Assembly (NCBI GenBank): GCA_965237675.1
Contig: OZ250150.1
Coordinates: 1,536,001 to 1,600,000, forward strand
Direction of reading: 5' to 3'
Source: Candidatus Latescibacterota bacterium
Lineage (GTDB): Bacteria > Latescibacterota > UBA2968 > GCA-2709665
Length of the DNA stretch: 64,000 bases
Under the pieces are notes generated by a model. That model was not told where the DNA came from. It made no database searches and saw nothing but the letters and a program-made list of their open reading frames with translations. Shown here in pieces: positions 1-64,000 of the stretch (position 1 is its first letter; each line of letters opens with the position of its first letter). Made by a program: the position numbers and the translations under genes.

Positions 1-215
1 AAGCCGAAGGCTATCCTCCCTTCGAGGACCCCGTTAAGGCCCTGCAGGCTCTGGAAGCATTCGATTACATCCTGCTGGACAACCTACCGTTTTTTCGCGA
101 GAAACTGAAGTACATCGTCCCGGTCATGAAAGCCTATCCCGAGAGTTTCAAGGTAGTGCATGTCTCGGAACCCCCTAAAACCTACGTCATCAGAATCAAA
201 AAAACGGTCCCTTAA
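1..215 (+). CDS. 3' end of an unidentified protein (partial)
   Basis: Frame 3 is open from the window edge to TAA at 213-215 (AEGYPPFEDP...KTYVIRIKKTVP*). Confidence 0.65.
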   Translation, partial: AEGYPPFEDPVKALQALEAFDYILLDNLPFFREKLKYIVPVMKAYPESFKVVHVSEPPKTYVIRIKKTVP

Positions 216-227
216 AACGGGACCGCT

Positions 228-371
228 CTGTAGGGGCGACCGGCCGGTCGCCCTGGTGTCGGCAGACAGCCAACGCCCTTCAACGTCAACCTGACTCTTC
301 GCTGTCGAGGGACGGGATCATGCCTCCCCTCCCCGTGCCGGGGAGGGGCCGGGGGAGGGGTCGCCATCCGG
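228..371 (+). repeat. 144-bp REP-containing direct repeat, left copy
   Basis: Near-identical to 1879-2022. Contains the GTAGGGGCGACCGGCCGGTCGCCC and CCCCTCCCC...GGGGAGGGG palindromes. Confidence 0.9.
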
Positions 372-491
372 TCGCCCCTACGCCGGATCTGAATCGGAGG
401 CCGCATCAGATGGAGAGTAACGGTGGTAGATTCCAATGATTCAAGAACGAAATCAGCGTTTTTGCTTACCGATGAAGACGGAGTTGAGGTA

Positions 492-941
492 TCAGAGGTC
501 GATTTCTCTAATTTGCCCATTCCGGTAAACCAGGGCTATGAATGGCGGCCTGTGTTGCTCTGCAAAACTTACGATCCTGTTCATTGCCTTGAGGATAATT
601 TCAGCCAGTTCCCGGGAAGACACATTTTTCGCAGTTATTGCGAAGAATGAAGCTCCGGAGTTCTTGATGGCCTGTTTTTCGACCTCGTTATACCTAATTT
701 TCAGATCTCGAGACAATATCAGCCAACCGCGTTCGCCGATTTCTCCCAACCACTCCGCGTCGGTCACCTCGCCTTCGGTATTGAATTCAGGAAATTCCGT
801 TACGTGGTCTCGGATTTCGAGGCCCAGATCTTTTGTGATCTGAGCCTCGCGCAATTCTCGTAACAAAACGCGACTCGACAGGTTGCGGTCAACAAATAGG
901 TGTATAGGGGATTCAGGCGGCCCGGCTGATCGCGGACTCAT
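492..941 (-). CDS. VapC45-like PIN-domain toxin (DUF5615-type)
   Basis: LFVDRNL, DAEWL and WLILSRDLKIRY motifs; overlaps the 3' end of the upstream DUF433 gene. Confidence 0.8.
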   Translation of the reverse strand: MSPRSAGPPESPIHLFVDRNLSSRVLLRELREAQITKDLGLEIRDHVTEFPEFNTEGEVTDAEWLGEIGERGWLILSRDLKIRYNEVEKQAIKNSGASFFAITAKNVSSRELAEIILKAMNRIVSFAEQHRPPFIALVYRNGQIREIDL

Positions 942-1590
942 ACCTTAGAACTTCCTCAATCTGGACGGGTGTGAGACGATAGTCCTTACACATTTCGCTG
1001 ATGGTGTCTCCCGCAACGAATCTGTCGCAAACAACCTCGGTGGCCACTCCTACGCCAGTGATAGATGGTCGACCAAACGAGACGTATGGGCTGATGAGAA
1101 CGGGACGTCTATTTGCTCTTTGCCAATTCAACCGTGGATCTATGGTGAAGGGATGAAGGCGCACTGGGCCTATCTCATCCCGGTCGATGCGATGCAAGTA
1201 AATTTGTATAAGCTCGCCCACCTCTATCTGTCTACCTCGATTAAGGTTGAACAGTTGGCCGAGTTTCTCAACGATCAGGTACTTCCCATCGGTGAAGAAT
1301 TCTTCGGTTGCCAGCGGATATTCAGCGTCTGGCCATTGATGTTGTAATTCGTTTAAAGCAATTCGAATGCGTTGCATCGAAAGACCGAATCTTCCACGAA
1401 GTGCGGACAGTACATGAGCCTCGACAAGATTCAAAAAAGACAGTTGAATTCGCGGTGCTTCAGGAAGTCCAAAAAGCCCGCTGCCCTTCAACCACGTTCT
1501 GAGTGTCCCGGGGTGCATCCTGAGAAAGCGAGCGGCTTCAGCCACTTGGTAGGTGGCTAAGAATCTGTATTTAGGATCCTTGTCGTTCAT
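913..1590 (-). CDS. VapB45-like antitoxin (HTH + DUF433)
   Basis: N-terminal YQVAEAARFL..TLRTW HTH, LSFLNLVEAHV, C-terminal DUF433 (ISPYVSFGRPSI..GV..F.AGD.I). Confidence 0.85.
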   Translation of the reverse strand: MNDKDPKYRFLATYQVAEAARFLRMHPGTLRTWLKGSGLFGLPEAPRIQLSFLNLVEAHVLSALRGRFGLSMQRIRIALNELQHQWPDAEYPLATEEFFTDGKYLIVEKLGQLFNLNRGRQIEVGELIQIYLHRIDRDEIGPVRLHPFTIDPRLNWQRANRRPVLISPYVSFGRPSITGVGVATEVVCDRFVAGDTISEMCKDYRLTPVQIEEVLRYESAISRAA

Positions 1591-1878
1591 TTCGGGGAGC
1601 CTCTCGGGAGTCGTTGTTCGTGTTCTGAAAATCGCTTATGAGTGTATCAATAGGCGACATATCGACCAGATTAAATTTGCCGAATATACCTACCCTGACG
1701 GCGCAACGCCGTACCCGTCGCATTTGGATATCCCTGCCATTTATATAATATAGAATGTTGTGGTGGTCTTGCACAAGGGATGTTTTCAATTTCCCACGTG
1801 GCGTGGCTGCGTTTCAGGATCGATATGTTTTCGTAGATTCAGAAATCACACGGCAACCGTCACCTGCCATTGGCGCTC

Positions 1879-2022
1879 CTGTAGGGGCGACCGGCCGGTC
1901 GCCCTGGTGTCGGCAGACAGCCAACGCCCTTCAACGTCACCCCGACTTTTCGCTGTCGAGGGACGGGATCATGCCCCCCCTCCCCGTGCCGGGGAGGGGC
2001 CGGGGGAGGGGTCGCCATCCGG
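1879..2022 (+). repeat. 144-bp REP-containing direct repeat, right copy
   Basis: Matches 228-371 at offset 1651. Confidence 0.9.
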
Positions 2023-2051
2023 CCGGTCGCCCCGAGGTGCTAAATAGACAG

Positions 2052-2084
2052 AAAGCCCGGCGGGATGCCCGCCGGGCTATTTTT
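2052..2084. terminator. Intrinsic terminator downstream of degP (possibly bidirectional)
   Basis: AGCCCGGCGGG-ATG-CCCGCCGGGCT hairpin with A/T tails. Confidence 0.75.
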
Positions 2085-2149
2085 GGTGTCGTGAGAATCG
2101 ATGTGGTGAGCCGCGTCGGCGCCGTGTGTGGCGATCGGCGGATGCGTTT

Positions 2150-3601
2150 CTATTCAGGTATTTTCATGGTCAGGAACAGGTTGCTCGTTCCCCGGCGGAC
2201 GAAAAAAGCGGCGTTGCGGCCCTTTTCAAGTTTGGCCAGGGAAGCCTTGAAATCAACCACGGAGCGCACCTCCAGTTCGAAACGGCCCTGGCGGATCTTG
2301 AAGATGATATCGCCCCGTCCGAAGCGGGCCCTCCCCGCCGGGCTTCTGGGGGCCACGTCCGTTACGAGAATGCCGTCCATCGCGTCTCTCAAGCCCCAGC
2401 TCTCGGCGACGTCGGGAGTGATGTCGCGCAGACTGAGGCCGTGAAGGGCGGTCGGGCCGGTCGCCGCCCTCGCCGAGGCGGTCTCGCCGAGCCTCGCGGG
2501 CTTTTCCCCCAGTTTGACCCGGAGGGGGATCGTCTTGCTCATCCGCTTGATTTCCAATGAAACGGTGTCGTCAGGGTGTTTTCGCGCAATCAGGCTCTGA
2601 ACGTGGTTGGGGCGATTGACCGGTTTGCCGTCTATACTCAAAATGATATCCTCGGTTTTCAGTCCCGCGGCATCCGCCGGCGTGTCTGAAAAAACATCGG
2701 CGATGAGTACGCCGCGGGGGCGGTCCAGGCCGAACGCATCGGCCAGGGCGGCGTCGACCTGTTTGAGGGCTACGCCGAGAAAACCCCTGCGGACCCGTCC
2801 ATCGGTGACGATATCGTCCATTACCTTTCTTGCCAGGTTGATCGGAATGGCGAAGCCGTACCCGATAAACCCCCGATCCTCCGTTGCGATCGCCGTGTTC
2901 ACGCCGATGACTTCGCCTTTGAGATTAATCAATGCGCCGCCGGAGTTGCCGGGGTTGATGGCGGCGTCGGTCTGGATGAAATCTTCCACGCCGAACGAGT
3001 TCGAGATGATATTCAGGTTGCGGCCCAGGGCGCTGACAATACCGGAGGTGACGGTGGAACGCAGGCGGAGCGGCGCGCCGACCGCCATCACCCACTCCCC
3101 GATTCGGACCTGGTCGGAGTCGCCCATAGGCGCGGCCGGGAGGTCGCTGGCGTCGATCTTGATGACCGCCACGTCCGTAAGCGAATCGGTGCCGACCAGC
3201 CGGGCTTCGAACTCCTGGTTGTCATTGAGAATGACCGTGATCTGGTCCGCTCTGCCCACGACGTGGTGGTTGGTCAGTATATATCCGTCCGCGGTCATGA
3301 TAATGCCGGAGCCGAGTCCCGGCCGTTCCTCTTTCCGGTCACGCGGCATCCGGAAATAGGGACGAAAGTAAAACCGGGGGTCCATTTCCCGGCCCGAAAC
3401 CGAAACGGTCTGCCTCGTGCCGATCGTAACCACGGTGGGCGTAATCCGCCCGGCAATGCTCGTAAAGGCTTTGTTGAGGTTCTGAAGCTGCTCAATGGCC
3501 TGGTCCTCGGATCCGATTGCGGGCGTCGTAAAGGCGCCTGCGGCGAGGAGCAGGCCCGCGAAAAGCGTCAGCCGCCGGTAGCGGATCATTTGAATCGACA
3601 T
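2150..3601 (-). CDS. degP: Do/DegQ family periplasmic serine protease with two PDZ domains
   Basis: Signal peptide; catalytic triad motifs TNHHVV, DVAVIK, QTDAAINPGNSGG; two PDZ domains. Start placed at MSIQMIR. Confidence 0.9.
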   Translation of the reverse strand: MSIQMIRYRRLTLFAGLLLAAGAFTTPAIGSEDQAIEQLQNLNKAFTSIAGRITPTVVTIGTRQTVSVSGREMDPRFYFRPYFRMPRDRKEERPGLGSGIIMTADGYILTNHHVVGRADQITVILNDNQEFEARLVGTDSLTDVAVIKIDASDLPAAPMGDSDQVRIGEWVMAVGAPLRLRSTVTSGIVSALGRNLNIISNSFGVEDFIQTDAAINPGNSGGALINLKGEVIGVNTAIATEDRGFIGYGFAIPINLARKVMDDIVTDGRVRRGFLGVALKQVDAALADAFGLDRPRGVLIADVFSDTPADAAGLKTEDIILSIDGKPVNRPNHVQSLIARKHPDDTVSLEIKRMSKTIPLRVKLGEKPARLGETASARAATGPTALHGLSLRDITPDVAESWGLRDAMDGILVTDVAPRSPAGRARFGRGDIIFKIRQGRFELEVRSVVDFKASLAKLEKGRNAAFFVRRGTSNLFLTMKIPE

Positions 3602-3819
3602 CGTGAAAAAGCCCCTTTCGTTTGTATCCTGGTTTGCTCGATATTTCGAGGATGAATCACCCGGGTTCACGGGAATTAGACCCGGAAGGCGGGGGAAAGG
3701 TTCCGAAAAACCGCCTTGAATCGGTTAGAGGTGAGACGGAAGAGGTGAGATGGGTCGGTAACGTTGCCGCATGATATCCCGCTGGGTGGTCTTAATGCTG
3801 TGCGCCGCCGGCTTCCTCT

Positions 3820-4190
3820 GGGAGCGCGGGTGTCCCGCCCGCGTGGCGCCGTCGTCTTTGCATTTGTAGGGGCAACCCTTGGGGTTGCCCTCTAGATAGC
3901 GAGGATATCGCTGTCTGAATCGCTGCAGTTAACACCCGGCAGTACGCTGTCCGTTGATTGATATGGGGTATCTGTAGGGGCGACCGGCCGGTCGCCCCTA
4001 CGCCTTGCTGCGCCCTATCTGATCCTGCCACGTCACGGCGCCGACATCCGTGAATTGATATCGCCAGGCCTTGTCGCAAACCGCCTTTAGCTGACTGCTG
4101 ATAGCTGACTGCTGATCGCTGATGGCTGGTGGCTGCGAGCGGCGTGGAGGGGTGGCCTTCTCACCTCTCCCGTCTTACTTCTTGCCGCTT
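3820..4190. repeat. REP mosaic plus GCTGAYN heptamer run
   Basis: GTAGGGGCAACCCTT..GGTTGCCC and GTAGGGGCGACCGG palindromes; AGCTGACTGCTGAT heptamers at 4089-4135. Confidence 0.8.
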
Positions 4191-4192
4191 CT

Positions 4193-5740
<1,548 letters not shown>

Positions 5741-5785
5741 GGTGAATGGATGGTTGATTCGGGTTCGTTAGCTGGAAACAGCGGG

Positions 5786-8700
5786 TCATTGCGCGCGCGG
5801 CGTGGTTTCCTGGATACTTTGCAACAGGTCCTGCAGCATCTCGATGCGTTTTCCGGCCTGAAGGCCCAGGTCGCTGGCGGCACCCTCCCGGCGCCGGATG
5901 GCCTCGAGTTCCCGGATCGCCTCCTTGAAATTCCCCAGGGCTTCGTAGCAGTTGGCCAGGCCCCAGTGTGCGCTGGCCAGCCATTGCGGCTGGCCCTGAA
6001 ACTGGTACTGGAGTTTCAGAAATTCCCGTTTCGCGCTTTCGTAGTCTCCGAGGGCGAAATGGCACTCCGCGAGCAATTGCTGAATGGCCGACCAGTCGTC
6101 TCCCTCGACGTTTTTCAGCATGGGAGTCAGCCGGGCGATTGCCAGCCGGAATTGCTTGTTGTCGTACAGCATACTTCCGATGTCGATGCGGACGTCCGCC
6201 GCAAGGCGGTGCCGGGGAAACTCTTGAACGAGCCGGTTGGCATAGGCGATCGCCGTATCGAACAGCTTCAGACGTCTGTGAACCTTCATCAGCCTGGACA
6301 GCACCTTCGGCGTTTCATCGGGCGACGGGCCGGCTTCAAGCACGTTCCGATAGGCCCTGGACGCCCTCTCAAAGTCCCCGTCGTTGTAAAGGATATCGGC
6401 CAGATCGAGGGCCGCGGCGGGCCAGTTGCGACTGCCTGAACGGGTTTTCACAAAGCCGGCGAGGGCTTCCCGGTACGCTTCCTTCCGTCCTTCCTTTTCC
6501 AGTGCCCGGACGCGATAGTAGGCGGCTTCGGCCGCGGCGTCGCCGCCGGGATGGGTCTTGACGACGCGCTCGAAAATCTGGCGGGCCTTCTTGAAATTGC
6601 CCGCGTTCAGATAGTACCTGCCCTCTTCGTTCTTGAACCGGGCGAGCCAGGTTCGGCTGTCCGCGTGGGTCTTCTTGAACCTGCCCGCGGCTTTTTTCGC
6701 CTCCTGCACGCGCTTCAGACGGAACAGGCTGAGGACTTCGCGCCCGTCAACCGACGCGTCTCTTGCGCCCGCCGGGACATTTCCAAGGGCCGCAAGCGCG
6801 TTCTGGTAGTCCTCGGCTTCGAACAGGAGGACGGCCAGGGTCGTGGCCGCTTCCGCTTTGAGCGGGCTTCCTGGATACTGTTTCGGGAACGCCCTGAAGG
6901 CGGCGACGGCTTCGGGTTTCCGGTCGAGGCCCGCCAGGAGCCGCGCCCTGGCGTACGCGAAGCTGTCCGCATCCGCGGCATTGGGAAACGCGCTCAGCAG
7001 GGTCTCGCAGGTTTCGATGGCTTCAACCGCCTGCCCGTTTGCTTGGTAGGACCGCGCCAGCCGGCGAAGTACGGAGCCGTCGGGCCCGGCCGACAGCAGT
7101 CCGGTGTCGATTTCAATGGCGCGCCGGTAGTCCCCGGCCCGGAAGGTACTCTCGGCCAACAGGGCGCGTGCGGCGCGCGCCAGTTCGGGCGGTGCGGGCC
7201 CCGCGAGAAGCTCGGCCAGGTCGTCCGCCGCGCTCCGCGCGAACCCGCGCTCCAGGAGGATGCGGCCCAGTTGATACCTGGCGTGGCCCGCCAGGTCGCT
7301 CTGCGGAAACTCGAAGAGGAAATCGCGCAGCGTTTCCTCGGCCGCGACGTAGTCTTTCTTCAGGGCCTGGCACAGCCCGATGCCGTAGGTTGCCCGTTCC
7401 GCGGCCGGGCTTTGTGGATTTGCATCCCGAATGCCGCGATAGGTTGTCGCGGCGGTATCGATACGCGAGGGTTCGAACCGGCCGAGAACGCGCATCGCGT
7501 CAGCCATGCCCAGCAGCGCGCGGTCCATCCGGTCGGAATTGGGGTAGGTGTTCCTGAATTCGCCGTATGCCGCCAGTTGCCGCCGCGCGCGCGCGGTATC
7601 GGGGGCCGCCGCGCCTGCCTGCGCCGTGTCCGGCGCGGCAGGCAGGCGGGTTACCGTTTCGATCCGCAGCAGGCCGGCGTCGTCGGCAGTTTCGCTATCG
7701 GGATGTCCGGTTTCAACTTCCCGAAGCGCCGCCAGGCCCCTTTCCCGCCAGGACGCCGCCGCTTCGGGCCGGCTTTCCAGATCCGCTCTTCGCGCCATTT
7801 TCAGGGCGCTCTCGCCCAGAAGATAGGTGGCCTCGGGAGCGAACGGCGCAGGCGGGTCGGCGGACAGCGACGCGGTGAGTTTCTCGGTGGCTTCCCGGAA
7901 TTGCCGGCGGCTGAAAAGGAACTTACCCAGAACGAACTGGGCCTGCGGATCGGCGGCGATTGCCGGGAAATTGGAGAGAAGCGCGGCCAGGTCGGCTGGC
8001 GGAACGCCCGGGCTCTCGGGCGCGAACTCCCGGAGGTACTGGATGCGGATTACGGCCTCGTCGGCGCGTTGATGGAAGCTCTGCAGGTAGGAGCGGTATT
8101 CGCGGATCGCCAGGTCCTGTCGCCCCGTTCTTTCCATAATGCGGGCGATGCCGAACTGCGCTTCGCCGGCAACGGCGGCCGGGGCCGTGTCCACCAGATC
8201 CCGGTAGGCCTCCAGCGCGAGGTCGTGCCAGCCGAGGTCGTGTTCGCAGGTGCGCGCGATGTGCAACTGTACCGCCGCCACGGCGCCGGGCGTCTCCGCC
8301 CGTTCGATATAGGACCGGTAGGACCTCAGCGCCCTGCGAGGGGCGCCGGCGGCCCGCCAGGCGTCGCCCATCTCCGCGTGCGCCTGGATGCCGGCCTCCG
8401 ATTCCGGGTAGAGCTCACGAAGGCGGCGGAACGCGTTCAGGGCCTCGCGGTATTGTCTCAGACCCGCGTGGGCGCGCCCCATACCCAGCCACGCGCGATC
8501 CAGGTAGGGGCTGGCCTCGTATACGTTGATGAACTCGGTGAAGAGCGCGAGCGCTTCCGTCGAGCGTCCCAGTTCACGATAGGCGTTGCCCAGCCCCAGG
8601 ACCGCCATCTGGCGGACCTCGCTTTTGGGCAGGCTGCCCCGGGCGAGTTCGTGGATTTCGGCCGCCCTGGCCCAGTTCCCGCGGCCTTCGAACCAGGCGG

Positions 8701-9511
8701 CCAGTTCCAGGGTGGACGCACCGGCCGCTGAACTGCGGGGATAGGCCCTTCGCAGCCTGCCGAAGACTGCTTCCGCCTCCTTGACGTCCTTCATGCCCAG
8801 GGCGATTTTGCCGATTTCGAGCAGGGCCTCCGGCGTCCGTTTGGAATTTCCAACGGGTTCGGATATCGTTTTGAACCGCTCGAGCGCCTCTTCGGGACGT
8901 CCGGCGTCGAGCAGTACGAGACCCCAGTTGTAGTTCGCCTCCGTGGCGAGGTCGGATTGCGGGTATCTCGCCACGAGTGCGCCGAATGCCTTCCCCGCGG
9001 CGTCCGGTTCCTTTCCCTTGTGGAAGTTGATTCCCGCCGCGAGCAGGTTCCGGTCGGCGTGTTGACCGCCGGCGAACCGGTCGTGCGCCTCCTGGAAGGC
9101 CGTGCCGGCCTTTGCGTATTCCGAGAGGCGCTCGAGGGCCTCGGCCTTGCGCCGCATGGCCGGGGCGGTTTCGAGGCGCCCGGGGTAGCGCACGAGAAAG
9201 TCTTCATACGCGCCGACCGCTTCCTTGTACTGTTCGTCCAGAAAATGGGCCTCTCCCAGTTGATAGAGCGTCGAGGGAAGCCGCTCGCTCGTGGGATACC
9301 TGGCGAGGAACCGCCGGAACTCCTGCGCCGCATTGGCATAATCGCGGTTGTCGAACAGGCGTTGCGCGAGTTCGAAGCTCTCGCTTTCCTCCTCGACGGC
9401 CTGTCCCGGGAGCGGCGTGGACGAGGCCGGCAGAAGACAGAGACCGAGGGCCGCGCCCGCGAGGAATCGCGGCCATGAAACCGGTTTGTGAAAAGTAGAT
9501 AAAATAGCCAT
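5786..9511 (-). CDS. Large exported tetratricopeptide repeat protein
   Basis: Signal peptide followed by many TPR units ending in YP.S/FP.S motifs. Confidence 0.85.
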   Translation of the reverse strand: MAILSTFHKPVSWPRFLAGAALGLCLLPASSTPLPGQAVEEESESFELAQRLFDNRDYANAAQEFRRFLARYPTSERLPSTLYQLGEAHFLDEQYKEAVGAYEDFLVRYPGRLETAPAMRRKAEALERLSEYAKAGTAFQEAHDRFAGGQHADRNLLAAGINFHKGKEPDAAGKAFGALVARYPQSDLATEANYNWGLVLLDAGRPEEALERFKTISEPVGNSKRTPEALLEIGKIALGMKDVKEAEAVFGRLRRAYPRSSAAGASTLELAAWFEGRGNWARAAEIHELARGSLPKSEVRQMAVLGLGNAYRELGRSTEALALFTEFINVYEASPYLDRAWLGMGRAHAGLRQYREALNAFRRLRELYPESEAGIQAHAEMGDAWRAAGAPRRALRSYRSYIERAETPGAVAAVQLHIARTCEHDLGWHDLALEAYRDLVDTAPAAVAGEAQFGIARIMERTGRQDLAIREYRSYLQSFHQRADEAVIRIQYLREFAPESPGVPPADLAALLSNFPAIAADPQAQFVLGKFLFSRRQFREATEKLTASLSADPPAPFAPEATYLLGESALKMARRADLESRPEAAASWRERGLAALREVETGHPDSETADDAGLLRIETVTRLPAAPDTAQAGAAAPDTARARRQLAAYGEFRNTYPNSDRMDRALLGMADAMRVLGRFEPSRIDTAATTYRGIRDANPQSPAAERATYGIGLCQALKKDYVAAEETLRDFLFEFPQSDLAGHARYQLGRILLERGFARSAADDLAELLAGPAPPELARAARALLAESTFRAGDYRRAIEIDTGLLSAGPDGSVLRRLARSYQANGQAVEAIETCETLLSAFPNAADADSFAYARARLLAGLDRKPEAVAAFRAFPKQYPGSPLKAEAATTLAVLLFEAEDYQNALAALGNVPAGARDASVDGREVLSLFRLKRVQEAKKAAGRFKKTHADSRTWLARFKNEEGRYYLNAGNFKKARQIFERVVKTHPGGDAAAEAAYYRVRALEKEGRKEAYREALAGFVKTRSGSRNWPAAALDLADILYNDGDFERASRAYRNVLEAGPSPDETPKVLSRLMKVHRRLKLFDTAIAYANRLVQEFPRHRLAADVRIDIGSMLYDNKQFRLAIARLTPMLKNVEGDDWSAIQQLLAECHFALGDYESAKREFLKLQYQFQGQPQWLASAHWGLANCYEALGNFKEAIRELEAIRRREGAASDLGLQAGKRIEMLQDLLQSIQETTPRAQ

Positions 9512-9839
9512 AATTTATAGAGGTTACGGATGTTTATAACGCCACCGCGCGACGCATTTCAATTTATCACATTTGCGCGGGGGCGTCAATCCCTAACTTC
9601 GATTTCGTCCGTACACGGACGCCACGGGGCGGGGCGGGCAACCGGGAAATTCGCGTGTGGGTCCGGGTCGATGCGGACTGCAAGTTTGGCAGACGGTCCC
9701 GTCTCCCGGGCGAAACGCCGCCGCGGGGAATCGGCCTGGATGCCTATCCGTCCGTCCAAATGCGATCGGGTCCCGGCCGCGCGGGCGCCGCGGATTGGCG
9801 CTTGACACAACCGCGCCGGGCGTCGTTATTGCCGAACTC

Positions 9840-12800
9840 CGAGATCCGCCGCGTAGCGCCGCTGTTGCATTTGTAGGGGCAACCCTTGTGGTTGCCCAGG
9901 TGATGGCGTTGATATCGCCCATTGATATAGCCAGGCCATATCGCTAACCGGCTTTAGCTGACCGCTGCAGGCTGATCGCTGACATCAGAGCTAAGGTGAA
10001 TTATTCGCAAAAAAGGTAGATTCGTTACTCCAAGTCATTGTATTATGGTTACGCAAATAACCTTATAGCAATGAATTTGGAAGAAACTACCGTGGGGGCT
10101 CAAGATAGTCATCACAGGATCCTTTTCTCAAGTCTATTCGGTGAAAAGTGAAGGGATTGATCATCATGGAGGACCTCTCCCCCCGGCCCCCTCTCCTGCA
10201 AGGAAAGGGGGAGTTGAACCAGGCGTTGTGCCAACACGGTTTTATATGAGCTCTGATTGAGCGGACCAACCACAATATTTCGCCGGGATTTTTTCAACAA
10301 TGGAAACGTCTTCAGCCAATCCAACGGTTCATTAACCGATCACGGTTCCCCCTTCCTCTCAGGAAGGGGGTTAGGGGGTAGGTCTCGCAGGTCTCGCCAG
10401 AGCTGTCGTTCTTCTTCTAACATGTCAGCCCGCAAACCTCACGCCGACTTCACTTTCTCGATTCACTCGGAAGCTGTTTCTGCTTCCTGAAACTGCAATC
10501 CGTGACAATTCATGAATTAATCAGATCTAAATTATTATTTTTCACGCCCTTTTTCTTGTACGCCCAAGAAAAAGGACCAAAAAGAACGGCGCCGTTCGGC
10601 ACGGGGCCGGTTTTTCCGCGAAACGTTTCAGGGGTAATAAAGGGAATTGGCTGCCCTGAGAGCCACTCAGGTGTACCAGTGCGATGGTGCTGGACGGATT
10701 AGCGCGGAAAAGCCCCGTCACCACCGCTGTTGCATTTTGCGACACCTGGAAGCGGGGGCGTAGCGCCGTCGTTTTATTTGTAGGGGCAACCCTTGTGGTT
10801 GCCCAGGTGATGGCGTTGATATCGCCCATTGATATAGCTAGGCCATATCGCTAACCGGCTTTAGCTGACCGCTGCAGGCTGATCGCTGACATCAGAGCTA
10901 AGGTGAATTATTCGCAAGAAAGGCAGTTTCGTTACTCCAAGTCATTGTATTATGGTTACGCAAATAACCTTATAGCAATGAATTTGGAAGAAACTACCGT
11001 GGGGGCTCAAGATAGTCATCACAGGATCCTTTTCTCAAGTCTTTAGCGAGGACCTCTCCCCCCGGCCCCCTCTCCTGCGAGGAGAGGGGGAGTTAAACCA
11101 GGCGTTGTGCCAACACGGTTTTATATGAGCTCTGATTGAGCGGACCAACCACAATATTTCGCCGGGATTTTTTCAACAATGGAAACGTCTTCAGCCAATC
11201 CAACGGTTCATTAACCGATCACGGTTCCCCCTTCCTCTCAGGAAGGGGGTTAGGGGGTAGGTCTCGCAGGTCTCGCCAGAGCTGTCGTTCTTCTTGTAAC
11301 ATGTCAGCCCGCAAACCTCACGCCGACTTCACTTTCTCGATTCACTCGGAAGCTGTTTCTGCTTCCTGATACCGCTATCCGTGACAATTCATGAATGAAT
11401 CAGATCTAAATTCTTGATTCTTATTTTTCCTCGCCCTTTTTCTTGTACGCCCAAGAAAAAGGGCCAAAAAGAACGGCGCCGCTCAAACGCCGCGGGGCTG
11501 CTTTTCCGCGAAACCCCTCAGTGGCGCAGACCAGCTTCGATGCCCTACGAGCGTTTGCGGAGTTCCCAGGCGACAGGCGTTGGACGGAATAGCGCGGAAA
11601 AACCCCCCACGCCACCGTTGTTGCATTTTGCGACACCTGGAAGCGCGGGTTCCCGCGCCGCCGTTGCAGTTTGTAGGGGCAACCCTTGTGGTTGCCCAGG
11701 TGATGGCGTTGATATCGCCCATTGATATCGCTAGGCCATATCGCTAACCGGCTTTAGCTGACCGCTGCAGGCGGATCGCTGACATCAGAGCTAAGCCTCT
11801 TTAATTCACACAAAAGGAAGTCTCCTTGCTCAAGTCATTGTATTCTGGCTTACTTAATTAACCTTATAACAATGAACCTGGAGCAACCTGGCGTGGAGGC
11901 TCAAGATAATCATCACAGAATCCTTTTCGCGAGTCTTTAGTGAGGACCTCTCCCCCCGGCCCCCTCTCCTGCGAGGAGAGGGGGAGTTGAACCAGGCGTT
12001 GTGCCAACACGGTTTTATATGAGCTCTGATTGAGCGGACCAACCACAATATTTCGCCTGGATTTTTTCAACAATGGAAACGTCTTCAGCCAATCCAACGG
12101 TTCATTAACCGATCGCAGTTCCCCCTTCCTCTCAGGAAGGGGGTTAGGGGGTAGGTCTCGCAGGTCTCGCCAGAGCTGTCGTTCTTCTTCTAACATGTCA
12201 GCCCGCAAACCTCACGCCGACTTCACTTTCTCGATTCACCCGGAAGCTGTTTCTGCTTCCTGAAACTGCAATCCGTGACAATTCATGAATTAATCAGATT
12301 TAAATGCTTGATTTTTCTTCGCCCTTTTTCTTGTACGCCCAAGAAAAAGGGCCAAAAAGAACGGCGCCGCTCAAACGCCGCGGGGCTGCTTTTCCGCGAA
12401 ACCCCTCAGTGGCGCAGACCAGCTTCGATGCCCTACGAGACCTTGCGGAATTTCCAGGCAATAGTGCTGGACGGAATAGCGCGGAAAAGCCCCGTCACCA
12501 CCACCGGGCGGGTTAGAGAGAAACGCGAGGGACCGGAAAAAAGAACGCCTCCCTCGCGTTCGGAAAGCAAAACGGGACTGGAACGCAAAGCCCGTCCGGA
12601 GGGCAACCAGAGCAGAGCGCGCTATTCCGTCCATCTCGGAGATCGGGTACCCGCCCTCGCTGGCAGGGCAACGGGTCGTGTGCATCCTGTGAGGAAATTC
12701 GCGCTGTGTATAAGTACGGCCCCGCGCCCAGCGGCGACTTTTAAAAGCGGTAAGAAGCAAGAGGCAAGAAGGTAGAAGGGTTAATAACTTTGTCATATGA

Positions 12801-13030
12801 AACCCTCTGAACCGGAGTCTCGCTAACTGGAAAATAGAAGTGGATCGCGAAAGAGGGCGCGTAACCGGTGGGTGGCGGCGTGGCCTTCTCACCTCTACCG
12901 TCTTACGTCTCACGGTTTCAAGGAACCCTCCGAAGGCAGGGAATTTGGGGAGATGTAGAATTGGATTCTGGTTTTCGCTCTTTGCTACAAGGTGTCTGCT
13001 GACCGCTAATAGCTGTTTTTTCTGATCGCT
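9840..13030. repeat. Large intergenic repeat mosaic (three ~900-bp tandem units plus a composite element)
   Basis: GTAGGGGCAACCCTTGTGGTTGCCC at 9873, 10780 and 11673 (periods 907 and 893); each unit has a DUF559 relic and a variable-loop core. Confidence 0.9.
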
Positions 13031-13054
13031 ATTTGTTGCTTTGGGGTTTCTCCA

Positions 13055-13924
13055 ATGGATCGCGTGGTTGAAAACGCCCCGGCCAAGCTCAACCTGGGTC
13101 TGAAAATCCTGGGCCGCCGGGCGGATGGGTATCACGATATCGTTTCCGTGCTTCAGACGGTGGATCTGTGCGACCGGCTGGTGTTCACGCCCGCGGCGCC
13201 CGGGGAAACCCTGATTGTCTGCGACCATCCGGACGTTCCCGAGGGGCCGGAAAACCTCGTCCATCGGGCCGTGGAGATTCTGCGCCGCGCAACGGGGGCC
13301 GACCACGGGGTGCGCGTGGATCTGAACAAACGGATACCGACGGGTGCGGGCCTGGGCGGCGGAAGTTCCGACGCGGCCACGTCCCTGCGGGCGCTGGACC
13401 GGCTCTGGGGACTGCATTTGCATCCGGAAAAATTGGCCGCGCTCGCGGCGGAACTCGGGTCCGACGTCCCGTTCTTTCTCACCGGAGGCACGGCCGTCGT
13501 GACGGGGCGCGGGGAGCGGATCCGGCCCGTCGATTGGGGGGGCGAATTCTGGTACGTGCTGGTGTATCCCGGGTTCCCCGTGTCCACCGCCTGGGCCTAT
13601 CGAAACGTGAGAATTGGCTTGACAGAAACCCGGGCGTATGGTAGATTTCTGGACTTTACGATAAAATCCGGCCGGATCTGCGCTGGCCGATTGTTCGCGT
13701 GCCTGGAAAACGACTTTCTGCCGCTCGTGGAAGCCGCAAGCACCGACGTCGCGCGGATCCTTACGGCGCTGGTCGGCGAGGGGGCGGTCGCATGCTCCCT
13801 TTCGGGCAGCGGATCCACGCTCTTCGGCGTTTTTCGCGAGGCCCGGCAGGCGTCGGCCGCGGTTGCGCTTGTACAGGGCCGCGGGCGTCGGGTCTATCTG
13901 TGTCGTAACCGGCCCCGGGCGTGA
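13055..13924 (+). CDS. ispE: 4-diphosphocytidyl-2-C-methyl-D-erythritol kinase
   Basis: APAKLNLGL..RADGYH, IPTGAGLGGGSSDAA, LGSDVPFF, SGSGST. Confidence 0.95.
   Translation: MDRVVENAPAKLNLGLKILGRRADGYHDIVSVLQTVDLCDRLVFTPAAPGETLIVCDHPDVPEGPENLVHRAVEILRRATGADHGVRVDLNKRIPTGAGLGGGSSDAATSLRALDRLWGLHLHPEKLAALAAELGSDVPFFLTGGTAVVTGRGERIRPVDWGGEFWYVLVYPGFPVSTAWAYRNVRIGLTETRAYGRFLDFTIKSGRICAGRLFACLENDFLPLVEAASTDVARILTALVGEGAVACSLSGSGSTLFGVFREARQASAAVALVQGRGRRVYLCRNRPRA
13619..13647 (+). promoter_or_regulatory. Sigma70-type promoter inside ispE
   Basis: TTGACA-17bp-TAGATT with an extended TG; points toward tRNA-Gln/rplY. Confidence 0.55.
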
Positions 13925-14067
13925 GTTCGGCAGAGCGGCCGGCCTCGTCGGAACCGGATCGGCTGTTGCAACGATATATTATTGTATAGAAAACGACCCC
14001 GGTCGATTGCCGCCTCAATGGAGGTTTGGGGATCGATCGTAGCGCGCACCCGGGTTACCGTATTTGA

Positions 14068-14138
14068 TGCCGGGTCGTCTAAAGGTAAGACAACGGCCTT
14101 TGGAGCCGTCTATCGGGGTTCGAATCCCTGCCCGGCAG
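14068..14138 (+). tRNA. tRNA-Gln(TTG), CCA not encoded
   Basis: Acceptor stem TGCCGGG/CCCGGCA, anticodon arm ACGGC-CTTTGGA-GCCGT, T-loop GTTCGAATC; usual position after ispE. Confidence 0.95.
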
Positions 14139-14172
14139 TTTAAAGTCGCACCGTTCAGTGGAGGATCAGTCA

Positions 14173-14859
14173 ATGGCTGACAATAACGGCGTAAGGCTGC
14201 AGGCCGAAGTACGCACGGGAACCGGAAAGGGCGAGGCCAAGCGCATCCGGCGTACCGGAAGGATACCGGCGGTGGTCTATGGGGACCGGAGCGCGCCCGT
14301 CACCTGTTCGGTCGACGCGAAGGCGTTATCAACGGTCTTGCACGAACACGGGCGGAATACGCTTCTGTCCCTGGTTCTGGGCAACGGCGAGAGCGAATCC
14401 GAAAACACCGCCATTGTCAAAGATCTTCAACACCACCCGATCGGCGACCACGTCCTCCACGTGGATTTTTACCGGATTTCGCTCACCCAGAAAATCGTTG
14501 TGGAAGTGCGCATCGAGCCCGAAGGCATTCCGGCCGGCGTCCGTGCGGAGAGCGGTATTCTGGAGCAGTTGCTGCACCATGTGGAGGTGTCCTGCCTGCC
14601 CGGCGAGATTCCGGAACGCATCGGGTACGAGGTTACGAATCTGAATATCGGAGATTCGGTGCATGTGTCCGATCTGAGCGTGACGGCCAACGTGGAGATC
14701 GTTGCCGAGGGCGACCGGTCCGTGTTCGTGGTGGTTCCGCCAACCGTGGCCCCGGTCGTAGAGGAAGAGGAAGAGGAAGAGGACATGGAGGCCGAGGCCG
14801 AGATGCAGGAACCCGAGGTGATCGAACGCGGCAAACGCGAGGAAGACGAGGACGAATAG
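14173..14859 (+). CDS. rplY: 50S ribosomal protein bL25/Ctc
   Basis: GKGEAKRIRR.GRIPAVVYG, HVDFYRI, acidic tail; GGAGG SD upstream of the ATG. Confidence 0.95.
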   Translation: MADNNGVRLQAEVRTGTGKGEAKRIRRTGRIPAVVYGDRSAPVTCSVDAKALSTVLHEHGRNTLLSLVLGNGESESENTAIVKDLQHHPIGDHVLHVDFYRISLTQKIVVEVRIEPEGIPAGVRAESGILEQLLHHVEVSCLPGEIPERIGYEVTNLNIGDSVHVSDLSVTANVEIVAEGDRSVFVVVPPTVAPVVEEEEEEEDMEAEAEMQEPEVIERGKREEDEDE

Positions 14860-14956
14860 CGGTGTGCCGACGTGTCGCAAAATGCGACACCTGGGGCCGC
14901 GGGGAGGTCTTCTTGCGTCTCACGTGTTGCTTCTTGCCGCATGAAGGCGGTGCGGA

Positions 14957-15523
14957 GTGACAGCTAAGGTTGTCGTGGGTCTGGGCAACCCGGGTTCCGA
15001 ATACGCTCATACCCGCCACAACCTGGGCTTTCGGGTGGTCGATCTGCTGGCGGGAAGGTTGAAGGGAACCTGGTCGGAAAGCACCTGGTATTTTTTTTGC
15101 CGGATCGCGACGGGTTCCGAGACGCTGGTGCTCGTGAAACCGACCACTTTCATGAATCGAAGCGGCGTTGCGGTTACAGACGTTCTGGATCGATTCGAAG
15201 CCGATGTCGAGGACGTTCTGGTGGTGGTGGACGACGTCCACCTCGACCTGGGCCGGATCCGGTTGCGGCGCGGGGGCAGCGACGGGGGGCACAACGGGCT
15301 GCGGTCGATTATCGATTGCGTCGGGTCCGCCGCGTTTCCCAGGCTGCGACTGGGTATCGGCGCACCGCCGGAGGGTACGGACCGGATCGGGCACGTTCTG
15401 AGCGCGTTAGAAGCCGGAGAATACGACACGGTCGAGGCGGCGATTCGCGAAGCGGCCAGCGGTGTGAGATGCTGGATGGAATCCGGAATAGACGTGGCGA
15501 TGAATCGGTATAATTCACTGTAG
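14957..15523 (+). CDS. pth: Peptidyl-tRNA hydrolase
   Basis: VVGLGNPG..Y..TRHNLGF, KPTTFMN.SG, GGHNGLRSI. Confidence 0.96.
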   Translation: MTAKVVVGLGNPGSEYAHTRHNLGFRVVDLLAGRLKGTWSESTWYFFCRIATGSETLVLVKPTTFMNRSGVAVTDVLDRFEADVEDVLVVVDDVHLDLGRIRLRRGGSDGGHNGLRSIIDCVGSAAFPRLRLGIGAPPEGTDRIGHVLSALEAGEYDTVEAAIREAASGVRCWMESGIDVAMNRYNSL

Positions 15524-16930
15524 GAGCAACCCTCACGGCCGCTCCCCGGGAGCGCGGGCGTCTCGCCCGCATGGCGCCGACGTCGCATTTGTAGGGGCAA
15601 CCCTTGTGGTTGCCCGCATCACGACGCTGACATCCGTGATAATGATATCGCCAGGCCATATTGAAAGCCGGTTTTAGCTCACTGCTGATGGCTGACATCA
15701 GAGCCAAATTCTTAAATATTATTTTTCCTCGCCCTTTTTCTTGTACGCCCAAGAATCGGCTGGAAGCAAGAGGGAAGACGTGGGAAGGGTTGGTAACATT
15801 GTCGGATGACACCCCCGCACAATGGCTTGTCGAGCCGTTGAGGAAGCGTGTGTGAAGGTGGGGCAGACATTCCTGTCTGCCCATCTCGTGTTTACGCAAC
15901 ACTTCGTTCGACTCCCCCTCTCCTCGCAGGAGAGGGGGCCGGGGGGAGAGGTCCTTCTGCCGGAATGCAGACAGAAGAAAGGGTTGCGCCGACGTCAGCA
16001 TTTGTAGGGGCAACCCTTGTGGTTACCCGCGTCAGGGCGATGTTATCGGTAATGGTCTTCGCCAGGCCATATTGCAACGGACTCTCGCCGAGTTGAAGTT
16101 GACCGCTCATCTTCCGAAAGCCAGTCAGTTCTCGATCGCGAGCCCTGTCCGGAGGACCACCAGAGCAGAGCGCGCGGTTCCGTCCATCTCGGAGATCGGG
16201 TACCCGCCCTCGCAGGTAGGGCAACGGGTCGTGTGCATCCTGTGAGGGTGTTCGCGCTGTGTATATGGCAGGCTCCGCCTGCCTGTGCGTTGCCGCACGC
16301 AGACAGGCGCCTGGCGGCGACTTTTAAAAGCGGTAAGAAGCAAGAAGGTAGAAGGGTTAATAACTTTGTCATATGAAACCCTCTGAACCGGAGTCTCGCT
16401 AACTGGAAAATAGAAGTGGATCGCGAAAGAGGGCGCGTAACCGGTGGGTGGCGGCGTGGCCTTCTCACCTCTCCCGTCTTTCGTCTCACGGTTTCAAGGA
16501 ACCCTCCGGAGGCAGGGAATTTGAGGAGAGGTTGTGATTTTGGAGTAAAATTCTTATTTATTATTTTCTTCGCCCTTTTTCTTGTACGCCCAAGAAAAAG
16601 GGCCAAAAAGAACGGCGCCGCTCAAACGCCGCGGGGCTGCTTTTCCGCAAATCGCCTCAACAGTGTCGACAGGCTTTGGTGCCCTTTGTCCCTTCCATCC
16701 GTTCCTGAACCATGGTGGTGGACGGATTAGCGCGGAAAAGCCCCGTCACCACCACCGGGCGGGCGTGAGGCAGATCGGGAAGGACCGCCACGCGGATTGG
16801 CTTCGAACCGCAGGTGTCGCATTTGTAGGGGCAACCCTTGTGGTTACCCGCGTCAGGGCGATGTTATCGGTAATGGTCTTCGCCAGGCCATATTGCAACG
16901 GACTCTCGCCGGGTTTAAGCTGATTCCTGT
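15520..16930. repeat. Intergenic repeat mosaic between pth and hppA
   Basis: REP palindromes, B-type core 16166-16261, A-type core 16641-16739; modules shared with the other mosaics. Confidence 0.88.
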
Positions 16931-17010
16931 TTTTCCCCTTGTGTCTTCGTGTGAGTTGATTGTCGACTTTCCTGCTGTATGCTGACTGCTGCTTTTTCAG
17001 GAGGATTCTT

Positions 17011-19038
17011 ATGGTCTGGACGCCAATAGTCTGGACGCCAATCTTTGGGATTGCCGGGTTGCTGGTCGCCGGGCTGATTTACTTGAGAATTGCCCGTAAA
17101 CCGGCCGGAACGGATCGGATGCGAGAGATTTCGGATGCCATCCACGAAGGCGCCATGGCGTTCTTGAAACGCGAATACGTGGTTCTGGCGGTTTTCATCG
17201 TGGCGGTTTTCATCTTGCTTTCGATCGGGATCAGGCCGTTCAGCACGGCGTTCGCGTTCCTGGCCGGCGCAATCTGTTCCATCGGCGCCGGTTTTTTCGG
17301 TATGAAGGCGGCCACCAAGGCCAACGTGCGCACCGCGTATGCCGCCAACCGCGAGGGCCAGGCAGAGGCCCTGGGCGTGGCTTTCTCCGGCGGAACGGTG
17401 ATGGGCCTCTCGGTGGCCAGCCTCGGGCTGTTGGGCGTGGGCGTGCTGTTCCTCCTGTTCGGTAATGCGGACCAGGCCGTGGTCATCAACGGATTCGCCA
17501 TGGGCGCCAGTTCCATCGCCCTGTTCGCGCGTGTGGGCGGCGGTATCTATACCAAAACGGCCGACGTGGGGGCCGACCTGGTCGGCAAGGTGGAGGCCGG
17601 CATTCCCGAGGACGACCCGCGCAACCCCGCGGCGCTCGCCGATTTCGTGGGCGACAACGTGGGCGACGTGGCCGGGATGGGGGCCGATATCTTCGAGTCC
17701 TACGTGGGATCGATCGTGGCAACCATCGCCATCGCGGCCACGGCCGGGCCGGCCCTGATGGACACGTTGGCCGGCAGTTCCGTGTATGCCGACGCGGCCG
17801 TGAAACTGACGGCTATGCAACTGCCGCTTATCGTGGCCACGATCGGCCTGGTGGCATCGCTGATCGGCATGTTGTCCATGCCGGTCCTGCAGCGTTTCAA
17901 TCCCGCGTCCGCCCTTCGCTACGCTTCGTTCGTGGCCGCCATCGTCATGTTCGCCGGCAGCTATTTCGCGGTGGACGGCTTGGGGCTCTCCGAAGGCGTG
18001 TTCTGGGCGATTCTGCTGGGCGGCCTCACCGGCATTCTGATTGGCCTGCTCACCGAATATTACACCGGCGGCCCACCGGTCAGAAGGGTGGCCGAAGCCT
18101 CTGAAACCGGGCCCGCCACCAATATCATCTCGGGCCTGGCCATCGGCATGCAGAGCACGTTTCTGCCCGTACTGGCCATCTGCGCCGCCATCGGGTTCGC
18201 CCATCATTTCGCCGGGCTTTACGGCATCGGCATCGCGGCCGTGGGGATGCTGGCAACCGTGGGCATCACCATGGCGGTGGACGCGTACGGGCCCATCGCG
18301 GACAACGCGGGCGGCATTTCCGAAATGGCGGAACTCGGACCCGAAACCCGGAAGATCACGGACGGCCTGGACGCGCTGGGCAACACCACGGCGGCCATCG
18401 GCAAGGGCTTCGCCATCGGATCGGCGGCTCTGACGGCCCTGGCCCTCTTCTCGGCCTACGCCTCGACCGTGAAACTGGAGGTGATCAACCTCACCTCGCC
18501 GATGGTGGTGATCGGCCTTTTCATCGGTGGTTCCATCCCGTTCCTCGTCGCCGCCCAGACCATGACCTCGGTGGGGCGGGCGGCCTTCCGGATGGTGGAA
18601 GAGGTCCGGCGGCAGTTCCGGGAGATTCCCGGGTTGATGGAAGGCACCGGCAAACCCGATACCCGGCGCTGCGTGGATATCAGTACGGTCGCGGCGCTGC
18701 GGGAAATGGTGCCGCCCGGGGTCGTTGCCTTGCTCACGCCCGTGCTGGTCGGATTCATCCTCGGCAAGGAAGCGCTCGGCGGCATGCTGGCCGGCGCCCT
18801 GTTGAGCGGCATGCTGATGGCGCTGATGATGGCCAACAGCGGCGGCGTGCTGGATAACGGAAAGAAATACATCGAGGACGGCCACTTCGGCGGCAAGGGG
18901 TCCGAAGCCCACATGGCCTCGGTGGTCGGCGACACCGTGGGGGATCCGCTGAAGGACACCTCCGGCCCCTCGCTCAACATATTGATCAAATTGATGTCCG
19001 TCGTCTCGCTCGTGCTTGCACCGCTATTGATCGACTGA
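17011..19038 (+). CDS. hppA: Membrane pyrophosphatase, K+-dependent, probably Na+-translocating
   Basis: [29 protein letters not shown]-like motif, [16 protein letters not shown]; AGGAGG SD before ATG 17011. Confidence 0.93.
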
Positions 19039-19049
19039 TATAATAACAC

Positions 19050-20200
19050 GGCCGGTTCGCAGGATTCCCTGGCGCCGCGTCGTCGTTGCATTTTGCAGGA
19101 GCAACCCTTGTGGTTGCCCGCATCAAGGCGCTGACATCCGTGATTATGATATCGCCAGACCATATTGCAAGCCGGTTTTAGCTGACCGCTGTCAGCTCGA
19201 CGTTGAAAAGCCAGTCGGTTCTCGATCGCGAGCCCTGTCCGGAGGACCACCAGAGCAGAGCGCGCGGTTCCGTCCAGGGCCGAGTACCGATGTTCTTCCG
19301 TGGTTGGCAGGGCAGAGGATCATGTGCATCTCGTGAGGGGATTCGCGCTGTGCATAAGTACGGCCCCGCGCCCAGCGGCGACTTTTGGTTCCTTTTGGTC
19401 GGTTCAAAAGGAACTCGCCGAAGGCAGGTAATTTGGGGAGAGGTTGTGATTTTGGAGTAAAATTCTTATTTATTATTTTTTACGCCCTTTTTCTTTCTCG
19501 CCCAAGAAAAAGGGCCAAAAAGAACGGCGCTGCTCAGACGCCGCAGGGCTGGTTTTTCCGCGAAACGCCTCAGTGGAGAAATCGTGAGACATTGCCCTGA
19601 GACCGCCTGAGCATACACGGGACAATAGTGTTGGACGGAATAGCGCGGAAAAACCCCCCACGCCACCACCGGGCGGGTTAGTGAAACGCGAAGGACCGGA
19701 AAAAAGAACATCTCCCTCGCGTTCCGAAAGCAAAATGGGACTGGACGGCAAAGCCCGTCTGGAGGATAACCAAAGCAGAGCGCGCGGTTCCGTCTCGCAC
19801 GGAGTACCCAATTTCTTCCGTGTTTGGCAGGGCACCGGCTTTGTTGCGTCCGCCGTCGAGATTCGCGCTGTGTATAAGTACGGCCCCGCGCCCAGCGGCG
19901 ACTTTTAAAAGCGGTAAGAAGCAAGAGGCAAGAAGGTAGAAGGGTTAATAACTTTGTCATATGAAACCCTCTGAACCGGAGTCTCGCTAACTGGAAAATA
20001 GAAGTGGATCGCGAAAGAGGGCGCGTAACCGGTGGGTGGCGGCGTGGCCTTCTCACCTCTCCCGTCTTTCGTCTCACGGTTTTAAGGAACCCTCCGGAGG
20101 CAGGGAATTTGGGGAGAGGTTGTGGTTTTGAATTTGTCTTTTGCTTATAGCTGACCGCTGTACACTGACTGCTGACCGCTGAAAGCTGTTTCCCATTCAC
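19050..20200. repeat. Intergenic repeat mosaic between hppA and rpsF
   Basis: B cores at 19256-19352 and 19776-19872, A core at 19554-19652; same layout as 12320-12950. Confidence 0.88.
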
Positions 20201-20258
20201 CCCGCTCGAGGCCGCCCGGTCGGGCCGCCTTCGGGCCACACGTCCAAGGGGAGGTTCC

Positions 20259-20621
20259 ATGGCAAAACGTTACGAACTCACGATCATCGTCAATACCCAG
20301 GCGCCGGAAGGCGGTGTGGACCGCATCGTCGCGGGTTTCGAACGCCTGCTTTCGGAGAACGGCGGCAGCACGGTCAACGTCAACCGTCTGGGCACGCGCA
20401 AGCTGGCGTACGAAATCGGCAAACAGCAGCGCGGCGACTACACGTTCATCCGCTTCGAGACCTCGCCGGACGTCCTTCCCGAGGTGGACAGGATGTTCAA
20501 ACTGGACGAATCCGTGCTGCGGCACATGGTCGTCCTGGACGAGACCCCCGTGGAGGAAGAACCGGAAGCGGCCGAAGAAGACGAAAACACGGATTCAGAC
20601 GCGAAAAAGGAGGGCGCATGA
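20259..20621 (+). CDS. rpsF: 30S ribosomal protein bS6
   Basis: YELTII, LG.RKLAYEI, SVLRHM. Confidence 0.95.
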
Positions 20622-20706
20622 ACCGGTCCAAACAACGCGAAAAAGGAGGGCGCACGAACGGGCCCAATATACGCGAAAAAGGTGGGCGCATGAACCGGCC
20701 CAGTAT
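20599..20706 (+). repeat. 3 x 36-bp tandem repeat spanning the rpsF stop and the rpsR SD/start
   Basis: ACGCGAAAAAGG(A/T)GGGCGCA(T/C)GAAC... at 20599, 20635 and 20671. Confidence 0.9.
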
Positions 20707-20914
20707 AAAGGTTTGCAGATTTTGTGAAGACAAGGCGTTGACGATCGATTACAAGGACGTGCGGATGCTCCAGCGGTTCGTGACGGAACGGGGAAAGATT
20801 ATCCCCCGGCGCGTGTCGGGTACCTGCGCCAGGCACCAGCGCATCCTCACCCGGAATCTCAAGCGCGCCCGCCAGATCGCGCTGTTGCCCTTTACAACAG
20901 ACAACATGAATTAG
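20618..20914 (+). CDS. rpsR: 30S ribosomal protein bS18 (Zn-binding type); alternative start at 20690
   Basis: [41 protein letters not shown]. Confidence 0.95.
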
Positions 20915-21820
20915 AGTGGAAAGAGGTAAGAAGTAAGAGGCAAGAGGTGTTGGTAACTTTGTCACATGAGACGTCCGCAACCGGACTCTCGCAATATTCA
21001 AAAAGAAGCGGATTACGAAAGGGGGCGCGAGACTGGTGGGTTGGGGTGTGGTCCTCTCACTTCTCTCGTCTTTCCTCTTACGGCTTTTTTTGGAACTGCG
21101 TTTCGGGCAGACACTGGCATTTCTACTCTCTTCATCCTTTTTTCTTTTTCCTCGCCCTTTTTCTTGTACGCCCAAGAAAAAGGGCCAAAAAGAACGGCGC
21201 CGCTCAAACGCCGCGGGGCTGCTTTTCCGCGAAACGCGTCGGTGGCGGTGAACGGAGGAGGTGGCCTAAGAGCCTCTAAAGAGTTCCTGTACGCAGGCGT
21301 GGGACGGATTGGCGCGGAAAAGCCCCATCTCCGCCACCGTGCGCGCGAGACGTTGACCGGTAAGGCCCTCCGAGCGGGTTTGCGATTGTACCGCTTTTCG
21401 CTGTCTGCAGCTTGCGGTTTTTTCCTTTGTGTTTTTGTGTGAGGCGGTGTTTTCGTGGGTACAGGCGGGCGACCGGCCGGTCGCCCCTACCAAAACCAGG
21501 TATCCGCGAATTGACATCGCCGGTCCGTATCGCTAACCCTCCCCCTCTCCCCGTGGGAGAGGGGGCCGGGGGGTGAGGGACTTGGGGCCGATGTGGATTG
21601 GCATCGCCAGGCCGTATGGCAATCTGCCTTTTGCTTTTCGTTCTTAGCTGACCGCTGATAGCTTTCTGCTGCTTTCGTCGATGCTGCTGCCCGCTACAAA
21701 TATATCGGGGTTAACTCCCCCTTTCCTTTAGGAGAGGGGGCCGGGGGGAGAGGTCCCGCTTTTTTTTGCCTTTTGTTGTAAGCTGACTGCTGACCGCTGA
21801 TAGCTGTTCGCTATATAATT
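20915..21820. repeat. Repeat mosaic between rpsR and rplI
   Basis: A core at 21223-21321; 21302-21590 is identical to 22668-22956. Confidence 0.88.
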
Positions 21821-21867
21821 AATGTAAAACGCCAGATGGCCATCGCGCCGAACGAAAGGGAACCACC

Positions 21868-22311
21868 ATGAAGGTTATATTGACGGAAGAACTGAACAAC
21901 CTTGGCCGGGCCGGATCCGTTGTGGTCGTCAAGGACGGCTACGCCCGGAACTACCTCATCCCCCGGAAACTTGCCCTGGCGGCCAGCAAGGGAAACATGA
22001 ATGTCTACGAGGAACTCAAGCGCCAGAAAGAGGCCGGCAACACCCGCGCCCAGCGCGAGGCCGCGGCCCTCTCGAGGAAACTCGAAAAGGCATCCTGCAC
22101 CATTCCCGTGGCCGTGGGCAAGGAAGACCAGATCTTCGGCTCCGTGACGGCGCAGCACATTTCCGATCAACTCGTGGAGCAGGGCTTCGAGATCGACAGG
22201 CGGTGGATCGAACTCGAGGAACCCATCCGAGCGCTCGGGGTCTACGACGTGTCCGTCCGGCTCCATGCCGAAGTACGCGCAACCGTGAAGGTGTGGGTGG
22301 TGAAGGAATAA
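21868..22311 (+). CDS. rplI: 50S ribosomal protein bL9
   Basis: MKVIL..LG..G.VV.VKDGYARNYLIP, FGSVT. Confidence 0.97.
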   Translation: MKVILTEELNNLGRAGSVVVVKDGYARNYLIPRKLALAASKGNMNVYEELKRQKEAGNTRAQREAAALSRKLEKASCTIPVAVGKEDQIFGSVTAQHISDQLVEQGFEIDRRWIELEEPIRALGVYDVSVRLHAEVRATVKVWVVKE

Positions 22312-22319
22312 CCCGGCTT

Positions 22320-23150
22320 TTGACGTCTCAGGTTTGGTTTTCGCTTCTCGCTGTATGGTTTTCGATTTTTGCTTCAAGCTGACTGCTGACCGCTGATAGC
22401 TGTTTCCAGGGAATAGCACGTCATCGGCATACAAAAGCAGTGGGGAAAGACGGATGGTGGGTCTTGTTCAAGGCCCATGAGACGTTTTTCCTCCTTTCTT
22501 TTTGTTTTTTATTCATTTACGCCCTTTTTCTTTCTCGCCAAAGAAAAAGGGCCAAAAAGAACGGCGCCGCTCAGACGCCGCGGGGCTGCTTTTCCGCGAA
22601 CCACCTCGGTGTCGGAACAGGCGTCTGTGCCCTACGTACCCATATGACCACACAGCGCTCCGGTGCTGGACGGATTGGCGCGGAAAAGCCCCATCTCCGC
22701 CACCGTGCGCGCGAGACGTTGACCGGTAAGGCCCTCCGAGCGGGTTTGCGATTGTACCGCTTTTCGCTGTCTGCAGCTTGCGGTTTTTTCCTTTGTGTTT
22801 TTGTGTGAGGCGGTGTTTTCGTGGGTACAGGCGGGCGACCGGCCGGTCGCCCCTACCAAAACCAGGTATCCGCGAATTGACATCGCCGGTCCGTATCGCT
22901 AACCCTCCCCCTCTCCCCGTGGGAGAGGGGGCCGGGGGGTGAGGGACTTGGGGCCGGGGGGAGAGGTCCCGCGCGGTCGTTGCATTTGTAGGGGCGACCG
23001 CTGGGTCGCCCGGTTCGTGGCGCGCATATCGCTGATTGACATCGCCATGCCATATCGCTAACCCTCCCCCTTTCCTTTAGGAGAGGGGGCCGGGGGGAGA
23101 GGTCGTGAATTTGGTTTTCGCTTTTGCTTCAAGCTGATTGCTGATTTCTT
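22320..23150. repeat. Repeat mosaic downstream of rplI
   Basis: A core at 22590-22687, REP palindromes, heptamers. Confidence 0.85.
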
Positions 23151-23174
23151 TCACATATGTGAAAGAAAATTTCG

Positions 23175-23812
23175 ATCGTTCCGAGTCATTCACCGCCCGA
23201 TGCCTCACGCCTTGAGTCTCTTTATAGGCTGAGGCATTATCTGTATATGCTGTAACGTTTTTGTCCGTATGTCGCGCCACAAAGCCCCGCCAATAGCTTC
23301 TGCAACCTCAGCGTCAACCCTATTGGTCTGCCCCGTCCCACCCTCCCACAACTAGGGTGAATTATTCGCAAAGAGTTGTGGTGTTCTTGAATAAGAGGTT
23401 GTTTTTCAATAAATTAAGAGTAGGGAATCACGACAACTCTTGAAGTTGTGGGATCGGGTTGGCAAAAGTGATGTCGTACAGTCGTATGATGGACGGATTC
23501 ATCGCTATAACCCGGAATAGGGAGCATGCTTCCTGCTTTTCGTTTTTATCCCTTCCATCCTGTCCATCCATGTAAATTCCGGTTTCTGAATTTTTAAGGC
23601 TGGGGTCTTGCCTGCAGTGCCGCGTCCAGCGTTCGGCTTCTTGCTGGCATGTTTTTTGCGTTCCTTGCCGCCAATGGTGGTTTCCTCTACCGGACCCTCA
23701 AAGAGCCCGTTGGTTGCTGAGCCTGTCGAAGCATCGGCGCATGCCTCGCGGATGCGGAGCGCCATGTGCCACTCGGTCTTCTGAGTTACGCCAATGTCCC
23801 GGTGCAATTTCA
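23175..23812 (-). pseudogene. Degenerate IS1595-family transposase fragments
   Basis: KLHRDIGVTQKTEWHM..RIREA, LFEGPVE.T.IGGKERKKH, then TNRVDAEV and YTDNASAY fragments; frameshifted and interrupted by repeat DNA at ~23345-23595. Confidence 0.8.
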
Positions 23813-23876
23813 GAGGTGTTTTACGGCGCAGCAAGGCAGTTTTATCGGAGCGTGCTGATTCACAGGGAGGTTGGTG

Positions 23877-24177
23877 ATGCAGGTTCGAACGTTTTTAAGT
23901 CCGGGTTTGGCGTTTTTGCTGTCAGTTGGCGTTGTTGGCGTCGCGTCCGCACAGGAAGTCGCCCGCACGCGGGGTATTATGATTCGCGTCGACAAACCGG
24001 CTGCCAACGCGTGGGTGAAAATCGACGACAAGATCGAGATTCGCATCCTGGCTTTCGACGGTCTCCTCAATGGCGGTTTCCGGGTGTCGGTTGTCGATTC
24101 AAAGCTCGCTGACGACGATGTCGGTACCACTGCCGGCGGGTCGGCCGCCGCCGATGGATTCGTTTACTATAATATAA
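23877..24177 (+). pseudogene. 5' part (signal peptide) of large surface protein paralog 1, cut by IS1595
   Basis: Homologous to the N-terminus of 36463-41394; GGAGG SD; fuses in frame with 27341-31734 once the IS and one TSD are removed. Confidence 0.9.
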
Positions 24178-24329
24178 GGCACCTATATACTTAACTACCC
24201 GTCCATAACCCTTTAATTTATAACGGTTTAATAATTATTATAAGATGAATATTGTCTTTACTTAAAATAATTGTTATAATTGTTGTAAATTAAAGGGTTA
24301 TGGGGGTACCCTAGACTATAAATAAGTGA

Positions 24330-24359
24330 AAACCCTCGATCGGTCAGGATCGAGGGCTC
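24330..24359 (-). terminator. Terminator after the DUF2188 gene
   Basis: CCCTCGATC-6nt-GATCGAGGG hairpin followed by TTTT on the minus strand. Confidence 0.65.
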
Positions 24360-24383
24360 AGACAGGTCATCGTTGGTTGGGGT

Positions 24384-24605
24384 TTAACCACGGGGTGGAA
24401 ACGGGTCTTTCCCGTAGCTGTTTTTGGTTCCGAATTGCCCATTCTTCTTATGGATGATCAATTCGCTTTCAGAAACCTTAGCTATCATTCTGCCTATGCG
24501 AGCGGCTTCAGCCTGTGTTGTGGCATTGGAAATTGGTTCCGGTCGGCCAGCCTGCTTTACGGCCCAATCTCCATCATCGGGTACAACATGGATTGAATTT
24601 GCCAT
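24384..24605 (-). CDS. DUF2188 family protein (IS passenger)
   Basis: HVVP..GDWAVK..G...TQAEA...A....SEL.IH..NG....SYG.DPFPP.G. Confidence 0.85.
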   Translation of the reverse strand: MANSIHVVPDDGDWAVKQAGRPEPISNATTQAEAARIGRMIAKVSESELIIHKKNGQFGTKNSYGKDPFPPRG

Positions 24606-24681
24606 CGCGGATTCCTTCCACGATGACCTGTCGTTTGAAATATACTGATGAGGCTATGTTTAGTCAAGTTCCAGGGTGCGT

Positions 24682-25017
24682 CTAAGTCGCTTTGCCATCA
24701 AGAATTTCATCTATTCTATCCAATAATGGTTCGATTATTTCTCTATTTTCTTTAATCCAATATTCAGTATCTGTTAAATCTTCCCTGATTAATGAAACAT
24801 GATTTAAAATATCCTTCTTAATATCAGGAAATTTAGTACCTACGCTTCTCATAAAAATGCGAAGGAAAGAATACATTAAGAGATTTTCCAAATACATTTT
24901 TGCAATAACTGGTGAAGCGTTTGCCAAAACGGTCTCTTTGGCTATTTCTTCCATCATATTCCGAATTTCTTGAATAGAATATCTTCGTTTAAAACCGATT
25001 CGTGATTGTGTAGACAT
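24682..25017 (-). CDS. Hypothetical helical protein (IS passenger)
   Basis: 111-aa ORF with an AAGGAG SD in the AT-rich element interior. Confidence 0.6.
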   Translation of the reverse strand: MSTQSRIGFKRRYSIQEIRNMMEEIAKETVLANASPVIAKMYLENLLMYSFLRIFMRSVGTKFPDIKKDILNHVSLIREDLTDTEYWIKENREIIEPLLDRIDEILDGKAT

Positions 25018-25131
25018 AATTCTCCTTTTGCCTCCTCGAAAAAACCCCTTGTCTTCTGGATCTTCCTTATATATATTATTAATACACCTTATAGTTTATG
25101 ATAAACCCGTATTAATAATATATATGAGGAG

Positions 25132-26049
25132 GTGAATATGTCAACTGAAATATCGATATTTAAGCTGCACGAGATGTTCCCGGATGAAGCCTCGGCCGAA
25201 GCCTGGTTTGAGAAGTTACTTTGGCCGGAAGGTGTTCGTTGCTCAGGCTGTGGAAGTGAGGATATCCAGGCACGACCGACGAAAAAGCCTTTGCCTTATC
25301 GCTGCCGCAGTTGTCGGACAGATTTTTCGGTAAGGACTGGAACCTTACTGCACAGGTCACATCTACCCTTGCGGAAATGGGTTTTCGCCATTTACTTAAT
25401 AAGTCGCCCAAAGGGAATTCCTTCTACTCAGTTGGCACGTGATTTAGGCATAACGCAGAAAACAGCTTGGTTCTTGGGCCATCGAATACGACAGGCTTGT
25501 TTACAATTTGGACGGAAGTTTTTGGGAACGGTTGAAGTAGATGAAACTTTTGTAGGTGGGAAAAAATCAAATAAACATCGTATTAAAGGGCAAAAATTTA
25601 AGCGAGGAACTGCGGATAAAGTTCCCATAATTGGTGTTTTTGAAAGAGGGACGAAAAAGGTTCAAACAAAGGTCTTAGGTGATATGTACGGAGGAACATT
25701 ACGTAAACCGATATACGATTGGGTATATAAAGGAATGTCCGTTTATAGTGATGAAAAATTAGAATATAAGAAAATATCTGAAGACTATTATCACGCATTT
25801 GTCCGACACGGCGCAGGACAGTATGTTAAGGGTAAGGCGCATACCAACGGGTTAGAAAATTTCTGGAGTCTGTTCAAACGTGGGTATATGGGAACTTATC
25901 ATGTAATGAGCCCTAAACATCTTTGGAGATATGCGCGAGAGTTCACCGCCCGACATAACGCAAAACCCTTGGGCGTTTACGGATTTATGAAGAAACTAGT
26001 CCAGGGGATGAGAGGTCAGCGACTACAATACCAGGAGCTTATAGCATGA
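25132..26049 (+). CDS. IS1595 family DDE transposase
   Basis: Zn ribbon CSGC..CRSC, LARDLGITQKTAW, VEVDET, YSDE, HTNGLENFWS..KR...G.YH..S.KHL.RY..EF..RHN. Confidence 0.95.
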   Translation: MNMSTEISIFKLHEMFPDEASAEAWFEKLLWPEGVRCSGCGSEDIQARPTKKPLPYRCRSCRTDFSVRTGTLLHRSHLPLRKWVFAIYLISRPKGIPSTQLARDLGITQKTAWFLGHRIRQACLQFGRKFLGTVEVDETFVGGKKSNKHRIKGQKFKRGTADKVPIIGVFERGTKKVQTKVLGDMYGGTLRKPIYDWVYKGMSVYSDEKLEYKKISEDYYHAFVRHGAGQYVKGKAHTNGLENFWSLFKRGYMGTYHVMSPKHLWRYAREFTARHNAKPLGVYGFMKKLVQGMRGQRLQYQELIA

Positions 26050-26180
26050 AGAAAGAGAAGACATTTAAAACGAACCTCAGCCCTGAAGATGTTGGCCGGG
26101 CGATATTACAGCCGAATAAATTTGCGGCACCAAAAGGTACACGTCGAAAGAAAAAGAAGAAAAAAGTAAGGGTTAAGTAG
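26046..26180 (+). CDS. 44-aa basic peptide coupled to the transposase
   Basis: ATGA overlap with the transposase stop; MKKEKTFKTNLSPEDVGRAILQP...RRKKKKKKVRVK. Confidence 0.55.
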   Translation: MKKEKTFKTNLSPEDVGRAILQPNKFAAPKGTRRKKKKKKVRVK

Positions 26181-26384
26181 TTGGGTTAGATTTATTTTCT
26201 TGTGATTTTTTCTCTATCAGTTATATTCACAATTGCAAGCATCCAGGAGGTCGCTATGCCGGGTCTCCTGCCTAATATAATAGCCAATTTGTGGCGAATA
26301 AGCAGGGCTCACCCTCCTGTGATGCTTGCAAGGCCCGTCACCAATTAAAGTAGTACTCGCTCCGCAAGGGCGACAGGAGGAAAA

Positions 26385-26915
26385 ATGAACTGGCTTCGTA
26401 GGGAGGGGTATGTACCCTATCGTTTAGCGATAGGGTTTTTTGTGTTATTAAGCTATTCACAACAGATCAATGCAGAAGAAAAATCAGTAAAAGAAGAACC
26501 GTTCATAGTAAGAAAGGTCCGTTGGGGAATGAGTAGGAAACAAGTGTGGCTGTCTGAAGATTGGAAACTAGTCCATCAAGAATCTAATATTTTGATTTAC
26601 AAAGGTTCTGTCGGTGGCTATGAATGTCGCCTCAACTATCATTTTGTAGCGGGTAATTTAAAAAAAGTTAAATATAGTTTTTCCTATGTAACTATAGATT
26701 TTTATCGTCGTACGGTAACTCAACTTATTGCAAAGTATGGTCACCCAAAAACTAAATTTCACATAGGATTTCTATGGACGGTGAAAGATGAAACATTTAT
26801 TGGTATTGCGCACGAACCTGAATACCGTAAACCGAGTCCGATGATAGTATCGTATGAAAAAATAGACGAATCAAAAGTAAACGAAGACGTTCTCTTTGAT
26901 GAATTTGCATTTTAA
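26385..26915 (+). CDS. Hypothetical exported protein (IS passenger)
   Basis: AGGAGG SD, signal-like N-terminus, VRWGMS motif. Confidence 0.7.
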   Translation: MNWLRREGYVPYRLAIGFFVLLSYSQQINAEEKSVKEEPFIVRKVRWGMSRKQVWLSEDWKLVHQESNILIYKGSVGGYECRLNYHFVAGNLKKVKYSFSYVTIDFYRRTVTQLIAKYGHPKTKFHIGFLWTVKDETFIGIAHEPEYRKPSPMIVSYEKIDESKVNEDVLFDEFAF

Positions 26916-27160
26916 CATGAATATATGTGTTGATATTTTTTACCCAATTTACTTAATTCTTGATCTGAGTACCAACCTTCCTTTAATGCTACCGTTGGCC
27001 AATCTTTGATTGGAATTTCATTTTTCAGTTTTGTATAGAGTTCCTTTTCAAGTAGTTGCATCCTCTTAGGTGAGGTATGAGGGGCAGCTGTTTTTACCAT
27101 TGTCGCCAGAATTGGGAGACGGTATTTTGGGATGTACTTGACCGGTAAGGGAAGTCTCAT
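26912..27160 (-). CDS. Hypothetical protein (IS passenger)
   Basis: AAGGAG SD before MRLPLPVK; convergent with the 176-aa gene. Confidence 0.5.
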   Translation of the reverse strand: MRLPLPVKYIPKYRLPILATMVKTAAPHTSPKRMQLLEKELYTKLKNEIPIKDWPTVALKEGWYSDQELSKLGKKYQHIYSC

Positions 27161-27340
27161 GGTAAAGTCTCCTTTTATCGTTGTCATTTGTAGTTTCAAC
27201 CGTCGTGTGTCTGCACGGCGGTTGATTTATTGTGGGGTCATAAATAATATACTGATATGGGGGACAGGAGACAACCCTTATGTCAAGTTTCTACTAGGCT
27301 TATAGGCGCGGGTAATCAAGTATATAGGTGCTTAATATAA

Positions 27341-30300
27341 ATGTGCCCAATCCTGGTAATCTCCCAGGCGGAGTCGAGTTTGGCGACGGCGAGTCGTCAG
27401 GTGTCGACACGTTCAATGTTTCCATAGCCGTCGTCGCGCAGGGTACAGCCTTCGAGTCGGAAAACAGCCGTGCTGTGAAAGTTGTGGTCGACCTCGACGC
27501 GGCCACGGCCGGCAACGAGTTGAACAACCTGATGACGAACAAGAAGATCACCCCCGGTTCCTCGGGCTTCGGCGCCAGCAGGGTCGGCGACGGGGTGCGG
27601 TTCGGTATCGACGCCAATCGCCCGAGGCACGCCAACGTGTTCAAGTCCTTCTCCGTTGAAACAGAAGACCTGAGTGTCGATACGACCCGGGCGGGTCTGA
27701 TCGATCGGGTGAAGATCAGGAGTGGAGATGAAATTACCATCAGACTCGGTCTGAACACGGGCAGTGTGTTAAATGCAGGAGCAAACAGCATCCAGGTCGG
27801 TATTGTGGAGACAGACTCGGCATTTTCCACGGCGCCAGTTTCCTTTGAGCTTCGCCGAGACAAGCTGTACAGTGCGAATCTGCGGGATTCGGAGATCGTT
27901 GAGGAGGGCGATTTTGCCGATAACCAGCGGGTACGGGTCGAAGCCTATCTCGTGGATGCCGCCGGTAACCTGGGCGGCGCCTCAATGGGTGCTCGAACGG
28001 CTTCAGCCGTCAGCGCCCCGCATGGATTTCCCGACGGTTTCGATCCCAATGGTGTCGAGTGGATCGCGGACGCAACCCCGCCCGGGATTACGATCATCTA
28101 CCCCCATCCGGATCGCATGGAAGATCGGATCTCGGCGGCCGTCACACAGACGCTGTCGGGTTATTATCCCCTGCCCGGGGAGGCGCAGGATGTTCAGACC
28201 GACCGCAGGTTGAACCCGCTCGAGTTTGAAATCAGCGAAGTTCCGGACGCCATCAGGATCACCCATGGCGACAGCACGCACGGGTTTGGCAGTGGCGCTA
28301 TCGATGATGCAACCCCCACGGACGTCGACGAAGATATGGCTCCGACCGGCAACGATTCCACGGCCACGCTCAGTCTCCCGTGGAAATACGCCAAAGCGGG
28401 CGGTGTAAAGAAAGACCTGAAGATTGAGGTCTGGGACAGCCTTGGGAACACGTCTTCGATGGACCTTGCGGGCATCTGGTACGACGAGAAAGCGCCGGAA
28501 ATCGGCAATCTGTTTCCCTCCGACGCCACCGCGCCCAGGGACGTGGAAAACGACGACGAGCGCACCATCAACCTGGCCACCAGGGATCCGGTCTTCACGA
28601 TCGATGAAGCGTTGGATTCGCTGTCCGTCCGTTATATTGAGACCGGCGGTGGAGCCACGGCCATAAAGCAGAGTTTCGGCCAGGGCAACCCTCGCCTGAA
28701 GACCACCGGCGAACGGGTGTACTGGCCGGTGCACGATACGAACTTTGTAGAACGAAGTCGGTACGATTTGCAGATCCTGGCGATCGACCTTGCCGGTAAC
28801 GCCAGCGTGACCGACGGCGGGACGCTCACGTTCACCCGGGGCTTCCTGAACCCGAACGCCGACATCTTCAAGATCGTCGACATGCCGGATCAGCAGGGCG
28901 GGGTCGTTACCGGTCGGGATTTCTCGATGCGGATCTCCGTCCTGGACACCATGCTGACCCGCATCGAGGAAGCCGACGTTCGCGCGGCGACCTATCATCG
29001 GATTGCGTCGTTAGGCGTCATCGTTTCCGGAGACCAGGCCGACGCGCTTGCCGGCGTGAGCTTCAGCGGAATCGGCGTATCGGATGCGCCGGACTTTACT
29101 CTTCCCGCCGAGTTGGCGGCCGCGGGCATGGTTGCCAGGGCCGCCATTCTGGACGGCGAGGGATGGCACGCGGGCCAACGTGACGTCAAGTTCAAATCGT
29201 CAAAGCCGCTCAGCAATGTCACCGTTATGGCGGCAGAGCGATTCAAGGACCCCGCCACCGGGAGCTACTCCCTGAAGACCGTCGGGCAGCTTGATGTTCC
29301 CGTCGACGTCAGCGCCTCCGAGTTGTCGCGGTTTGTGGTAACGGCCATCGAGGGCCAGGCCACGTCCAGCAACGTCGTTGGCGGGTTTACCGTCCGGGTG
29401 GTTCCGGCCGATGAATTCGGCAACCCGAGTATGAAGATCGATCCAACGCCCGATTCCAGGACGTATGAATCGGTGGCCGTTACGTTCGCTTCCAATAACG
29501 GCGCGGTAAAGGTGCCCTTTGGCCGGCAGGAAGTTGCCGCCGGTGGGACCGATTTCGGGGCGGTGGCGGCCAACATGGACGGCAGTGCGGTGGTTTCCGT
29601 ACGGACGATCAGGGAAGACTTCATTACTGACGCGGACATCCACTTCGCCGCGGCCGATGGAACTGATAGGGATGATACCGCCGGCGCCCTCAGCGGTAGC
29701 GTGACAGTCAGTTTCGCGCCTGAAGGCGGTCCCGTACCGGATCCGGGCGCCCCGTCTGCTCCTGCATACATTGGGGTCCGGGACTACATGGGCGCGGACG
29801 GACAGGGCGACCAGGGCGGCCTGGTGATGATCAACTTCCCGTATTCCGCGCAGCACGACGCCGTGGTGGCCTACCAGATCCACAGGGAAATCGACAAGAC
29901 CGCCAGGTTGGATGATGAGGGCAACGTGATCGAGCTCGAAGTAGCCGTGAAGGAATGGGTGCCCTGGGCCAGCATCAGCTTCGGCGCCGATGATCTCGGC
30001 GGCAACGTGAAGGGCGACATGCAGAATGTGGTCATCCCGGCACTCGACAACGTATCCACCAACTGGGGCGTCGTGTCTGTGGGCAAGGCGGGAACCTCCG
30101 ATATGACCGCGGCCGGCAAGCGCGTGTTCACGGTGGAGAGCGTGCAGCAAACCCTCGAGTTGCCGGGTATGGCGCCCGACGCGGTTCTGACGGACGAGGA
30201 ACTGGCGGATCGGTTCAATGCTCCCGAAGACGACGTCAAGTCCATCATCGGCAATCGGAAGAACCTGGTCTTCGTCCCCGTCAATCCCGATGTGAGCGTG

Positions 30301-31734
30301 TTGATGGGCAACGCCTCGGTTCCGGCCGACATCCGGACGGCCGCGGGTAATCTCATGCTGTCCGATCGCACGGTCACCGAGGAGCCCGTCGCAGCCGTTG
30401 ACAACATCGCGCCTGCCGCGGTCACCGGCGCTTCCGGCGACGGCGCCGGAGGCGTTGTACTTCGGTGGACGGCTTCCGCCGATGACAGGATTGTGTCATA
30501 CATCCCCTATACCATATACAACAACGAGGACAGCAACATCCCGATTCTGGGTGTCAGCGGCTACAAGGTGATGAGGGGCGCCTCGGCCGACGACCTCGAG
30601 GAGATTGCCACCCTCGATCCGGGATCCGCGCAGTTCACGGACGACAACGTGCCGGACGGGGCCACCTCGCTGGTGTACCGGATTGACGCGTATGACGACA
30701 ACAACGTGGCGATGGGTGAACGGATCGCGGTCGACAACATTTCGGTCCGTGTGCGTTTCGTCGATGCCAACGGCGATCCGGTCTACCTCGTCAGGCTGCC
30801 GTCGCAGGGCGGCAACATGGAGGTTGACTTCGAAGACTTCGTCGCCTTTGCACAGGCCTTCAACAGCCGGAAGGGCGATGCCAACTACAATCCGCAGGCC
30901 GACGTCAACGACGACGGCTCGGTGGACTTCTCCGACTTCGTAACGGCGTCAGCTACCTTTGGTCTTACGGCCGTGGTTCCGGCAGGCAGCAAGCTGGCCA
31001 TTTCGCCGCAGCGCCCGGGCGTGAACGCCAATACGGAGATGACCCTCGAACTGACCAGCGAGACGGTGAAGGTTGGCGAGACGATCTCGGTGACGGTATC
31101 CATGGCCAACGCGAAACAGTTGAACGGCTTCGGTCTGGAACTGACGTATGACGCCGAGAAGTTCGAATTCGTCAGTGCCGTTCCCGCTGAAGACGATCTG
31201 TTGAACTCTCAGGGTGGCGAGACGCCGTTGTTCAAGAACTGGCCGGAAGAGGGCCGGGTCTCGGTGGTCAACGCCATTATCGACGCGGGTTCCGTGAGCG
31301 GCGAGGGTGCGCTTGTGACCTTCACGTTCAAGGTTCTGCGGGAGTTCGAGGACAACGCCCGGTTGGAGATCGCACAGGGCGTGGTATTCGATCCCGATCA
31401 GCTACAGAACCCGGTGGTGTCGCTCGGTGCGCTGGACGTGCAGAGCACGCCCACCGAGTTCGCGCTGCACCAGAACTTCCCGAACCCGTTCAATCCTCAA
31501 ACCAACATTCCGTACGACCTGGCGGAAAGCGGCGACGTGGTTCTGCGGATCTACAACCTGCTGGGCCAGGAGGTGCGCACGCTGGTGCGTGAGCGTCAGC
31601 CCGTCGGTCGCTACACGGTTCAGTGGAGCGGAATGGACGACCGTGGCGTCTCGGTTTCGAGTGGAATTTACTTCTATCAGGTCTCGGTTGCCGGTAAGTT
31701 CCAGGATGCCAGGCGGTTGACGTTGCTTAAATAA
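27341..31734 (+). pseudogene. 3' part of large surface protein paralog 1 (Ig-like, dockerin-like EF-hand, cohesin, FlgD-Ig C-terminus)
   Basis: Open frame; DFEDFVAF..ADVNDDGSVDFSDF, cohesin-like L.YDAEKFEF, QNFPNPFNP tail. Restored ORF is 1564 aa. Confidence 0.9.
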
Positions 31735-31760
31735 TCGCTTTCGCGCAGCAGGATATTCAG

Positions 31761-31800
31761 GAGCCGCCGGACATCGTCCGACGGCTCTCTCTTTATTATT
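31761..31800 (+). terminator. Intrinsic terminator
   Basis: GAGCCGCCGGAC-ATC-GTCCGACGGCTC followed by a T-rich tail. Confidence 0.7.
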
Positions 31801-31849
31801 ACCACACCCGAACTCTGCCCTATACTTCCCCACTCCCCCACTTCAACAT

Positions 31850-34000
31850 CCACCTCTCCCCAAATTCCCTGCCTCCGGGCGGGCGACAGGTCGTACGCGA
31901 GGGACCGCGGGGTGTGCATGGATGCTCTGGCCGATGTACGCACGACATCTCGCGCCGTTGTTGAAATTGTAGGGGCAACCCTTGTGGTTGCCCACGTTGT
32001 GATTTTGGAGTAAAATTCTTATTTATTAATTTTCACGCCCTTTTTCTTGTACGCCCAAGAATCGGCTGGAAGCAAGAGGGAAGACGTGGGAAGGGTTGGT
32101 AACATTGTCGGATGACACCCCCGCACAATGGCTTGTCGAGCCGTTGAGGAATCGTGTGTGAAGGTGGGGCAGACATTCCTGTCTGCCCTTCTCATTGTCC
32201 TTCTGCCGGAATGCAGACAGAAGAAAGGGTTGCGCCGCCGTCGCATTTGTAGGGGCAACCCTTGTGGTTGCCCACGTTGTGAATTTGGAGTAAAATTCTT
32301 ATTTATTATTTTTCACGCCCTTTTTCTTGTACGCCCAAGAAAAAGGGCCAAAAAGAACGGCGCCGCTCAAACGCCGCGGGGCTGCTTTTCCGCGAAACCC
32401 CTCAACAGTGTCGACAGGCTTTGGTGCCCTTCGTCCCTTCCATCCGTTCCTGAACCATGGCGTTGGACGGATTAGCGCGGAAAAACCCCGTCACCACCAC
32501 CGGGCGGCCGTGAGGCAGATCGGGAAGGACCGCCACGCGGTATGGCTTCGAACCGCAGGTGTCGTATTTTGCTACATCTGGAAGGGCGGGCGTAGCGCCG
32601 TCGTTGGAATTGTAGGGGCAACCCTTGTGGTTGCCCACGAAATGGCGCAGACATCGCTGGTCGACATCGCCAGGCCGCATCGCTAACCGATGTTAGCCAA
32701 TCGCTATACGCCCACAGCCGATCGCGGGACGTTGGTCGACGTACGGTATCTGTAGGGGCGACCGGCGGGTCGCCCTTACAAAAACGAAATATCTGTGAAT
32801 CTCTATCGCCGGTTCGTATCGCTAACCGCTGAATTTTAATTAAATTCTTATTTATTATTTTTCACGCCCTTTTTCTTGTACGCCCCAAGAAAAAGGGCCA
32901 AAAAGAACGGCGCCGCTCAAACGCCGCGGGGCTGCTTTTCCGCAAATCGCCTCAATAGTGTCGACAGGCTTTGGTGCCCTTTGTCCCTTCCATCCGTTCC
33001 TGAACCATGGTGGTGGACGGATTAGCGCGGAAAAGCCCCGTCACCCCAACCGGGCGGGCGTGAGGCAGATCGGGAAGGACCGCCACGCGGTATGGCTTCG
33101 AACCGCAGGTGTCGCATTTTGCGACATCTGGAAGCGCGGGCGTAGCGCCGTCGTTGCATTTGTAGGGGCGACCCTTGTGGTTGCCCCTGTCACGGTGCTG
33201 ACATCGTAACGGGATTTCTAAGGTTTAACGCTGACCGCTGTCAGCTCGTCATTGGAAAGCCAGTCGGTTCTCGATCGCGAGCCCTGTCCGGAGGACCACC
33301 AGAGCAGAGCGCGCTATTCCGTTCATCTCGGAGATCGGGTACCCGCCCTCGCTGGTAGGGCAACGGGTCGTGTGCATCCTGTGAGGGTGTTCGCGCTGTG
33401 CATAAGTACGGCCCCGCGCCCAGCGGCGACTTTTAAAAGCGGTAAGAAGCAAGAGGCAAGAAGGGAAAAGGGTTAGTAACTTTGTCATATGAAACCCTCT
33501 GAACCGGAGTCTCGCTAACTGGAAAATAGAAGTGGATCGCGAAAGAGGGCGCGTAACCGGTGGGCGGCGGAGTGGCCTTCTCACCTCTACCGTCTTACGT
33601 CTCACGGTTTCAAGGAACCCTCCGGAGGCAAGGAATTTGGGGAGAGGTTGTGATTTTGGAGTTAAATTCTTATTTATTAATTTTCACGCCCTTTTTCTTG
33701 TACGCCCAAGAAAAAGGGCCAAAAAGAACGGCGCCGCTCAAACGCCGCGGGGCTGCTTTTCCGCGAAACCCCTCAACAGTGTCGACAGGCTTTGGTGCCC
33801 TTCGTCCCTTCCATCCGTTCCTGAACCATGGCGTTGGACGGATTAGCGCGGAAAAGCCCCGTCACCACCACCGGGCGGCCGAGGGATTAAACTTGAGGGG
33901 CCACAAGGCGGGCGGTTCGCGAACCGCCCCTACGAAAACCTGACATCCGCGATATCGATGTCGCCAGGCCGGTATCGCTAACCCTCCCCCTCTCCTCGCA
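31850..34000. repeat. Repeat mosaic
   Basis: A cores at 32386-32484, 32936-33034 and 33757-33855; B core at 33305-33400; several REP palindromes. Confidence 0.88.
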
Positions 34001-34020
34001 GGAGAGGGGGAGGGGGGAGA

Positions 34021-34397
34021 GGTTATCGAGACCTACCCCCTAACCCCCTTCCTGAAGGAAGGGGGAACGGTGATCGTTCAATCTGTTGTGCTCGAGCTAG
34101 TGGCGAGATCGCGTATTCCAATCGATCAGAGCTTATATAACACAGCATTCACGAAACGTGTAGATTTACCCTCCCCCTTTCCTTTAGGAGAGGGGGCCGG
34201 GGGGAGAGGTTATCGAGACCTACCCCCTAACCCCCTTCCTGAGGGAAGGGGGAACGGTGATCGTTCAATCTGTTGTGCTCGAGCTAGTGGCGAGATCGCG
34301 TATTCCAATCGATCAGAGCTTATATAACACAGCATTCACGAAACGTGTAGATTAACCCTCCCCCTCTCCTCGCAGGAGAGGGGGCCGGGGGGAGAGG
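34021..34397 (+). repeat. 2 x 187-bp tandem repeat upstream of DUF559
   Basis: GGTTATCGAGACCTACCCCC at 34021 and 34208. Confidence 0.9.
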
Positions 34398-34400
34398 TCA

Positions 34401-34781
34401 ATGAAAAAATCCCGGCGAAATATCGTGATTGGTCAGCCTGTTGCGCTCGACAAAGTGAAGTTGGCGGGAAGTTTGCGGGCTCACATGACAGAAGAAGAAA
34501 AACAGCTCTGGCAGCACCTGCGTGCGAATCGGCTTGATGGCTTTCACTTTCGACGGCAACAAATCATCGATGGCTTTATTGTCGATTTCTACTGTCATTC
34601 GGTCGGTTTGGTAATTGAAGTCGACGGCGAGGTTCACCAGAATCAGGTGGCTTATGATGCAAAACGAGATGGTATTCTTACAGCGCGAGGATTACGAGTG
34701 ATGCGTATTTCGAATGTTGAAATCCGCACGAATTTGGGTGGCGTTCTCCAATCAATCAGAGCTTATATAAAACAGTGTTAA
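34401..34781 (+). CDS. DUF559 (Vsr-like) endonuclease-domain protein
   Basis: LR.HMTEEE..LW..LR..L.G..FRRQ.II..FIVDFYC....LVIEVDG..H.......D..RD..L...G.RV.RI.N. Confidence 0.92.
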   Translation: MKKSRRNIVIGQPVALDKVKLAGSLRAHMTEEEKQLWQHLRANRLDGFHFRRQQIIDGFIVDFYCHSVGLVIEVDGEVHQNQVAYDAKRDGILTARGLRVMRISNVEIRTNLGGVLQSIRAYIKQC

Positions 34782-35126
34782 CGCGCCGCTTAGTTCAGCT
34801 CCCCCTCTCCTCGCAGGAGAGGGGGCTGGGGGGAGAGGTCTCACAGTGTTAACGCGCCGCTTAGTTCAGCTCCCCCTCTCCTCGCAGGAGAGGGGGCTGG
34901 GGGGAGAGGTCTCACAGTGTTAACGCGCCGCTTAGTTCAACTCCCCCTCTCCTCGCAGGAGAGGGGGCTGGGGGGAGAGGTCTCATAGTGTTAACGCGCC
35001 GCTTAGTTCAACTCCCCCTCTCCTCGCAGGAGAGGGGGCTGGGGGGAGAGGTCTCACAGTGTTAACGCAACGCTTAGTTCAGCTCCCCCTCTCCTCGCAG
35101 GAGAGGGGGCTGGGGGGAAAGATCTC
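34772..35126 (+). repeat. 5 x 71-bp tandem palindromic repeat downstream of DUF559
   Basis: Units start at 34772, 34843, 34914, 34985 and 35056; each has CCCCCTCTCCTCGCAGGAGAGGGGG. Confidence 0.95.
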
Positions 35127-35263
35127 ACCGCCGTTCGCTTTTTCCTTGATTTTTCCGGCGGTTTCGACCTATATTATTGATTAACAAATGTATTTAAAGA
35201 AAATACCCCTCCCCCGTCGGCCCAATCCCTCCTCCCCCAAACGCCGGGAAGGATGCGCACCCT

Positions 35264-35821
35264 ATGATCGAAATGTACGTGGTTGGCGTGGCGGTCGAAC
35301 CCAATACCAACCGGCCCCTCGTGTGGCTGAAAGATAAAGAGCAGCAGATTTTCCTGCCCATCTCCGTCGGCAATTTCGAAGCCACGGCCATTTACATGGC
35401 GCTATATGACGAGGAGACGCCCCGGCCGCCCACCTGCGAACTCCTGCGGTCAATTCTTGATGGGATGGGCGTCAAGGTCAAGCGGGTGCTCATCAGCGCG
35501 CTGAAAGAAGACGTGTTTTTCGCCGAGGTTCGGCTGGACGCCAACGGGAAGACCATCGGCGTGGATTCCCGGCCCAGCGACGCCCTCGCCCTGGCGCTCC
35601 GCACGGGCGCGCCGGTCTACGTTGAGGACCGGGTCGTCCAGGAGGCCGGGCTGCCCATTAATTCCTCTCTGGATATCGAGGTCGAGCAGGTGGAGGGGGG
35701 GATTTCCGAACGCGTGACCGCCCTCAAGGCGGAATTGAAGGAGGCCGTGGCCCGGGAGCAATACGAAGAGGCGGCCAGCCTCCGCGATGAAATCCAGCGC
35801 CTCAAGCATCAGATGCGGTGA
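35264..35821 (+). CDS. Bifunctional nuclease family protein (DUF151) with UVR domain
   Basis: LPISVG.FEA.AI, RP.T..L, DSRPSDALALALR, L..AV..EQYEEAA.LRDEI. Confidence 0.9.
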   Translation: MIEMYVVGVAVEPNTNRPLVWLKDKEQQIFLPISVGNFEATAIYMALYDEETPRPPTCELLRSILDGMGVKVKRVLISALKEDVFFAEVRLDANGKTIGVDSRPSDALALALRTGAPVYVEDRVVQEAGLPINSSLDIEVEQVEGGISERVTALKAELKEAVAREQYEEAASLRDEIQRLKHQMR

Positions 35822-36002
35822 TCGGGGCGCCGTTGTTCGTTTCTCGCGCATTTGTCACGCCTTTTGGTTTTGATCCCGTTTAATCGTTTTCTAATCCTGT
35901 TAATCCTGGTCGGTTTTGGGCCTTTAATCCTGCTAATCCTGGTCGGTTTTGGGGCCGTTCGGCATTGTTGTTTTTGCGTGAAGAATAAAGTACAAAAAAC
36001 AC

Positions 36003-36031
36003 TTGACAGCCCGTTTAGTGTTGCGTATACT
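36003..36031 (+). promoter_or_regulatory. Near-consensus sigma70 promoter for the surface protein operon
   Basis: TTGACA-17bp-TATACT with an A-rich upstream element. Confidence 0.75.
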
Positions 36032-36462
36032 TAGGAACCTGTTTGACGCCATAAATGGCGGTCGAAGGGCGGAATTGGCCGAATTCACGGCTGTTTTCAT
36101 CGACTATCGGAACCGGGTTGTTGAAATCTCATCACACAAAAGTAACGCGTCAACTGTGCTATCTCTGGCATGTGGGAGACGGAGGGGGTGGCTTTCGTGC
36201 ATTTAAAAGGAGGTGTTACAGGACCGATTGCTTACACGGGTTCAACCTAAATCGATAGTCACACTTAAGTTGTTGCAGGCCAGGCATTTTGAATTTTCCG
36301 ACAGAAGGGAGGAACGCCATTACAGCTAAATATTACAACTCTTCGGACTACAGGCATCCCCCCCGCGAGGTGCCAGAGTTGTTAAAGAGGTTGCTTTACG
36401 GCGCAGCAAGGCAGGTTTACGGTAGGTTTTTCGAAGCGTCCTGTTTCATAAGGAGGTTGGTA

Positions 36463-39400
36463 ATGCAGTTAAAAACGGTTTCAAGTCTTGGTTTGGCATT
36501 TCTGCTGGTTGTTGGAGTGGTCGGCGTGGCCTCGGCTCAGGTTGAGGTGGCCGCCACGCAGGGTATTTTAATTCGCGTCGACGCACCGAAAGCCAACGAA
36601 TGGGTCGCGATCGGCGATACGATCAGAGTCCGGATCCTGTGCTACGAAGACCGGCTCGAAGGTGGTTTCCGGATTGCGGTGGTTGATTCCGGCGTTGCCG
36701 ACGCCGGCATCGGAAGCTCTGAAGATGTGGCAGGGAAGATTTATTACAATATTGCTTCAGACGACAACGATCAGGTGAGATCGGGAACCGGTTCCGGCGT
36801 TGACACCTTCGAGGTCAAGATCGGGATTGTCGCCAACACCGTTCCCGCGGAGAATTTTGAGAGCGCCAGCAACCACGCATTGAAGGTTGTGGTCTCTCCA
36901 ACCGCGGCCGTCGACGGACCTCTGAACAACCTGATGAGGAACCGGAAGATCACGCCCGCCACAGCCGGTTTCGGCGCCACCCGCGTGGGTGACGGGAAGC
37001 TCTTCGGCGTCGACGCCGAACGCCCGATTCACGGCGATGTATTTGAGAGTATCGACCTGGATCTGGGCAGGTTAAACACCGTACTGGTCGATACGTCGAG
37101 GGCCGCCGATCTCACCGACATCGGCCAAGAGCCCTACATCCGGGAGATCCGGATTGTCACCGACCAGGTATTCAGAGCGGTGCTGAATCTGAGTACCTCG
37201 CAAATTCTCAACGCCAGGGCAGACAGGATCGAAGTCGGTCTCGCGCCCGTCGACTCGATTGCGCGCTATGAGTTAGAGATAGCGGATGGTGGCCTTGGTT
37301 TGAGCTCGGAAGTGGCGAATGCCGCCGCTTTCAAGGACGATGCGCGGGTAAAAATCGCGCTGCGCGGGGACAGGCTGTACAGCCCGAATCCGAGCGTTGA
37401 TATGAAAATCGAAGCGGGACAGTTTGCGGATAACGAGCGGCTCGAACTTTTCGCCTATCTCGTGGACGTCGCCGGTAACGTGGGCGGTACGGCTGCTGCG
37501 CCCGCCGCTGCCGATTGGAGAACCCTCCACGGCACCGACGGTGAGCTCCTAGCCGAAGTGGGAACTCTTACAACCGCAGCCGGTCCGGACGACAACACAG
37601 ACATTCCGATTATCGGCGACGCGACCGCGCCCAAGATCACGATTAATTATCCCAATCCGGACAGTCTCGCGGCCGGAACGCACGATCCTCTGATCACGGC
37701 GGCAATCACGCAGATGATTACCAATTATACGCCGTTGCCGGGTGAGGCGTCGGGCATAAACACGCGCGATTTGAATCCGCTCGTGATCAAACTCAGCGAA
37801 GCGCCGAGTAAGATCACGATCAAACACGCCGACAGTACGCTTACACTGAACCCCTTCACTGGCGATGATCCCGCCACCGAAGAACCAGAAGATGACTTCC
37901 CCTTGGATCCCACCGGCGGCGATTTAGTGGCCACGGTGGACTTCCTCAACGATACCCCCGAAGGCAACGGATGGTACAAGGTAGATAGCGGAACCGGCGC
38001 CGTGGCGGGTATCGCGAAAGGGAAGTACGAAGCCAAGGGCGGAACGTCCGGGGACATCGTGATCACGGTCTGGGACAGCCTGAACAACAAGTCCGAGATG
38101 ACGCTCGAGGGCATCACGCTCGACGGAAATACCCCGGGGATCGACAATTTGTTCCCCACGGATAAGACCGCGCCCAAAGACGCGGACAACGAGGACGCGC
38201 CCACCATCGACCCGGTCACCAGGAACCCGGTCTTCATAATCAACGAAGAGCTGGACTCGCTGTCCATACGTTATCATGAGGCGGGCGGCGGAACGGCCAT
38301 TGTGCAGGCCTACGGTCCGGGCAACGCCAGGCTGGAGACGGTTGGCAGTCTGGTCGACTGGCCGGTGAACGATACCACCTTCATCGATCGCCAGAGGTAC
38401 GATCTGGAAGTGCTGGCGTTCGACCTCGCGGGCAACGCCTTCGCGAAGGAGGGCGGTACGCTCACGTTCAAAGACGTCTTTATGAATCCGGACGCCGATA
38501 TGTTCATGGTTGTGCCGGATGCAGCCCTGAAAGAGAAACAGGTTGCCGGCGTGGACTACGCCATCGCGTTGTCCGTGCTCGACACAACGCTGACACGTGC
38601 CGAAAAGGCACAAGATAGTGACGCCGCCGACGTTCGGGCGGTAACCTATCACACGCCGTCGGCACTGGCCGCGATCGTTTCCGGCGACCAGGCCGAAGCG
38701 CTTGAAGGCGCGAGCTTCAGCGGCACCGGCGTGTCTGCGGCGCCCTCGTTCGCGCTTCCTGCCGAGTTGGCCGCCGCGGGCATGGTGGCGAAGGCCGCCA
38801 TCCTGGACGGCGACGGTTGGCACGCGGGTACGCGGACCGTCAAGTTCAAGTCCGAGAAGCCGCTCACGGGCGTGCAACTGATGGCGGCCGAGGGCTCCCT
38901 CGATCCCGCCACCGGCGCCTACACGCTGCGTATCAGCGGAATGGCTGCCAAGCCGATCGACGTCCAGATCGCGGAATTCTCCAAGTTCGCCCTCACGTCC
39001 ATGGAGGGTGAGATGTCAACCAACAACGTGGCCGGCTCCTTTACGGTCAGCGTTGTGCCGACCGACGCGTTCGGAAACCCCAGTTTGAGGATTGACAACA
39101 ATACGGGTGCGAAGGATTACACATCGATTTCATTCACCTTCGCTTCCAGCAACGCCGCGGTGACGGTGCCCTCCGGTCAGCAGATGGTGACCAGCCTCGA
39201 AGGGTCCATGTACGGCGCGGTGGCTGCCGACGTTGGCGGCAGCGCGACGGTCAGCGTCAGGACGATTGTTGATACCTACGTAACCGGCGCTTTACAAGCT
39301 TTACAAGCAGATTCACCTGAGGATGTAGAAGATAAGACCGGCGCACTCGTGGGCAGCGTTGCAGTCAACATCGTGTCCGACGACGGTACCGGACCGGATC

Positions 39401-41394
39401 CGGGCGCGCCGGCTGCTCCTGCCAACATCGTGGTCCAGGACTACCTGGGCGCGGACGGTTCGGGCGACCAGGGCGGCATTGTAAAGATTACCTTCCCGAA
39501 CTCGTCGCAACATGACGCCGTGTCCCACTACCAGATCTCAAGGGAAATCGACTCGACCACCGGTCTGGATGACGAAGGCAACGTGGTTGAGCTCGAAGAG
39601 CCCGTGAAGGCGTGGGTGGCCTGGACGAGCGTCAGCTTCGCCGCCGATGCAGGCGACGAGATGGGCGACGCGGGCGGCGACATGCAGAACGTTATCGTCC
39701 CGGCGCTGGACAACGTGGCCACCAACTGGGGCGTTACGGCGGTTAGCGGCGCGGGCTCCTCCGACCAGACCACGGCCAGCAAGCGCGTGTTCACGAAGGA
39801 GAGCGTGGAGCAAGCCCTGCAACTGCTGGGTATGGCGCCCGAGGCGGTTCTGACGGACGACGAACTGATGGCTCAGTTCAACGCTCCCGAAGACTACGTC
39901 AAGTCCCTCATCGGCGATCAGAAGAACGTCATCTTCGCGCCGGTCAATCCCGACGTGAGCGCGCTGATGGGCAGCACCTCGGTACCGGCCAACATCCGTA
40001 CGGCCGGCCATATCTCCGCGGGCAGTTTCCTGTCGTCCGCTCGCACGGTTACCGAGGAGCCTGTCGCAGCCGTTGACAACATCGCTCCCGCCGCAGTCAC
40101 CGACGCTTCCGGCGACGGTGCGGGCGGTGTGGTGTTGAGTTGGACGGGGTCCGCCAGTGAGGGGACCGTGGGTTCCATTCCTTATCGCGGATACAACATC
40201 CCAATCCTGGGTGTCAGCGGCTACAAGGTGCTGAGAGGCACGTCTGCCGACGACCTCGAGGAGATTGCGAGCCTCGATCCGGGTTCGACGCAGTTCAGGG
40301 ACGACAATGTGCCTGATGGGGCCGGTTCCCTCGTGTATCGGATCGACGCGTATGACGACAACAACGTGGCGATGGGCGAATTGATCGCGGTCGAGAATAT
40401 CTCGGTCCGTGTGAGCTTCGTCGATGCCAACGGCGATCCGGTCTACCTCATTGCGCTGCCGTCGCAGGGCGGCAACCTGGAGGTTGACTTCGAAGACTTC
40501 GTCGCCTTTGCGCAGGCTTTCAACAGCCGGAAGGGCGATGCCAACTACAATCCGCAGGCCGACGTCAACGACGACGGCACGGTGGACTTCTCCGACTTCG
40601 TAACGGCGGCCAGGTCCTACGGTCTTACGGCAGTGGTTCCGGCAGGCAGCAAGCTGGCGATCGCTCCGCAGCGCCCGGGCGTGAACGCCGATACGGAGAT
40701 GACCCTCGAACTGACCAGCGAGACGGTGAAGGTTGGCGAGACGATCTCGGTGACGGTATCCATGGCCAATGCCAGGCAGTTGAACGGCTTCGGTCTGGAA
40801 CTGAAGTATGACGCCGAGAAGTTCGAATTCGTCAGCGCCGTTCCCGCTGAAGACGATCTGTTGAAATCCCAGGGTGGCGAGACGCCGCTGTTCAAGAACT
40901 GGCCGGAAGAGGGCCGGGTCTCGGTGGTCAACGCCATTATCGAGGCGGGTTCCGTGAGCGGCGAGGGTGCGCTTGTGACCTTCACGTTCAAGGTTCTGCG
41001 GGAGTTTGAGGACAACGCCCGGTTCGAGATCGCACAGGGCGTGGTCTTCGATCCCGATCAGCTACAGAACCCGGTGGTGTCGCTCGGTGCGCTGGACGTG
41101 CAGAGCACGCCCACCGAGTTCGCGCTGCACCAGAACTTCCCGAACCCGTTCAACCCTCAAACCAACATTCCGTATGACCTGGCTGAAAACGGCGACGTGG
41201 TTCTGCGGATCTACAACCTGCTGGGCCAGGAGGTGCGCACGCTGGTGCGTGAGCGCCAGCCCGCCGGTCGCTACACGGTGCAGTGGAGCGGAATGGACGA
41301 CCGTGGCGTCTCGGTTTCGAGTGGAATTTACTTCTATCAGGTCTCGGTTGCCGGTAAGTTCCAGGATGCCAAGCGGTTGATGTTGCTCAAGTAG
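36463..41394 (+). CDS. Large secreted surface protein paralog 2 (1643 aa; Ig-like, dockerin-like, cohesin, FlgD-Ig C-terminus)
   Basis: AGGAGG SD, signal peptide ending ASA-Q, D.AGN repeats, dockerin-like EF hands, cohesin, QNFPNPFNP..GIYFY tail. Confidence 0.9.
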   Translation: MQLKTVSSLGLAFLLVVGVVGVASAQVEVAATQGILIRVDAPKANEWVAIGDTIRVRILCYEDRLEGGFRIAVVDSGVADAGIGSSEDVAGKIYYNIASDDNDQVRSGTGSGVDTFEVKIGIVANTVPAENFESASNHALKVVVSPTAAVDGPLNNLMRNRKITPATAGFGATRVGDGKLFGVDAERPIHGDVFESIDLDLGRLNTVLVDTSRAADLTDIGQEPYIREIRIVTDQVFRAVLNLSTSQILNARADRIEVGLAPVDSIARYELEIADGGLGLSSEVANAAAFKDDARVKIALRGDRLYSPNPSVDMKIEAGQFADNERLELFAYLVDVAGNVGGTAAAPAAADWRTLHGTDGELLAEVGTLTTAAGPDDNTDIPIIGDATAPKITINYPNPDSLAAGTHDPLITAAITQMITNYTPLPGEASGINTRDLNPLVIKLSEAPSKITIKHADSTLTLNPFTGDDPATEEPEDDFPLDPTGGDLVATVDFLNDTPEGNGWYKVDSGTGAVAGIAKGKYEAKGGTSGDIVITVWDSLNNKSEMTLEGITLDGNTPGIDNLFPTDKTAPKDADNEDAPTIDPVTRNPVFIINEELDSLSIRYHEAGGGTAIVQAYGPGNARLETVGSLVDWPVNDTTFIDRQRYDLEVLAFDLAGNAFAKEGGTLTFKDVFMNPDADMFMVVPDAALKEKQVAGVDYAIALSVLDTTLTRAEKAQDSDAADVRAVTYHTPSALAAIVSGDQAEALEGASFSGTGVSAAPSFALPAELAAAGMVAKAAILDGDGWHAGTRTVKFKSEKPLTGVQLMAAEGSLDPATGAYTLRISGMAAKPIDVQIAEFSKFALTSMEGEMSTNNVAGSFTVSVVPTDAFGNPSLRIDNNTGAKDYTSISFTFASSNAAVTVPSGQQMVTSLEGSMYGAVAADVGGSATVSVRTIVDTYVTGALQALQADSPEDVEDKTGALVGSVAVNIVSDDGTGPDPGAPAAPANIVVQDYLGADGSGDQGGIVKITFPNSSQHDAVSHYQISREIDSTTGLDDEGNVVELEEPVKAWVAWTSVSFAADAGDEMGDAGGDMQNVIVPALDNVATNWGVTAVSGAGSSDQTTASKRVFTKESVEQALQLLGMAPEAVLTDDELMAQFNAPEDYVKSLIGDQKNVIFAPVNPDVSALMGSTSVPANIRTAGHISAGSFLSSARTVTEEPVAAVDNIAPAAVTDASGDGAGGVVLSWTGSASEGTVGSIPYRGYNIPILGVSGYKVLRGTSADDLEEIASLDPGSTQFRDDNVPDGAGSLVYRIDAYDDNNVAMGELIAVENISVRVSFVDANGDPVYLIALPSQGGNLEVDFEDFVAFAQAFNSRKGDANYNPQADVNDDGTVDFSDFVTAARSYGLTAVVPAGSKLAIAPQRPGVNADTEMTLELTSETVKVGETISVTVSMANARQLNGFGLELKYDAEKFEFVSAVPAEDDLLKSQGGETPLFKNWPEEGRVSVVNAIIEAGSVSGEGALVTFTFKVLREFEDNARFEIAQGVVFDPDQLQNPVVSLGALDVQSTPTEFALHQNFPNPFNPQTNIPYDLAENGDVVLRIYNLLGQEVRTLVRERQPAGRYTVQWSGMDDRGVSVSSGIYFYQVSVAGKFQDAKRLMLLK

Positions 41395-41403
41395 TCAGGA
41401 AGC

Positions 41404-41440
41404 GTATGGGAGGTTCCCCCGGGAGCCTCCCATACTTAAC
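41404..41440 (+). terminator. Intergenic hairpin (terminator or mRNA stabiliser)
   Basis: GTATGGGAGGTTCCC/GGGAGCCTCCCATAC. Confidence 0.6.
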
Positions 41441-41505
41441 GTTTTCCTTCTGGAGCGAGCATTAAATCCTGGAGCGAAACACACACACCGAGAAGGAGAA
41501 GCGCG

Positions 41506-42999
41506 ATGTATGGAATAAAACCGATTTTGAGCTTCGTTGCGTCGGCCGCGTTTCTTGTGGCTGTTACCGTCGGAGGCGTCGATGCTGGTGCGCTGGCCGG
41601 TAAGAAGCTGCTGGTCGACACCGCATATAGTATGATGGACGCCGGCGACAGGGTGAACGAGGGTGTGAACACCCTTGCACCCGTGGCGGCCGGCGACACC
41701 GTTAAAGTCGAGTTGTTTATGGAAGATGGCGGCGGTGTACAAATCATAGGAGGCGAAGTCAAATTTGCCGATCGCAATATGGAGATGATGTTCGAGGAAG
41801 GTTGGGAGGTAGTCGGAGTTAGTTCTATCGTCCCGGCCGCTCCCGGTATTTCCCCCCAAATCTCCAAGGCAGGCTTTGCTTTGTTGTCTTTAGCGCCGAC
41901 CGAGGCCCCGGCTAACGGTTATCTGGGCACGGTGAAGATCGTTGCCCTCGCTGATATCGGCGACGGGTCGTCCTTTTACGTCAAATCCGCCGCTATCAGC
42001 AGTGGTGCGTCGTTACAGGCCATCGAATCGGATAGTCTGGACGTGTCCGAGGCCATCGTGACCTTTGCGACCCCGACGGGGCCTGGCCTGATGGGCATGG
42101 GCGACATGCTGATCGAAGGGAATATGCTTCAGATTCCCACCGACGGCAGCGGCGCCTCAGTGACCGTCGAGCTGGAAAATGTCGAATCCGAAGAGCCGGT
42201 TGTTAGTTGGACGGTGACCAGCGAGGGCAGCGGCACGCTGGCCATCCTCGATGCGGATGACATGATGCTCGATCTCGACGACCAAATGATGGTGTCGGGG
42301 CCGACCAAAATTATACTGAAGGTGACCGGTGGCGATCTCCAGGTGACGGTTAAGGCCAACGTGGACGGGGAAGATACGGCGCCCGTGACCTTTACGTTCA
42401 CCCAGCTGAACCCCGCCGAACTGGCTTCCTTCGACGGCGCCATTCAGGACAACAGAGTGGTTCTGAATTGGTCCACGATGTCGCAGACGAACAACGCCGG
42501 CTGGCGGATCACGCGTAGCGTCGACGGCGTGAACTTCGAACCGGTAGGAAACTTCGTTCAGGGCGAGGGAACCTCCGACGCGCTGTTGAATTACACCTTT
42601 GAAGACAAGAACCTGCCGGGTGTGGAGAAAGTTTACTACAGGCTCGAGCAGGTGGACCTGGACGGTTCGGTCTCCCGTTCGAACGTGATCGAGGTGCTTC
42701 TGGGCGCCCGGATGCCGTTGCCGACCGAGTTCGCGGTCAACGTGTATCCCAACCCCTTCAACCCCAGCACCACGATTTCTTACGACATTCCCGAAGGCTC
42801 GCCGGTGTCGGTTGTGATTTACGACGTGCTCGGCCAGCAGATCCGGCACCTGGTGTCGCAGCACAACGCCCCGGGCCGGTATCAGATTCAGTGGGATGCC
42901 AGGGACAACCAGGGCCGCAGTGTTGCAAGTGGCGTCTACATCGCCAGGGTCAACGCCGGAACGTCCTCTTTGTCTCAGAAAATGCTGCTGCTGAAATAA
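41506..42999 (+). CDS. Secreted protein with cohesin-like N-terminus and FlgD-Ig/T9SS-like C-terminus
   Basis: Signal peptide, PAELASF..V.L.W.T, YYRLEQVDLDG, YPNPFNPST..ASGVY. Confidence 0.85.
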   Translation: MYGIKPILSFVASAAFLVAVTVGGVDAGALAGKKLLVDTAYSMMDAGDRVNEGVNTLAPVAAGDTVKVELFMEDGGGVQIIGGEVKFADRNMEMMFEEGWEVVGVSSIVPAAPGISPQISKAGFALLSLAPTEAPANGYLGTVKIVALADIGDGSSFYVKSAAISSGASLQAIESDSLDVSEAIVTFATPTGPGLMGMGDMLIEGNMLQIPTDGSGASVTVELENVESEEPVVSWTVTSEGSGTLAILDADDMMLDLDDQMMVSGPTKIILKVTGGDLQVTVKANVDGEDTAPVTFTFTQLNPAELASFDGAIQDNRVVLNWSTMSQTNNAGWRITRSVDGVNFEPVGNFVQGEGTSDALLNYTFEDKNLPGVEKVYYRLEQVDLDGSVSRSNVIEVLLGARMPLPTEFAVNVYPNPFNPSTTISYDIPEGSPVSVVIYDVLGQQIRHLVSQHNAPGRYQIQWDARDNQGRSVASGVYIARVNAGTSSLSQKMLLLK

Positions 43000-43023
43000 T
43001 CGCAGTCGCGCATATGTGAATCG

Positions 43024-43055
43024 AAAGCCGCCGGACATCCGTCCGGCGGCTTTTT
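43024..43055 (+). terminator. Intrinsic terminator
   Basis: AAAGCCGCCGGAC-ATCC-GTCCGGCGGC-TTTTT. Confidence 0.88.
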
Positions 43056-43309
43056 GTACGTAGCCATCAACGGTCAGCCATCAGCATTCAGAAAAATAGC
43101 TAAGCCGTTATATTCGCGAATCAATCATATCCACCCCCGCACAATGGCTTGTGGAGCCGCTGAGGCAGCGTGTGTGAAGGTGGGGCAGACATTCCTGTCC
43201 TTCCCTTCGTGTTTACGCAACACTTCGTTCGACTCCCCCTCTCCTCGCAGGAGAGGGGGCCGGGGGGAGAGGTCCTTCTGCCGGAATGCAGACAGAAGAA
43301 AGGCTTGCG

Positions 43310-43530
43310 CCGCCTTTATAGATCCAATACTCGGGGTCGCGCAGTCCGGCTCTTGCGGTATTTTCCACGATGTAACGGACGAGGCGCCAAACCTGCTTTT
43401 CGCTGCGCACCATGTGATCATATCGGATACGTCGAGCCGGAAAGTCCCGGTGACCCCCGTGAGTTGGTTGATTTCGTGGGCAGATGCGCCCTTAATGCCC
43501 TGCAGAATCCGCGAAAGGTCCTGGCCTCCC
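43310..43530 (-). pseudogene. REP-associated tyrosine transposase (RAYT) C-terminal relic, frameshifted
   Basis: LSRILQGIKGASAHEIN..GTF and DHMVRSE....RYIVEN..AGL lie in different frames. Confidence 0.75.
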
Positions 43531-44029
43531 ACCGGTTCCTCGCGGCCACCTGTCGACCGCCCGGTTGTGGAGTAGGGGGTGTCTATCGCCCTCTAACGTG
43601 TTTAACCGTACCTGCGCCCGGTGGCGAAGTTTGGGGGTTTGCGGCCCCACCGGTTCTCCCGTCGACCGCCCGGTTGTGGAGTGGGGGGTTTTTCCGTGCT
43701 GATCCGTCCAGCAGTGTCGTCTGGTTGATACTCGGGGGGTCTCAGGGCAATGTCTCACGATTTCTCTACGAAGGAGATTCGCGGAAAAACCGGCCCCGTG
43801 CCGAACGGCGCCGTTCTTTTTGGTCCTTTTTCTTGGGCGTACAAGAAAAAGGACGGAGAGAGGAAAAAAGCACGAAGTATAAGGAAGCGTGTGTGAAGGT
43901 GGGGCAGACATTCCTGTCTGCCCATCTCGTGTTTACGCAACACTTCGTTCGACTCCCCCTCTCCTCGCAGGAGAGGGGGCCGGGGGGAGCGGTCCTTCTG
44001 CCGGAATGCAGACAGAAGAAAGGCTTGCG

Positions 44030-44250
44030 CCGCCTTTATAGAGCCAATACTCGGGGTCGCGCAGTCCGGTTTTTGGGGGGTTTTCCGGGATGTAGCGGAC
44101 GAAGCGCCAAACCTGCTTTTCGCTGCGTACCATGTGATCATAGGATTCGTCGAGCCGGAAAGTCCCGGTGACGCCCGTGAGTTGGTTGATTTCGCGGGCA
44201 GATACGTCTTTAATGCCCTGCAGAATCCGCGAAAGGTCATGCCCTCCCAG
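44030..44250 (-). pseudogene. RAYT C-terminal relic
   Basis: LSRILQGIK..SAREIN..GTFRLDESYDHMVRSE....RYIPENP; no N-terminal HUH half. Confidence 0.78.
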
Positions 44251-45328
44251 CGGTTCCTCGCGGCCACCTGTCGACCGCCCGGTAGGGGAGTAGGGGGTGT
44301 CTATCGCCATCTAACGTGTTTAACCGTACCTGCGCCCGGTGGCGAAGTTTGGGGGTTTGCGGCGTCACCGGTTCTCCCGTCGACCGCCCGGTTGTGGAGT
44401 AGGGGGTTTTTCCGTGCTGATCCGTCCAGCAGTGTCGTCTGGTTGATACTCGGGGGGTCTCAGGGCAATGTCTCACGATTTCTCTGCTGAGGAGATTCGC
44501 GGAAAAACCGGCCCCGTTCCGAACGGCGCCGTTCTTTTTGGTCCTTTTTCTTGGGCGTACAAGAAAAAGGACGGAGAGAAAAGGGACGTCCGGGGGTAGG
44601 GAAGATTCCACCACCCGCAAATTCCGTTCCGGTGGCGGCGTGGGGGTTTCTATCGCCCTCTAACGGGTTTAACCGTACCGGCGCCCGGTGGCGAAGTTTG
44701 GGGGTTTGCGGCTTCACCGGTTCTCCCGTCGACCGCCCGGTTGTGGAGCGGTGGGTTTTTCCGTGCTGATCCGTCCAGCAGTGTCGTCTGGTTGATACTC
44801 GGGGGGTCTCAGGGCAATGTCTCACGATTTCTCTACTAATGAGATTCGCGGAAAAACCGGCTCCGCGCCGAGCGGCGCCGTTCTTTTTGGTCCTTTTTCT
44901 TGGGCGTACAAGAAAAAGGACGGAGAGAGGAAAAAAGCACGACGTGTGTAGAAATACCAGTGCCTGCCCGGAACGCAGTTCCAGCAACGGTAGTCCGGCA
45001 ATACAGGACGTAACAAGTTGCATTCCGTAAAACTCAAAAAGGACCACGCAACGCGGACTCTCGCATGGATGCGCGTTTCCGCTCCCACGCGTGCCGAACG
45101 GCGCCGTTCTTTTTGGTCCTTTTTCTTGGGCGTACAAGAAAAAGGACGGAGAGAAAAGGGAAGTCCGGGGGTAGGGAAGATTCCACCAACCCCAAATTCT
45201 GTATCCAACCGACCGGAAAAATCACTTCCCCTACGGAACGGAACCCCATCCGATTCGTTAAAAGATTAATCGGCCACGGTTCCGGAATAAGTGGACAGAT
45301 ACGAGACAGGGCAAGGAGGAGACAAGAG

Positions 45329-46156
45329 ATGAGAGGGCGAATCCCATTTGTTGGCGCCGTGCTGCCGCTGCTCCTGGTGTCACAGACTTTCGCGGGTGCC
45401 TGGACCCAGAAGAAGGGGGAGTATTACGCGAAACTGGCGGGCGGGTATCTGAATGCGACCCAGGACATCGACGCGGCCGGGGAAAAGGTGGCCAAGGCCG
45501 GGTTGGGCGAGTTAAGGGATCTGAGCGCATCCCTCTATCTGGAGGTTGGGCTGGCCGACGAGCTGACCCTGGTGGCCTCCGCGCCCTACAAGCGGATGAA
45601 GGATATCCGCACGTTTCAGACGGGAATCGCAACGGACGAGCGGTGGGGCTTCGGCGACGTGGAGCTTCGGTTGCGGCGCAGGCTGTTGAGCAGGGATTTT
45701 GTGGTCTCCGTAGCGGCGGGCGCGAAGATTCCAACGTGGTATGAGAGCGACGTGAATACCCGGGTGCCGCTGAGCACGACCAAGATGGACGGGGACGTGC
45801 GGGTGCTCCTCGGGAAGTCCCTCTACCCGCTGCCGGGCTATACCACGGGCGAGGTGGGCTACCGGATGCGCGGGGGGACCTTCAGCAACGAATGGTTCTA
45901 TACGCTGGAGGGTGGCGTGACCGTGGATCGGTTTCTGTTCAAGGGCTTCATTTCCGCCATCCAGACGTTCGGCAACTGCGAGGCCGTGGAGGAAGTGGGC
46001 CTCATTGGAGATCAGAACGTGTTCAAAATCTCCCCGGGGATCATCTATAAAGTCAACGCCAGGCTGGAGTTGAGCCTGGATCTGGTTCACATCTTGTCCG
46101 GATGCAACACCACGGCGGGCAGTACGTTTTTTGTCGGCGTGGCGCTGAAGCCATAG
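45329..46156 (+). CDS. Putative outer-membrane beta-barrel protein
   Basis: AGGAGG SD, signal peptide then AGAWTQKKG, GFGDVEL, amphipathic strands. Confidence 0.7.
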   Translation: MRGRIPFVGAVLPLLLVSQTFAGAWTQKKGEYYAKLAGGYLNATQDIDAAGEKVAKAGLGELRDLSASLYLEVGLADELTLVASAPYKRMKDIRTFQTGIATDERWGFGDVELRLRRRLLSRDFVVSVAAGAKIPTWYESDVNTRVPLSTTKMDGDVRVLLGKSLYPLPGYTTGEVGYRMRGGTFSNEWFYTLEGGVTVDRFLFKGFISAIQTFGNCEAVEEVGLIGDQNVFKISPGIIYKVNARLELSLDLVHILSGCNTTAGSTFFVGVALKP

Positions 46157-46208
46157 CGAAGGCGCTGGACGGCGCCTGATGCCGGACCTCGCAGTGTTCA
46201 GATCACCC

Positions 46209-47078
46209 GAATCATACGAATCCCAGTATTCGCGCCGGATCCCGGGTCCCATCCCGGCGTACCTATCACAGTTTGGGTCTCAATCAGCCTTTAATCATTG
46301 CAATCATTGTAATCACAGTCAATCACCGTATTCGCGCCGGATCCCGGGTCCCATCCCGGCGTACCTATCACAGCTTGGGCCTCAATCAGCTCTTAATCAT
46401 TGCAATCATTGTAATCACAGTCAATCACAGTATTCGCGCCGGATCCGGGGTCCCATCCCGGCGTACCTATCACAGCTTGGGCCTCAATCAGCTCTTAATC
46501 ATTGCAATCATTGTAATCACAGTCAATCACAGTATTCGCGCCGGATCCGGGGTCCCATCCCGGCGTACCTATCACAGCTTGGGCCTCAATCAGCTCTTAA
46601 TCATTGCAATCATTGTAATCACAGTCAATCACAGTATTCGCGCCGGATCCGGGGTCCCATCCCGGCGTACCTATCACAGCTTGGGCCTCAATCAGCTCTT
46701 AATCATTGCAATCATTGTAATCACAGTCAATCACAGTATTCGCGCCGGATCCCGGGTCCCATCCCGGCGTACCTATCACAGTTTGGGCCTCAATCAGCTC
46801 TTAATCATACGAATCACAGTATTCGCGCCGGATCCCGGGCCCCATCCCGGCGTACCTATCACAGCTTGGGTCTCAATCAGCCTTTAATCACAGTCAATCA
46901 CAGTTAATCACAGTCAATCACAGTCAATCACAGTCAATCACAGTCAATCACCGTATTCGCGCCGGATCCCGGGCCCCATCCCGGCGTACCTATCACAGCT
47001 TGGGTCTCAATCAGCTCTTAATCATTGTAATCACAGTTAATCACAGTCAATCACAGTCAATCACAGTCAATCACAGTC
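46209..47078 (+). repeat. 8-unit tandem array (102-bp period) ending in AATCACAGTC decamers
   Basis: GTATTCGCGCCGG at 46226, 46328, 46430, 46532, 46634, 46736, 46819 and 46953. Confidence 0.95.
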
Positions 47079-47091
47079 TAGGAGGCGTTCC

Positions 47092-48117
47092 ATGGCAGGC
47101 ATTGTGATCCCGAAAGGATGGCGTATCCCGGAACGTGAAGCCACGTCGGAAGACGTGTACTTCAACCGGCGGAAGTTCCTGAAGACCGCGGGGGCGTTCG
47201 GCGCGGCCGGGGTGATGGTCAGTTGTGGGAGCAAGCAGGTGTTCGAACCGTTCGAGCCGGAGCCGGACGGTTCCACCGATGGCTCGGGGACGGATAAGGA
47301 CAAGGAAGAAGAGGAAGAAGAGATTAAGCCGGCGTACCCGGCCGACGTGAATCCGAAGTTCTCGGAATTGGACCGCAACCTGACCGACGAGACGATCGCC
47401 GGTAGCTACAACAATTATTACGAATTCAGCCGCGGTAAAACCGGAATCGAGGAAAAGGCGGAGGATTTCGTGACGAACCCCTGGACGCTGGAGGTCAAGG
47501 GGCTGGTCGGGAACCCGTTGACGCTGGATTACGGGAGTCTGTCGCGGCAATTTCCGCTGGAGGAGCGGCTCTACCGCCTGCGCTGCGTGGAGGCGTGGTC
47601 CATGGCCGTTCCGTGGACGGGATTTCCAATGAAGGCGCTGATGGACGCCGTAGAACCCCGGTCCGATGCCACCCACGTGAAATTCAACACGTTTATCAAC
47701 CCGGACCAGGCGCCCGGGCAGTTCGACAACCCCCAGTGGCCGTGGCCCTACCAGGAGGGGTTGAGGATGGATGAAGCGATGAACGAACTCACGTTCATCG
47801 CCACAGGCATCTACGGCCACGAACTGCCGAAGCAGCACGGCGCGCCAGTCCGGCTCGTGATACCGTGGAAATACGGGTTCAAAAGCGCGAAATCGATCGT
47901 GAGTATCGAATTCGTGAACGAGCAGCCGACCACGTTCTGGAATCAACTCGTGCCCAGGGAATACGGGTTTCTGGCCAACGTGGAACCGCAGGTACCGCAT
48001 CCTCGCTGGTCGCAGGCCACGGAGCGGTTCATCACAACGGACGTGTCGAAACCTCTCATACGCCCCACGTTGCTGTACAACGGGTACCAGGAATTCGTTC
48101 AGCAGATGTATGTCTGA
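47092..48117 (+). CDS. msrP: Protein-methionine-sulfoxide reductase catalytic subunit
   Basis: Tat signal RRKFLK, YNNYYEF, RLRCVEAWSM..PW.GF, HGAP.RL.IPWKYGFKS.KSI, HPRWSQA.ER. Confidence 0.93.
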   Translation: MAGIVIPKGWRIPEREATSEDVYFNRRKFLKTAGAFGAAGVMVSCGSKQVFEPFEPEPDGSTDGSGTDKDKEEEEEEIKPAYPADVNPKFSELDRNLTDETIAGSYNNYYEFSRGKTGIEEKAEDFVTNPWTLEVKGLVGNPLTLDYGSLSRQFPLEERLYRLRCVEAWSMAVPWTGFPMKALMDAVEPRSDATHVKFNTFINPDQAPGQFDNPQWPWPYQEGLRMDEAMNELTFIATGIYGHELPKQHGAPVRLVIPWKYGFKSAKSIVSIEFVNEQPTTFWNQLVPREYGFLANVEPQVPHPRWSQATERFITTDVSKPLIRPTLLYNGYQEFVQQMYV

Positions 48118-48143
48118 GGCAACGGGTGCTGGTGGGATAAACA

Positions 48144-48911
48144 ATGATTATTGACGTCAACGCATGGGTCGGGCACTGGCCGTTTCGGCAGTTGCGCCAC
48201 AATACGGTGCAGGGGCTGCTGAGGCTGATGGACCGCAGCGGGATCGACCGGGCGGTGGTTGCGTCGGTCCACGGCGTGTTCTACAAGAACGCCCATTCGG
48301 CCAACGAAGAACTGGCCAGGCAGGTACTGCGCCACCGTGACCGGTTGATTCCGTTCGCCACGCTGAATCCGACCTACGCGGGATGGGAAGCGGATCTGCG
48401 CCGGTGCGCCGAGGATCTGGAACTGTGCGGGATTCGCCTGTATCCGCAATATCACGGGTACGATCTGGAGTCGGACGCGGCGCTGGATCTTGTGGATGCC
48501 GCTACGGACCTGGGATGGTCCGTACAGGTGCCAATGCGGATTGTGGACCGGCGACAACGGCATGCCTGGGATCTGGCCGATGACCTGAAGCCGGCGATGT
48601 TTCGCCGGTTTTTTCATTTACGGCCGCATGCGCGCTGGATGATTCTGAACGGCGCCGGCTTTACCGGGCGCATCTTGCCCGCGGACGTCCGGTTCCTCGT
48701 GGACATCTCCCGCCTGACCGCGGTGTTGGAGCGCAGCATTCAGGGTCTCGCGCAGGCGTGGGGTGCCGAGCGCCTGGCCTTCGGTTCGGGGATGCCCTTC
48801 AACGCGCCCGCGCCCGCGTTGCTGAAATTGCAGATCCTGGACGCGCCCGAAACGGTAAAAGAAGCCATCGCCTGGCGAAACGCCGAAGCCATGCTGCGGT
48901 CCGGGCATTAA
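48144..48911 (+). CDS. Amidohydrolase_2 family protein
   Basis: IIDVNAW.G.WPF, MDRSGID.A, GIRLYP.YHGY, LAFGS..P. Confidence 0.8.
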   Translation: MIIDVNAWVGHWPFRQLRHNTVQGLLRLMDRSGIDRAVVASVHGVFYKNAHSANEELARQVLRHRDRLIPFATLNPTYAGWEADLRRCAEDLELCGIRLYPQYHGYDLESDAALDLVDAATDLGWSVQVPMRIVDRRQRHAWDLADDLKPAMFRRFFHLRPHARWMILNGAGFTGRILPADVRFLVDISRLTAVLERSIQGLAQAWGAERLAFGSGMPFNAPAPALLKLQILDAPETVKEAIAWRNAEAMLRSGH

Positions 48912-49062
48912 TCAGCCTTTAATCAGGTCTTAATCACAGTGAATCACAGTGAATTACAGTCTCTCCTTGGGTTTAATCAGCCTTTAATCAGGTCTTAATC
49001 ACAGTAATCACAGTAATCACAGTAATCACAGTAAATCACAGTAAATCACAGTAAATCACAGT
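48909..49062 (+). repeat. AATCACAGT(A/G) short tandem repeats
   Basis: 9-10 nt units running into the stop of the convergent peptidase gene; related copy at 51725-51772. Confidence 0.85.
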
Positions 49063-51692
49063 CGCAGTCCGAATGCCCTCGCGAAAATCAAAAAGTCGCC
49101 AAACCCGATGGTTCCGTCCCCGTCCAGGTCGAACCTGGGATCAAAATCTTCATCGGTTGTAGTCCTGCCGAACGCCTCCGCCAACGCGATGAAGTCCGCG
49201 AACCCGACGCTTCCATCAGAGTTGAAGTCGGGAGACGGCGGCGCCTCGATGGAAATAGGCTCGAATCTTCTGAAGCCCAGGGAACGACTGCCATTTCCCC
49301 ACAACCAGATCTCAAGCGCATAATCGTCGCCAATTCGCTGTTCCGGTGGGAATGAAAGCACGGTATTGAAACGTCCATTCACGACAGGCGCGTAGAATTC
49401 CCTGATGCTCGAGAAGGATCCCGGTGGCGATTCCTGATCGCTCCCGTCCCAACTCGACGCGAAGAAACGGAATTCGATTTGAGATACCGAACGATCGAGG
49501 ACCGTGCCGGCAACCCCGATCCCCTGGCCAATTCGATACGCAACCGGCATTGGCGAATCGAGTGTGATTTGGCGGAAGAAGTCAACGGGGAGCAATGCGG
49601 TCCCTTCCCCTCTCCTTACGACAAAGGGCCCAAAACCATCTTGCGGAGAAGAATATGCTGTGTTTCCTCGATACCGGTTTATCGCGAAATCGTACACGCC
49701 CGCTTTTCTGTGCGCAAAGAATATCGTCGTTGCGAATTGACCGTCTATCACAGGCGCTTCGAAGAATATGTACTCGTTGATATCGTCGTGCCAAAACCCG
49801 AGTGAAAGAAGCGTAATCGAAGGATCGGATACGGTGCCGGAAAGCCGAAGCGCCTGCCCCGTCTCGACTGCAACAGGAATCGGTGAGGAGAAGAGGATAT
49901 CGGTAAAATAGCCAACGGGAATCGGTGACGTCTCCGGACCTTCCTGTATTGTAAAGGCATTGAAAGTGCCGGCCGGAGAGAAGTCTTGTTGGTCTTCCCG
50001 TCTCGTTTCGGCCTGGAGCCTGTAGTCGCCGGCCTGTTCGTGTGAGAAGAAGAAGGTATGCCTGAATTTTCCGTCTCGAACCGGGACACGGTAAGCGTTT
50101 TCTACGCCATAATCGGTTCGCAGGAGAGAAAACCGGACTTCGGATACCAGAGGATCGGATACGGCGCCGGAAATGCGAATCGGTTTGTAGGACATGAAAG
50201 GGCCGGAAACGGGAGTGTCTAGCGTTATATTCGTGAAAAAATCGGTCGGAATCGAGATGCGGGTTCTGTCGCCCGGCGGAATCGGGATGAGTACCGCCCG
50301 GAATAAACCCTCGGCGTCGGTCTGAATCCATATCGTGCGGTTCGTTTCGTACGACAGGCGCACGAAGGCGCCGGAAAGGGGTTGGACGCTTCCGATTGCA
50401 GGCGAGGTCTCGGGCGAGACGAGAAATTCCTCCGGATGGGGGAAGGTGCGTGCGCCGCTGGTGGTGTCTGCCAGAAACGGAGTGGTGTAGTCGAGCGTGG
50501 CGTTGAGGCCCAAGCCGCTCAGGAACAGCCGGGACAGGTGCCGTTCGTAAATGTCCGTAATGCGGTCGCCCGCTGCATTCTTGACATTGGAGATACCAAC
50601 CCTGTTCGTCTGCGTCAGACGCGAGAGAATTTCCGTGCCATAGTCTTCAATGAGGCTTCGAACGAACAGATAGCCAGCGCCACGGACGCCCGGGTTCTCG
50701 ACCGACCCGCGCAACGGCGTACGGTGCGGGTTGGTGAGGAAGCGTTCGATATTCTGTCGATTGTGCGCTTCGTGTCCGCCGACCAGGTCCTCACAGACGT
50801 GCGACAGTCCTTCGTTGAGCCAGTTTTCTTCCGGCCTTCCGTTGCGAATGAGCACGTGCTGGTAGAAGCTGAAGAGATGTTGAAATTCATGGGCAAGCAC
50901 GGCATCGGTGACGTCGGGATCGTTGAATGGATTGATAAAGAGCAGGTTGATCTGGTCGCCGTTGCCGCCCTGGTTCTCAGGCAGGACCGACGCGGCGTTG
51001 AAGAATCCGCGTACCGTGGTGGTATCGTCACCGACTTCGTCAACCAGGTGGGTGTAGAGCAGGTAAACCCTCCCAATGTCCCCCGCACCCGGATCGCGTA
51101 CGAGCGCGGACGTGACAACGGGATGGATCTTTAGGCTGAATAGGTCGACATCCGCCTGGATCCGCGTCCTGCTGACGCGGCCGGTGTCGGACACGTCCAC
51201 GTAGGCGGTCGCCCGGTGGCCGCCCGCGAGGAGCACCGCCGTAACGGTCGTATCGGCCACGTTACCGAATGCCGGAAACACGAACCGGCGGGCGCCGACC
51301 AGATGCGGCGCGACTTTCGTCGCCGAGGGGCGGTATCCGCCGGTTTGTCGTACGCGGCGGGCGAGCTCCTGCTCCTGTCTTCGAAGCTGCGCTTCCAGAC
51401 CGCCGCCCGCAGGTGTGGCCGTGCCGACGCCGGAATTGTGAACCGTCACAGCATTGGCGCCGGTGGATACACTGAAAACCGAGAAGTCGTACTCAGGATT
51501 GTTTTCGAGATCGGGGGGACCATCCGTATTCAGGGAATAGAGGACCAACATGTAGTCCCGGTCGGAAAACTCGAGGGTCAGCGGGGACGATGTCCCGAGG
51601 AGCTTGACCGGGTAGGGTTCGCCGATTCTCTGCGCGAAAACCGGCTGAAAGCAGGTCAACAACAGGAGGAAGGAGTACGCTCGATATCTCAT
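49056..51692 (-). CDS. Secreted Zn metallopeptidase (M30-like) with Ig-like repeats and C-terminal dockerin-like domain
   Basis: LAHEFQHL..ENWLNEGLSH; repeated I...P.P....G.VSDP units; DFNSDGSVGFADF..DLDGDGTIGFGDF. Confidence 0.8.
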   Translation of the reverse strand: MRYRAYSFLLLLTCFQPVFAQRIGEPYPVKLLGTSSPLTLEFSDRDYMLVLYSLNTDGPPDLENNPEYDFSVFSVSTGANAVTVHNSGVGTATPAGGGLEAQLRRQEQELARRVRQTGGYRPSATKVAPHLVGARRFVFPAFGNVADTTVTAVLLAGGHRATAYVDVSDTGRVSRTRIQADVDLFSLKIHPVVTSALVRDPGAGDIGRVYLLYTHLVDEVGDDTTTVRGFFNAASVLPENQGGNGDQINLLFINPFNDPDVTDAVLAHEFQHLFSFYQHVLIRNGRPEENWLNEGLSHVCEDLVGGHEAHNRQNIERFLTNPHRTPLRGSVENPGVRGAGYLFVRSLIEDYGTEILSRLTQTNRVGISNVKNAAGDRITDIYERHLSRLFLSGLGLNATLDYTTPFLADTTSGARTFPHPEEFLVSPETSPAIGSVQPLSGAFVRLSYETNRTIWIQTDAEGLFRAVLIPIPPGDRTRISIPTDFFTNITLDTPVSGPFMSYKPIRISGAVSDPLVSEVRFSLLRTDYGVENAYRVPVRDGKFRHTFFFSHEQAGDYRLQAETRREDQQDFSPAGTFNAFTIQEGPETSPIPVGYFTDILFSSPIPVAVETGQALRLSGTVSDPSITLLSLGFWHDDINEYIFFEAPVIDGQFATTIFFAHRKAGVYDFAINRYRGNTAYSSPQDGFGPFVVRRGEGTALLPVDFFRQITLDSPMPVAYRIGQGIGVAGTVLDRSVSQIEFRFFASSWDGSDQESPPGSFSSIREFYAPVVNGRFNTVLSFPPEQRIGDDYALEIWLWGNGSRSLGFRRFEPISIEAPPSPDFNSDGSVGFADFIALAEAFGRTTTDEDFDPRFDLDGDGTIGFGDFLIFARAFGLRL

Positions 51693-51961
51693 TCGGTACC
51701 GCCGGGCGGCTATAGTTTCTCCAAGGGTTTTAATCAGCTCTTAATCACAGTCAATCATGGTGTAATCACAGTCCGGTATTGTCAAGCCTTTTTATCGAAC
51801 TTCAACAGGGAATGTTCTGCAGGAAGGCAAACACGTGCGGAAAGCGGGTAGGGAATCCCGGCGGAGAGGCGCTACGGTGGGGTCGATCCGAGATGTACAA
51901 CGAGCGGCTTTTTGGACGATGAGTTGATGACGGAGATGCAAATGTCGAGGAGCAGTCCATC

Positions 51962-52532
51962 CTAAAGTCTATTCATGAGATATTGTCACGGATAGCGGTA
52001 TCAGGAAGCAGAAACAGCTTCCGAGTGAATCGAGAAAGTGAAGTCGGTGCGAGGTTTTCGGGCTGGCATGTTAGAAGAAGAACGACAGCTCTGGCGAGAC
52101 CTGCGGGACCTACCCCCCCCCTTCCTGAGAGGAAGGGGGAACCGTGATCGGTTAATGAACGGTTGGATTGGCTGAAGACGTTTCCATTGTTGAAAAAATC
52201 CCGGCGAAATATTGTAATAGGTCAGCGTGTTGCGATCGAGAAAGTGACGAGATGACATTCTCCGATCAATCAGAGCGTAAAAAAACAGTATTTACGCAAC
52301 GCTTGGTTCAACTCCCCCTCTCCTCGCAGGAGAGGGGGCCGGGGGGAGAGGTCCTCACTAAAGACTCGCGAAAAGGATTCTGTGATGATTATCTTGAGCC
52401 TCCACGCCAGGTTGCTCCAGGTTCATTGTTATAAGGTTAATTAAGTAAGCCAGAATTCAATGACTTGAGCAAGGAGACTTCCTTTTGTGTGAATTAATGA
52501 GGCTAAAGTCTATTCATGAGATATTGTCACGG
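51962..52532 (+). mobile_element. Non-autonomous DUF559-derived element bounded by 30-bp direct repeats
   Basis: CTAAAGTCTATTCATGAGATATTGTCACGG at 51962-51991 and 52503-52532; interior is largely the reverse complement of 11790-12284. Confidence 0.7.
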
Positions 52533-52852
52533 CAATCGTGCCAATCATACAATCACAGGCAATCCCCCCAGAGTTTATCAACGGGTTTCAATCAGGTTTT
52601 AATCACATTAATCATAGTCAATCACAGTATGGAATGAGATTTGCATGAGTATTGTATGTGAAAGCCCTGACGCGGGTCGGCGGATGTCGAGGGTCCGGCA
52701 ACAGCGACGCAAAGGATCGACAGGATGACGAATAGAACCGCTCAAATGCTGACCTTCTCGTTCGTCCACTCGTTCGAACCCACATAATCCCTCGGCCTCT
52801 ACTTTCGATCCATTTGATCGCAGCAATGACCGTCGGCCCGTGATTTGCTTGA

Positions 52853-53299
52853 ATGTTGGACGTGATAAACAATGAACACAAACATTCCGTGCTCACAGGG
52901 AGGATCATCGGATGCGCGATGACGGTACATACCGCGCTGGGCAACGGCTTCCAGGAGTTCATTTATCAGAATGCGTTGAAGATAGAAATGGAGGATTATG
53001 GTATTTGCTACAGTTGTGAGCATGAAATGCCCATTTATTTCAAAGGAAAACAGATAGGTATCAGAAGAGCCGATTTCCTGGTGGAACACGTCGTCTGTGT
53101 TGAATTGAAGGCAGTGATCGAGTTGCAGGACGTCCATCTGGCACAGGCCATCAACTACCTTGAGGCGTCCGATCTGGAGGTCGGTCTGCTCATCAACTTC
53201 GGCGCAAAAAGCCTCGAATTCAAAAGAGTAACGAACAAAACGTTCAAACAACGAACCCAGGGCAACCCCACAATCCCACCATCCCGCAAATCACGTTAA
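52853..53299 (+). CDS. GxxExxY protein (PD-(D/E)XK-like)
   Basis: IIGCAM.VH..LGNGFQEFIYQNAL, RADFLVE..V.VELKA, QAINYL....GLLINFG. Confidence 0.92.
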   Translation: MLDVINNEHKHSVLTGRIIGCAMTVHTALGNGFQEFIYQNALKIEMEDYGICYSCEHEMPIYFKGKQIGIRRADFLVEHVVCVELKAVIELQDVHLAQAINYLEASDLEVGLLINFGAKSLEFKRVTNKTFKQRTQGNPTIPPSRKSR

Positions 53300-53399
53300 T
53301 TACAGCAATCCTCCAAAGTCTTTCCATGGGTTTCAATCAGGTTTTAATCGCAGTTAATCATAGTCCATCACAGTAATCATAGTTAATCATAGTTAGTGG

Positions 53400-53428
53400 T
53401 TGACATTCCAAAAACACCGGGCTATACT
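53400..53428 (+). promoter_or_regulatory. Near-consensus sigma70 promoter
   Basis: TTGACA-17bp-TATACT. Confidence 0.75.
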
Positions 53429-53481
53429 TATGTGACGTATCGACTCTGGTTGATAAATTCTCTTGATTGGAGTGCTTCATA

Positions 53482-53518
53482 AAGGCTGTCGCCGTTGGCC
53501 GAGGGCGGCGGCCTTTTC
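53482..53518 (+). terminator. Intrinsic terminator about 50-85 nt after the promoter
   Basis: AAAGGCTGTCGCC-10nt-GGCGGCGGCC-TTTT; G-U pairs favour the plus strand. Confidence 0.7.
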
Positions 53519-53538
53519 GATAACATCACACCCTAGCA

Positions 53539-53750
53539 ATCCCAGTCCTTATTTGCCTTTATCACAGTTAATCAGGATTTAATCCCAGTCCATCCCAGTC
53601 CTTATTTGCCTTTATCACAGTTAATCAGGTTTCAATCCCAGTCCATCCCAGTCCTTATTTGCCTTTATCACAGTTAATCAGGATTTAATCCCAGTCCATC
53701 CCAGTCCTTATTTGCCTTTATCACAGTTAATCAGGTTTCAATCCCAGTCC
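53539..53750 (+). repeat. 4 x 53-bp tandem repeat with alternating variants
   Basis: TTATTTGCC at 53549, 53602, 53655 and 53708; GGATTTAA and GGTTTCAA alternate. Confidence 0.92.
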
Positions 53751-53855
53751 GTTTTTGCCTTTATCATGGTCAATCATAGTTAATCCCAGTCCAGCTCTTG
53801 TTTTAATCATAGTTAATCATTAGTAATCATAGTTGTAATCATAGTCGGGGGAGCC

Positions 53856-54761
53856 ATGAACCGGTCTCGTTTTCTTTGCCTTTTCGTTGCTTTCGTTCTG
53901 TTCATTCCCGGGGGAACAGGGCATGGCGGGGAGAAGGTGGCGCTCAATTTCGTCTACAAAACAGGGCAGTCGAATCTCTATAAGAATTCCTGGACAATGG
54001 AATATTACAGCGGTCGAGCAGATCTGATCGACGAAGACAAGACTTCGGGTACGGTCGACGTGCGGATCTATGGAAACTGGAAAAGCAGGGAAGCGGTCGG
54101 CTCCATTGAAGAGGGCGCCGCCACCGTTGCGGCGGCCGTTCAGAACGCCGAGAGTACAGTGATGGAAGACCGCGTCCAGATAAGCGAAGACAATTTTCCG
54201 TATCTGCTCGATATGTTCAACAATAGGACGTTCTCCTGGCATGTGACCGCGGCGGGCGACGTGACGGGATTCAAGCCCGGCTTCAAGACGTATGAGGTGC
54301 GCCGCGAAGGCGCGATCAGCGATTTGCACCAACTCTGGTTGCCGGAAATTCATCCGGTCCTGCCCGACAGGGAGGTGGGTTCCGGCGATTCGTGGTCCGG
54401 CCTCCGGCGCCTTGAGATCCCGATCCCGGCGCTGAGGGACAAGGGTCTGGTGGAGATCAACAGCGTCTATGTATTGAAGCGGCTGGCGAAGAAGAAGGGC
54501 CGGCGGGTCGCCCTGATCGACGAGACCCGGCAGATGCGGTACCGCGGCTGGATATTTTCCAACGCGGTATCGATTATGGTCGAAGGCACCGGCGAGGGGA
54601 AGGGCAAGTGGACCATCGACGTGGGCCGGGGGCTCGTGATAGGACACGAAGTCAAGCTGTCGTTCAAAGACCTGGACGTGACCGTGATCCGGGGCAACGT
54701 CAAGGTGGAGAACCCGGGCGCCAAGATGAAGCTCGTTTTCAAACGCGAACTGGACGATTAG
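53856..54761 (+). CDS. Hypothetical exported protein
   Basis: Signal peptide, beta-rich sequence, host-like codon usage. Confidence 0.75.
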   Translation: MNRSRFLCLFVAFVLFIPGGTGHGGEKVALNFVYKTGQSNLYKNSWTMEYYSGRADLIDEDKTSGTVDVRIYGNWKSREAVGSIEEGAATVAAAVQNAESTVMEDRVQISEDNFPYLLDMFNNRTFSWHVTAAGDVTGFKPGFKTYEVRREGAISDLHQLWLPEIHPVLPDREVGSGDSWSGLRRLEIPIPALRDKGLVEINSVYVLKRLAKKKGRRVALIDETRQMRYRGWIFSNAVSIMVEGTGEGKGKWTIDVGRGLVIGHEVKLSFKDLDVTVIRGNVKVENPGAKMKLVFKRELDD

Positions 54762-54887
54762 CCGTCAACGCCGGTAGATAACGGCGGGCCGAACTTCAAA
54801 TGAAGTCCCTTCGCGGGGGCTTCGTTCCTCCACGCGACCTCTCACGCCACGGCGACCGCATCATCGGGTCCCGCCGGCATTCGGATT

Positions 54888-56615
54888 ATGGAGGTGGGCG
54901 CCATTAACCAACCGAACGACGCAAATCGCCAGCGAAAGTCGCCGGATGACTTTCTGCAGGACTACGTGGATATGCAGCACACGTTCCGGTCGCTGTCCAT
55001 TATCGATCAGATATTGATGTCCATGGACGAAAAGGACAAACGCCGGCCCCAGCTCTACGACCTCCGTCGACAGCTTCAGGAGGACGAGATTACGTTCGAA
55101 GAGGCGCGGCGGACCATCGTGGAGATGGAGGCCGCGCTCGAGAAGGTGACGGCGCCGGCCAACCGGGTGGGCACGCTCCTGGAGCCGCCCCGCGACGGGG
55201 TGGCGTATATCAGCGTGGGCGGGTCGGAATATTTCGCCAATGTCGATTCCAGGCTGGACCGGCAGACGTTGAAGGTGGGCACGCGGGTGCTGGTAAACGA
55301 CGCGTTCGCTATCGTGGGCGAACTGGGATATACGTTGTCCGGCCAGGTGGCGAAGATTTCAGACGTGCTCGAAGACAGCCGGTTGCGGGTCGGCCAGGAA
55401 CCTGGCGGGCAGGTCACGGTGCTCTCCCGGTCGAGCGACCTCATCGAGGCGTCGCTGAAGGCGGGCGACGAGGTTCGCGTGGATCCGAATTTCCGCGTGG
55501 CGCTGGAACGGATGCCCAAAAAAGACGCGAAAGACTATTACCTGGAAGAGATTCCACATCTGCCGTGGGAGAAAATCGGCGGCCAGGACGAGGCCATCCA
55601 GGCCATAAAAGATACGATCGAGATGCCGGCGTTGCACCCGGTCCTGTTTTCCAGGTTCCAGTACAGCGTTCCCAAGGGGTTCCTGTTGTACGGGCCGCCG
55701 GGCTGCGGCAAGACGCTGATCGGCAAGGCAACCGCTTACAACCTCGTCAAGCAGGCCCGCCAGGAGGCCGGACTTAAGTTGAAAGAATGTTTCATGAATA
55801 TTAAAGGTCCGGAAATCCTGAATATGTGGCTGGGCGAGTCCGAACGCCAGGTTCGAGAGATTTTTTCCCGGGCGCGGGAGAAGCGGAAAGAGGGCTGTCT
55901 GCCGGTGGTATTCATCGACGAGGCGGAGTCGGTTCTCGGCACGCGCCGGGCGATGCGATCGCACAGCATTTCAAATACCGTTGTGCCGATGTTCTGCTCG
56001 GAGATGGACGGCATCGAGTCGCTGCAGGACGTGGTGATCATACTGGCGTCCAACCGGCCCGACCTGATCGACCCCGCCATTTTGAGGCCGGGAAGAATCG
56101 ACCGGAAAATAAAGGTGAAACGTCCCGACAGGGAGGGCGCGCACGAGATCCTCAAGATCTATCTGACACCCGATCTTCCAATTAACCGGAAAGCGTTGGA
56201 AGAGCACGGGGGTGACGCGTCGGAGGCCGTGGAGGCGTTCGTCGCGCGCACGGTGGAAGAGATTTTCTCTCGCAAGGACCATACGCGGTTTCTCGAAGTG
56301 ACCCTGCGAAGCGGCCGGAAGGATATTCTCCGCCGGGGGGATCTGGCCAGCGGGGCAATCATGGAATCCATTGTGCGGCGGGCAAAGGAAATGGCCATCC
56401 GGCGCTCGATCGCGTCTGGAGAGGAAGAGGGCATTTCCCAGGACGATCTGCTTCAGGCCGTCGAGGCCGAGTATACGGAGAATGAGATTTTCCCGTCGAC
56501 GGATCACACGGAAGACTGGCTGAAGTTGCTGGACTACGATCCCGAAAACGTCGTGCGGGCGTCGCCGATTCGCCCCGGGCGGGAGACGAACCGGCGCGTG
56601 AATCGGAGCGTGTAG
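54888..56615 (+). CDS. arc: Proteasome-associated AAA+ ATPase
   Basis: Coiled coil, two OB domains, GPPGCGKT, NIKGPEILN, FIDEAES, SNRPDLIDPAILRPGRID; upstream of the proteasome genes. Confidence 0.92.
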   Translation: MEVGAINQPNDANRQRKSPDDFLQDYVDMQHTFRSLSIIDQILMSMDEKDKRRPQLYDLRRQLQEDEITFEEARRTIVEMEAALEKVTAPANRVGTLLEPPRDGVAYISVGGSEYFANVDSRLDRQTLKVGTRVLVNDAFAIVGELGYTLSGQVAKISDVLEDSRLRVGQEPGGQVTVLSRSSDLIEASLKAGDEVRVDPNFRVALERMPKKDAKDYYLEEIPHLPWEKIGGQDEAIQAIKDTIEMPALHPVLFSRFQYSVPKGFLLYGPPGCGKTLIGKATAYNLVKQARQEAGLKLKECFMNIKGPEILNMWLGESERQVREIFSRAREKRKEGCLPVVFIDEAESVLGTRRAMRSHSISNTVVPMFCSEMDGIESLQDVVIILASNRPDLIDPAILRPGRIDRKIKVKRPDREGAHEILKIYLTPDLPINRKALEEHGGDASEAVEAFVARTVEEIFSRKDHTRFLEVTLRSGRKDILRRGDLASGAIMESIVRRAKEMAIRRSIASGEEEGISQDDLLQAVEAEYTENEIFPSTDHTEDWLKLLDYDPENVVRASPIRPGRETNRRVNRSV

Positions 56616-56619
56616 TGTT

Positions 56620-57500
56620 CCGGAGTCAGCGGTCAGCTAAGAGCCGGGCTTCTCCCCCCGGCCCCAAGTCCCTCACCCCCCAACCCCCTCTCCCACAGGG
56701 AGAGGGGGAGCAGAACCAGGGGTTGACCTATCACGTTATCTCGTCCAGGTTTTTTCATCAATCGAACTGTCTTCAACCGAAGACAGTTCCCCCTTCCTCT
56801 CAGGAAGGGGGTTAGGGGGTAGGTCTCGTCCTCACGCCCGCCTGGAGGTGGTGATGGGGGTTGTTCGCGGCAAGAATCGCGCCGCTCACCATCAACCTCG
56901 AACGCCAGAACCAGGCGTCCCCTGTTGTTCCGAAAAATCGCCGGAACAACAGTTCACGCGCTGCGCGGGTGGAGGTTGGTTTTCCACGCTTAAACGTCCA
57001 GCATCATTACTATACGTTACCACGTATAGATTTGATTTTGACTGGCGGCAAGACCGCAAACACGTTCAAAACTCCTTCGCGGTATACCTCATGGCCGTCC
57101 GGTGGCGGAGTGGGGGCTTTTCCGCGTTATTCCATCCACCACCTGTGCTTGGTGGTCGCAATGAAGCCCGCAGGGCACAGCCTCCGGTTTCGGCCTCCGA
57201 GGGAGTTCGCGGAAAAGCAGCCCCGCGGCGTCTGAGCGGCGCCCTTCTTTCAAAGGCGGTGAGACGGGAGACGGGTAGAAGGGAGAGGACCACACCGCAC
57301 ACCGCCGGGCTCGCGCTCCACTAAGCAATTCTCTTCTATTTGAATATTGCGAGAATCCGATTGCGGACGTCTCACCTGTCAAAGTTATCACCACCTCTTC
57401 CGTCTTCCCTCTACCCTCTCACGGCTTTTTGGCGATGCAAGAAAAAGGGCAAGGGAATAGGGGACGTTTGGGGGTGAGGGAGATTCCATCTCACGGGTGC
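56620..57500. repeat. Repeat mosaic between arc and dop
   Basis: DUF559-type palindromes, inverted A core at 57118-57216, heptamer-flanked module. Confidence 0.85.
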
Positions 57501-57548
57501 CGAAACGCGCATTTCTTTCGCCATAGGATCGGAGATTGAGCGGGGTTC

Positions 57549-59069
57549 ATGAATCGACTTTTCGGTCTGGAGACGGAGTACGGAATCACGATTGACGGGG
57601 TGGACAGCATCGACGTCGTGGAAGAGTCGATGCAGCTGATCCGTTGCTATCTCCAGGGTAAATTTACGCCCCTGTGGGACTATCAGCTGGAAAACCCCCG
57701 CAAAGACGTGCGGGGGTTTGAAGTGAAATCCCTGCTGAACGATACGGACGAGAAGGTGCACCTCCAGAAGGATCGGAAGCGCAAGGTGCCCCTCGAGGAA
57801 TTGAAGAGCGACCTGATTATTCGCAACGGCGCCCGCTTTTACAACGACCACACCCATCCGGAATATTCCACGGGCGAATGCCTGAGCCTCTTCGAACTGG
57901 TCGCGCAGGACCGCGCGGGCGAGCGGATCGTGGACATCTGCGCCCGCAGGCGCACGGAGATGCTGCCCGAGGGCGTCGTGCGGATCTACAAGAACAACAC
58001 CGATTTCGAAGGCCATAGCTACGGGTGTCACGAGAACTACCTGATGGACCGTGTGACGCCGTTCGAACGAATCGTGAAGGGCCTGCTGCCCTTTCTGGTC
58101 ACGCGGCAGATATACGCGGGCGCGGGAAAGATGGGCGTGGAACGCGGCGACAGGGCGTCCATCTATCAACTCTCGCAGCGGTCCGAGTTCTTCGAGGTGA
58201 TCGCCAGCGTCGACACCATGCACAAGCGGCCGCTGATCAACACCCGGGACGAGCCCCACGCCGACGCGAGCCGCTACCGCAGGCTGCACGTGATTCTCGG
58301 CGACGCGAATATGTCGGAATATGTCACGGCGCTGAAAGTGGGCGCCACGGCCATGGTGGTGGCGCTGGTTGAACAGGATGATCTGCCCGAATGGGTCTTG
58401 AAGGATCCGGTTGCCGCCCTGAAGGACGTGTCGCGCGATCAGAGTTACCAGTGGCTGGTGGAACTGGATCGCAAGGGCGACCGGCTGGTTCCGTCCGTCG
58501 ACGTCCAGCGGATGTACCTGGCGCTGGCGCAAAAGCGGTTCGGCGGCAGCGACGTGGAAACGGACTGGGTCCTGAACGCCTGGGAGGAGATTCTGAACGG
58601 CCTCGAACGGGATCCCATGGCAATGGTGGGCACCTGCGACTGGGTGAGCAAGAAGTGGCTGCTGGATTGTTTCCGCGAGGCGGAGGGTCTTTCGTGGGAC
58701 AACCCGGACGACCTGGCATGGCTTCAGAGCCAGGATCTGGAGTACCACAACGTGGACCGGGAGTCCGGACTCTATTATCTGCTGGAAGACCAGGGCAAAA
58801 TGGTCCGCCTCCTCGACGACGAGCAGATCGTGGAAGCGATGTCTGTTCCGCCTACGGACACGCGGGCCTATTTCCGCGGACGATGCCTGGAGAAATTCGG
58901 CCACGACGTCAAATCGGTCAACTGGGACCGCATTGTCTTCTCCCGAAATGGGAAACAGCGTTCCGTGGATATGAAGGATCTGGTTGATGTGGAGAAGGTC
59001 GCGTATTATAATAAGGCACTGGATCGCTCGGATGAACTGGAGGAGTTCCTGGACGCGCTGGGGGTCTGA
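57549..59069 (+). CDS. dop: Depupylase/deamidase Dop homolog
   Basis: GLETEYGI, NGARFYNDHTHPEYST, YKNNTD..GHSYGCHENY, TRDEPHAD..YRRLHVI.GDAN. Confidence 0.85.
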   Translation: MNRLFGLETEYGITIDGVDSIDVVEESMQLIRCYLQGKFTPLWDYQLENPRKDVRGFEVKSLLNDTDEKVHLQKDRKRKVPLEELKSDLIIRNGARFYNDHTHPEYSTGECLSLFELVAQDRAGERIVDICARRRTEMLPEGVVRIYKNNTDFEGHSYGCHENYLMDRVTPFERIVKGLLPFLVTRQIYAGAGKMGVERGDRASIYQLSQRSEFFEVIASVDTMHKRPLINTRDEPHADASRYRRLHVILGDANMSEYVTALKVGATAMVVALVEQDDLPEWVLKDPVAALKDVSRDQSYQWLVELDRKGDRLVPSVDVQRMYLALAQKRFGGSDVETDWVLNAWEEILNGLERDPMAMVGTCDWVSKKWLLDCFREAEGLSWDNPDDLAWLQSQDLEYHNVDRESGLYYLLEDQGKMVRLLDDEQIVEAMSVPPTDTRAYFRGRCLEKFGHDVKSVNWDRIVFSRNGKQRSVDMKDLVDVEKVAYYNKALDRSDELEEFLDALGV

Positions 59070-59168
59070 CCGCCGGTCGCGTCGGCGAAGCGTGGAAGCC
59101 TTACCCGTTTGAAAGCGGATCCGGGGAATCCGCCGGCGTTTTTGAACGGAATGGAGGAGGATGTGACC

Positions 59169-59360
59169 ATGAGGAAAGATTTGGCCAGTCTGGAACGGCG
59201 AACCCGCCGGTCGGCGCCCCCGGAAGGGGGTCCGAACGAGGGGGACGACGGACCGTCAAGACCGGACGTAGACCGTCCCGATACCCGTGACCTGCTGCGT
59301 CGCATGCGCCGCGTGGACCCCAATCAGGCGCGACGCTACCGGCAGCGCACGGGTGAGTGA
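59169..59360 (+). CDS. ubact: Ubiquitin-like modifier UBact
   Basis: 63-aa disordered protein between dop and prcB, ending LLRRMRRVDPNQARRYRQRTGE. Confidence 0.9.
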   Translation: MRKDLASLERRTRRSAPPEGGPNEGDDGPSRPDVDRPDTRDLLRRMRRVDPNQARRYRQRTGE

Positions 59361-59364
59361 GCCT

Positions 59365-60183
59365 ATGGGTCCTGGTGGGGATTTTCTGGATCTGCTGAAG
59401 GCCGAAGGATACCGGCTGCCCGGCGCCGACCTGCAGAAAAGCGCATCGGGCGGCCCGGCGTCCCTTCCGTTTCAGCCCACCGAAGGCACAACCATCCTCG
59501 CGCTGCGCTACCGGGATGGCGTTCTTATCGCGGGCGACCGCCGGGCCACCGCCGGCCATACCGTGCTTTACGACCGCGCCGACAAGGTCATCGATATCGA
59601 CGCCCATTCGGTGATGGCCATTTCGGGGTCGCCGGCGATGGCATACGAGATCGCCCGGATTCTGGAACACACGTTTCAATATCACCGGCGGCGGCAGTTG
59701 CAGGAGATGAGCCTCGCGGCGAAACTCCGGCGCCTATCGCTTCTGATTCGCGACAATTTGCCCATGGCCATGCAGGGCATCGGTCCGGTGATTCCCATTT
59801 TCGCCACGTTCGATCGACGGGACAACCGCGGCAAGATCTTTTTTTACGACGTGCTGGGCGCGCAGTTCGAGAGCGGGGACTTCGCCACCACGGGTTCGGG
59901 CGCGGCGGCCATCCGGGGTGCGATGTATTACAACAACCAGTGGGGCGAGCGTCCCTTTGCCGAACTGGACCGGAGCGAGATCCTCGGAATGGTGCTGCGC
60001 CTGCTGCACACGGCGGCGGAATACGACGCCGCCACCGGACGGTACGAGCGGCATTCCGGCGTGTTGCCCACGGTGAAGACGATCTCCGCCGATGGACTGC
60101 TTACCGTGCCCGAGGACGACCTGCGGGCGTCTTACGAGCGGTACATTGCCCAATCCATAGGACAGGGAGACGCCGACGGATGA
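59365..60183 (+). CDS. prcB: 20S proteasome beta subunit
   Basis: Propeptide then EG/TTILA, AGDRRAT.G, TTGSG. Confidence 0.9.
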   Translation: MGPGGDFLDLLKAEGYRLPGADLQKSASGGPASLPFQPTEGTTILALRYRDGVLIAGDRRATAGHTVLYDRADKVIDIDAHSVMAISGSPAMAYEIARILEHTFQYHRRRQLQEMSLAAKLRRLSLLIRDNLPMAMQGIGPVIPIFATFDRRDNRGKIFFYDVLGAQFESGDFATTGSGAAAIRGAMYYNNQWGERPFAELDRSEILGMVLRLLHTAAEYDAATGRYERHSGVLPTVKTISADGLLTVPEDDLRASYERYIAQSIGQGDADG

Positions 60184-60959
60184 TGCTGGACGAACCCTAT
60201 CGATGGGCGGATGCGGTAGCCAACCGGCGGGAATACATCGAAGACCAACTTCGGGGCGGCAGTCCGGTTGTGGGCCTGGGCTACAGGGACGGCGCGTTAT
60301 TGCTGACGCTTGGACAGGGACAGCAGAAAATCTTCGAGGTGTACGACCGCATCGGCATGGCCGCGCTCGGACACCCAACCGATATCGAGAAGTTGCGCCA
60401 GGCCGCCGTCGACCTGGCTTCGGTAATTGGCTTCAACTATTCGGAGCAGGACGTCAACCTGCAGCAGATCGTGCATTTCGGTCTTGGCCCCGCGGTCAAG
60501 ACGGCTTTCGACGAGGTGTTCCGGGCGCCGTATCTTGTGCGGGTGTTGATGCTGGAACTGGATGGCGCGGAAGAGGGCGCCGTCTTCTATACCGTGGAAT
60601 ACGATGGCGCGTTTCAGAAATACGATGGCCGCGGCGTTGTGGGCGAAATGCCGGAAGCGGACACGTTGATGCGGACCTATCTGCCGGATACGGCCCGGCT
60701 CAGCCTGCGAAACGCACTGAAGGCCGCGCTGGAGGCGTGGGCGGCCGGACGTTTTGCGGGAGACCTGGATGAGGTCCCCCGGGACGTGTCGGAGTTGGAA
60801 CGGGCGGCCCGAGAGGCCGATCTGGAAGGCATTTTAAAGGCTGCATTGGAAACGTCCACGGTTGAGGCCGTGGTTTTCGAACGATCCGGGCCGGACAAAC
60901 GCAGGTATCGCGTTGTGACCCGGAAAGAGATCCAGCCCGTCGTCAAGCCGTATCGCTGA
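60180..60959 (+). CDS. prcA: 20S proteasome alpha subunit
   Basis: RREYI...L..GSPVV, KIFEVYDRI..ALG...D.E.LR; ATGA overlap with prcB. Confidence 0.88.
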   Translation: MMLDEPYRWADAVANRREYIEDQLRGGSPVVGLGYRDGALLLTLGQGQQKIFEVYDRIGMAALGHPTDIEKLRQAAVDLASVIGFNYSEQDVNLQQIVHFGLGPAVKTAFDEVFRAPYLVRVLMLELDGAEEGAVFYTVEYDGAFQKYDGRGVVGEMPEADTLMRTYLPDTARLSLRNALKAALEAWAAGRFAGDLDEVPRDVSELERAAREADLEGILKAALETSTVEAVVFERSGPDKRRYRVVTRKEIQPVVKPYR

Positions 60960-61110
60960 GACCCCCCGGAACCCGCTGATTTTACCATCCCCGGGGGCGC
61001 CGGAAACGGTTCTCGGGCCGGTCGAATTGTGGAATCGTCGTGCGCCGCTCCGGGCGGGTGCGGACAGGCGGATGCGGATCATCCAAGAGATGGACATGTA
61101 AGGGCCCGCG

Positions 61111-62577
61111 ATGGAACGACGAATTTTCGGTCTGGAAACCGAGTACGGGTGCATGGCGCCGGAGCACGAGGGCCTCGTGAGCCCGGATGCCATTACGGTT
61201 AAGGTGAAGGACCATATTTTCCACACCGAGCGTAAGGGGATTGTCGATATCCATTATCGGGGCAGGGACGAACCGCCGGGTAACGGCGGTTTTTTGTTTA
61301 ATTCCGGCAGGGTCTATATCGATATGGGTCATATCGAATACACGACCCCGGAGTGCAAGAGCCTGTTCGACCTGGTGGCCTTTGACCGGGCGGGAGAACG
61401 CATTCTGCAACGTGCGCTCCGTTCGCTGGGGCTGGCGAAGGAAGCTTCGTTCCTGAAGAACAACATCGACCACTATACGGGGGCTACCTTCGGCTGCCAC
61501 GAAAATTATCTGATCCGCCGAAACGTGCCGTTCTCGATGGTCGTGATCCCGGCATTGCTGCCCTTTCTTGTAACCCGACAGATCTTCAGCGGCGCCGGCA
61601 GGGTGGGCAGCTACGACGACAGCTTCTATTATTATGGCCGGGAAGACGCGGACGATGCCTCCCATGACGATCCCGTCGCCTTTCAGATTTCGCAGCGCGC
61701 CGACCACATTGTCACGGAGATCTATCAATGGATCCAGTTTTCACGTGCGATTATCAATACGCGGGACGAGCCGCTGGCCGACTATAACAAATACCGCCGG
61801 TTGCACCTGCTGATGGGCGATTCGAATATGTCGGAATACGCCACCGCGTTGAAGGTCGGTACCACGGCGATGGTGTTGAATTTGCTCGAGCATAAGATTT
61901 TTCCGCAGGACGTGGGCCTGGGCGACCCGGTGTTGGCGTTGAAGGAGATTTCCCGGGATCCTACGCACCGATGGATTCTGGACCGCAAGAATGGCCGACC
62001 GGTTACCGCGGTCGACATTCAGCGGCGGTACCTGGATCTGGCGAAACGCCATCTGCGGGGTATGGACGAGGAGTCGGACTGGGTGCTGGCCGAGTGGGAG
62101 CAGACGCTGGATGCGCTGGAGCGGGATCCCATGAGCTTGAAGGACCGGCTGGACTGGGTGGCCAAGAAGTGGATGCTGGAGATGTTCGTACAATCGGAAG
62201 GCGTGGACTGGAACGATCCGTGGCTTCAGAGCCTGGATCTGGAGTTTCACAATATCGATCCCAATCGGGGGGTTTTCCTCGACCTTGAGCACAAGGGCAT
62301 GACGCGTCGCATTCTGACGGAGAAGCAGATCGCGCGCGCGGACGACGAACCGCCCGCCGATACGCGAGCCCGGGGCCGGTCCGACGTGATCAGGGCCCTC
62401 TCGGAGAACCGGGTGCGGTATATCGTGGACTGGGATTCGGTGTATCTGGAGAACGAGAGCCAGCTGAGTCTTCAGGATCCGTTCGAGACCTACACGGACG
62501 CGGCGGCCAGGTTCATCCAGGAGATACGTTCGGCCTCACCCTCGCCACGACGCCCCATGCGGCGACGGTTGAAGTGA
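61111..62577 (+). CDS. pafA: Pup/UBact ligase PafA homolog
   Basis: RRIFGLETEYG, FLFNSGRVYID.GH.EY.TPEC, FGCHENY, SRAIINTRDEP, GDSNMSE. Confidence 0.85.
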   Translation: MERRIFGLETEYGCMAPEHEGLVSPDAITVKVKDHIFHTERKGIVDIHYRGRDEPPGNGGFLFNSGRVYIDMGHIEYTTPECKSLFDLVAFDRAGERILQRALRSLGLAKEASFLKNNIDHYTGATFGCHENYLIRRNVPFSMVVIPALLPFLVTRQIFSGAGRVGSYDDSFYYYGREDADDASHDDPVAFQISQRADHIVTEIYQWIQFSRAIINTRDEPLADYNKYRRLHLLMGDSNMSEYATALKVGTTAMVLNLLEHKIFPQDVGLGDPVLALKEISRDPTHRWILDRKNGRPVTAVDIQRRYLDLAKRHLRGMDEESDWVLAEWEQTLDALERDPMSLKDRLDWVAKKWMLEMFVQSEGVDWNDPWLQSLDLEFHNIDPNRGVFLDLEHKGMTRRILTEKQIARADDEPPADTRARGRSDVIRALSENRVRYIVDWDSVYLENESQLSLQDPFETYTDAAARFIQEIRSASPSPRRPMRRRLK

Positions 62578-62760
62578 ATACCCGCATGCAACCATCGTAA
62601 TCGCCCTGCCATAAGCAAAATGGCGCACACGGGATGCCCGAAGGAACCCCCACCTTCGCGCATCCCGTTTTTGTGATTCATACCGACATCAGGCGGTTTG
62701 GCGGCGCATCAACCTGCATTCACACTTACCAGGGAAAAACCTGAATTATCCTCTTGCCTG

Positions 62761-62782
62761 AATTTACTCAATATAGTAAATT
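62761..62782. promoter_or_regulatory. Palindromic operator-like site
   Basis: AATTTACT-CAATAT-AGTAAATT, 6 nt before the ATG. Confidence 0.5.
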
Positions 62783-62788
62783 TACAAT

Positions 62789-64000
62789 ATGACTTCCTTT
62801 CAACGTGTTCACGTAAAGACCCTGATGGACAGGTTGGACGAGGCCCCCCACCAACTCATCGCCTTGTTTGGACCACGTCAAACCGGCAAGACGACCATCG
62901 TGCGCCAGGCGTTGCGTCAGATCCACATCGAAAGCCGCTACCTGTCCGTGGACGAACCCGATGGCTATGAAATTCGCGTTCCTTCCGATGCCGCCACGTT
63001 AACCTACCCTCTCGAACAGGTGCGCGACACGGCGTGGCTGGTGCACAACTGGGAAATGGCGCGGCAGGAAGCCGAGCGATTCGGGCGCGGCTTCGTTCTG
63101 GCGATAGACGAAATTCAGAAGATACCCAGGTGGTCAGATACGGTGAAGGGCCTGTGGGACGCGGACCGTGTCCGGAACTGCCCCCTGCACGTTATAATTC
63201 TCGGGTCGGCGCCCCTGCTGATGCAATCCGGTTTGAGTGAGAGCCTCGCCGGCCGCTTCGAGTCTATCCGCGTCACACACTGGTCGTTCGCCGAAATGAT
63301 GCAGGCGTTTCGTCTCGATCCGGCGAGCTATCTCTACTTTGGAGGCTACCCGGGCGCTGTCCGTTTCGTTAGAAACGCGGACCGTTGGAGCGAATATATC
63401 CTGGGTGCGCTCGTCGAGCCGAACATAGAGCGGGATATCCTTGCGATGACCCGCGTGGACAAACCTGCGCTGCTCAAACGGCTATTCGAACTCGGGGCCG
63501 CCTATTCCGGGCAGATCCTTTCGTACACGAAGATGCTGGGCCAGTTGCATGATGCCGGCAACACCACCACACTTGCCCGCTACCTGGACCTGCTTACGAG
63601 CGCCGGCATGCTCGCGGGCTTGCCGAAGTATTCCAACCGTCCGCATCGACGTCGCGCCTCGAGCCCGAAGCTCAACGTGCTCAATACCGCACTGATGACG
63701 GCCGGTTCAGGGTACTCGTTTGATGAAGCCCGGGCCGACCGCTCGTTCTGGGGGCGCATTGTCGAGAGCGCGGTCGGCGCGCATCTGTTCAATACCTTGT
63801 CGCCCGACACCCGCCTCTACTACTGGCGGGATGGTTCACACGAAGTCGATTTCGTCCTGCAACGCGGTCCTCGCATCATCGCCATCGAGGTCAAAAGCAG
63901 TACTAAGAACCTGACTTTTCGGGGAATGCACATTTTCGAGCAGCGTTTTTGTCCGTATCGGTCCCTGCTTGTCGGGGAAGGCGGCATCGGGCTGAATGAG
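62789..64000 (+). CDS. AAA_14 ATPase with DUF4143 domain (runs off the window)
   Basis: GPRQTGKTT, IDEIQK, LGSA, ESLAGRF, GGYPG, EVDFV....IEVKS; no stop before 64000. Confidence 0.9.
   Translation, partial: MTSFQRVHVKTLMDRLDEAPHQLIALFGPRQTGKTTIVRQALRQIHIESRYLSVDEPDGYEIRVPSDAATLTYPLEQVRDTAWLVHNWEMARQEAERFGRGFVLAIDEIQKIPRWSDTVKGLWDADRVRNCPLHVIILGSAPLLMQSGLSESLAGRFESIRVTHWSFAEMMQAFRLDPASYLYFGGYPGAVRFVRNADRWSEYILGALVEPNIERDILAMTRVDKPALLKRLFELGAAYSGQILSYTKMLGQLHDAGNTTTLARYLDLLTSAGMLAGLPKYSNRPHRRRASSPKLNVLNTALMTAGSGYSFDEARADRSFWGRIVESAVGAHLFNTLSPDTRLYYWRDGSHEVDFVLQRGPRIIAIEVKSSTKNLTFRGMHIFEQRFCPYRSLLVGEGGIGLNE

Follow-up and report, generated by a model that had tools for sequence, protein, structure and literature searches.

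Structured Modules in the Intergenic Regions of the Window

The window, i.e., the whole stretch of 64,000 nucleotides that was analyzed, contains between 9.8 and 23 kb genes that are single-copy and intergenic regions that are all filled by modules of 15–70 copies. The internal spacer of the rpsF-rpsR-rplI ribosomal-protein cluster is among the places filled by the family described here. The modules of this family, which come in the types A and B, are non-coding, about 110 bases long and present in tens of copies per genome, and consist of a stem-closed unit followed by a terminator-like hairpin. Alignments of the units reveal a core common to A and B, CGCGAA..TGCCCT..GGACGGA-N4-CGCG, and closing stems that differ between the two types. 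A preliminary description of this DNA had already reported five units with the same core and a second kind of closing stem; both the units and the two kinds of stem were recovered, as nhmmer finds exactly these five B units, each in inverted orientation with respect to the window's 14 A units.

Apart from the two A/B composites described below, nhmmer locates A units at 10603..10719 on the minus strand, at 11493–11608, 16632–16747, 21214–21329, 22581–22694, 32377–32492, 32927–33042 and 33748–33863 with the core written on the plus strand, and at 43683–43797, 44400–44515, 44752–44864 and 57111–57225 with the core written on the minus strand. B units lie on the plus strand at 33298..33404 and at 16159..16265, the latter inside a 498-nt block that is missing at a paralogous site. 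A B element with an intact tail spans 19249..19442 on the plus strand: the unit (19249–19356) is followed by an analogue of the short hairpin H2, TTTT, the long hairpin H1 (GGTTCCTTTTG/CAAAAGGAAC) and the motif GCCGAAGGCA.

The whole genome contains 94 HMM matches and related genomes hundreds more, far above what chance would give; among 91 units of the genome, 73 are A and 18 are B. Rfam returned a tRNA as the sole match in the 64-kb window, and for positions 12250–13050 its best E-values were 0.47–8.9, all far under the gathering scores. A literature search on Latescibacter and repeat yielded, among the matches listed, no title on dispersed DNA repeats in the phylum. A coding reading was rejected, the minus-strand open reading frames of 264 and 350 amino acids over the composites being arginine-rich low-complexity strings.

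Two A/B Composites and the Arrangement of A and B

The first composite starts with an A element on the minus strand. Direct reading identifies its H1 at 12321..12352, a long A/T-rich hairpin (GCCCTTTTTCTTG / CAAGAAAAAGGGC) that forms a 13-bp stem on folding. The terminator-like H2 hairpin with its T-run (GCGGCGTTTGAGCGGCGCCGT TCTTTTT) follows from a consensus scan at 12353..12381, adjoining the A unit on its 3′ side in the putative functional strand. The A unit itself (12381..12496; nhmmer and stem statistics) has the closing stem GGGGCTGCTTTTCCGCG/CGCGGAAAAGCCCC. The minus strand is its putative functional strand, and its core CGCGAA-N28-TGCCCT-N34-GGACGGA-N4-CGCG is written on the plus strand (12395–12483 by regular expression). 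The A and the B element are separated on their 5′ sides by a spacer with two hairpins (AACGCGAGGGA/TCCCTCGCGTT; ACGGGAC/GCCCGTC) at 12523..12598, which was read directly and is assigned to neither strand. This spacer has about 7–8 BLAST copies genome-wide, includes a minus-strand terminator-like site at 12569–12543, and is found upstream of 2 of the 17 B units checked, both in the window.

The B element occupies the plus strand. Its unit, CGCG-N4-TCCGTCC-N32-AGGGCA-N27-TTCGCG (12605..12712; nhmmer and alignments), has a closing stem formed by CAGAGCGCG/CGCGCTGTG together with outer pairs, and at 12722..12742 direct reading and alignment with A and sister-family elements reveal the analogue of H2 (CCGC gccca GCGG), to which TTTT follows. 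Comparison with the uninterrupted B tail at 19358–19442 shows that a foreign repeat module (GGTAAGAAGCAAGAGGCAAGAAGG ... TAACTTTGTCATATGA ...; 12743..12919, plus strand), which recurs after the rpsR stop codon, is inserted in H1 of the B element. The remnant of this hairpin, its 3′ half, follows with the end motif CCGAAGGCAGGGAATTTGGGGAGA at 12920..12952 on the plus strand, again by direct reading.

The second composite consists of an A element on the minus strand (19484..19659; H1, H2 with T-run, and the A unit at 19546–19659; nhmmer and consensus scan) and a B unit on the plus strand at 19774..19876 (nhmmer). That A and B face each other across two hairpins at both composites, as described earlier, is correct, and both named hairpins are present. 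The composites are nearly identical outside the unit interiors, with 4 differences in alignment columns 420–672 (counted on the conservation line). In the variable interior parts, A agrees between the composites at 14 of 40 columns and B at 26 of 56. The "different inserts" formerly ascribed to the composites are thus a real difference, but one that resides in variable segments within the units and not in separate inserts. In our judgment, an A/B composite is a pair of independent, self-contained homologous elements set 5′-to-5′ and does not represent the two ends of one element.

The adjacency of A and B is non-random: 16 of the 18 B units have an A unit within 1 kb, and A-B neighbors are on opposite strands in all 19 pairs, of which 12 are convergent, i.e., facing at a distance of 223–458 nt, and 7 divergent. 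According to crude gene calls, 16 of 18 B elements are directed at the start of the downstream gene. The orientation of A is tied neither to the genes (39 vs. 34) nor to the replichore (33 vs. 30).

A Compensated Closing Stem and an Unfolded Interior

In 12 pairs of the closing stem scored over 104 distinct units, 85.0% of the cells pair compared to 65.7% after shuffling, and none of 500 shuffles reaches the observed value. The covariation score of the stem is 0.427 vs. 0.140, and all slid controls show 31–64% pairing. In the B stem CAGAGCGCG/CGCGCTGTG, 8 of 9 positions are paired and one is a G.G mismatch. The closing stem is maintained by compensatory changes. Most of the both-sided changes belong to the single split of A vs. 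B; smaller independent compensatory events also occur, for example CACG/CGTG and CGTG/CACG among A units and CATGG/CCCTG among B units. Moreover, the covariation between GCTTTT/AAAAGC and GGTTTTT/AAAAACC reported before among A units is real, pair 5–112 being CG in 40, GC in 38 and UA in 15 cases. Pairing is limited to the outer arms of 11–15 bp, which are not short palindromes themselves. The earlier statement that pairing is selected is supported for the outer closing stem alone; the interior has no conserved fold. The closing stem probably matters when one particular strand is single-stranded, as ssDNA or RNA.

About 85 nt long, the interior is built of three motifs, which are invariant and have a fixed spacing, and of two segments that are fixed in length and variable in sequence. 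The segments are 28 and 34 nt long in 87 of 110 A units and fall into discrete alleles or allele lineages. The interior is not folded: MFE z-scores for it average −0.08 and −0.23 over 84 units, covarying nested columns are absent from the interior of 85 length-matched A units, and RNAalifold predicts the outer stem alone and no interior helix. As a pairing partner for TGCCCT, GGGC is found in 30 of 163 second segments compared to a shuffled mean of 34, i.e., without enrichment. Targets of the variable segments were searched for in the own genome, which offers just chance-level 15–17-mers and no long complementarity, and in the rRNA operon, where 27 complementary 10-mers compare with a shuffled mean of 19.9 and a maximum of 33, i.e., no excess.

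A Terminator-Like Tail on the Putative Functional Strand

Stem mismatches are distributed unequally. In the orientation CGCGAA..GGACGGA, 39 A.C and 8 G.T mismatches occur among 166 distinct units, spread over many alleles. Furthermore, 62 of the 68 A units have a T-run at fixed offset on the 3′ side of the putative functional strand, and in 60 it is accompanied by a hairpin whose energy is −7 kcal/mol or lower. In B units a T-run is present on this side in 16 of 17 (12 at offset 35) and a hairpin as well in 9. On the opposite side the T-run is found in 15 of 68 A units, 2 of these with a hairpin, and in 6 of 17 B units, 3 of these with a hairpin. Because of this wobble asymmetry and the hairpin with T-run at fixed offset, CCGTCC..AGGGCA..TTCGCG is probably the functional strand. 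An intrinsic terminator at the 3′ end, as expected of an sRNA gene, is thus predicted at the consensus level for the 60 A and the 9 B units that have both hairpin and T-run (of 68 and 17, respectively). This putative terminator resembles Rho-independent ones in its GC hairpin, which precedes a T-run at fixed offset after the unit; in contrast to these, it is part of a repeated module here, and the orientation of A is unrelated to the neighboring genes.

The order of the tail after the unit is the short GC hairpin (H2) with T-run, the long A/T-rich hairpin (H1) and the motif GCCGAAGGCA, which is kept after H1 in all 14 aligned elements. An identical layout exists in three genomes of the sister family, in which the pairs of H2 and H1 show compensatory changes (5–17, CG 9/UA 4; 33–62, CG 9/UA 5; 41–54, UA 10/GC 3), scored on a 14-sequence subset as MAFFT shifted the register of H1 in the all-lineage alignment. 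On the 5′ side, a sigma-70 promoter scan detected no promoter at the units, and in G000 and one genome of the sister family a weakly conserved TATACC-like box is seen by eye, some 30 nt upstream of the stem.

Taxonomic Range and Turnover of the Units

The family is limited to one order, and the matching public records are titled Candidatus Latescibacterota. About 46 genomes are positive; three genera of the order lack the family, as do 12 other families of genomes. Phages and plasmids gave no match, and two pattern matches in viral contigs fail the covariance model. Within the order, units come and go at orthologous sites. Among 11 genomes of the genus, the rpsR-rplI spacer measures 210–1119 nt (as extracted), and units are present in it in 4 of the 11. 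For 30 orthologous sites occupied in a relative, G000 is occupied at 11 and the unit is missing at 19, and at 7 of 8 moderately diverged orthologous sites that are occupied in both, the allele differs (51–67% identity). A clean presence/absence of an A element, 187 nt long, was found in a spacer that is otherwise about 99% identical, and near-identical genomes are separated by large module-sized indels. In one orthologous pair the unit, H2 and the T-run differ at 3 of 134 columns, the flanking HSPs being about 85% identical. The spacers across species are too diverged to give the exact insertion boundaries from empty sites.

Traces of recombination accompany this turnover. Deletion derivatives that are chimeras of A and B were found, as was a junction at a microhomology, and the A unit at 19546 combines a 5′ part from one allele with a 3′ part from another. 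One locus has H2 and the T-run without a unit. At 9851–12149, tandem repeats of about 890 nt include the flanks.

A Family of Dispersed Repeats as the Favored Reading

We lean towards an order-specific family of short, non-coding modules dispersed over intergenic regions, in which A and B are two sister subfamilies. These modules are gained, lost and nested in other hairpin repeats, and they would recombine via ectopic recombination and microhomology, and recombination between them would yield mosaics, as an example the two near-identical composites of the window. They may have spread as selfish or neutral DNA aided by some trans-acting activity. On balance, the nearest known kind is that of the MITE, REP-REPIN or mosaic-element repeats. 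ERIC/IRU, Correia/NEMIS, BOX and RUP elements are non-coding and intergenic, 100–300 nt long, have terminal inverted repeats and occur in tens to hundreds of copies; MITE-like repeats are modular (BOX A/B/C), are often co-transcribed and can carry promoters or terminators. The A/B modules are likewise small, intergenic, modular and multi-copy, with terminal inverted repeats and without coding capacity. However, they differ from ERIC/IRU and the like in the two stem subtypes on one core and in the discrete allele lineages, and from MITE-like repeats in that neither a consistent target-site duplication (five junctions) nor a parent IS (four intervals) was found. One direct repeat of 8–9 bp flanks a 500-nt composite block and none was seen at four other junctions, the 187-nt indel shows only a 3-nt TTT, and the four intervals between convergent units searched for an autonomous element contain ordinary genes and one unrelated DDE transposase. 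Integron attC sites are comparable as recombination sites that are set by structure over sequence and folded from one strand; in contrast to A/B units, which pair at the outer arms alone, attC is an imperfect palindrome throughout.

As a structured repeat of high copy number that has persisted across a whole bacterial order, the family is well defined. It stands out by an asymmetric core that is conserved, by terminator-like hairpins that are part of the module and by allele lineages that are discrete, and it offers a test bed for the persistence of such sequence populations. In practice, A/B repeats will disturb operon structure predictions and break short-read assemblies of these genomes. 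Core motifs, spacing and terminator layout are conserved over two families of genomes, which is more function-like than junk-like, and the orthologous pair with 3 of 134 columns changed, the orientation of B (16/18) and the fact that A/B neighbors never share a strand are further points of this kind against the favored reading. Also against it, neither the three RAYT-like genes nor the four intervals searched yielded a mobilizing enzyme, and the five junctions gave no consistent target-site duplication.

Readings as RNA or as Protein-Binding Sites

A tentative alternative, which we consider possible and rather doubtful, is that the units belong to transcribed sRNAs of about 150–170 nt, in which a short leader would precede the stem-closed unit and H2 would serve as the terminator. 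Stem and three motifs would form a constant scaffold, bound by some protein, whereas individual copies would owe their specificity to the two variable segments, much as in guide RNAs or a large set of sRNA paralogues, and the family would have spread by duplication. The wobble-tolerant strand is also the one on which, in 60 of 68 A units, a hairpin and U-run follow the unit immediately on its 3′ side, layout and hairpins are conserved across the order with compensatory changes, and between G000 and L046 high identity begins about 25 nt before the stem and stops at the T-run. The interior, being unfolded, would be accessible, and its segments have the fixed lengths (28/34 nt in 87 of 110 A units) and discrete alleles that such a role would suit; the weak TATACC-like box has the same bearing. 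However, the units have no clear promoter, complementarity is at chance level in the own genome and without excess in the rRNA operon, and genes for CsrA and Ro (TROVE) are absent. The differing alleles at 7 of 8 orthologous occupied sites and the missing unit at 19 of 30 fit turnover better than an in-place function, and the locus with H2 and T-run without a unit also speaks against this reading. Two of 21 runs were recorded as RNA, each with 6% of the sampled words; these metatranscriptomes gave just long contigs from relatives, some of 9–13 kb with repeat modules and a diverged PPase gene, which are uninformative on transcription and have no bearing on strand or transcript ends.

Less likely still is the stronger form, in which the units would be genes of a lineage-specific, guide-like and programmable class of sRNAs (about 150–170 nt) with 10–90 members per genome and two exchangeable segments of about 28 and 34 nt, serving some protein, with A and B as scaffold variants and new members arising via duplication and segment swapping. 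If the RNA reading were true, a new multi-member class of guide-like RNAs would be at hand. Archaeal box C/D sRNAs, which have a terminal stem, conserved boxes and two variable segments and occur in tens of copies per genome, resemble A/B units in stem, boxes and segments and offer a comparison of how such RNAs would work. However, A/B units are longer, have on inspection by eye neither RUGAUGA (box C) nor CUGA (box D) as a conserved motif, CUGA occurring in some A units only, and show neither excess rRNA complementarity nor a known partner protein. Two specific proposals were rejected: a CsrA sponge (GGA motifs, ACAGGAUG in B units), as the genome lacks a CsrA gene and the non-favored strand is the one with the motif, and a Y-RNA, as the TROVE/Ro gene is absent.

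It is very unlikely that the units are double-stranded sites for a DNA-binding protein, be it a nucleoid, regulatory or recombinase protein, with the three motifs about 3–4 helical turns apart. Such sites would be in keeping with the three short motifs, which are invariant and fixed in spacing while the intervening sequence is free, and with the orientation of B towards the downstream gene (16/18), whereas stem compensation and the A.C vs. G.T asymmetry are not expected for duplex recognition and A is oriented at random relative to the genes.

Two Improbable Readings: Mobilization by a RAYT and Two Ends of One Element

Even less probable is a REPIN/REP population that is mobilized by a RAYT (Y1 transposase) gene of the genome. 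In the parts of the literature that concern them, REP, REPIN and BIME sequences are described as high-copy and extragenic, with inverted arms that pair in the single strand and show compensatory changes, with an intervening sequence conserved by length and not by sequence, and with tandem clusters that include the flanks (PMC3116915), and REP/REPINs as persisting long-term within a lineage (PMC3116915; PMC3337134; 10.1101/2021.07.10.451892). The A/B family resembles what is described there in copy number, in pairing arms with compensatory changes, in a spacer conserved in length and not in sequence, in persistence and in tandem clusters, i.e., the arrays of about 890 nt at 9851–12149 with their flanks (PMC3116915). 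The genome has three Y1_Tnp (RAYT-like) matches, of which one lies 2.6 kb ahead of the window. However, the 500-nt flanks of each RAYT-like gene contain other hairpins (GGGCAGACAGGAATGTCTGCCC, GAGGGCATCCTGCCCTC) and not the A or B arms, so that a cognate RAYT flanked by the same REP was not found. Nor does pairing extend over a whole hairpin: the interior with its three invariant motifs is asymmetric, neither palindromic nor folded, TGCCCT lacks an enriched partner (GGGC in 30/163 vs. the shuffled mean of 34), and the arms are not short palindromic REPs. Finally, the terminator-like hairpin and T-run are integral to the A/B module. The genome also carries classic GTAG-plus-hairpin REP-like repeats, and it contains four reverse transcriptase matches without a link to units.

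The proposal of the preliminary description, in which a single element would have A and B as its two ends or its two guides, is already largely refuted and almost certainly wrong: for 16 of 18 B units an A unit, inverted in every case, lies within 1 kb, and 12 of 19 neighbor pairs face each other at 223–458 nt, but with 73 A vs. 18 B most A units are without any B, 7 of 19 pairs are divergent, each type owns a complete tail of H2, T-run and H1, the facing pairs are 5′-to-5′ on the putative functional strand so that the tails point outward, the composites have neither a cargo gene between A and B nor a target-site duplication, guide targets were found neither in the own genome nor in the rRNA operon, and the rpsR-rplI spacer of relatives contains A alone, B alone, both, or neither.

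Two subtypes with a common core

The A and B units, two subtypes of a non-coding repeat of about 110 bases, are most economically, and on balance probably, accounted for as two sister subfamilies of a modular non-coding repeat that is dispersed in intergenic DNA, turns over and recombines there, and has its closing stem maintained in a single strand. A profile built from 35 regex-defined units, with matches accepted at E-values up to 1e-3, yielded 94 matches in the source genome G000 (5.6 Mb, 58% G+C), 19 of them inside the window (G000:C1:1536001-1600000; 14 A and five B, with B on the strand opposite to A). Genome-wide, A units lie on both strands (41 plus, 32 minus). A and B have the core CGCGAA - ~28 nt - TGCCCT - ~32-34 nt - GGACGGA - 4 nt - CGCG in common. 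It is closed in A by GGGGC(TG)CTTTTCCGCG / CGCGGAAAAGCCCC or the variant GGTTTTT / AAAAACC, and in B by GCAYAGCGCG / CGCGCTCTGC plus outer pairs. The preliminary description had placed five B units in inverted orientation to A and proposed one core with two kinds of closing stem; the profile search found the five units in exactly those places and unit alignments bore out the core and both stems, and its observation is therefore confirmed.

For the unit interior, RNAalifold predicted no structure besides the outer stem, 84 units folded no better than dinucleotide shuffles on either strand (mean z -0.08 and -0.23), and in a set of 85 A units with identical segment lengths covarying columns never lined up as a nested series. 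What emerges is an interior of three invariant motifs separated by two variable segments. The segments are fixed in length (87 of 110 A units have 28 and 34 nt) and present as discrete, very different alleles, over which MAFFT alignments are unreliable. Within the G000 genome no long target of the variable segments was found.

Pairing and strand of the closing stem

The 12-pair closing stem was tested in a flush alignment (A4) that combined window units with units of other genomes, 104 distinct ones in all. Pairing was found in 85.0% of the cells compared to 65.7 +/- 0.9% in shuffled data and the covariation score was 0.427 compared to 0.140 (0/500 shuffles reaching the observed value in each case), in a sample to which relatives contribute non-independent units. 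Slid-register controls gave only 31-64% pairing in every register. The earlier proposal that pairing is selected is thus supported for the closing stem only; the interior shows neither fold nor covariation. The A/B split accounts for most two-sided stem changes, so independent events are few. Compensations are seen within A (CACG/CGTG and CGTG/CACG), within B (CATGG/CCCTG) and in the outer A stem (GC/GG...GC/CC, pair 5-112).

Among the non-Watson-Crick stem cells of 166 distinct units, read in the CGCGAA..GGACGGA orientation, there are 39 A.C versus 8 G.T, dispersed among many alleles and equivalent to 39 G.U/G.T versus 8 A.C on the complementary strand. Mutation bias is an unlikely cause of this asymmetry because units occur on both strands and no replichore bias of units was seen. 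The stem therefore seems to matter in one single strand, the one reading CGCG-N4-TCCGTCC...AGGGCA...TTCGCG.

The tail gives evidence for this putative functional strand that is independent of the mismatch asymmetry. In a scan in which 85 of 91 units were parseable and hairpins of -7 kcal/mol or stronger were counted, 62 of 68 A units (60 with a preceding hairpin) and 16 of 17 B units (nine with a hairpin) are followed 3', at a fixed offset on the inferred functional strand, by a T-run; on the opposite side of the unit it is present in 15 of 68 A (two with hairpin) and 6 of 17 B units (three with hairpin). A consensus terminator scan marked the same sites of T-run and H2, the short terminator-like hairpin. 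The order on the putative functional strand is unit, H2 with T-run and then H1, a long A/T-rich hairpin; the whole A element spans ~215 nt (fold z = -3.07). Three genomes of f2, one of two sister genome families (f1, f2) within the order, have on the inferred strand an identical layout of unit, H2, T-run, H1 and GCCGAAGGCA. In a 14-sequence alignment, pairs of H2 and H1 are kept via two-sided changes (5-17 CG 9/UA 4, 33-62 CG 9/UA 5, 41-54 UA 10/GC 3). A promoter-like TATACC box near units was read by eye only.

Alternatively, the units might be small-RNA genes in which a constant scaffold carries two exchangeable segments. The built-in terminator-like hairpin conserved order-wide, the strand asymmetry, the fixed segment lengths and the abrupt onset and end of conservation in one orthologous pair speak for this reading, which we nevertheless regard as rather unlikely. 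The dispersed repeat family is also to be weighed against REPINs, whose hallmarks include compensating arms and a length-conserved spacer (PMC3116915). The A/B family resembles REPINs in both respects and differs in its non-palindromic interior; a strict REPIN was rejected on this interior and on the three RAYT-like (Y1 transposase) genes, which are flanked by other hairpins. Rfam gave no family match, a coding sequence was rejected and a box C/D-like rRNA guide ruled out for the units, and no CsrA or Ro partner was found for them.

A/B composites and orientation

The two A/B composites (12290-12970 and 19453-20140) are 91% identical overall, with 4 differences in alignment columns 420-672, counted from the conservation line; of the variable parts, 14/40 columns of the A interior and 26/56 of the B interior are identical. 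In both, the putative functional strand runs leftward in the A element and rightward in the B element, so that the pair is arranged 5'-to-5' with the tails outward. A ~180-nt module GGTAAGAAGCAAGAGGCAAGAAGG ... TAACTTTGTCATATGA ..., with copies at 12743-12919, 19905-20085 and 20915-21100, is inserted in H1 of B elements, that of the first composite (12743-12919) among them; the same module GGTAAGAAGCAAGAGGCAAGAAGG also directly follows the rpsR stop codon and is kept there in two relatives.

Across the genome, an A unit is found no more than 1 kb away from 16 of the 18 B units. Neighbouring A and B units always occupy opposite strands (19 of 19 pairs; 12 arranged 5'-to-5' at 223-458 nt, seven tail-to-tail), and neighbouring A units always share a strand (seven of seven pairs). 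The counts and the anatomy both contradict the suggestion that A and B are ends of a single element. By crude GC3-heuristic gene calls, A units are oriented without regard to genes and 16 of 18 B units point towards the start of the downstream gene. The strict opposite-strand rule may have arisen because recombination removed direct-repeat pairs, or because the B tail sets a common polarity.

Turnover in intergenic DNA

In the composite-bearing part of the window the genes are of an ordinary housekeeping kind (ispE, a tRNA, the L25 ribosomal protein gene, pth, an H+-pyrophosphatase gene, rpsF, rpsR and rplI), and the spacers between them are all filled end to end with modules of 15-70 genome copies each. 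The extracted rpsR-rplI spacer varies between 210 and 1119 nt among 11 genomes of the genus: G000 has an A unit there, one relative has both types, two have only B, and the other seven lack units of either type.

Of 89 loci, 30 (28 rule-selected, two added) have both flanks of the relative's unit colinear in G000, which is occupied at 11 and empty at 19 of these orthologous sites. At four occupied loci (L018, L033, L046, L049; six unit comparisons) the variable segments are ~100% identical, at the other seven 51-67%. No intermediate values occur, and this bimodality points to alleles being replaced and not drifting gradually. Of the four same-allele loci, three lie in regions that are 91-99% identical overall and so say little. 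At L046, flanking HSPs are ~85% identical and the remaining spacer barely aligns; the unit with its H2 and T-run, by contrast, shows just 3 differing columns out of 134. Between G000:C1:1978069-1979589 and L033, the repeat-filled spacer is ~99% and the flanking coding DNA ~90-95% identical, which may reflect a recent recombination tract or a constraint on the whole spacer.

In a very close genome pair, a 187-nt stretch with an A element is cleanly present in one genome and absent from the other, extending from inside H1 to just beyond the unit with TTT at both junctions. At paralogous "empty" sites in G000, other repeats are interrupted by inserted blocks of 280-500 nt; an 8-9-bp direct repeat bounds one block, and the others are without duplication. 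Two chimeric loci, in which A is fused to inverted B with loss of all intervening DNA, are deletion derivatives of A/B composites; the junction of one lies at a CAGCC microhomology. They are located at G000:C1:219744-219894 and 2764893-2765105, where an A start is fused to an inverted-B end, or the reverse. Moreover, unit A19546 of the window has its 5' part from one allele and its 3' part from the A12381 allele.

Taxonomic range

An exact-pattern scan of one genome per species gave at least 89 loci; among the matches listed, most are in records titled Candidatus Latescibacterota, and 13 of the 89 lack profile support and are chance matches in other phyla. A covariance model of the units (R1), whose E-values are rough, detected the family in 46 of 53 genomes of the order, with 1 to at least 73 copies per genome, a count limited by how many candidates were scored. 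In a phylum-wide sample, R1 found it in 17/17 genomes of f1 and 25/30 of f2, and with stricter filters in 0 of 93 genomes of 12 other families. The phage and plasmid collections searched contained no copy; two pattern matches in viral contigs fail the covariance model.

Other repeats and genes in and near the window

A classic REP-like repeat, GTAG followed by the hairpin GTAGGGGCAACCCTTGTGGTTGCCC, has 12 copies in the window (3850-3913, 9857-9920, 10764-10827, 15575-15638, 19079-19142, 31953-32016 and others), and a second variant, GTAGGGGCGGTTCGCGAACCGCCCCTAC, is found in unit flanks elsewhere in the genome. The three RAYT-like ORFs (G000:C1:1532779-1533420, which is 2.6 kb before the window, 1677052-1677759 and 1781310-1782152) are each flanked by their own hairpin repeats, GGGCAGACAGGAATGTCTGCCC or GAGGGCATCCTGCCCTC, in which the hexamer TGCCCT/AGGGCA equals the central motif of the A/B core. 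Four RVT_1 reverse-transcriptase matches (G000:C1:4792506-4793171, 2685049-2685714, 3960074-3960724 and 521418-522083) include two with an internal stop codon.

The decamer AATCACAGTC forms tandem arrays (46866-47098, 48912-49083 and 53336-53801) directly upstream of ORF starts, e.g., that at 47092. Further arrays consist of a 102-nt repeat (46117-46926) and a 71-nt repeat (34769-35124, plus 16 dispersed copies); the latter and its dispersed copies carry the hairpin CCCCCTCTCCTCGCAGGAGAGGGGG followed by CCGGGGGGAGAGGT, and the CCCCCTCTCCTCGCAGGAGAGGGGG hairpin repeat is also present in a relative's rpsR-rplI spacer. A GCTGA-unit motif, GCTGACCGCTGAAAGCTGTT, with units ~10 nt apart (12990-13030, 20130-20190 and 21760-21860), lies just upstream of the ispE, rpsF and rplI start codons at a position conserved in the relatives' loci L094, L100 and L091, and may be a promoter or leader element.

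A low-GC stretch (24000-28000, 41-46%) contains an IS1595-family transposase ORF (25132-26049). The genes at 27328-31734 and 36289-41394 encode two giant proteins that have cohesin and C-terminal secretion-sorting domains, and a Pup-proteasome cluster at 54888-62577 comprises a proteasomal AAA ATPase, two Pup-ligase/deamidase family genes and a proteasome subunit.

Follow-up and report, generated by a model that had tools for sequence, protein, structure and literature searches.

BOX elements of Streptococcus pneumoniae are modular repeats (boxA-boxB-boxC) that lie between genes in about 100 or more copies, with their modules joined in differing combinations, and they are predicted to adopt stable folds when transcribed; to our knowledge, no transposase is dedicated to them. 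Mosaics of short structured intergenic repeats have also been described in enterobacteria and pseudomonads, where BIME and REP sequences occur with RAYT transposases, a subject reviewed in PMC3184786. The analysis presented here concerns a window of 64,000 nt, the whole stretch of Candidatus Latescibacterota DNA under study, in which a cassette of about 99 nt recurs on both strands. With moderate confidence, we read this cassette as the middle module of a mosaic structured repeat, undescribed so far, that is interspersed, specific to one lineage and similar in kind to BOX, BIME, REP, ERIC and Correia elements. Its properties are those of the loosely defined class of BOX/BIME/ERIC-like repeats, because it combines 73 copies, alternative modules, covarying stems and turnover between species. 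No description of such an element was found in the literature.

A first-pass annotation, made from the sequence of the window, had listed 14 cassettes of 98-100 nt, each with a constant scaffold (closing stem, central motif, 3' motif and fixed spacing) around two variable segments, and both the scaffold and the coordinates and strands of all 14 were confirmed. The pattern proposed for them matched the window exactly 12 times, compared to no match in 100 dinucleotide shuffles, and the copies at 21223 and 57118, which carry single-base variants, were recovered at one mismatch to give the total of 14. A profile search of the 5.6-Mb genome, in which full-length copies were counted at a cut-off of E<1e-9, identified 73. 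Genome-wide extraction, which the annotation had called for, yielded near-fixed lengths: among the 72 cassettes of the motif-regex set, 50 are exactly 99 nt long and 69 fall within 98-101 nt, and 9-bp inverted repeats enclose 81 bp. What is conserved is the stems, three short motifs and the length of the loop, the inner segments being near-random between copies. Mean pairwise identity reaches 0.92 in the 5' arm, 0.95 in the central motif and 0.84 in the 3' motif plus arm, and is 0.58 in segment 1 (0.51 shuffled) and 0.57 in segment 2 (0.52 shuffled). Two segments are variable, as had been proposed, but segment 1 is partly conserved, and hypervariable is too strong a word for it. The cassette itself is as first described, but its supposed bounds are not those of the unit: conservation spans approximately -95 to +25 around the core, beyond the 99 bp, and the cassette forms the centre of a larger modular unit of 160-230 nt whose upstream and downstream modules alternate between copies. 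In all 73 copies the interior points the same way with respect to the flanking modules. The features of the window are given below; all type-A units listed are full ones, type-A and type-B calls rest on scores of covariance model R1, cassette positions on pattern matches, and strands are those of the unit unless the cassette is named.

10480..12270, unstranded: two tandem units of ~890 bp each (alignment A1)
10547..10576, unstranded: example of the H1 module, a 12-bp A/T-rich hairpin adjoining the unit below, from sequence
10567..10723, minus strand: type-A unit, R1 140.5 bits, E 5.6e-36, including a GC hairpin and U tract on the minus strand; cassette 10612-10711 on the plus strand
11454..11613, minus strand: type-A unit, R1 160.6 bits; cassette 11502-11601
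12342..12500, minus strand: type-A unit, R1 163.4 bits; cassette 12390-12488
12618..12703, plus strand: type-B core, R1 32.1 bits over model positions 18-106, head to head with unit 12342-12500
16171..16256, plus strand: type-B core, R1 23.7 bits
16593..16751, minus strand: type-A unit upstream of the H+-pyrophosphatase gene, R1 155.7 bits; cassette 16641-16739
19261..19347, plus strand: type-B core, R1 29.5 bits and sequence
19505..19664, minus strand: type-A unit, R1 167.4 bits; cassette 19554-19652
19781..19867, plus strand: type-B core, R1 24.2 bits, head to head with unit 19505-19664
21175..21333, minus strand: type-A unit, R1 147.2 bits; cassette 21223-21321
22542..22699, minus strand: type-A unit, R1 158.2 bits; cassette 22590-22687, 98 nt
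32338..32496, minus strand: type-A unit, R1 156.1 bits; cassette 32386-32484
32888..33046, minus strand: type-A unit, R1 157.8 bits; cassette 32936-33034
33310..33395, plus strand: type-B core, R1 28.4 bits
33709..33867, minus strand: type-A unit, R1 157.9 bits; cassette 33757-33855
43678..43833, plus strand: type-A unit, R1 148.5 bits; cassette 43690-43788 on the minus strand as first annotated
44396..44551, plus strand: type-A unit, R1 142.8 bits; cassette 44408-44506
44745..44900, plus strand: type-A unit, R1 141.7 bits; cassette 44757-44855
45066..45126, plus strand: core-deleted remnant, flanking modules without the loop, R1 39.5 bits with the whole model in 61 nt
57106..57252, plus strand: type-A unit without H1 module, R1 121.9 bits, between the proteasomal-ATPase and Pup-ligase genes and on the same strand as both; cassette 57118-57216

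Type B constitutes a second family, with the architecture of type A but another closing (outer) stem and another flanking hairpin. Throughout the genome, 60 of the approximately 65 H1-type hairpins adjoin a core, and their pairs include compensatory ones (C-G/T-A in 39/20 and G-C/T-A/A-T in 43/13/4). Among the 73 copies no clear strand bias with respect to the replichore was detected, and their orientation relative to neighbouring genes is unbiased (23/18/17/15), which, together with a near-random interior and the lack of an Rfam match, led us to reject a riboswitch or leader. A separate observation is that the part of the genome from 0.8 to 3.2 Mb contains 59 of the 73.

The strand on which the cassette had originally been written is not the one that folds best. 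On its reverse complement, a covarying closing stem of 10 bp, with four further G-C pairs possible, encloses a loop of ~81 nt. Over 50 copies this stem is 98.4% paired, with 4 of its 10 pairs changed on both sides; 31 stem cells are changed on both sides, compared to 9.6±5.6 in shuffles (0 of 500 reaching 31), and pairing falls to 51-63% when the partner is slid out of register. Stem mismatches on the strand first written comprise 28 C·A or A·C versus 6 G·T or T·G, and the other strand is the better one for pairing because those 28 turn into G·U wobbles there, with the qualification that the copies are related and non-independent and that counting by column gives only 9 versus 6. RNAalifold recovers the stem and, in addition, a GC-rich hairpin in which two pairs covary (from C-G to U-A, in 4 and in 7 sequences, respectively), a first run on the original strand having returned almost no structure. 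The GC-rich hairpin begins 4-5 nt past the stem and is followed by a U-rich tract, present in 64 of the 73 copies, and usually by a 12-bp A/U-rich hairpin; a terminator scan likewise called the GC hairpin and the T tract after it, on the complement of the strand used in the first-pass annotation. Hairpin and U tract resemble an intrinsic terminator and, given that a short U run also follows the hairpin on the other strand, a bidirectional role is possible. Within the loop, no in-register helices were found (best cis-minus-trans score 0.74 of 8) and folding energies have z scores near 0 (-0.06 on one strand and -0.24 on the other). Mutual information among columns was dominated by subfamily signal. 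A fixed-length, unstructured loop of 81 nt is unusual, known repeat families being mostly long palindromes. In an Rfam scan of the whole window only a tRNA-Gln reached the gathering score and no CRISPR family did, and when both strands of one unit were scanned permissively, the matches were all at chance level (E at least 0.3).

A protein-coding mini-gene was also considered and rejected: the best reading frame stays open in 48 of the 73 copies and is disrupted by length variants, and differences by codon position (253/195/165) are not concentrated at the third. No conserved promoter motif was detected at a fixed distance from the units. Two metatranscriptome runs contained 5-6% of the sampled words and over the region yielded only contigs of a ~93% relative, which show neither starts, ends nor strand and hence do not bear on transcription of the units.

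Clustering at ~65% identity resolved 16 classes of segment 1 and 21 of segment 2, in agreement with the initial impression of several (at least 7) largely unrelated classes. The two sets of classes are only partly linked (adjusted Rand index 0.55), and one segment-1 class combines with 7 different segment-2 classes. The reassortment noticed at first reading holds in both of its examples, since the copies at 11502 and 12390 have a common segment 1 and the copy at 19554 joins most of segment 1 of 43690 to the tail of 12390. In alignment A1, the tandem units at 10480..12270 are for the most part ~97-99% identical, as judged by eye; the exceptions are alignment columns ~438-545, which diverge more, and a tract of ~130 nt that includes the cassette and belongs to another class. 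The whole cassette has been swapped, within a tract that does not stop at the stem arms. Three copies lie within a young tandem array, and the DNA between clustered copies consists of other repeats.

Comparison with sister genomes places the element in 14 of 14 of them. By family, it occurs in 18 of 18, 15 of 30 and 0 of 64 genomes (families f1, f2 and f3, respectively), and on these genome sequences it is confined to one order of Latescibacterota, across two families. Within this range, sister species differ by the gain and loss of copies: a copy precedes the H+-pyrophosphatase ortholog in 3 of the 13 genomes that encode it (own genome included), and repeat-laden spacers of 3.1 kb and 1.4 kb match ~360 and ~180 nt in the sister genome G008. 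Mobility is inferred from such presence and absence only, because neither a target-site duplication nor a clean empty site could be defined in the intergenic DNA of the sister species, which is too rearranged. Of the 7 copies in 9500-24500, only that at 21223 (unit 21175..21333) has a syntenic counterpart in G008, with 19 substitutions and no indels in the inner 81 nt (77% identical); in the same pair, identity is 96-100% in the scaffold, 84-91% in the flanking genes and 69% in the unconserved flank downstream. In two other syntenic pairs, with flanking genes at 80-93%, the segments are kept at 100%/94% and 93%/91%, which hints at a copy-specific constraint that a pure spacer model does not predict. 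At a third locus, also compared by eye, the ~220-nt element shows 0 differences versus 13 in the other ~420 nt, and in other syntenic copies, that at 21223 included, the segments differ by 23-27% or belong to other classes altogether.

The first-pass annotation had favoured a programmable two-segment guide RNA or ssDNA acting for some nuclease or recombinase, and the constant scaffold, the two fixed-length reassorting segments and a single-stranded loop, free to pair, all agree with that idea; on the evidence that follows, it is the least probable of the readings considered here. The target search that the annotation had proposed, in host, phage and plasmid sequences, gave nothing beyond chance apart from two short plasmid matches. 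Segment matches to the own genome were near chance, with 47 off-element matches of at least 16 nt, the best of which (18/18 nt, E 0.001) arose among 144 queries, and the ±1.5-kb flanks presented no excess complementarity, their sole matches being neighbouring copies. The longest complementarity to 16S and 23S rRNA averaged 5.9-6.2, compared to 6.1-6.4 for shuffled segments, and a C/D-box guide sRNA was rejected on this result and the lack of a Nop gene. Queried with the three window copies in 10590-12500, phage records gave no match and plasmid records two short ones (E 0.01-0.1) in two Pseudanabaena plasmids, cassette overlap unassessed, while viral contigs, for which the conserved 3' motif alone was the query, contained no exact match; on these grounds CRISPR spacers were rejected, and a CRISPR array was rejected on the layout of the copies, which lie 350-900 bp or more apart on both strands with other repeats between them. 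A co-occurring RAYT, DUF559, IS110 or Nop family, which had been suggested as a partner, did not emerge either. IS110 (PF01548), TnpB (PF07282) and Nop (PF01798) each had 0 matches in the whole genome, disposing of IS110 bridge RNAs, TnpB/IscB omega RNAs and, together with the absence of tandem arrays of copies, TIGR-Tas. Three weak Y1-transposase genes are present, as are REP-like hairpins with a GTAG start; Y1 transposases are found in 7 of the 14 sister genomes versus 14 of 14 for the element, an uncorrelated distribution that led us to reject REP/REPIN with RAYT. The 5 DUF559 genes and 4 reverse-transcriptase genes (RVT_1) are unlinked to copies save for one DUF559 gene, ~600 nt from copy 33757. 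Finally, some copies sit within young tandem duplications, and in the one syntenic pair at 21223 the segments diverge about as fast as the unconstrained flank (77% versus 69%), which is the behaviour that the annotation had itself set against a guide.

Three other explanations bear on the same observations. Each unit might be an independent gene of a trans-acting small-RNA family, with the open loop offering copy-specific seeds for short mRNA targets and a terminator of its own. The succession of stem, open loop and terminator-like hairpin, the segments kept at 93-100% and 91-94% in two syntenic pairs, the invariant element at the third locus and a placement independent of neighbour gene orientation all speak for such genes; we nevertheless regard them as unlikely, since the units share no promoter motif at a fixed distance, other syntenic copies have diverged segments or segments of other classes, copies come and go between sister species, with three in a young tandem array, and no complementarity of at least 16 nt beyond chance was detected in the genome, a test whose reach ends above seeds of 7-12 nt. 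Short inverted ends, small size, intergenic location, high copy number and presence or absence between species would equally suit a non-autonomous DNA transposon (MITE), in which the stem arms are terminal inverted repeats recognized by a transposase encoded elsewhere. Here, however, conservation runs past the arms into flanking modules, the tract swapped between the tandem units is not bounded by them, and target-site duplications were not detected; the occurrence of compensatory changes within a single genome favours pairing over recognition of a fixed sequence by a protein. The only transposase of the window, IS1595, has AT-rich surroundings and ends unrelated to the element, IS110 and TnpB genes are absent and Y1 transposases uncorrelated, and a MITE is accordingly improbable. 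The clearly constrained length, with fixed spacing and free sequence between motifs, and the 9-bp inverted repeats around 81 bp could also denote a site in double-stranded DNA, either a series of protein-binding motifs in phase, which had been the annotation's second option, or an invertible switch. An inverton was rejected on the uniform internal orientation of the 73 copies; no inversion joint appeared among the 15 joints listed (139 more exist) from four runs, which comprise contigs only and constitute weak evidence. Pairing accounts better for the changes on both arms within single copies and for the surplus on one strand of mismatches compatible with wobble, leaving a double-stranded site very improbable.

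The mosaic-repeat reading accommodates these results in the following way. The element most likely works through the structure of a nucleic acid, probably RNA. If transcribed, the unit may provide a 3'-end, insulating or stability module, or yield a small terminated RNA. With a loop of fixed length, the conserved motifs would be presented to a protein at constant distances; fixed length combined with drifting sequence suggests a protein able to gauge distance along RNA or DNA. Segment classes would represent old subfamilies that gene conversion, acting at the conserved motifs, has reshuffled, and not acquired spacers or guides, and the element may spread via duplication and recombination, as suggested by the fact that no transposase is linked to it. 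A bolder version, which we consider highly doubtful, is that each genome encodes ~75 paralogous terminated small RNAs, with two ~30-nt copy-specific segments in a protein-binding scaffold, forming an RNA-guided or matchmaking system of one Latescibacterota order that works with some effector and exchanges its specificity cassettes by gene conversion.

The element is an abundant structured component of an uncultured phylum, with no Rfam family and no counterpart found in the literature. Its loop, placed directly before a terminator-like hairpin, is under an unusual constraint, in that the sequence drifts to near-randomness yet the length and three short motifs are retained. The element provides a natural case for the study of length selection and of gene conversion among repeats, and its covariance model can serve as a clade marker. 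The repeat explains the breaks in short-read assemblies of these genomes, whose DNA contigs stop at its copies, and it should be masked out before their intergenic sequence is interpreted as regulatory. It also advises caution, in that a constant scaffold with variable inserts is insufficient to name a guide RNA.

Several known systems resemble the element in part. Like IS110 bridge RNAs, TnpB/IscB omega RNAs, TIGR-Tas and CRISPR, it combines a constant scaffold with variable segments, but its copies are dispersed and not arrayed beside an effector gene. With attC sites it shares imperfect inverted ends, a variable centre, a similar length range, strand-specific folding and array-like clusters; integron attC sites were rejected because the interior carries no pairing signal and no open reading frames or gene cassettes lie between clustered copies, and the cassette ends look unlike attC core sites on inspection. 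The MITE comparison is similarly partial: inverted arms are present, conservation runs past them, and no duplication or clean empty site is definable. With BIME and REP sequences the element has in common a mosaic of structured intergenic repeats, but it has no GTAG head and is not a simple GC-rich palindrome. BOX elements are likewise intergenic, present in many copies, modular and predicted to be structured, and are not known to have a dedicated transposase. The likeness is one of layout, sequence similarity being unexpected, and the present element comes from a candidate phylum and has as its central module a stem that closes a long loop, fixed in length and unstructured, with a terminator-like hairpin after it.

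All 14 cassettes that the first-pass annotation had listed for the window were recovered with the coordinates, strands and lengths (98-100 nt) claimed for them. The proposed pattern matched 12 of them exactly, against 0 matches in 100 dinucleotide-preserving shuffles, and the remaining two (21223 and 57118) are single-base variants, recovered with one mismatch permitted. A profile built from copies identified 73 full-length cassettes, plus weaker relatives, across the 5.6 Mb genome (58% G+C) at E<1e-9. Among copies chosen by motif regex, the length is exactly 99 nt in 50 of 72 and 98-101 nt in 69 of 72. Within the scaffold, mean pairwise identity reaches 0.95 at the central motif, 0.92 along the 5' arm and 0.84 across the 3' motif plus arm, and the inner segments are near random (0.58 and 0.57, versus 0.51 and 0.52 when shuffled). 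Segment 1 clusters into 16 classes and segment 2 into 21, with partial linkage between them (adjusted Rand index 0.55) and a single segment-1 class pairing with seven segment-2 classes. Because the scaffold is conserved, the segments are near random and their classes are only partly linked, the description of a constant frame enclosing two reassorting variable segments of fixed length is borne out.

The ~99-bp cassette is thus a real entity but not the whole conserved unit, since conservation runs past 99 bp. On the strand originally described, the usual module order is a 12-bp A/T-rich hairpin (H1), an A-rich linker, a GC-rich hairpin region (H2), four G, the cassette, four C and a CCACC-rich tail. 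H1 hairpins adjoin a cassette in 60 of ~65 instances in the genome, and some cassette copies carry other upstream modules in place of the usual ones. Type B, a second family, shares the architecture of the main family (type A) but differs from it in the sequence of the outer closing stem and of H1, whole helices having been replaced in compensatory fashion. For each of the 7 type-B copies listed in the genome, an oppositely oriented type-A copy lies 130-604 nt away. Applied to the window, a covariance model built on the 160-nt unit detected 14 full units, one core-deleted remnant and 5 type-B cores. In the sister genome G008, ~30 of the 50 matches listed (counted by eye) map to window positions 19210-19445, which contain a type-B core, and type B seems much commoner there than in the genome studied here, for which nhmmer lists 7-10.

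Several further repeats accompany these units. A heptamer-repeat family (GAGACGG/TAGACGG and complements) occurs at 16446-16510 and in intergenic regions of two sister-genome loci (L074 in G002, L076 in G014); these heptamers form the inverted ends of a ~130-nt element in sister genomes, and the module substitutes for the H1 hairpin in some cassette-family copies. Runs of CAGCNNN heptads (e.g. CAGCTAT CAGCTGT CAGCCGT), found at 10860-10905 and at ~985-1015 of sister locus L049, directly follow stop codons and border repeat blocks, both here and in sister genomes. Some units in the sister genome G010 measure 190-200 nt against the usual ~160 (e.g. C1:3305556-3305747 and 3325042-3325241). An extra GC-rich hairpin is inserted in H2 both in the copy at C1:1156580, on the contig containing the window, and in a G010 copy in locus L038, and hence the terminator-like module tolerates insertions that the loop does not.

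The closing stem is 98.4% paired over 50 copies, with 4 of its 10 pairs varying on both sides. Such two-sided changes amount to 31 cells, compared with 9.6±5.6 in shuffles, none of 500 of which reached 31, and pairing falls to 51-63% when the 3' partner is shifted by 1-3 columns. Mismatches on the strand originally written are C·A or A·C in 28 cases and G·T or T·G in 6; as the former turn into G·U wobbles on the opposite strand, it is probably that opposite strand, and not the one described, which folds. We hold this with moderate confidence, given that the copies are related and that the count by column is only 9 versus 6. On the reverse-complement strand, RNAalifold places the closing stem 4-5 nt ahead of a GC hairpin in which two pairs covary; a T-rich tract, a U tract in RNA, follows directly in 64 of the 73 copies, and the combination is flagged by a simple terminator scan. 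The four C able to extend the closing stem are shared with this hairpin's 5' arm, and competing pairings are thus predicted. The 81-nt interior, in turn, forms a loop of set length that holds three motifs and lacks structure: no conserved helices were detected within it (best in-register cis-minus-trans score 0.74 of 8), and its folding energy does not surpass that of shuffled sequences (z -0.06 and -0.24). A coding role for the interior was rejected, as even the best frame is open in just 48 of 73 copies. Differences between close copies are distributed 253/195/165 over codon positions 1, 2 and 3, and length variants of the cassette and H2 break the reading frame.

Cassette swapping is apparent at 10480-12270, where two tandem units of ~890 bp are ~97-99% identical (by eye) over most of their length and diverge in a patch at alignment columns ~438-545; a ~130-nt tract from H2 through the cassette is of another class. 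A third copy has segment 1 in common with the second copy and the 3' flank in common with the first. The breakpoints fall in conserved motifs, which is what gene conversion between paralogs would produce. Copies also turn over. Flanking genes are 84-91% identical between this genome and G008, in which spacers of 3.1 and 1.4 kb laden with repeats here are reduced to ~360 and ~180 nt, and only one of the 7 type-A copies of 9500-24500 has a syntenic counterpart. Likewise, a cassette lies upstream of the H+-pyrophosphatase ortholog in 3 of the 13 genomes that have this gene, the present one included, and the three belong to different classes. In the single G008 pair, identity is 96-100% over the H1-H2 modules, arms and motifs and 69% over the unconserved 72 nt downstream; the inner 81 nt are free of indels and carry 19 substitutions (77% identity). 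Two further syntenic pairs have segments 100%/94% and 93%/91% identical between flanking genes of 80-93% identity, and a fourth has segments ~80% and 55% identical (counted by eye). Across the swaps, the turnover and these four pairs, the segments behave as weakly constrained sequence of constrained length, with occasional wholesale replacement, and their behaviour is not that of rapidly acquired spacers.

Cassettes are intergenic, and rough gene calls of our own give no bias in orientation relative to neighbouring genes (23/18/17/15 over four arrangements). Neighbours in the window include a GHMP-family kinase (ispE-like, by our reading), tRNA-Gln, ribosomal protein L25, peptidyl-tRNA hydrolase, the H+-pyrophosphatase and cohesin-domain proteins, one with a secretion-sorting tail, together with Pup-proteasome genes for a proteasomal-type AAA ATPase (54888-56615) and a Pup-ligase family protein (57549-59069). 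One cassette unit, its terminator-like hairpin included, lies between these last two genes (54888-59069), on their strand. An AT-rich island at 24700-26200, which looks foreign to a genome of 58% G+C, holds an IS1595-family transposase gene (25132-26049) with a 22-nt inverted repeat just upstream of its start. Genome-wide, 59 of the 73 cassettes lie within 0.8-3.2 Mb, and no clear replichore strand bias was found among the 73. The cumulative GC skew of the contig has its minimum at ~0.3 Mb and its maximum at ~3.9 Mb, implying very unequal replichores of ~3.6 and 2.0 Mb, the longer of which bears those 59. Loci with the conserved motif come, by record title, from Candidatus Latescibacterota MAGs. 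Of 151 genomes drawn from across the phylum, 35 match the covariance model: 18 of 18 in family f1, 15 of 30 in family f2 (strongly in two genera only), 0 of 64 in family f3 and almost none elsewhere. The element-bearing genomes are accordingly those of f1 and of genera g7 and g10 of f2, and f3 and most of g6 are relatives free of it.

Our favoured reading, held at even odds, is of an interspersed mosaic structured repeat acting as RNA. The element would be transcribed on the strand opposite to that originally described, and could be either a module with a 3'-end, insulating or stabilising role or a small terminated RNA in itself; a protein may read the motifs at their set spacing, and the repeat would have spread through duplication and gene conversion. 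No promoter motif conserved at a fixed distance upstream was found on the proposed sense strand. In two metatranscriptome runs, a minor fraction of the region's words is present, as assembled contigs of a ~93% identical relative that are uninformative on starts, ends, strand and level. Between cassettes, the stretch 11794-11975 (tandem twin ~10905-11085), which terminates at a G/C-rich hairpin, is covered by contigs from both RNA libraries at word depths of 130 and 47, with 13-52 for contigs of the nearby pyrophosphatase gene; it could be an expressed small RNA, of which the contigs are no proof.

A family of trans-acting sRNAs with copy-specific loops, which the open loop and the terminator-like hairpin would suit, is an unlikely reading. 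The programmable guide suggested by the first-pass annotation we consider highly improbable. No excess complementarity to the segments was found in the 1.5-kb flanks, nor any in 16S/23S rRNA on either strand. Off-element matches of at least 16 nt in the genome number 47, near chance level, the best being 18/18 nt (E 0.001, 144 queries). With three window copies as query, the phage and plasmid search returned 0 phage matches and two short plasmid matches (E 0.01-0.1), whose position relative to the cassettes was not located, and viral contigs contain no exact copy of the conserved motif. As for effector families, IS110, TnpB and Nop genes are absent from the genome, Y1 transposases occur in only 7 of 14 sister genomes and the element in 14 of 14, and the five DUF559 genes are unlinked to copies except for one at 34458-34769, ~600 nt from cassette 33757 in a repeat-dense region. 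The genome also encodes three weak Y1-transposase genes and four reverse transcriptases, none of the latter linked to cassettes. REP-like hairpins starting with GTAG (GTAGGGGC...GCCCC) occur at 10783-10810 and 16826-16850, with 51 genome matches to a simple pattern and one exact sequence common to 25; one RAYT-like Y1 gene lies ~2.9 kb before the window start, and no such hairpin was found within 1.5 kb of the three Y1 genes. A MITE, with which dispersed copies and their turnover would be compatible, is distinctly improbable; a duplex DNA site or inverton, to which set motif spacing and a closing stem might also be ascribed, is more improbable still in view of the mismatch asymmetry between strands.

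No Rfam family matches the element. A full-text literature search found no paper on a repetitive element under Latescibacter- terms, and a wider one listed none on the phylum Latescibacterota among its ten best matches. BIME/REP elements are the subject of a review (PMC3184786). The element lacks the tested defining features of CRISPR, IS110 bridge RNA, omega RNA, TIGR-Tas and C/D-box guides, as well as those of attC sites, RAYT-linked REPs, riboswitches, invertons and coding genes. In kind, it is akin to BOX, BIME/REP, ERIC and Correia elements, and its unusual trait is a long unpaired loop, fixed in length and drifting in sequence, that immediately precedes a terminator-like hairpin.

Follow-up and report, generated by a model that had tools for sequence, protein, structure and literature searches.

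Two copies of a structured intergenic repeat flank rplI in a Latescibacterota genome

Within a 64,000-nt stretch of the genome of a Candidatus Latescibacterota bacterium (contig OZ250150.1, positions 1,536,001 to 1,600,000; the whole of this stretch is here called the window), the ribosomal protein gene rplI lies between two stretches of DNA that match at their edges and differ in the middle. A preliminary description took them for two cassettes with unrelated inserts, each swapped as a unit, and saw in them a sign of exchange or acquisition. What are these stretches, and what has moved between them? Both are copies of a previously undescribed family of folded, non-coding intergenic repeats of ~280 nt, and are not gene cassettes with foreign inserts. 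As a whole, the locus is best explained (with a probability of about 0.7) by neighbouring copies of a dispersed structured repeat, found in one order of Latescibacterota, that have exchanged segments by homology.

The two stretches beside rplI

A repeat search and a separate pairwise alignment each recovered the 289-bp identity first seen by eye: the two blocks, spaced 1366 bp apart, agree at 289/289 positions (Table 1), which is far beyond chance. With one block on either side of the gene, rplI does stand between direct repeats, and repeats this perfect carry a risk that rplI is deleted by recombination. The flanks to the left, which had been said to differ at few positions, are 93.67% identical over 79 nt (21155-21233 and 22522-22600, the latter at 1558522-1558600 of the genome). 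Between this left module and the block lies a centre of 68 nt in copy 1 and of 67 nt in copy 2, with TG(G/C)CCT at the same position in both. To call these centres unrelated was an overstatement: they keep this motif and are ~65% identical in a global alignment, against a median of 63% for all pairs of copies in the genome, and their length and anchor positions are common to every copy. Point mutation is indeed insufficient, since a flank at 100% beside a centre at 65% needs another cause. Breakpoints had been placed at GCGAA and GGACGG. The right border at GGACGG (21302) is sharp; the differences in the left module lie at scattered positions, and GCGAA is therefore not a breakpoint.

Perfect identity in a region rich in repeats could also arise during assembly or polishing, and the junction of centre 1 with the block has no independent cover among the contigs listed. 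We consider such an artefact extremely improbable. The main contig is 5.6 Mb long, and a 289-bp repeat should therefore be easily spanned. A 386-nt contig from run X1, which may be the source sample, matches 22578-22963 with zero differences, so that in this contig centre 2 continues into the identical block; as a weak argument in the same direction, its mean depth of 86 lies between the ~50 of one-copy sequence and the depth expected for two copies. The rpsR-rplI slot of the closest relative, G008, is also occupied by an element. Logan contigs (runs X1, X2, X3 and X7) end at repeats; among those listed, none bridges the whole stretch and none covers centre 1 without error, which is evidence neither way.

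We found no pointer to acquisition from outside, the other part of the early proposal: the arms carry no integron core sites, and rplI sits in a universal gene order. The order rpsF-rpsR-rplI is kept in 23/23 genomes where it was found, and rplI itself is a housekeeping gene in conserved synteny rather than an acquired cassette. The rpsR-rplI gap measures ~11-133 nt in nine genomes of family f2, 47 nt in genome G015 and 193-1105 nt in genus g1; an operon that was ancestrally tight has come apart into separate units, with this gap going from tens of bases to ~1 kb.

Distribution and anatomy of the repeat family

A strict pattern identified 53 copies in this genome (G000), and its reversed counterpart, used as a control, identified 0; blastn with the 79-nt left module gave 77 matches. 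All complete copies (54/54) lie outside predicted genes, as delimited by crude in-house gene calls. Reading of the ORFs across the units revealed no coding role: they end inside the centre, and the arm lengths differ by one base, leaving no common frame. The repeat is present in 23/168 Latescibacterota genomes, all within two families of one order (18/21 genomes of family f1, 4/31 of f2 and 0/115 of all other families), and public MAGs yielded 109 further loci. Genomes of a single genus contain between 3 and 53 copies, and orientation relative to the neighbouring genes is mixed (19/14/13/8 across four classes).

At the gathering score, Rfam returned only a tRNA in the whole window; in E-value mode it gave 14 matches in 19000-23400, all far under the gathering score (best E 0.099). 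ARAGORN reported a tRNA-Gln at 14068-14138 only, and the literature on Latescibacter intergenic repeats, judged by title or abstract, contained no description of such repeats. What is new is a well-delimited repeat family together with a sister family, B. The intergenic space of this uncultured lineage is filled with a vocabulary of folded modules, and annotators should mask or name the units instead of predicting ORFs or cassettes in them.

Table 1. Features of the window discussed in the text (window coordinates).
Feature	Position	Strand	Basis
Three copies 887-888 bp apart (starts 10535, 11422, 12310), differing centres	10535-12537	-	Copy search
Copy upstream of the pyrophosphatase gene	16561-16788	-	Copy search; matching G008 gap without copy
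Sister family B copy, same layout, different P1 helix	19200-19430	+	Copy comparison
Third neighbouring copy, gap between H+-pyrophosphatase gene and rpsF, different centre type	19473-19700	-	Weaker left-module match 19468-19578, family D2
AT-rich hairpin, copy 1 (pyrimidine arm / purine arm)	21145-21194		Inverted repeat I10, arms 21145-21166 and 21173-21194
Terminator-like GC hairpin (P0) and T run, copy 1	21184-21214	-	Stem 21214-21194, 8 pairs, tail TCTTTTTGGC
P1 arm beside terminator, copy 1	21215-21231	-	Pairs with 21313-21326; compensatory changes, wobble bias
Variable centre, copy 1, 68 nt, TGGCCT	21234-21301	-	Alignment
289-nt block, copy 1	21302-21590		Repeat search, alignment, blastn
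P1 other arm, copy 1	21313-21326	-	P1 pair analysis
C-rich tail and further hairpins, copy 1, unit end	21327-21420	-	G008 homology from AT hairpin to ~21420
GTAG-tagged REP-like palindrome within identical block; different repeat family	21466-21493		Families D13, I4, I8
GC hairpin module CCCCCTCTCCCC..GGGGCCGGGGGG closing identical block; different repeat family	21540-21580		Family D5
Promoter-like site before rplI, CTGACC-18-TATAAT, 10/12	21790-21819	+	Consensus match only
rplI (ribosomal protein L9)	21868-22311	+	Pfam Ribosomal_L9_N, Ribosomal_L9_C
AT-rich hairpin, copy 2	22512-22561		Inverted repeat I9
Terminator-like hairpin and T run, copy 2	22551-22581	-	Stem 22581-22561, 8 pairs, tail TCTTTTTGGC
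P1 arm, copy 2	22582-22598	-	Copy alignment, P1 pair analysis
Variable centre, copy 2, 67 nt, TGCCCT	22601-22667	-	Alignment
289-nt block, copy 2, includes P1 arm 22679-22692	22668-22956		Repeat search, alignment, X1 contig
IS1595-type transposase gene	25132-26049		
Three copies: 32306-32533, 32855-33082, 33677-33904	32306-33904	-	Copy search
Three opposite-orientation copies: 43638-43865, 44356-44583, 44705-44932	43638-44932	+	Copy search

Each copy consists of five parts, namely an AT-rich hairpin, a GC hairpin with a T run, the P1 stem, the variable centre and a C-rich tail. On the strand opposite rplI, a unit would begin with a G-rich tail with small hairpins and pass through the P1-clamped centre and the GC hairpin with its T run to the AT-rich hairpin. 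The arms read GGGGCTGCTTTTCCGCG and CGCGGAAAAGCCCC and are inverted repeats of each other, not palindromes. Median pairwise identity among the genome copies is 82% in the left module versus 63% in the centre, and in the sequence beyond the tail it is at random level (R2 median 59%). Hairpins of other sequence occupy the position of the AT-rich hairpin in the distant genomes L093 and L099.

The P1 stem is 11-17 bp long and carries compensatory changes. Across 159 copies, the strongest covariation after APC correction falls on pairs of P0 and P1 (for example TA 81 / CG 50 / AT 21, and GC 109 / CG 46). Two-sided changes occur in 31 cells among the 51 G000 copies, a number reached in 0/500 shuffles, and pairing in the G000 copies stands at 96% versus 44-59% in slid controls. 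RNAalifold recovered P0 and P1 only, on either strand. Folded singly, copies 1 and 2 do not exceed shuffled sequences in stability (z 0.35 and -1.83); their minimum-energy folds leave P1 out.

The centre measures 67-69 nt in 51/51 G000 copies and 65-69 nt in 109/109 others. It keeps TG(C/G)CCT, which on the strand opposite rplI is a central CGCAGGGCA-type motif. Since a homologous, length-locked centre is present in every copy, the supposed insert is the family's own centre and not cargo. We detected no excess folding of the centre (80 cores, mean z -0.01 and -0.23) and no covarying pairs inside it (mutual information, 159 copies), and its single folds take inconsistent shapes. The favoured reading leaves the locked length unexplained. 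Three features of the family are unusual: its end resembles a terminator, its clamp stem covaries, and its centre drifts in sequence at a fixed length.

Two other ideas about the centre were rejected. A pseudoknot between centre and tail, strong in copy 1 at -34.5 kcal/mol, failed as a family rule: the comparison of cognate with non-cognate combinations gave p=0.53 for the rplI strand and p=0.025 for the opposite strand. The second was that centres are guides with targets in the genome. When the 51 centres were compared with the genome by blastn, 229 matches lay within copies already known; of the 34 others, nearly all are further copies without the left module, the rest being matches of 17-20 nt at E 0.003-0.05, and extended matches led only to further copies.

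Exchange between copies and turnover of slots

Centres and flanks re-assort among many copies. In pairs of copies whose right flanks are at least 80% identical, the centres are only 61-68% identical in 3/5 cases; conversely, where the centres are at least 85% identical, the right flanks fall below 70% in 21/26. The nearest relative of the copy-1 centre belongs to a G008 copy from another slot (75% identical), and the best matches of the copy-2 centre elsewhere are merely 74-75% identical. The exchange of segments, as first proposed, is real and recurrent, the pieces exchanged being homologous centres of locked length.

A comparison of the same locus between strains had been suggested, and the same intergenic slots do hold different centre types in G000 and G008. 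In the slots between PPase and rpsF and between rpsR and rplI, the centres are 57-60% identical and the flanking genes 90-93% identical. The closest relative of copy 1 is the copy in G008's neighbouring slot (86% over 199 nt). G008 and a contig of run X3 both show an empty slot after rplI; at this one filled/empty site compared, 26 nt are replaced by ~370 nt in G000 with no clean duplication, and the left arm of the copy-2 AT-rich hairpin is also present at the empty site of G008. Elsewhere in the window, the 3.1-kb gap that holds the three copies starting at 10535 is ~0.36 kb in G008.

We propose that segments pass between copies through non-reciprocal recombination driven by homology, either as gene conversion or as short duplication. 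The arms, which are nearly invariant, would be the anchor points of this exchange, so that centres and flanks would re-assort blockwise, and the 289-bp identity may be its latest product, with the left end where the homology of P1 arm and junction starts and the right end inside another high-copy module. Both ends of the identical tract are located where family-wide homology starts or stops, as expected from ordinary conversion between repeats driven by homology. In our view, the 289-bp identity goes back to a recent gene conversion or short duplication that ended on both sides within family-wide homology patches, and gene conversion appears a better account of the exchange than transposition. 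The two parts of the block give mixed signals on the direction and nature of the event: the element part resembles the native copy-1 type, and the terminal GC hairpin module is native to the site after rplI. This module (blastn query positions 240-279) has many copies in the genome. For the study of evolution, the family is a clean example of block-wise concerted evolution between repeats.

A site-specific cassette system, with a recombinase that replaces the 68-nt insert, or the gene standing between two units, at GCGAA/GGACGG in an integron-like manner, would fit the re-assortment of centres and flanks, and the same conserved, mutually complementary arms do bound a variable piece in all copies. 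Integron attC sites, whose core-site consensus is RYYYAAC ... GTTRRRY, likewise have complementary conserved ends, a variable middle and a function on one folded strand. However, the arms lack these cores, and no integrase family was recognized among the 33 larger ORFs of the window scanned with Pfam. The genes between units (PPase, rpsF-rpsR and rplI) are housekeeping genes in conserved order, rplI has a promoter-like site of its own, unlike promoterless cargo, and the identical tract has one sharp border only. We judge a cassette system very unlikely.

Strand, possible transcription and mobility

Where P1 departs from pairing, 32 cells versus 2 (18 versus 2 in G000 alone) read as A.C on the strand of rplI and as G.U on the opposite one. 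This ratio inflates the count of independent events, since many of the wobble cells are shared by descent within subfamilies; a mutation process with a strand bias could also mimic the pattern. On the same minus strand, a GC-rich hairpin followed by a T/U run, as in intrinsic terminators, is predicted in both copies, and the A-run columns are conserved across genomes. We found no promoter for the strand opposite rplI. Judged from these sequence features, the odds that the units are transcribed opposite rplI and end at their own predicted terminator are about even. In their main effect the units are probably structured spacers, selfish or neutral, which in addition insulate genes from one another or stop transcription between them.

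If transcribed, the family would be a candidate large small-RNA family. Each unit would then be a gene for a ~200-300-nt RNA from the strand opposite rplI with its own terminator, in which P1 exposes the 68-nt centre as an unpaired loop for base-pairing with targets or for binding a protein, and the genome would hold some fifty RNAs differing in their loops. Consistent with this, the wobble bias and the terminator-like hairpin agree on the strand, the hairpin and its T run are kept across genera with compensatory changes, the centre is unstructured yet length-locked with fixed motifs, and sister family B retains the layout. Multicopy small-RNA families such as OmrA/OmrB, which have 2-10 copies, fixed loci and known promoters, share the conserved 5' and 3' parts, the terminator and the variable middle. 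In contrast, the Latescibacterota repeat varies in copy number as described above, with slots gained and lost quickly between close relatives. It has no promoter at a fixed distance, its identity beyond the tail is at random level, its orientation is independent of neighbouring genes, its centres find only further copies in the genome, and Rfam has no match. We regard small-RNA genes as possible but unlikely. It is improbable that the units are an expressed library of ~50 "programmable" RNAs (guides, decoys or protein-docking loops) with a rigid stem and terminator and a swappable, length-locked 68-nt loop diversified by block exchange; to our knowledge, diversification of small RNAs by block exchange between copies is undescribed in bacteria.

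The favoured reading, a dispersed structured repeat, invites comparison with known repeat classes. BIMEs of Escherichia coli are mosaics of REP and linker motifs with a proposed part in termination or mRNA stability. As in BIMEs, the intergenic regions here are composed from a small vocabulary of modules in varying order, between convergent or co-directional genes, but the modules are others and the unit is larger (~280 nt), with a clamped variable centre and no known protein binding. Bacterial MITEs such as Correia and ERIC can bear terminators or promoters and split operons. They too are non-coding, folded and present in dozens of copies. The Latescibacterota repeat shows no clean target-site duplication at the one filled/empty site compared, no parent insertion sequence has so far been found, and its inverted arms are internal and enclose the variable part, with conserved sequence outside them.

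Alternatively, a Y1/HUH transposase could mobilize the units as single-stranded DNA hairpins, which would make them REPIN- or PATE-like non-autonomous transposons, with mosaics formed during or after transposition. REPINs are REP doublets forming hairpins that are mobilised by RAYT transposases, and those of group I keep a spacer length of 71 bp between 16-mers (PMC3116915, PLoS Genet 2011). REPINs resemble the Latescibacterota repeat in being extragenic and high-copy, with inverted conserved arms, a less conserved spacer of kept length, compensatory changes across the hairpin and vertical descent in a lineage (PMC3116915). The genome has three Y1_Tnp genes (PF01797), one of them located 2.7 kb before the window, with 19/53 copies clustered at most 75 kb from it, and DNA hairpins likewise tolerate G.T wobbles. 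On the other hand, the Latescibacterota arms are not palindromic REPs and have no GTAG tag, the spacer does not fold, and the unit is conserved beyond its arms (terminator-like hairpin, AT hairpin and tail). In an nhmmer search, all three Y1 genes were free of copies to a distance of 2-3 kb, and they carry high-copy end fragments of their own that bear no relation to the repeat. With counts of 28:17 on one replication arm and 6:2 on the other, the copies show no replication-strand bias, and the site filled after rplI lacks a clean duplication. Such an origin is quite unlikely.

REP palindromes are tagged GTAG or CGTC (PMC3733652). A separate GTAG-tagged REP family exists in the same genome, and the region of the GTAG-tagged palindrome in the identical block (blastn query positions 168-239) has many genome copies.

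The repeat pair flanking rplI

The repeat found on both sides of rplI is a mosaic, folded, intergenic family under block-wise exchange, not the product of cassette acquisition. The preliminary description had proposed exchange or acquisition. The first part is upheld by the re-assortment of flanks and centres, and the second is not, as no foreign centre and no acquired cargo were found. That rplI lies between direct repeats was confirmed by repeat search and pairwise alignment, in which the blocks of copy 1 (before rplI) and copy 2 (after it) are identical at 289/289 positions with a spacing of 1366 bp. The left modules are 93.7% identical, in agreement with the small difference claimed for them. 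Breakpoints had been expected at GCGAA and GGACGG; the right border of the centre is the sole sharp border in the pair, whereas the five differing positions of the left modules are scattered. The two centres, first taken to be unrelated apart from TG(G/C)CCT, do differ strongly and share this motif at the same position, but their 65% identity is typical of the family and they are homologous.

On its left the identical tract begins together with the junction and arm homology common to the whole family; on its right it stops within a GGGGCCG motif of another high-copy module. Beyond the family unit, the block consists of such modules, namely a T-rich stretch, a REP-like palindrome and a GC hairpin module. 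The 289-bp identity is as expected from a gene conversion bounded by homology, or from a short duplication, involving two repeats. Pointers to the direction of this event conflict: in the closest relative (G008) the element part is tied to the centre type of copy 1, but the GC hairpin module at the block end ancestrally lay next to the site that follows rplI.

Features in and around the repeat family (window coordinates unless marked)
Feature	Position	Remark
Family B	19200-19430; 19727-19906	first on plus strand; orientation opposite to family A there
rpsF	20259-20621	upstream of rpsR and rplI
36-nt tandem repeats	20599-20706	rpsF/rpsR junction
rpsR	20618-20914	between rpsF and rplI
Region 3' of rpsR	20915-21094	purine-rich arm 20918-20950; pyrimidine-rich arm 21052-21082
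Left modules	21155-21233; 22522-22600	79 nt
Centres	21234-21301; 22601-22667	68 nt (copy 1); 67 nt (copy 2)
Identical blocks	21302-21590; 22668-22956	289 bp
GTAG-tagged REP-like palindromes	21466-21493; 22832-22859; 22985-23012	first within 289-bp block
GC hairpin module	21540-21580	within 289-bp block
GCTGAC(C/T)GCTGATAGCTG module	21628-21808; 22359-22404; 23114-23159	several copies
rplI	21868-22311	bracketed by the block pair
IS1595/ISXO2-type transposase gene	25132-26049	about 2 kb past copy 2
Tandem GC hairpin modules	34799-35117	G000:C1:1570799-1571117 (main contig)
Y1_Tnp genes	G000:C1:1532779-1533420; 1677052-1677759; 1781310-1782152	outside window; first 2.7 kb before its start
Pairs with alike flank, unlike centre	rplI pair; genome 1546547/1547434; genome 1548322/1555485	

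Layout, folding and strand of the unit

In the window's own 5.6-Mb genome, blastn returned 77 matches of the left module, 55 of them with the right-hand junction motif. A strict pattern, in which 67-73 nt separate the first arm from the junction with the second arm, recovered 53 copies of this main family, A, and its reversed control none. Thirteen complete copies lie in the window, and all 54 complete copies fall outside predicted genes by our own rough gene calls. The parts follow the same order in every aligned copy: an AT-rich hairpin; a short GC hairpin (P0) in long or short form; the arm GGGGC(T)G(C/G)TTTT(T)CC(G/A)(C/T)G; the variable centre; the junction GGACGGA; the complementary arm C(G/A)(C/T)GGAAAA(G/A)CCCC; and a C-rich tail that carries more small hairpins. 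Alignment of copy 1 with a G008 copy gives a unit of ~280 nt that begins at the AT hairpin and extends to about 21420. Copies show no replication-strand bias; 31 of the 53 lie at 1.0-2.0 Mb of the main contig. Cumulative GC skew along this contig is lowest near 0.18 Mb and peaks near 3.95 Mb, which makes the replichores very unequal (about 3.8 and 1.8 Mb).

Across 159 distinct copies (51 from this genome, 108 from others), the top covarying column pairs after APC correction are P0 and the clamp stem P1, formed by the two arms around the centre (for example, TA 81 / CG 50 / AT 21; CG 110 / TA 41; GC 109 / CG 46). On the 51 copies, 96% of cells are paired and 31 are changed on both sides, a number reached in 0/500 shuffles; slid controls pair at just 44-59%. 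Copies 1 and 2, folded as whole units, do no better than shuffles.

Departures over the eleven inner P1 pairs comprise 32 A.C cells on the rplI strand, equivalent to G.U on the opposite strand, against 2 of the reverse kind (18 versus 2 in this genome alone); inheritance accounts for part of these cells, so they do not count as 32 separate events. P0 with the TCTTTTT that follows it is predicted as terminator-like on the strand opposite rplI at both copies, and the A run matching this T run is kept across the family. The wobble bias and the terminator-like P0 independently indicate one strand, and we give about even odds to an RNA reading, in which the units would be transcribed opposite to rplI and end at their own predicted terminator. 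No promoter was found for that strand.

The centre measures 68 nt in most of the 51 copies (37), with 11 of 69 nt and 3 of 67 nt, and 65-69 nt in 109/109 copies from other public genomes among the matches listed. Its fixed motifs are CCTCAGTGG close to one end, a central TG(C/G)CCTG, and G(G/T)TGCTG at the opposite end, and centres form subfamilies each found at several loci. Over 1225 pairs from 50 copies, median pairwise identity is 63% for the centre versus 82% for the left module. Neither covariation across the 159 copies nor consensus folding found a conserved helix within it, and its folding is not above that of shuffled sequences. Judged from sequence, the centre is the family's own part, not foreign. 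The fixed length of this unfolded, fast-evolving stretch is the most interesting loose end.

A sister family, B (17 copies of at least 120 nt), keeps the AT hairpin, A run, GC hairpin, a 65-66-nt centre with CTGCCCTGCC and the GGACGGAA junction in family A's order. Its clamp helix differs in sequence; in a consensus read by eye, GCACAGCGCG pairs with CGCGCTCTGC at 9/10 positions.

Mosaicism and distribution among relatives

Block exchange is the rule in the family and not peculiar to rplI. Among 1225 copy pairs, right flanks (60-200 nt past the centre) are at least 80% identical in five, three of which have centres of just 61-68%; conversely, centres are at least 85% identical in 26 pairs, and in 21 of these the right flanks fall below 70%.

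The closest relative shares 90% DNA identity in rplI and 93% in the H+-pyrophosphatase gene (PPase). Both genomes have filled PPase|rpsF and rpsR|rplI slots, yet same-slot centres are only 60% and 57% identical, respectively, with outer flanks at random level. The best relative of copy 1 is instead found in the adjacent slot of G008 (86% over 199 nt; centre 75%). G008 has no copy in the slot that follows rplI (26 nt versus about 370 nt), an empty form also seen as a joint in a contig of sequencing run X3, and a three-copy stretch at 10.5-12.5 kb sits in a gap of 3.1 kb versus about 0.36 kb. Taken between tblastn match ends, the rpsR-rplI gap spans about 11-133 nt in nine family f2 genomes and 47 nt in another relative (G015), versus 193-1105 nt in the thirteen genomes of the window's genus (g1) where rplI was found, which places its filling within this genus.

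By blastn, the unit occurs in 22/41 near relatives, the window's genome counted. The strict pattern finds it in 23/168 Latescibacterota genomes, with 18/21 in family f1, 4/31 in f2 and 0/115 in twelve other families; genomes of the genus carry 3-53 copies. At least 109 loci occur in MAGs, one genome per species being scanned. Among the matches listed, labels are Latescibacterota plus a few Gemmatimonadota or "uncultured bacterium". We read the deviating names as submitters' labels because at least one such MAG copy (L092) is identical to a copy from the genus (in G011).

Known systems and neighbouring modules

The repeat is real and its family undescribed; no Rfam family matches the unit, and a literature search on Latescibacter intergenic repeats found no relevant description. 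The closest published match is the REPIN, which PMC3116915 describes as two conserved inverted regions around a less conserved spacer of important length, with compensatory changes. A classical REPIN was rejected: the arms are not REP palindromes, and no family A copy lies near the three Y1_Tnp (IS200/RAYT-like) genes. The first two of these genes share 89% identity over about 750 bp. Fragments of the 5' and 3' ends of the Y1_Tnp genes are found 20-60 times in the genome, some directly adjoining family A units, e.g., after copies at 43638-44583. An integron cassette was also rejected, with no integron core sites, no integrase among scanned ORFs and no acquired cargo.

Many GTAG-tagged palindromes (GTAGGGGCGACC..GGTCGCCC) adjoin family A tails, and the last two in the table form a REPIN-like inverted pair 125 nt apart. 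The arms directly 3' of rpsR, followed by GGCTTTTTTTGG, look like a terminator of rpsF-rpsR, and modules of this purine/pyrimidine kind are also seen next to other family copies. The tandem repeats at the rpsF/rpsR junction, three in number and 83% identical, encode a repeated basic peptide at the S18 N-terminus, overlapping the acidic tail of S6. A promoter-like site before rplI takes its -35-like part from the GCTGAC(C/T)GCTGATAGCTG module at 21763-21808. The GC hairpin module (GGGGCCGGGGGG type) also occurs as five tandem copies at 71 bp spacing.
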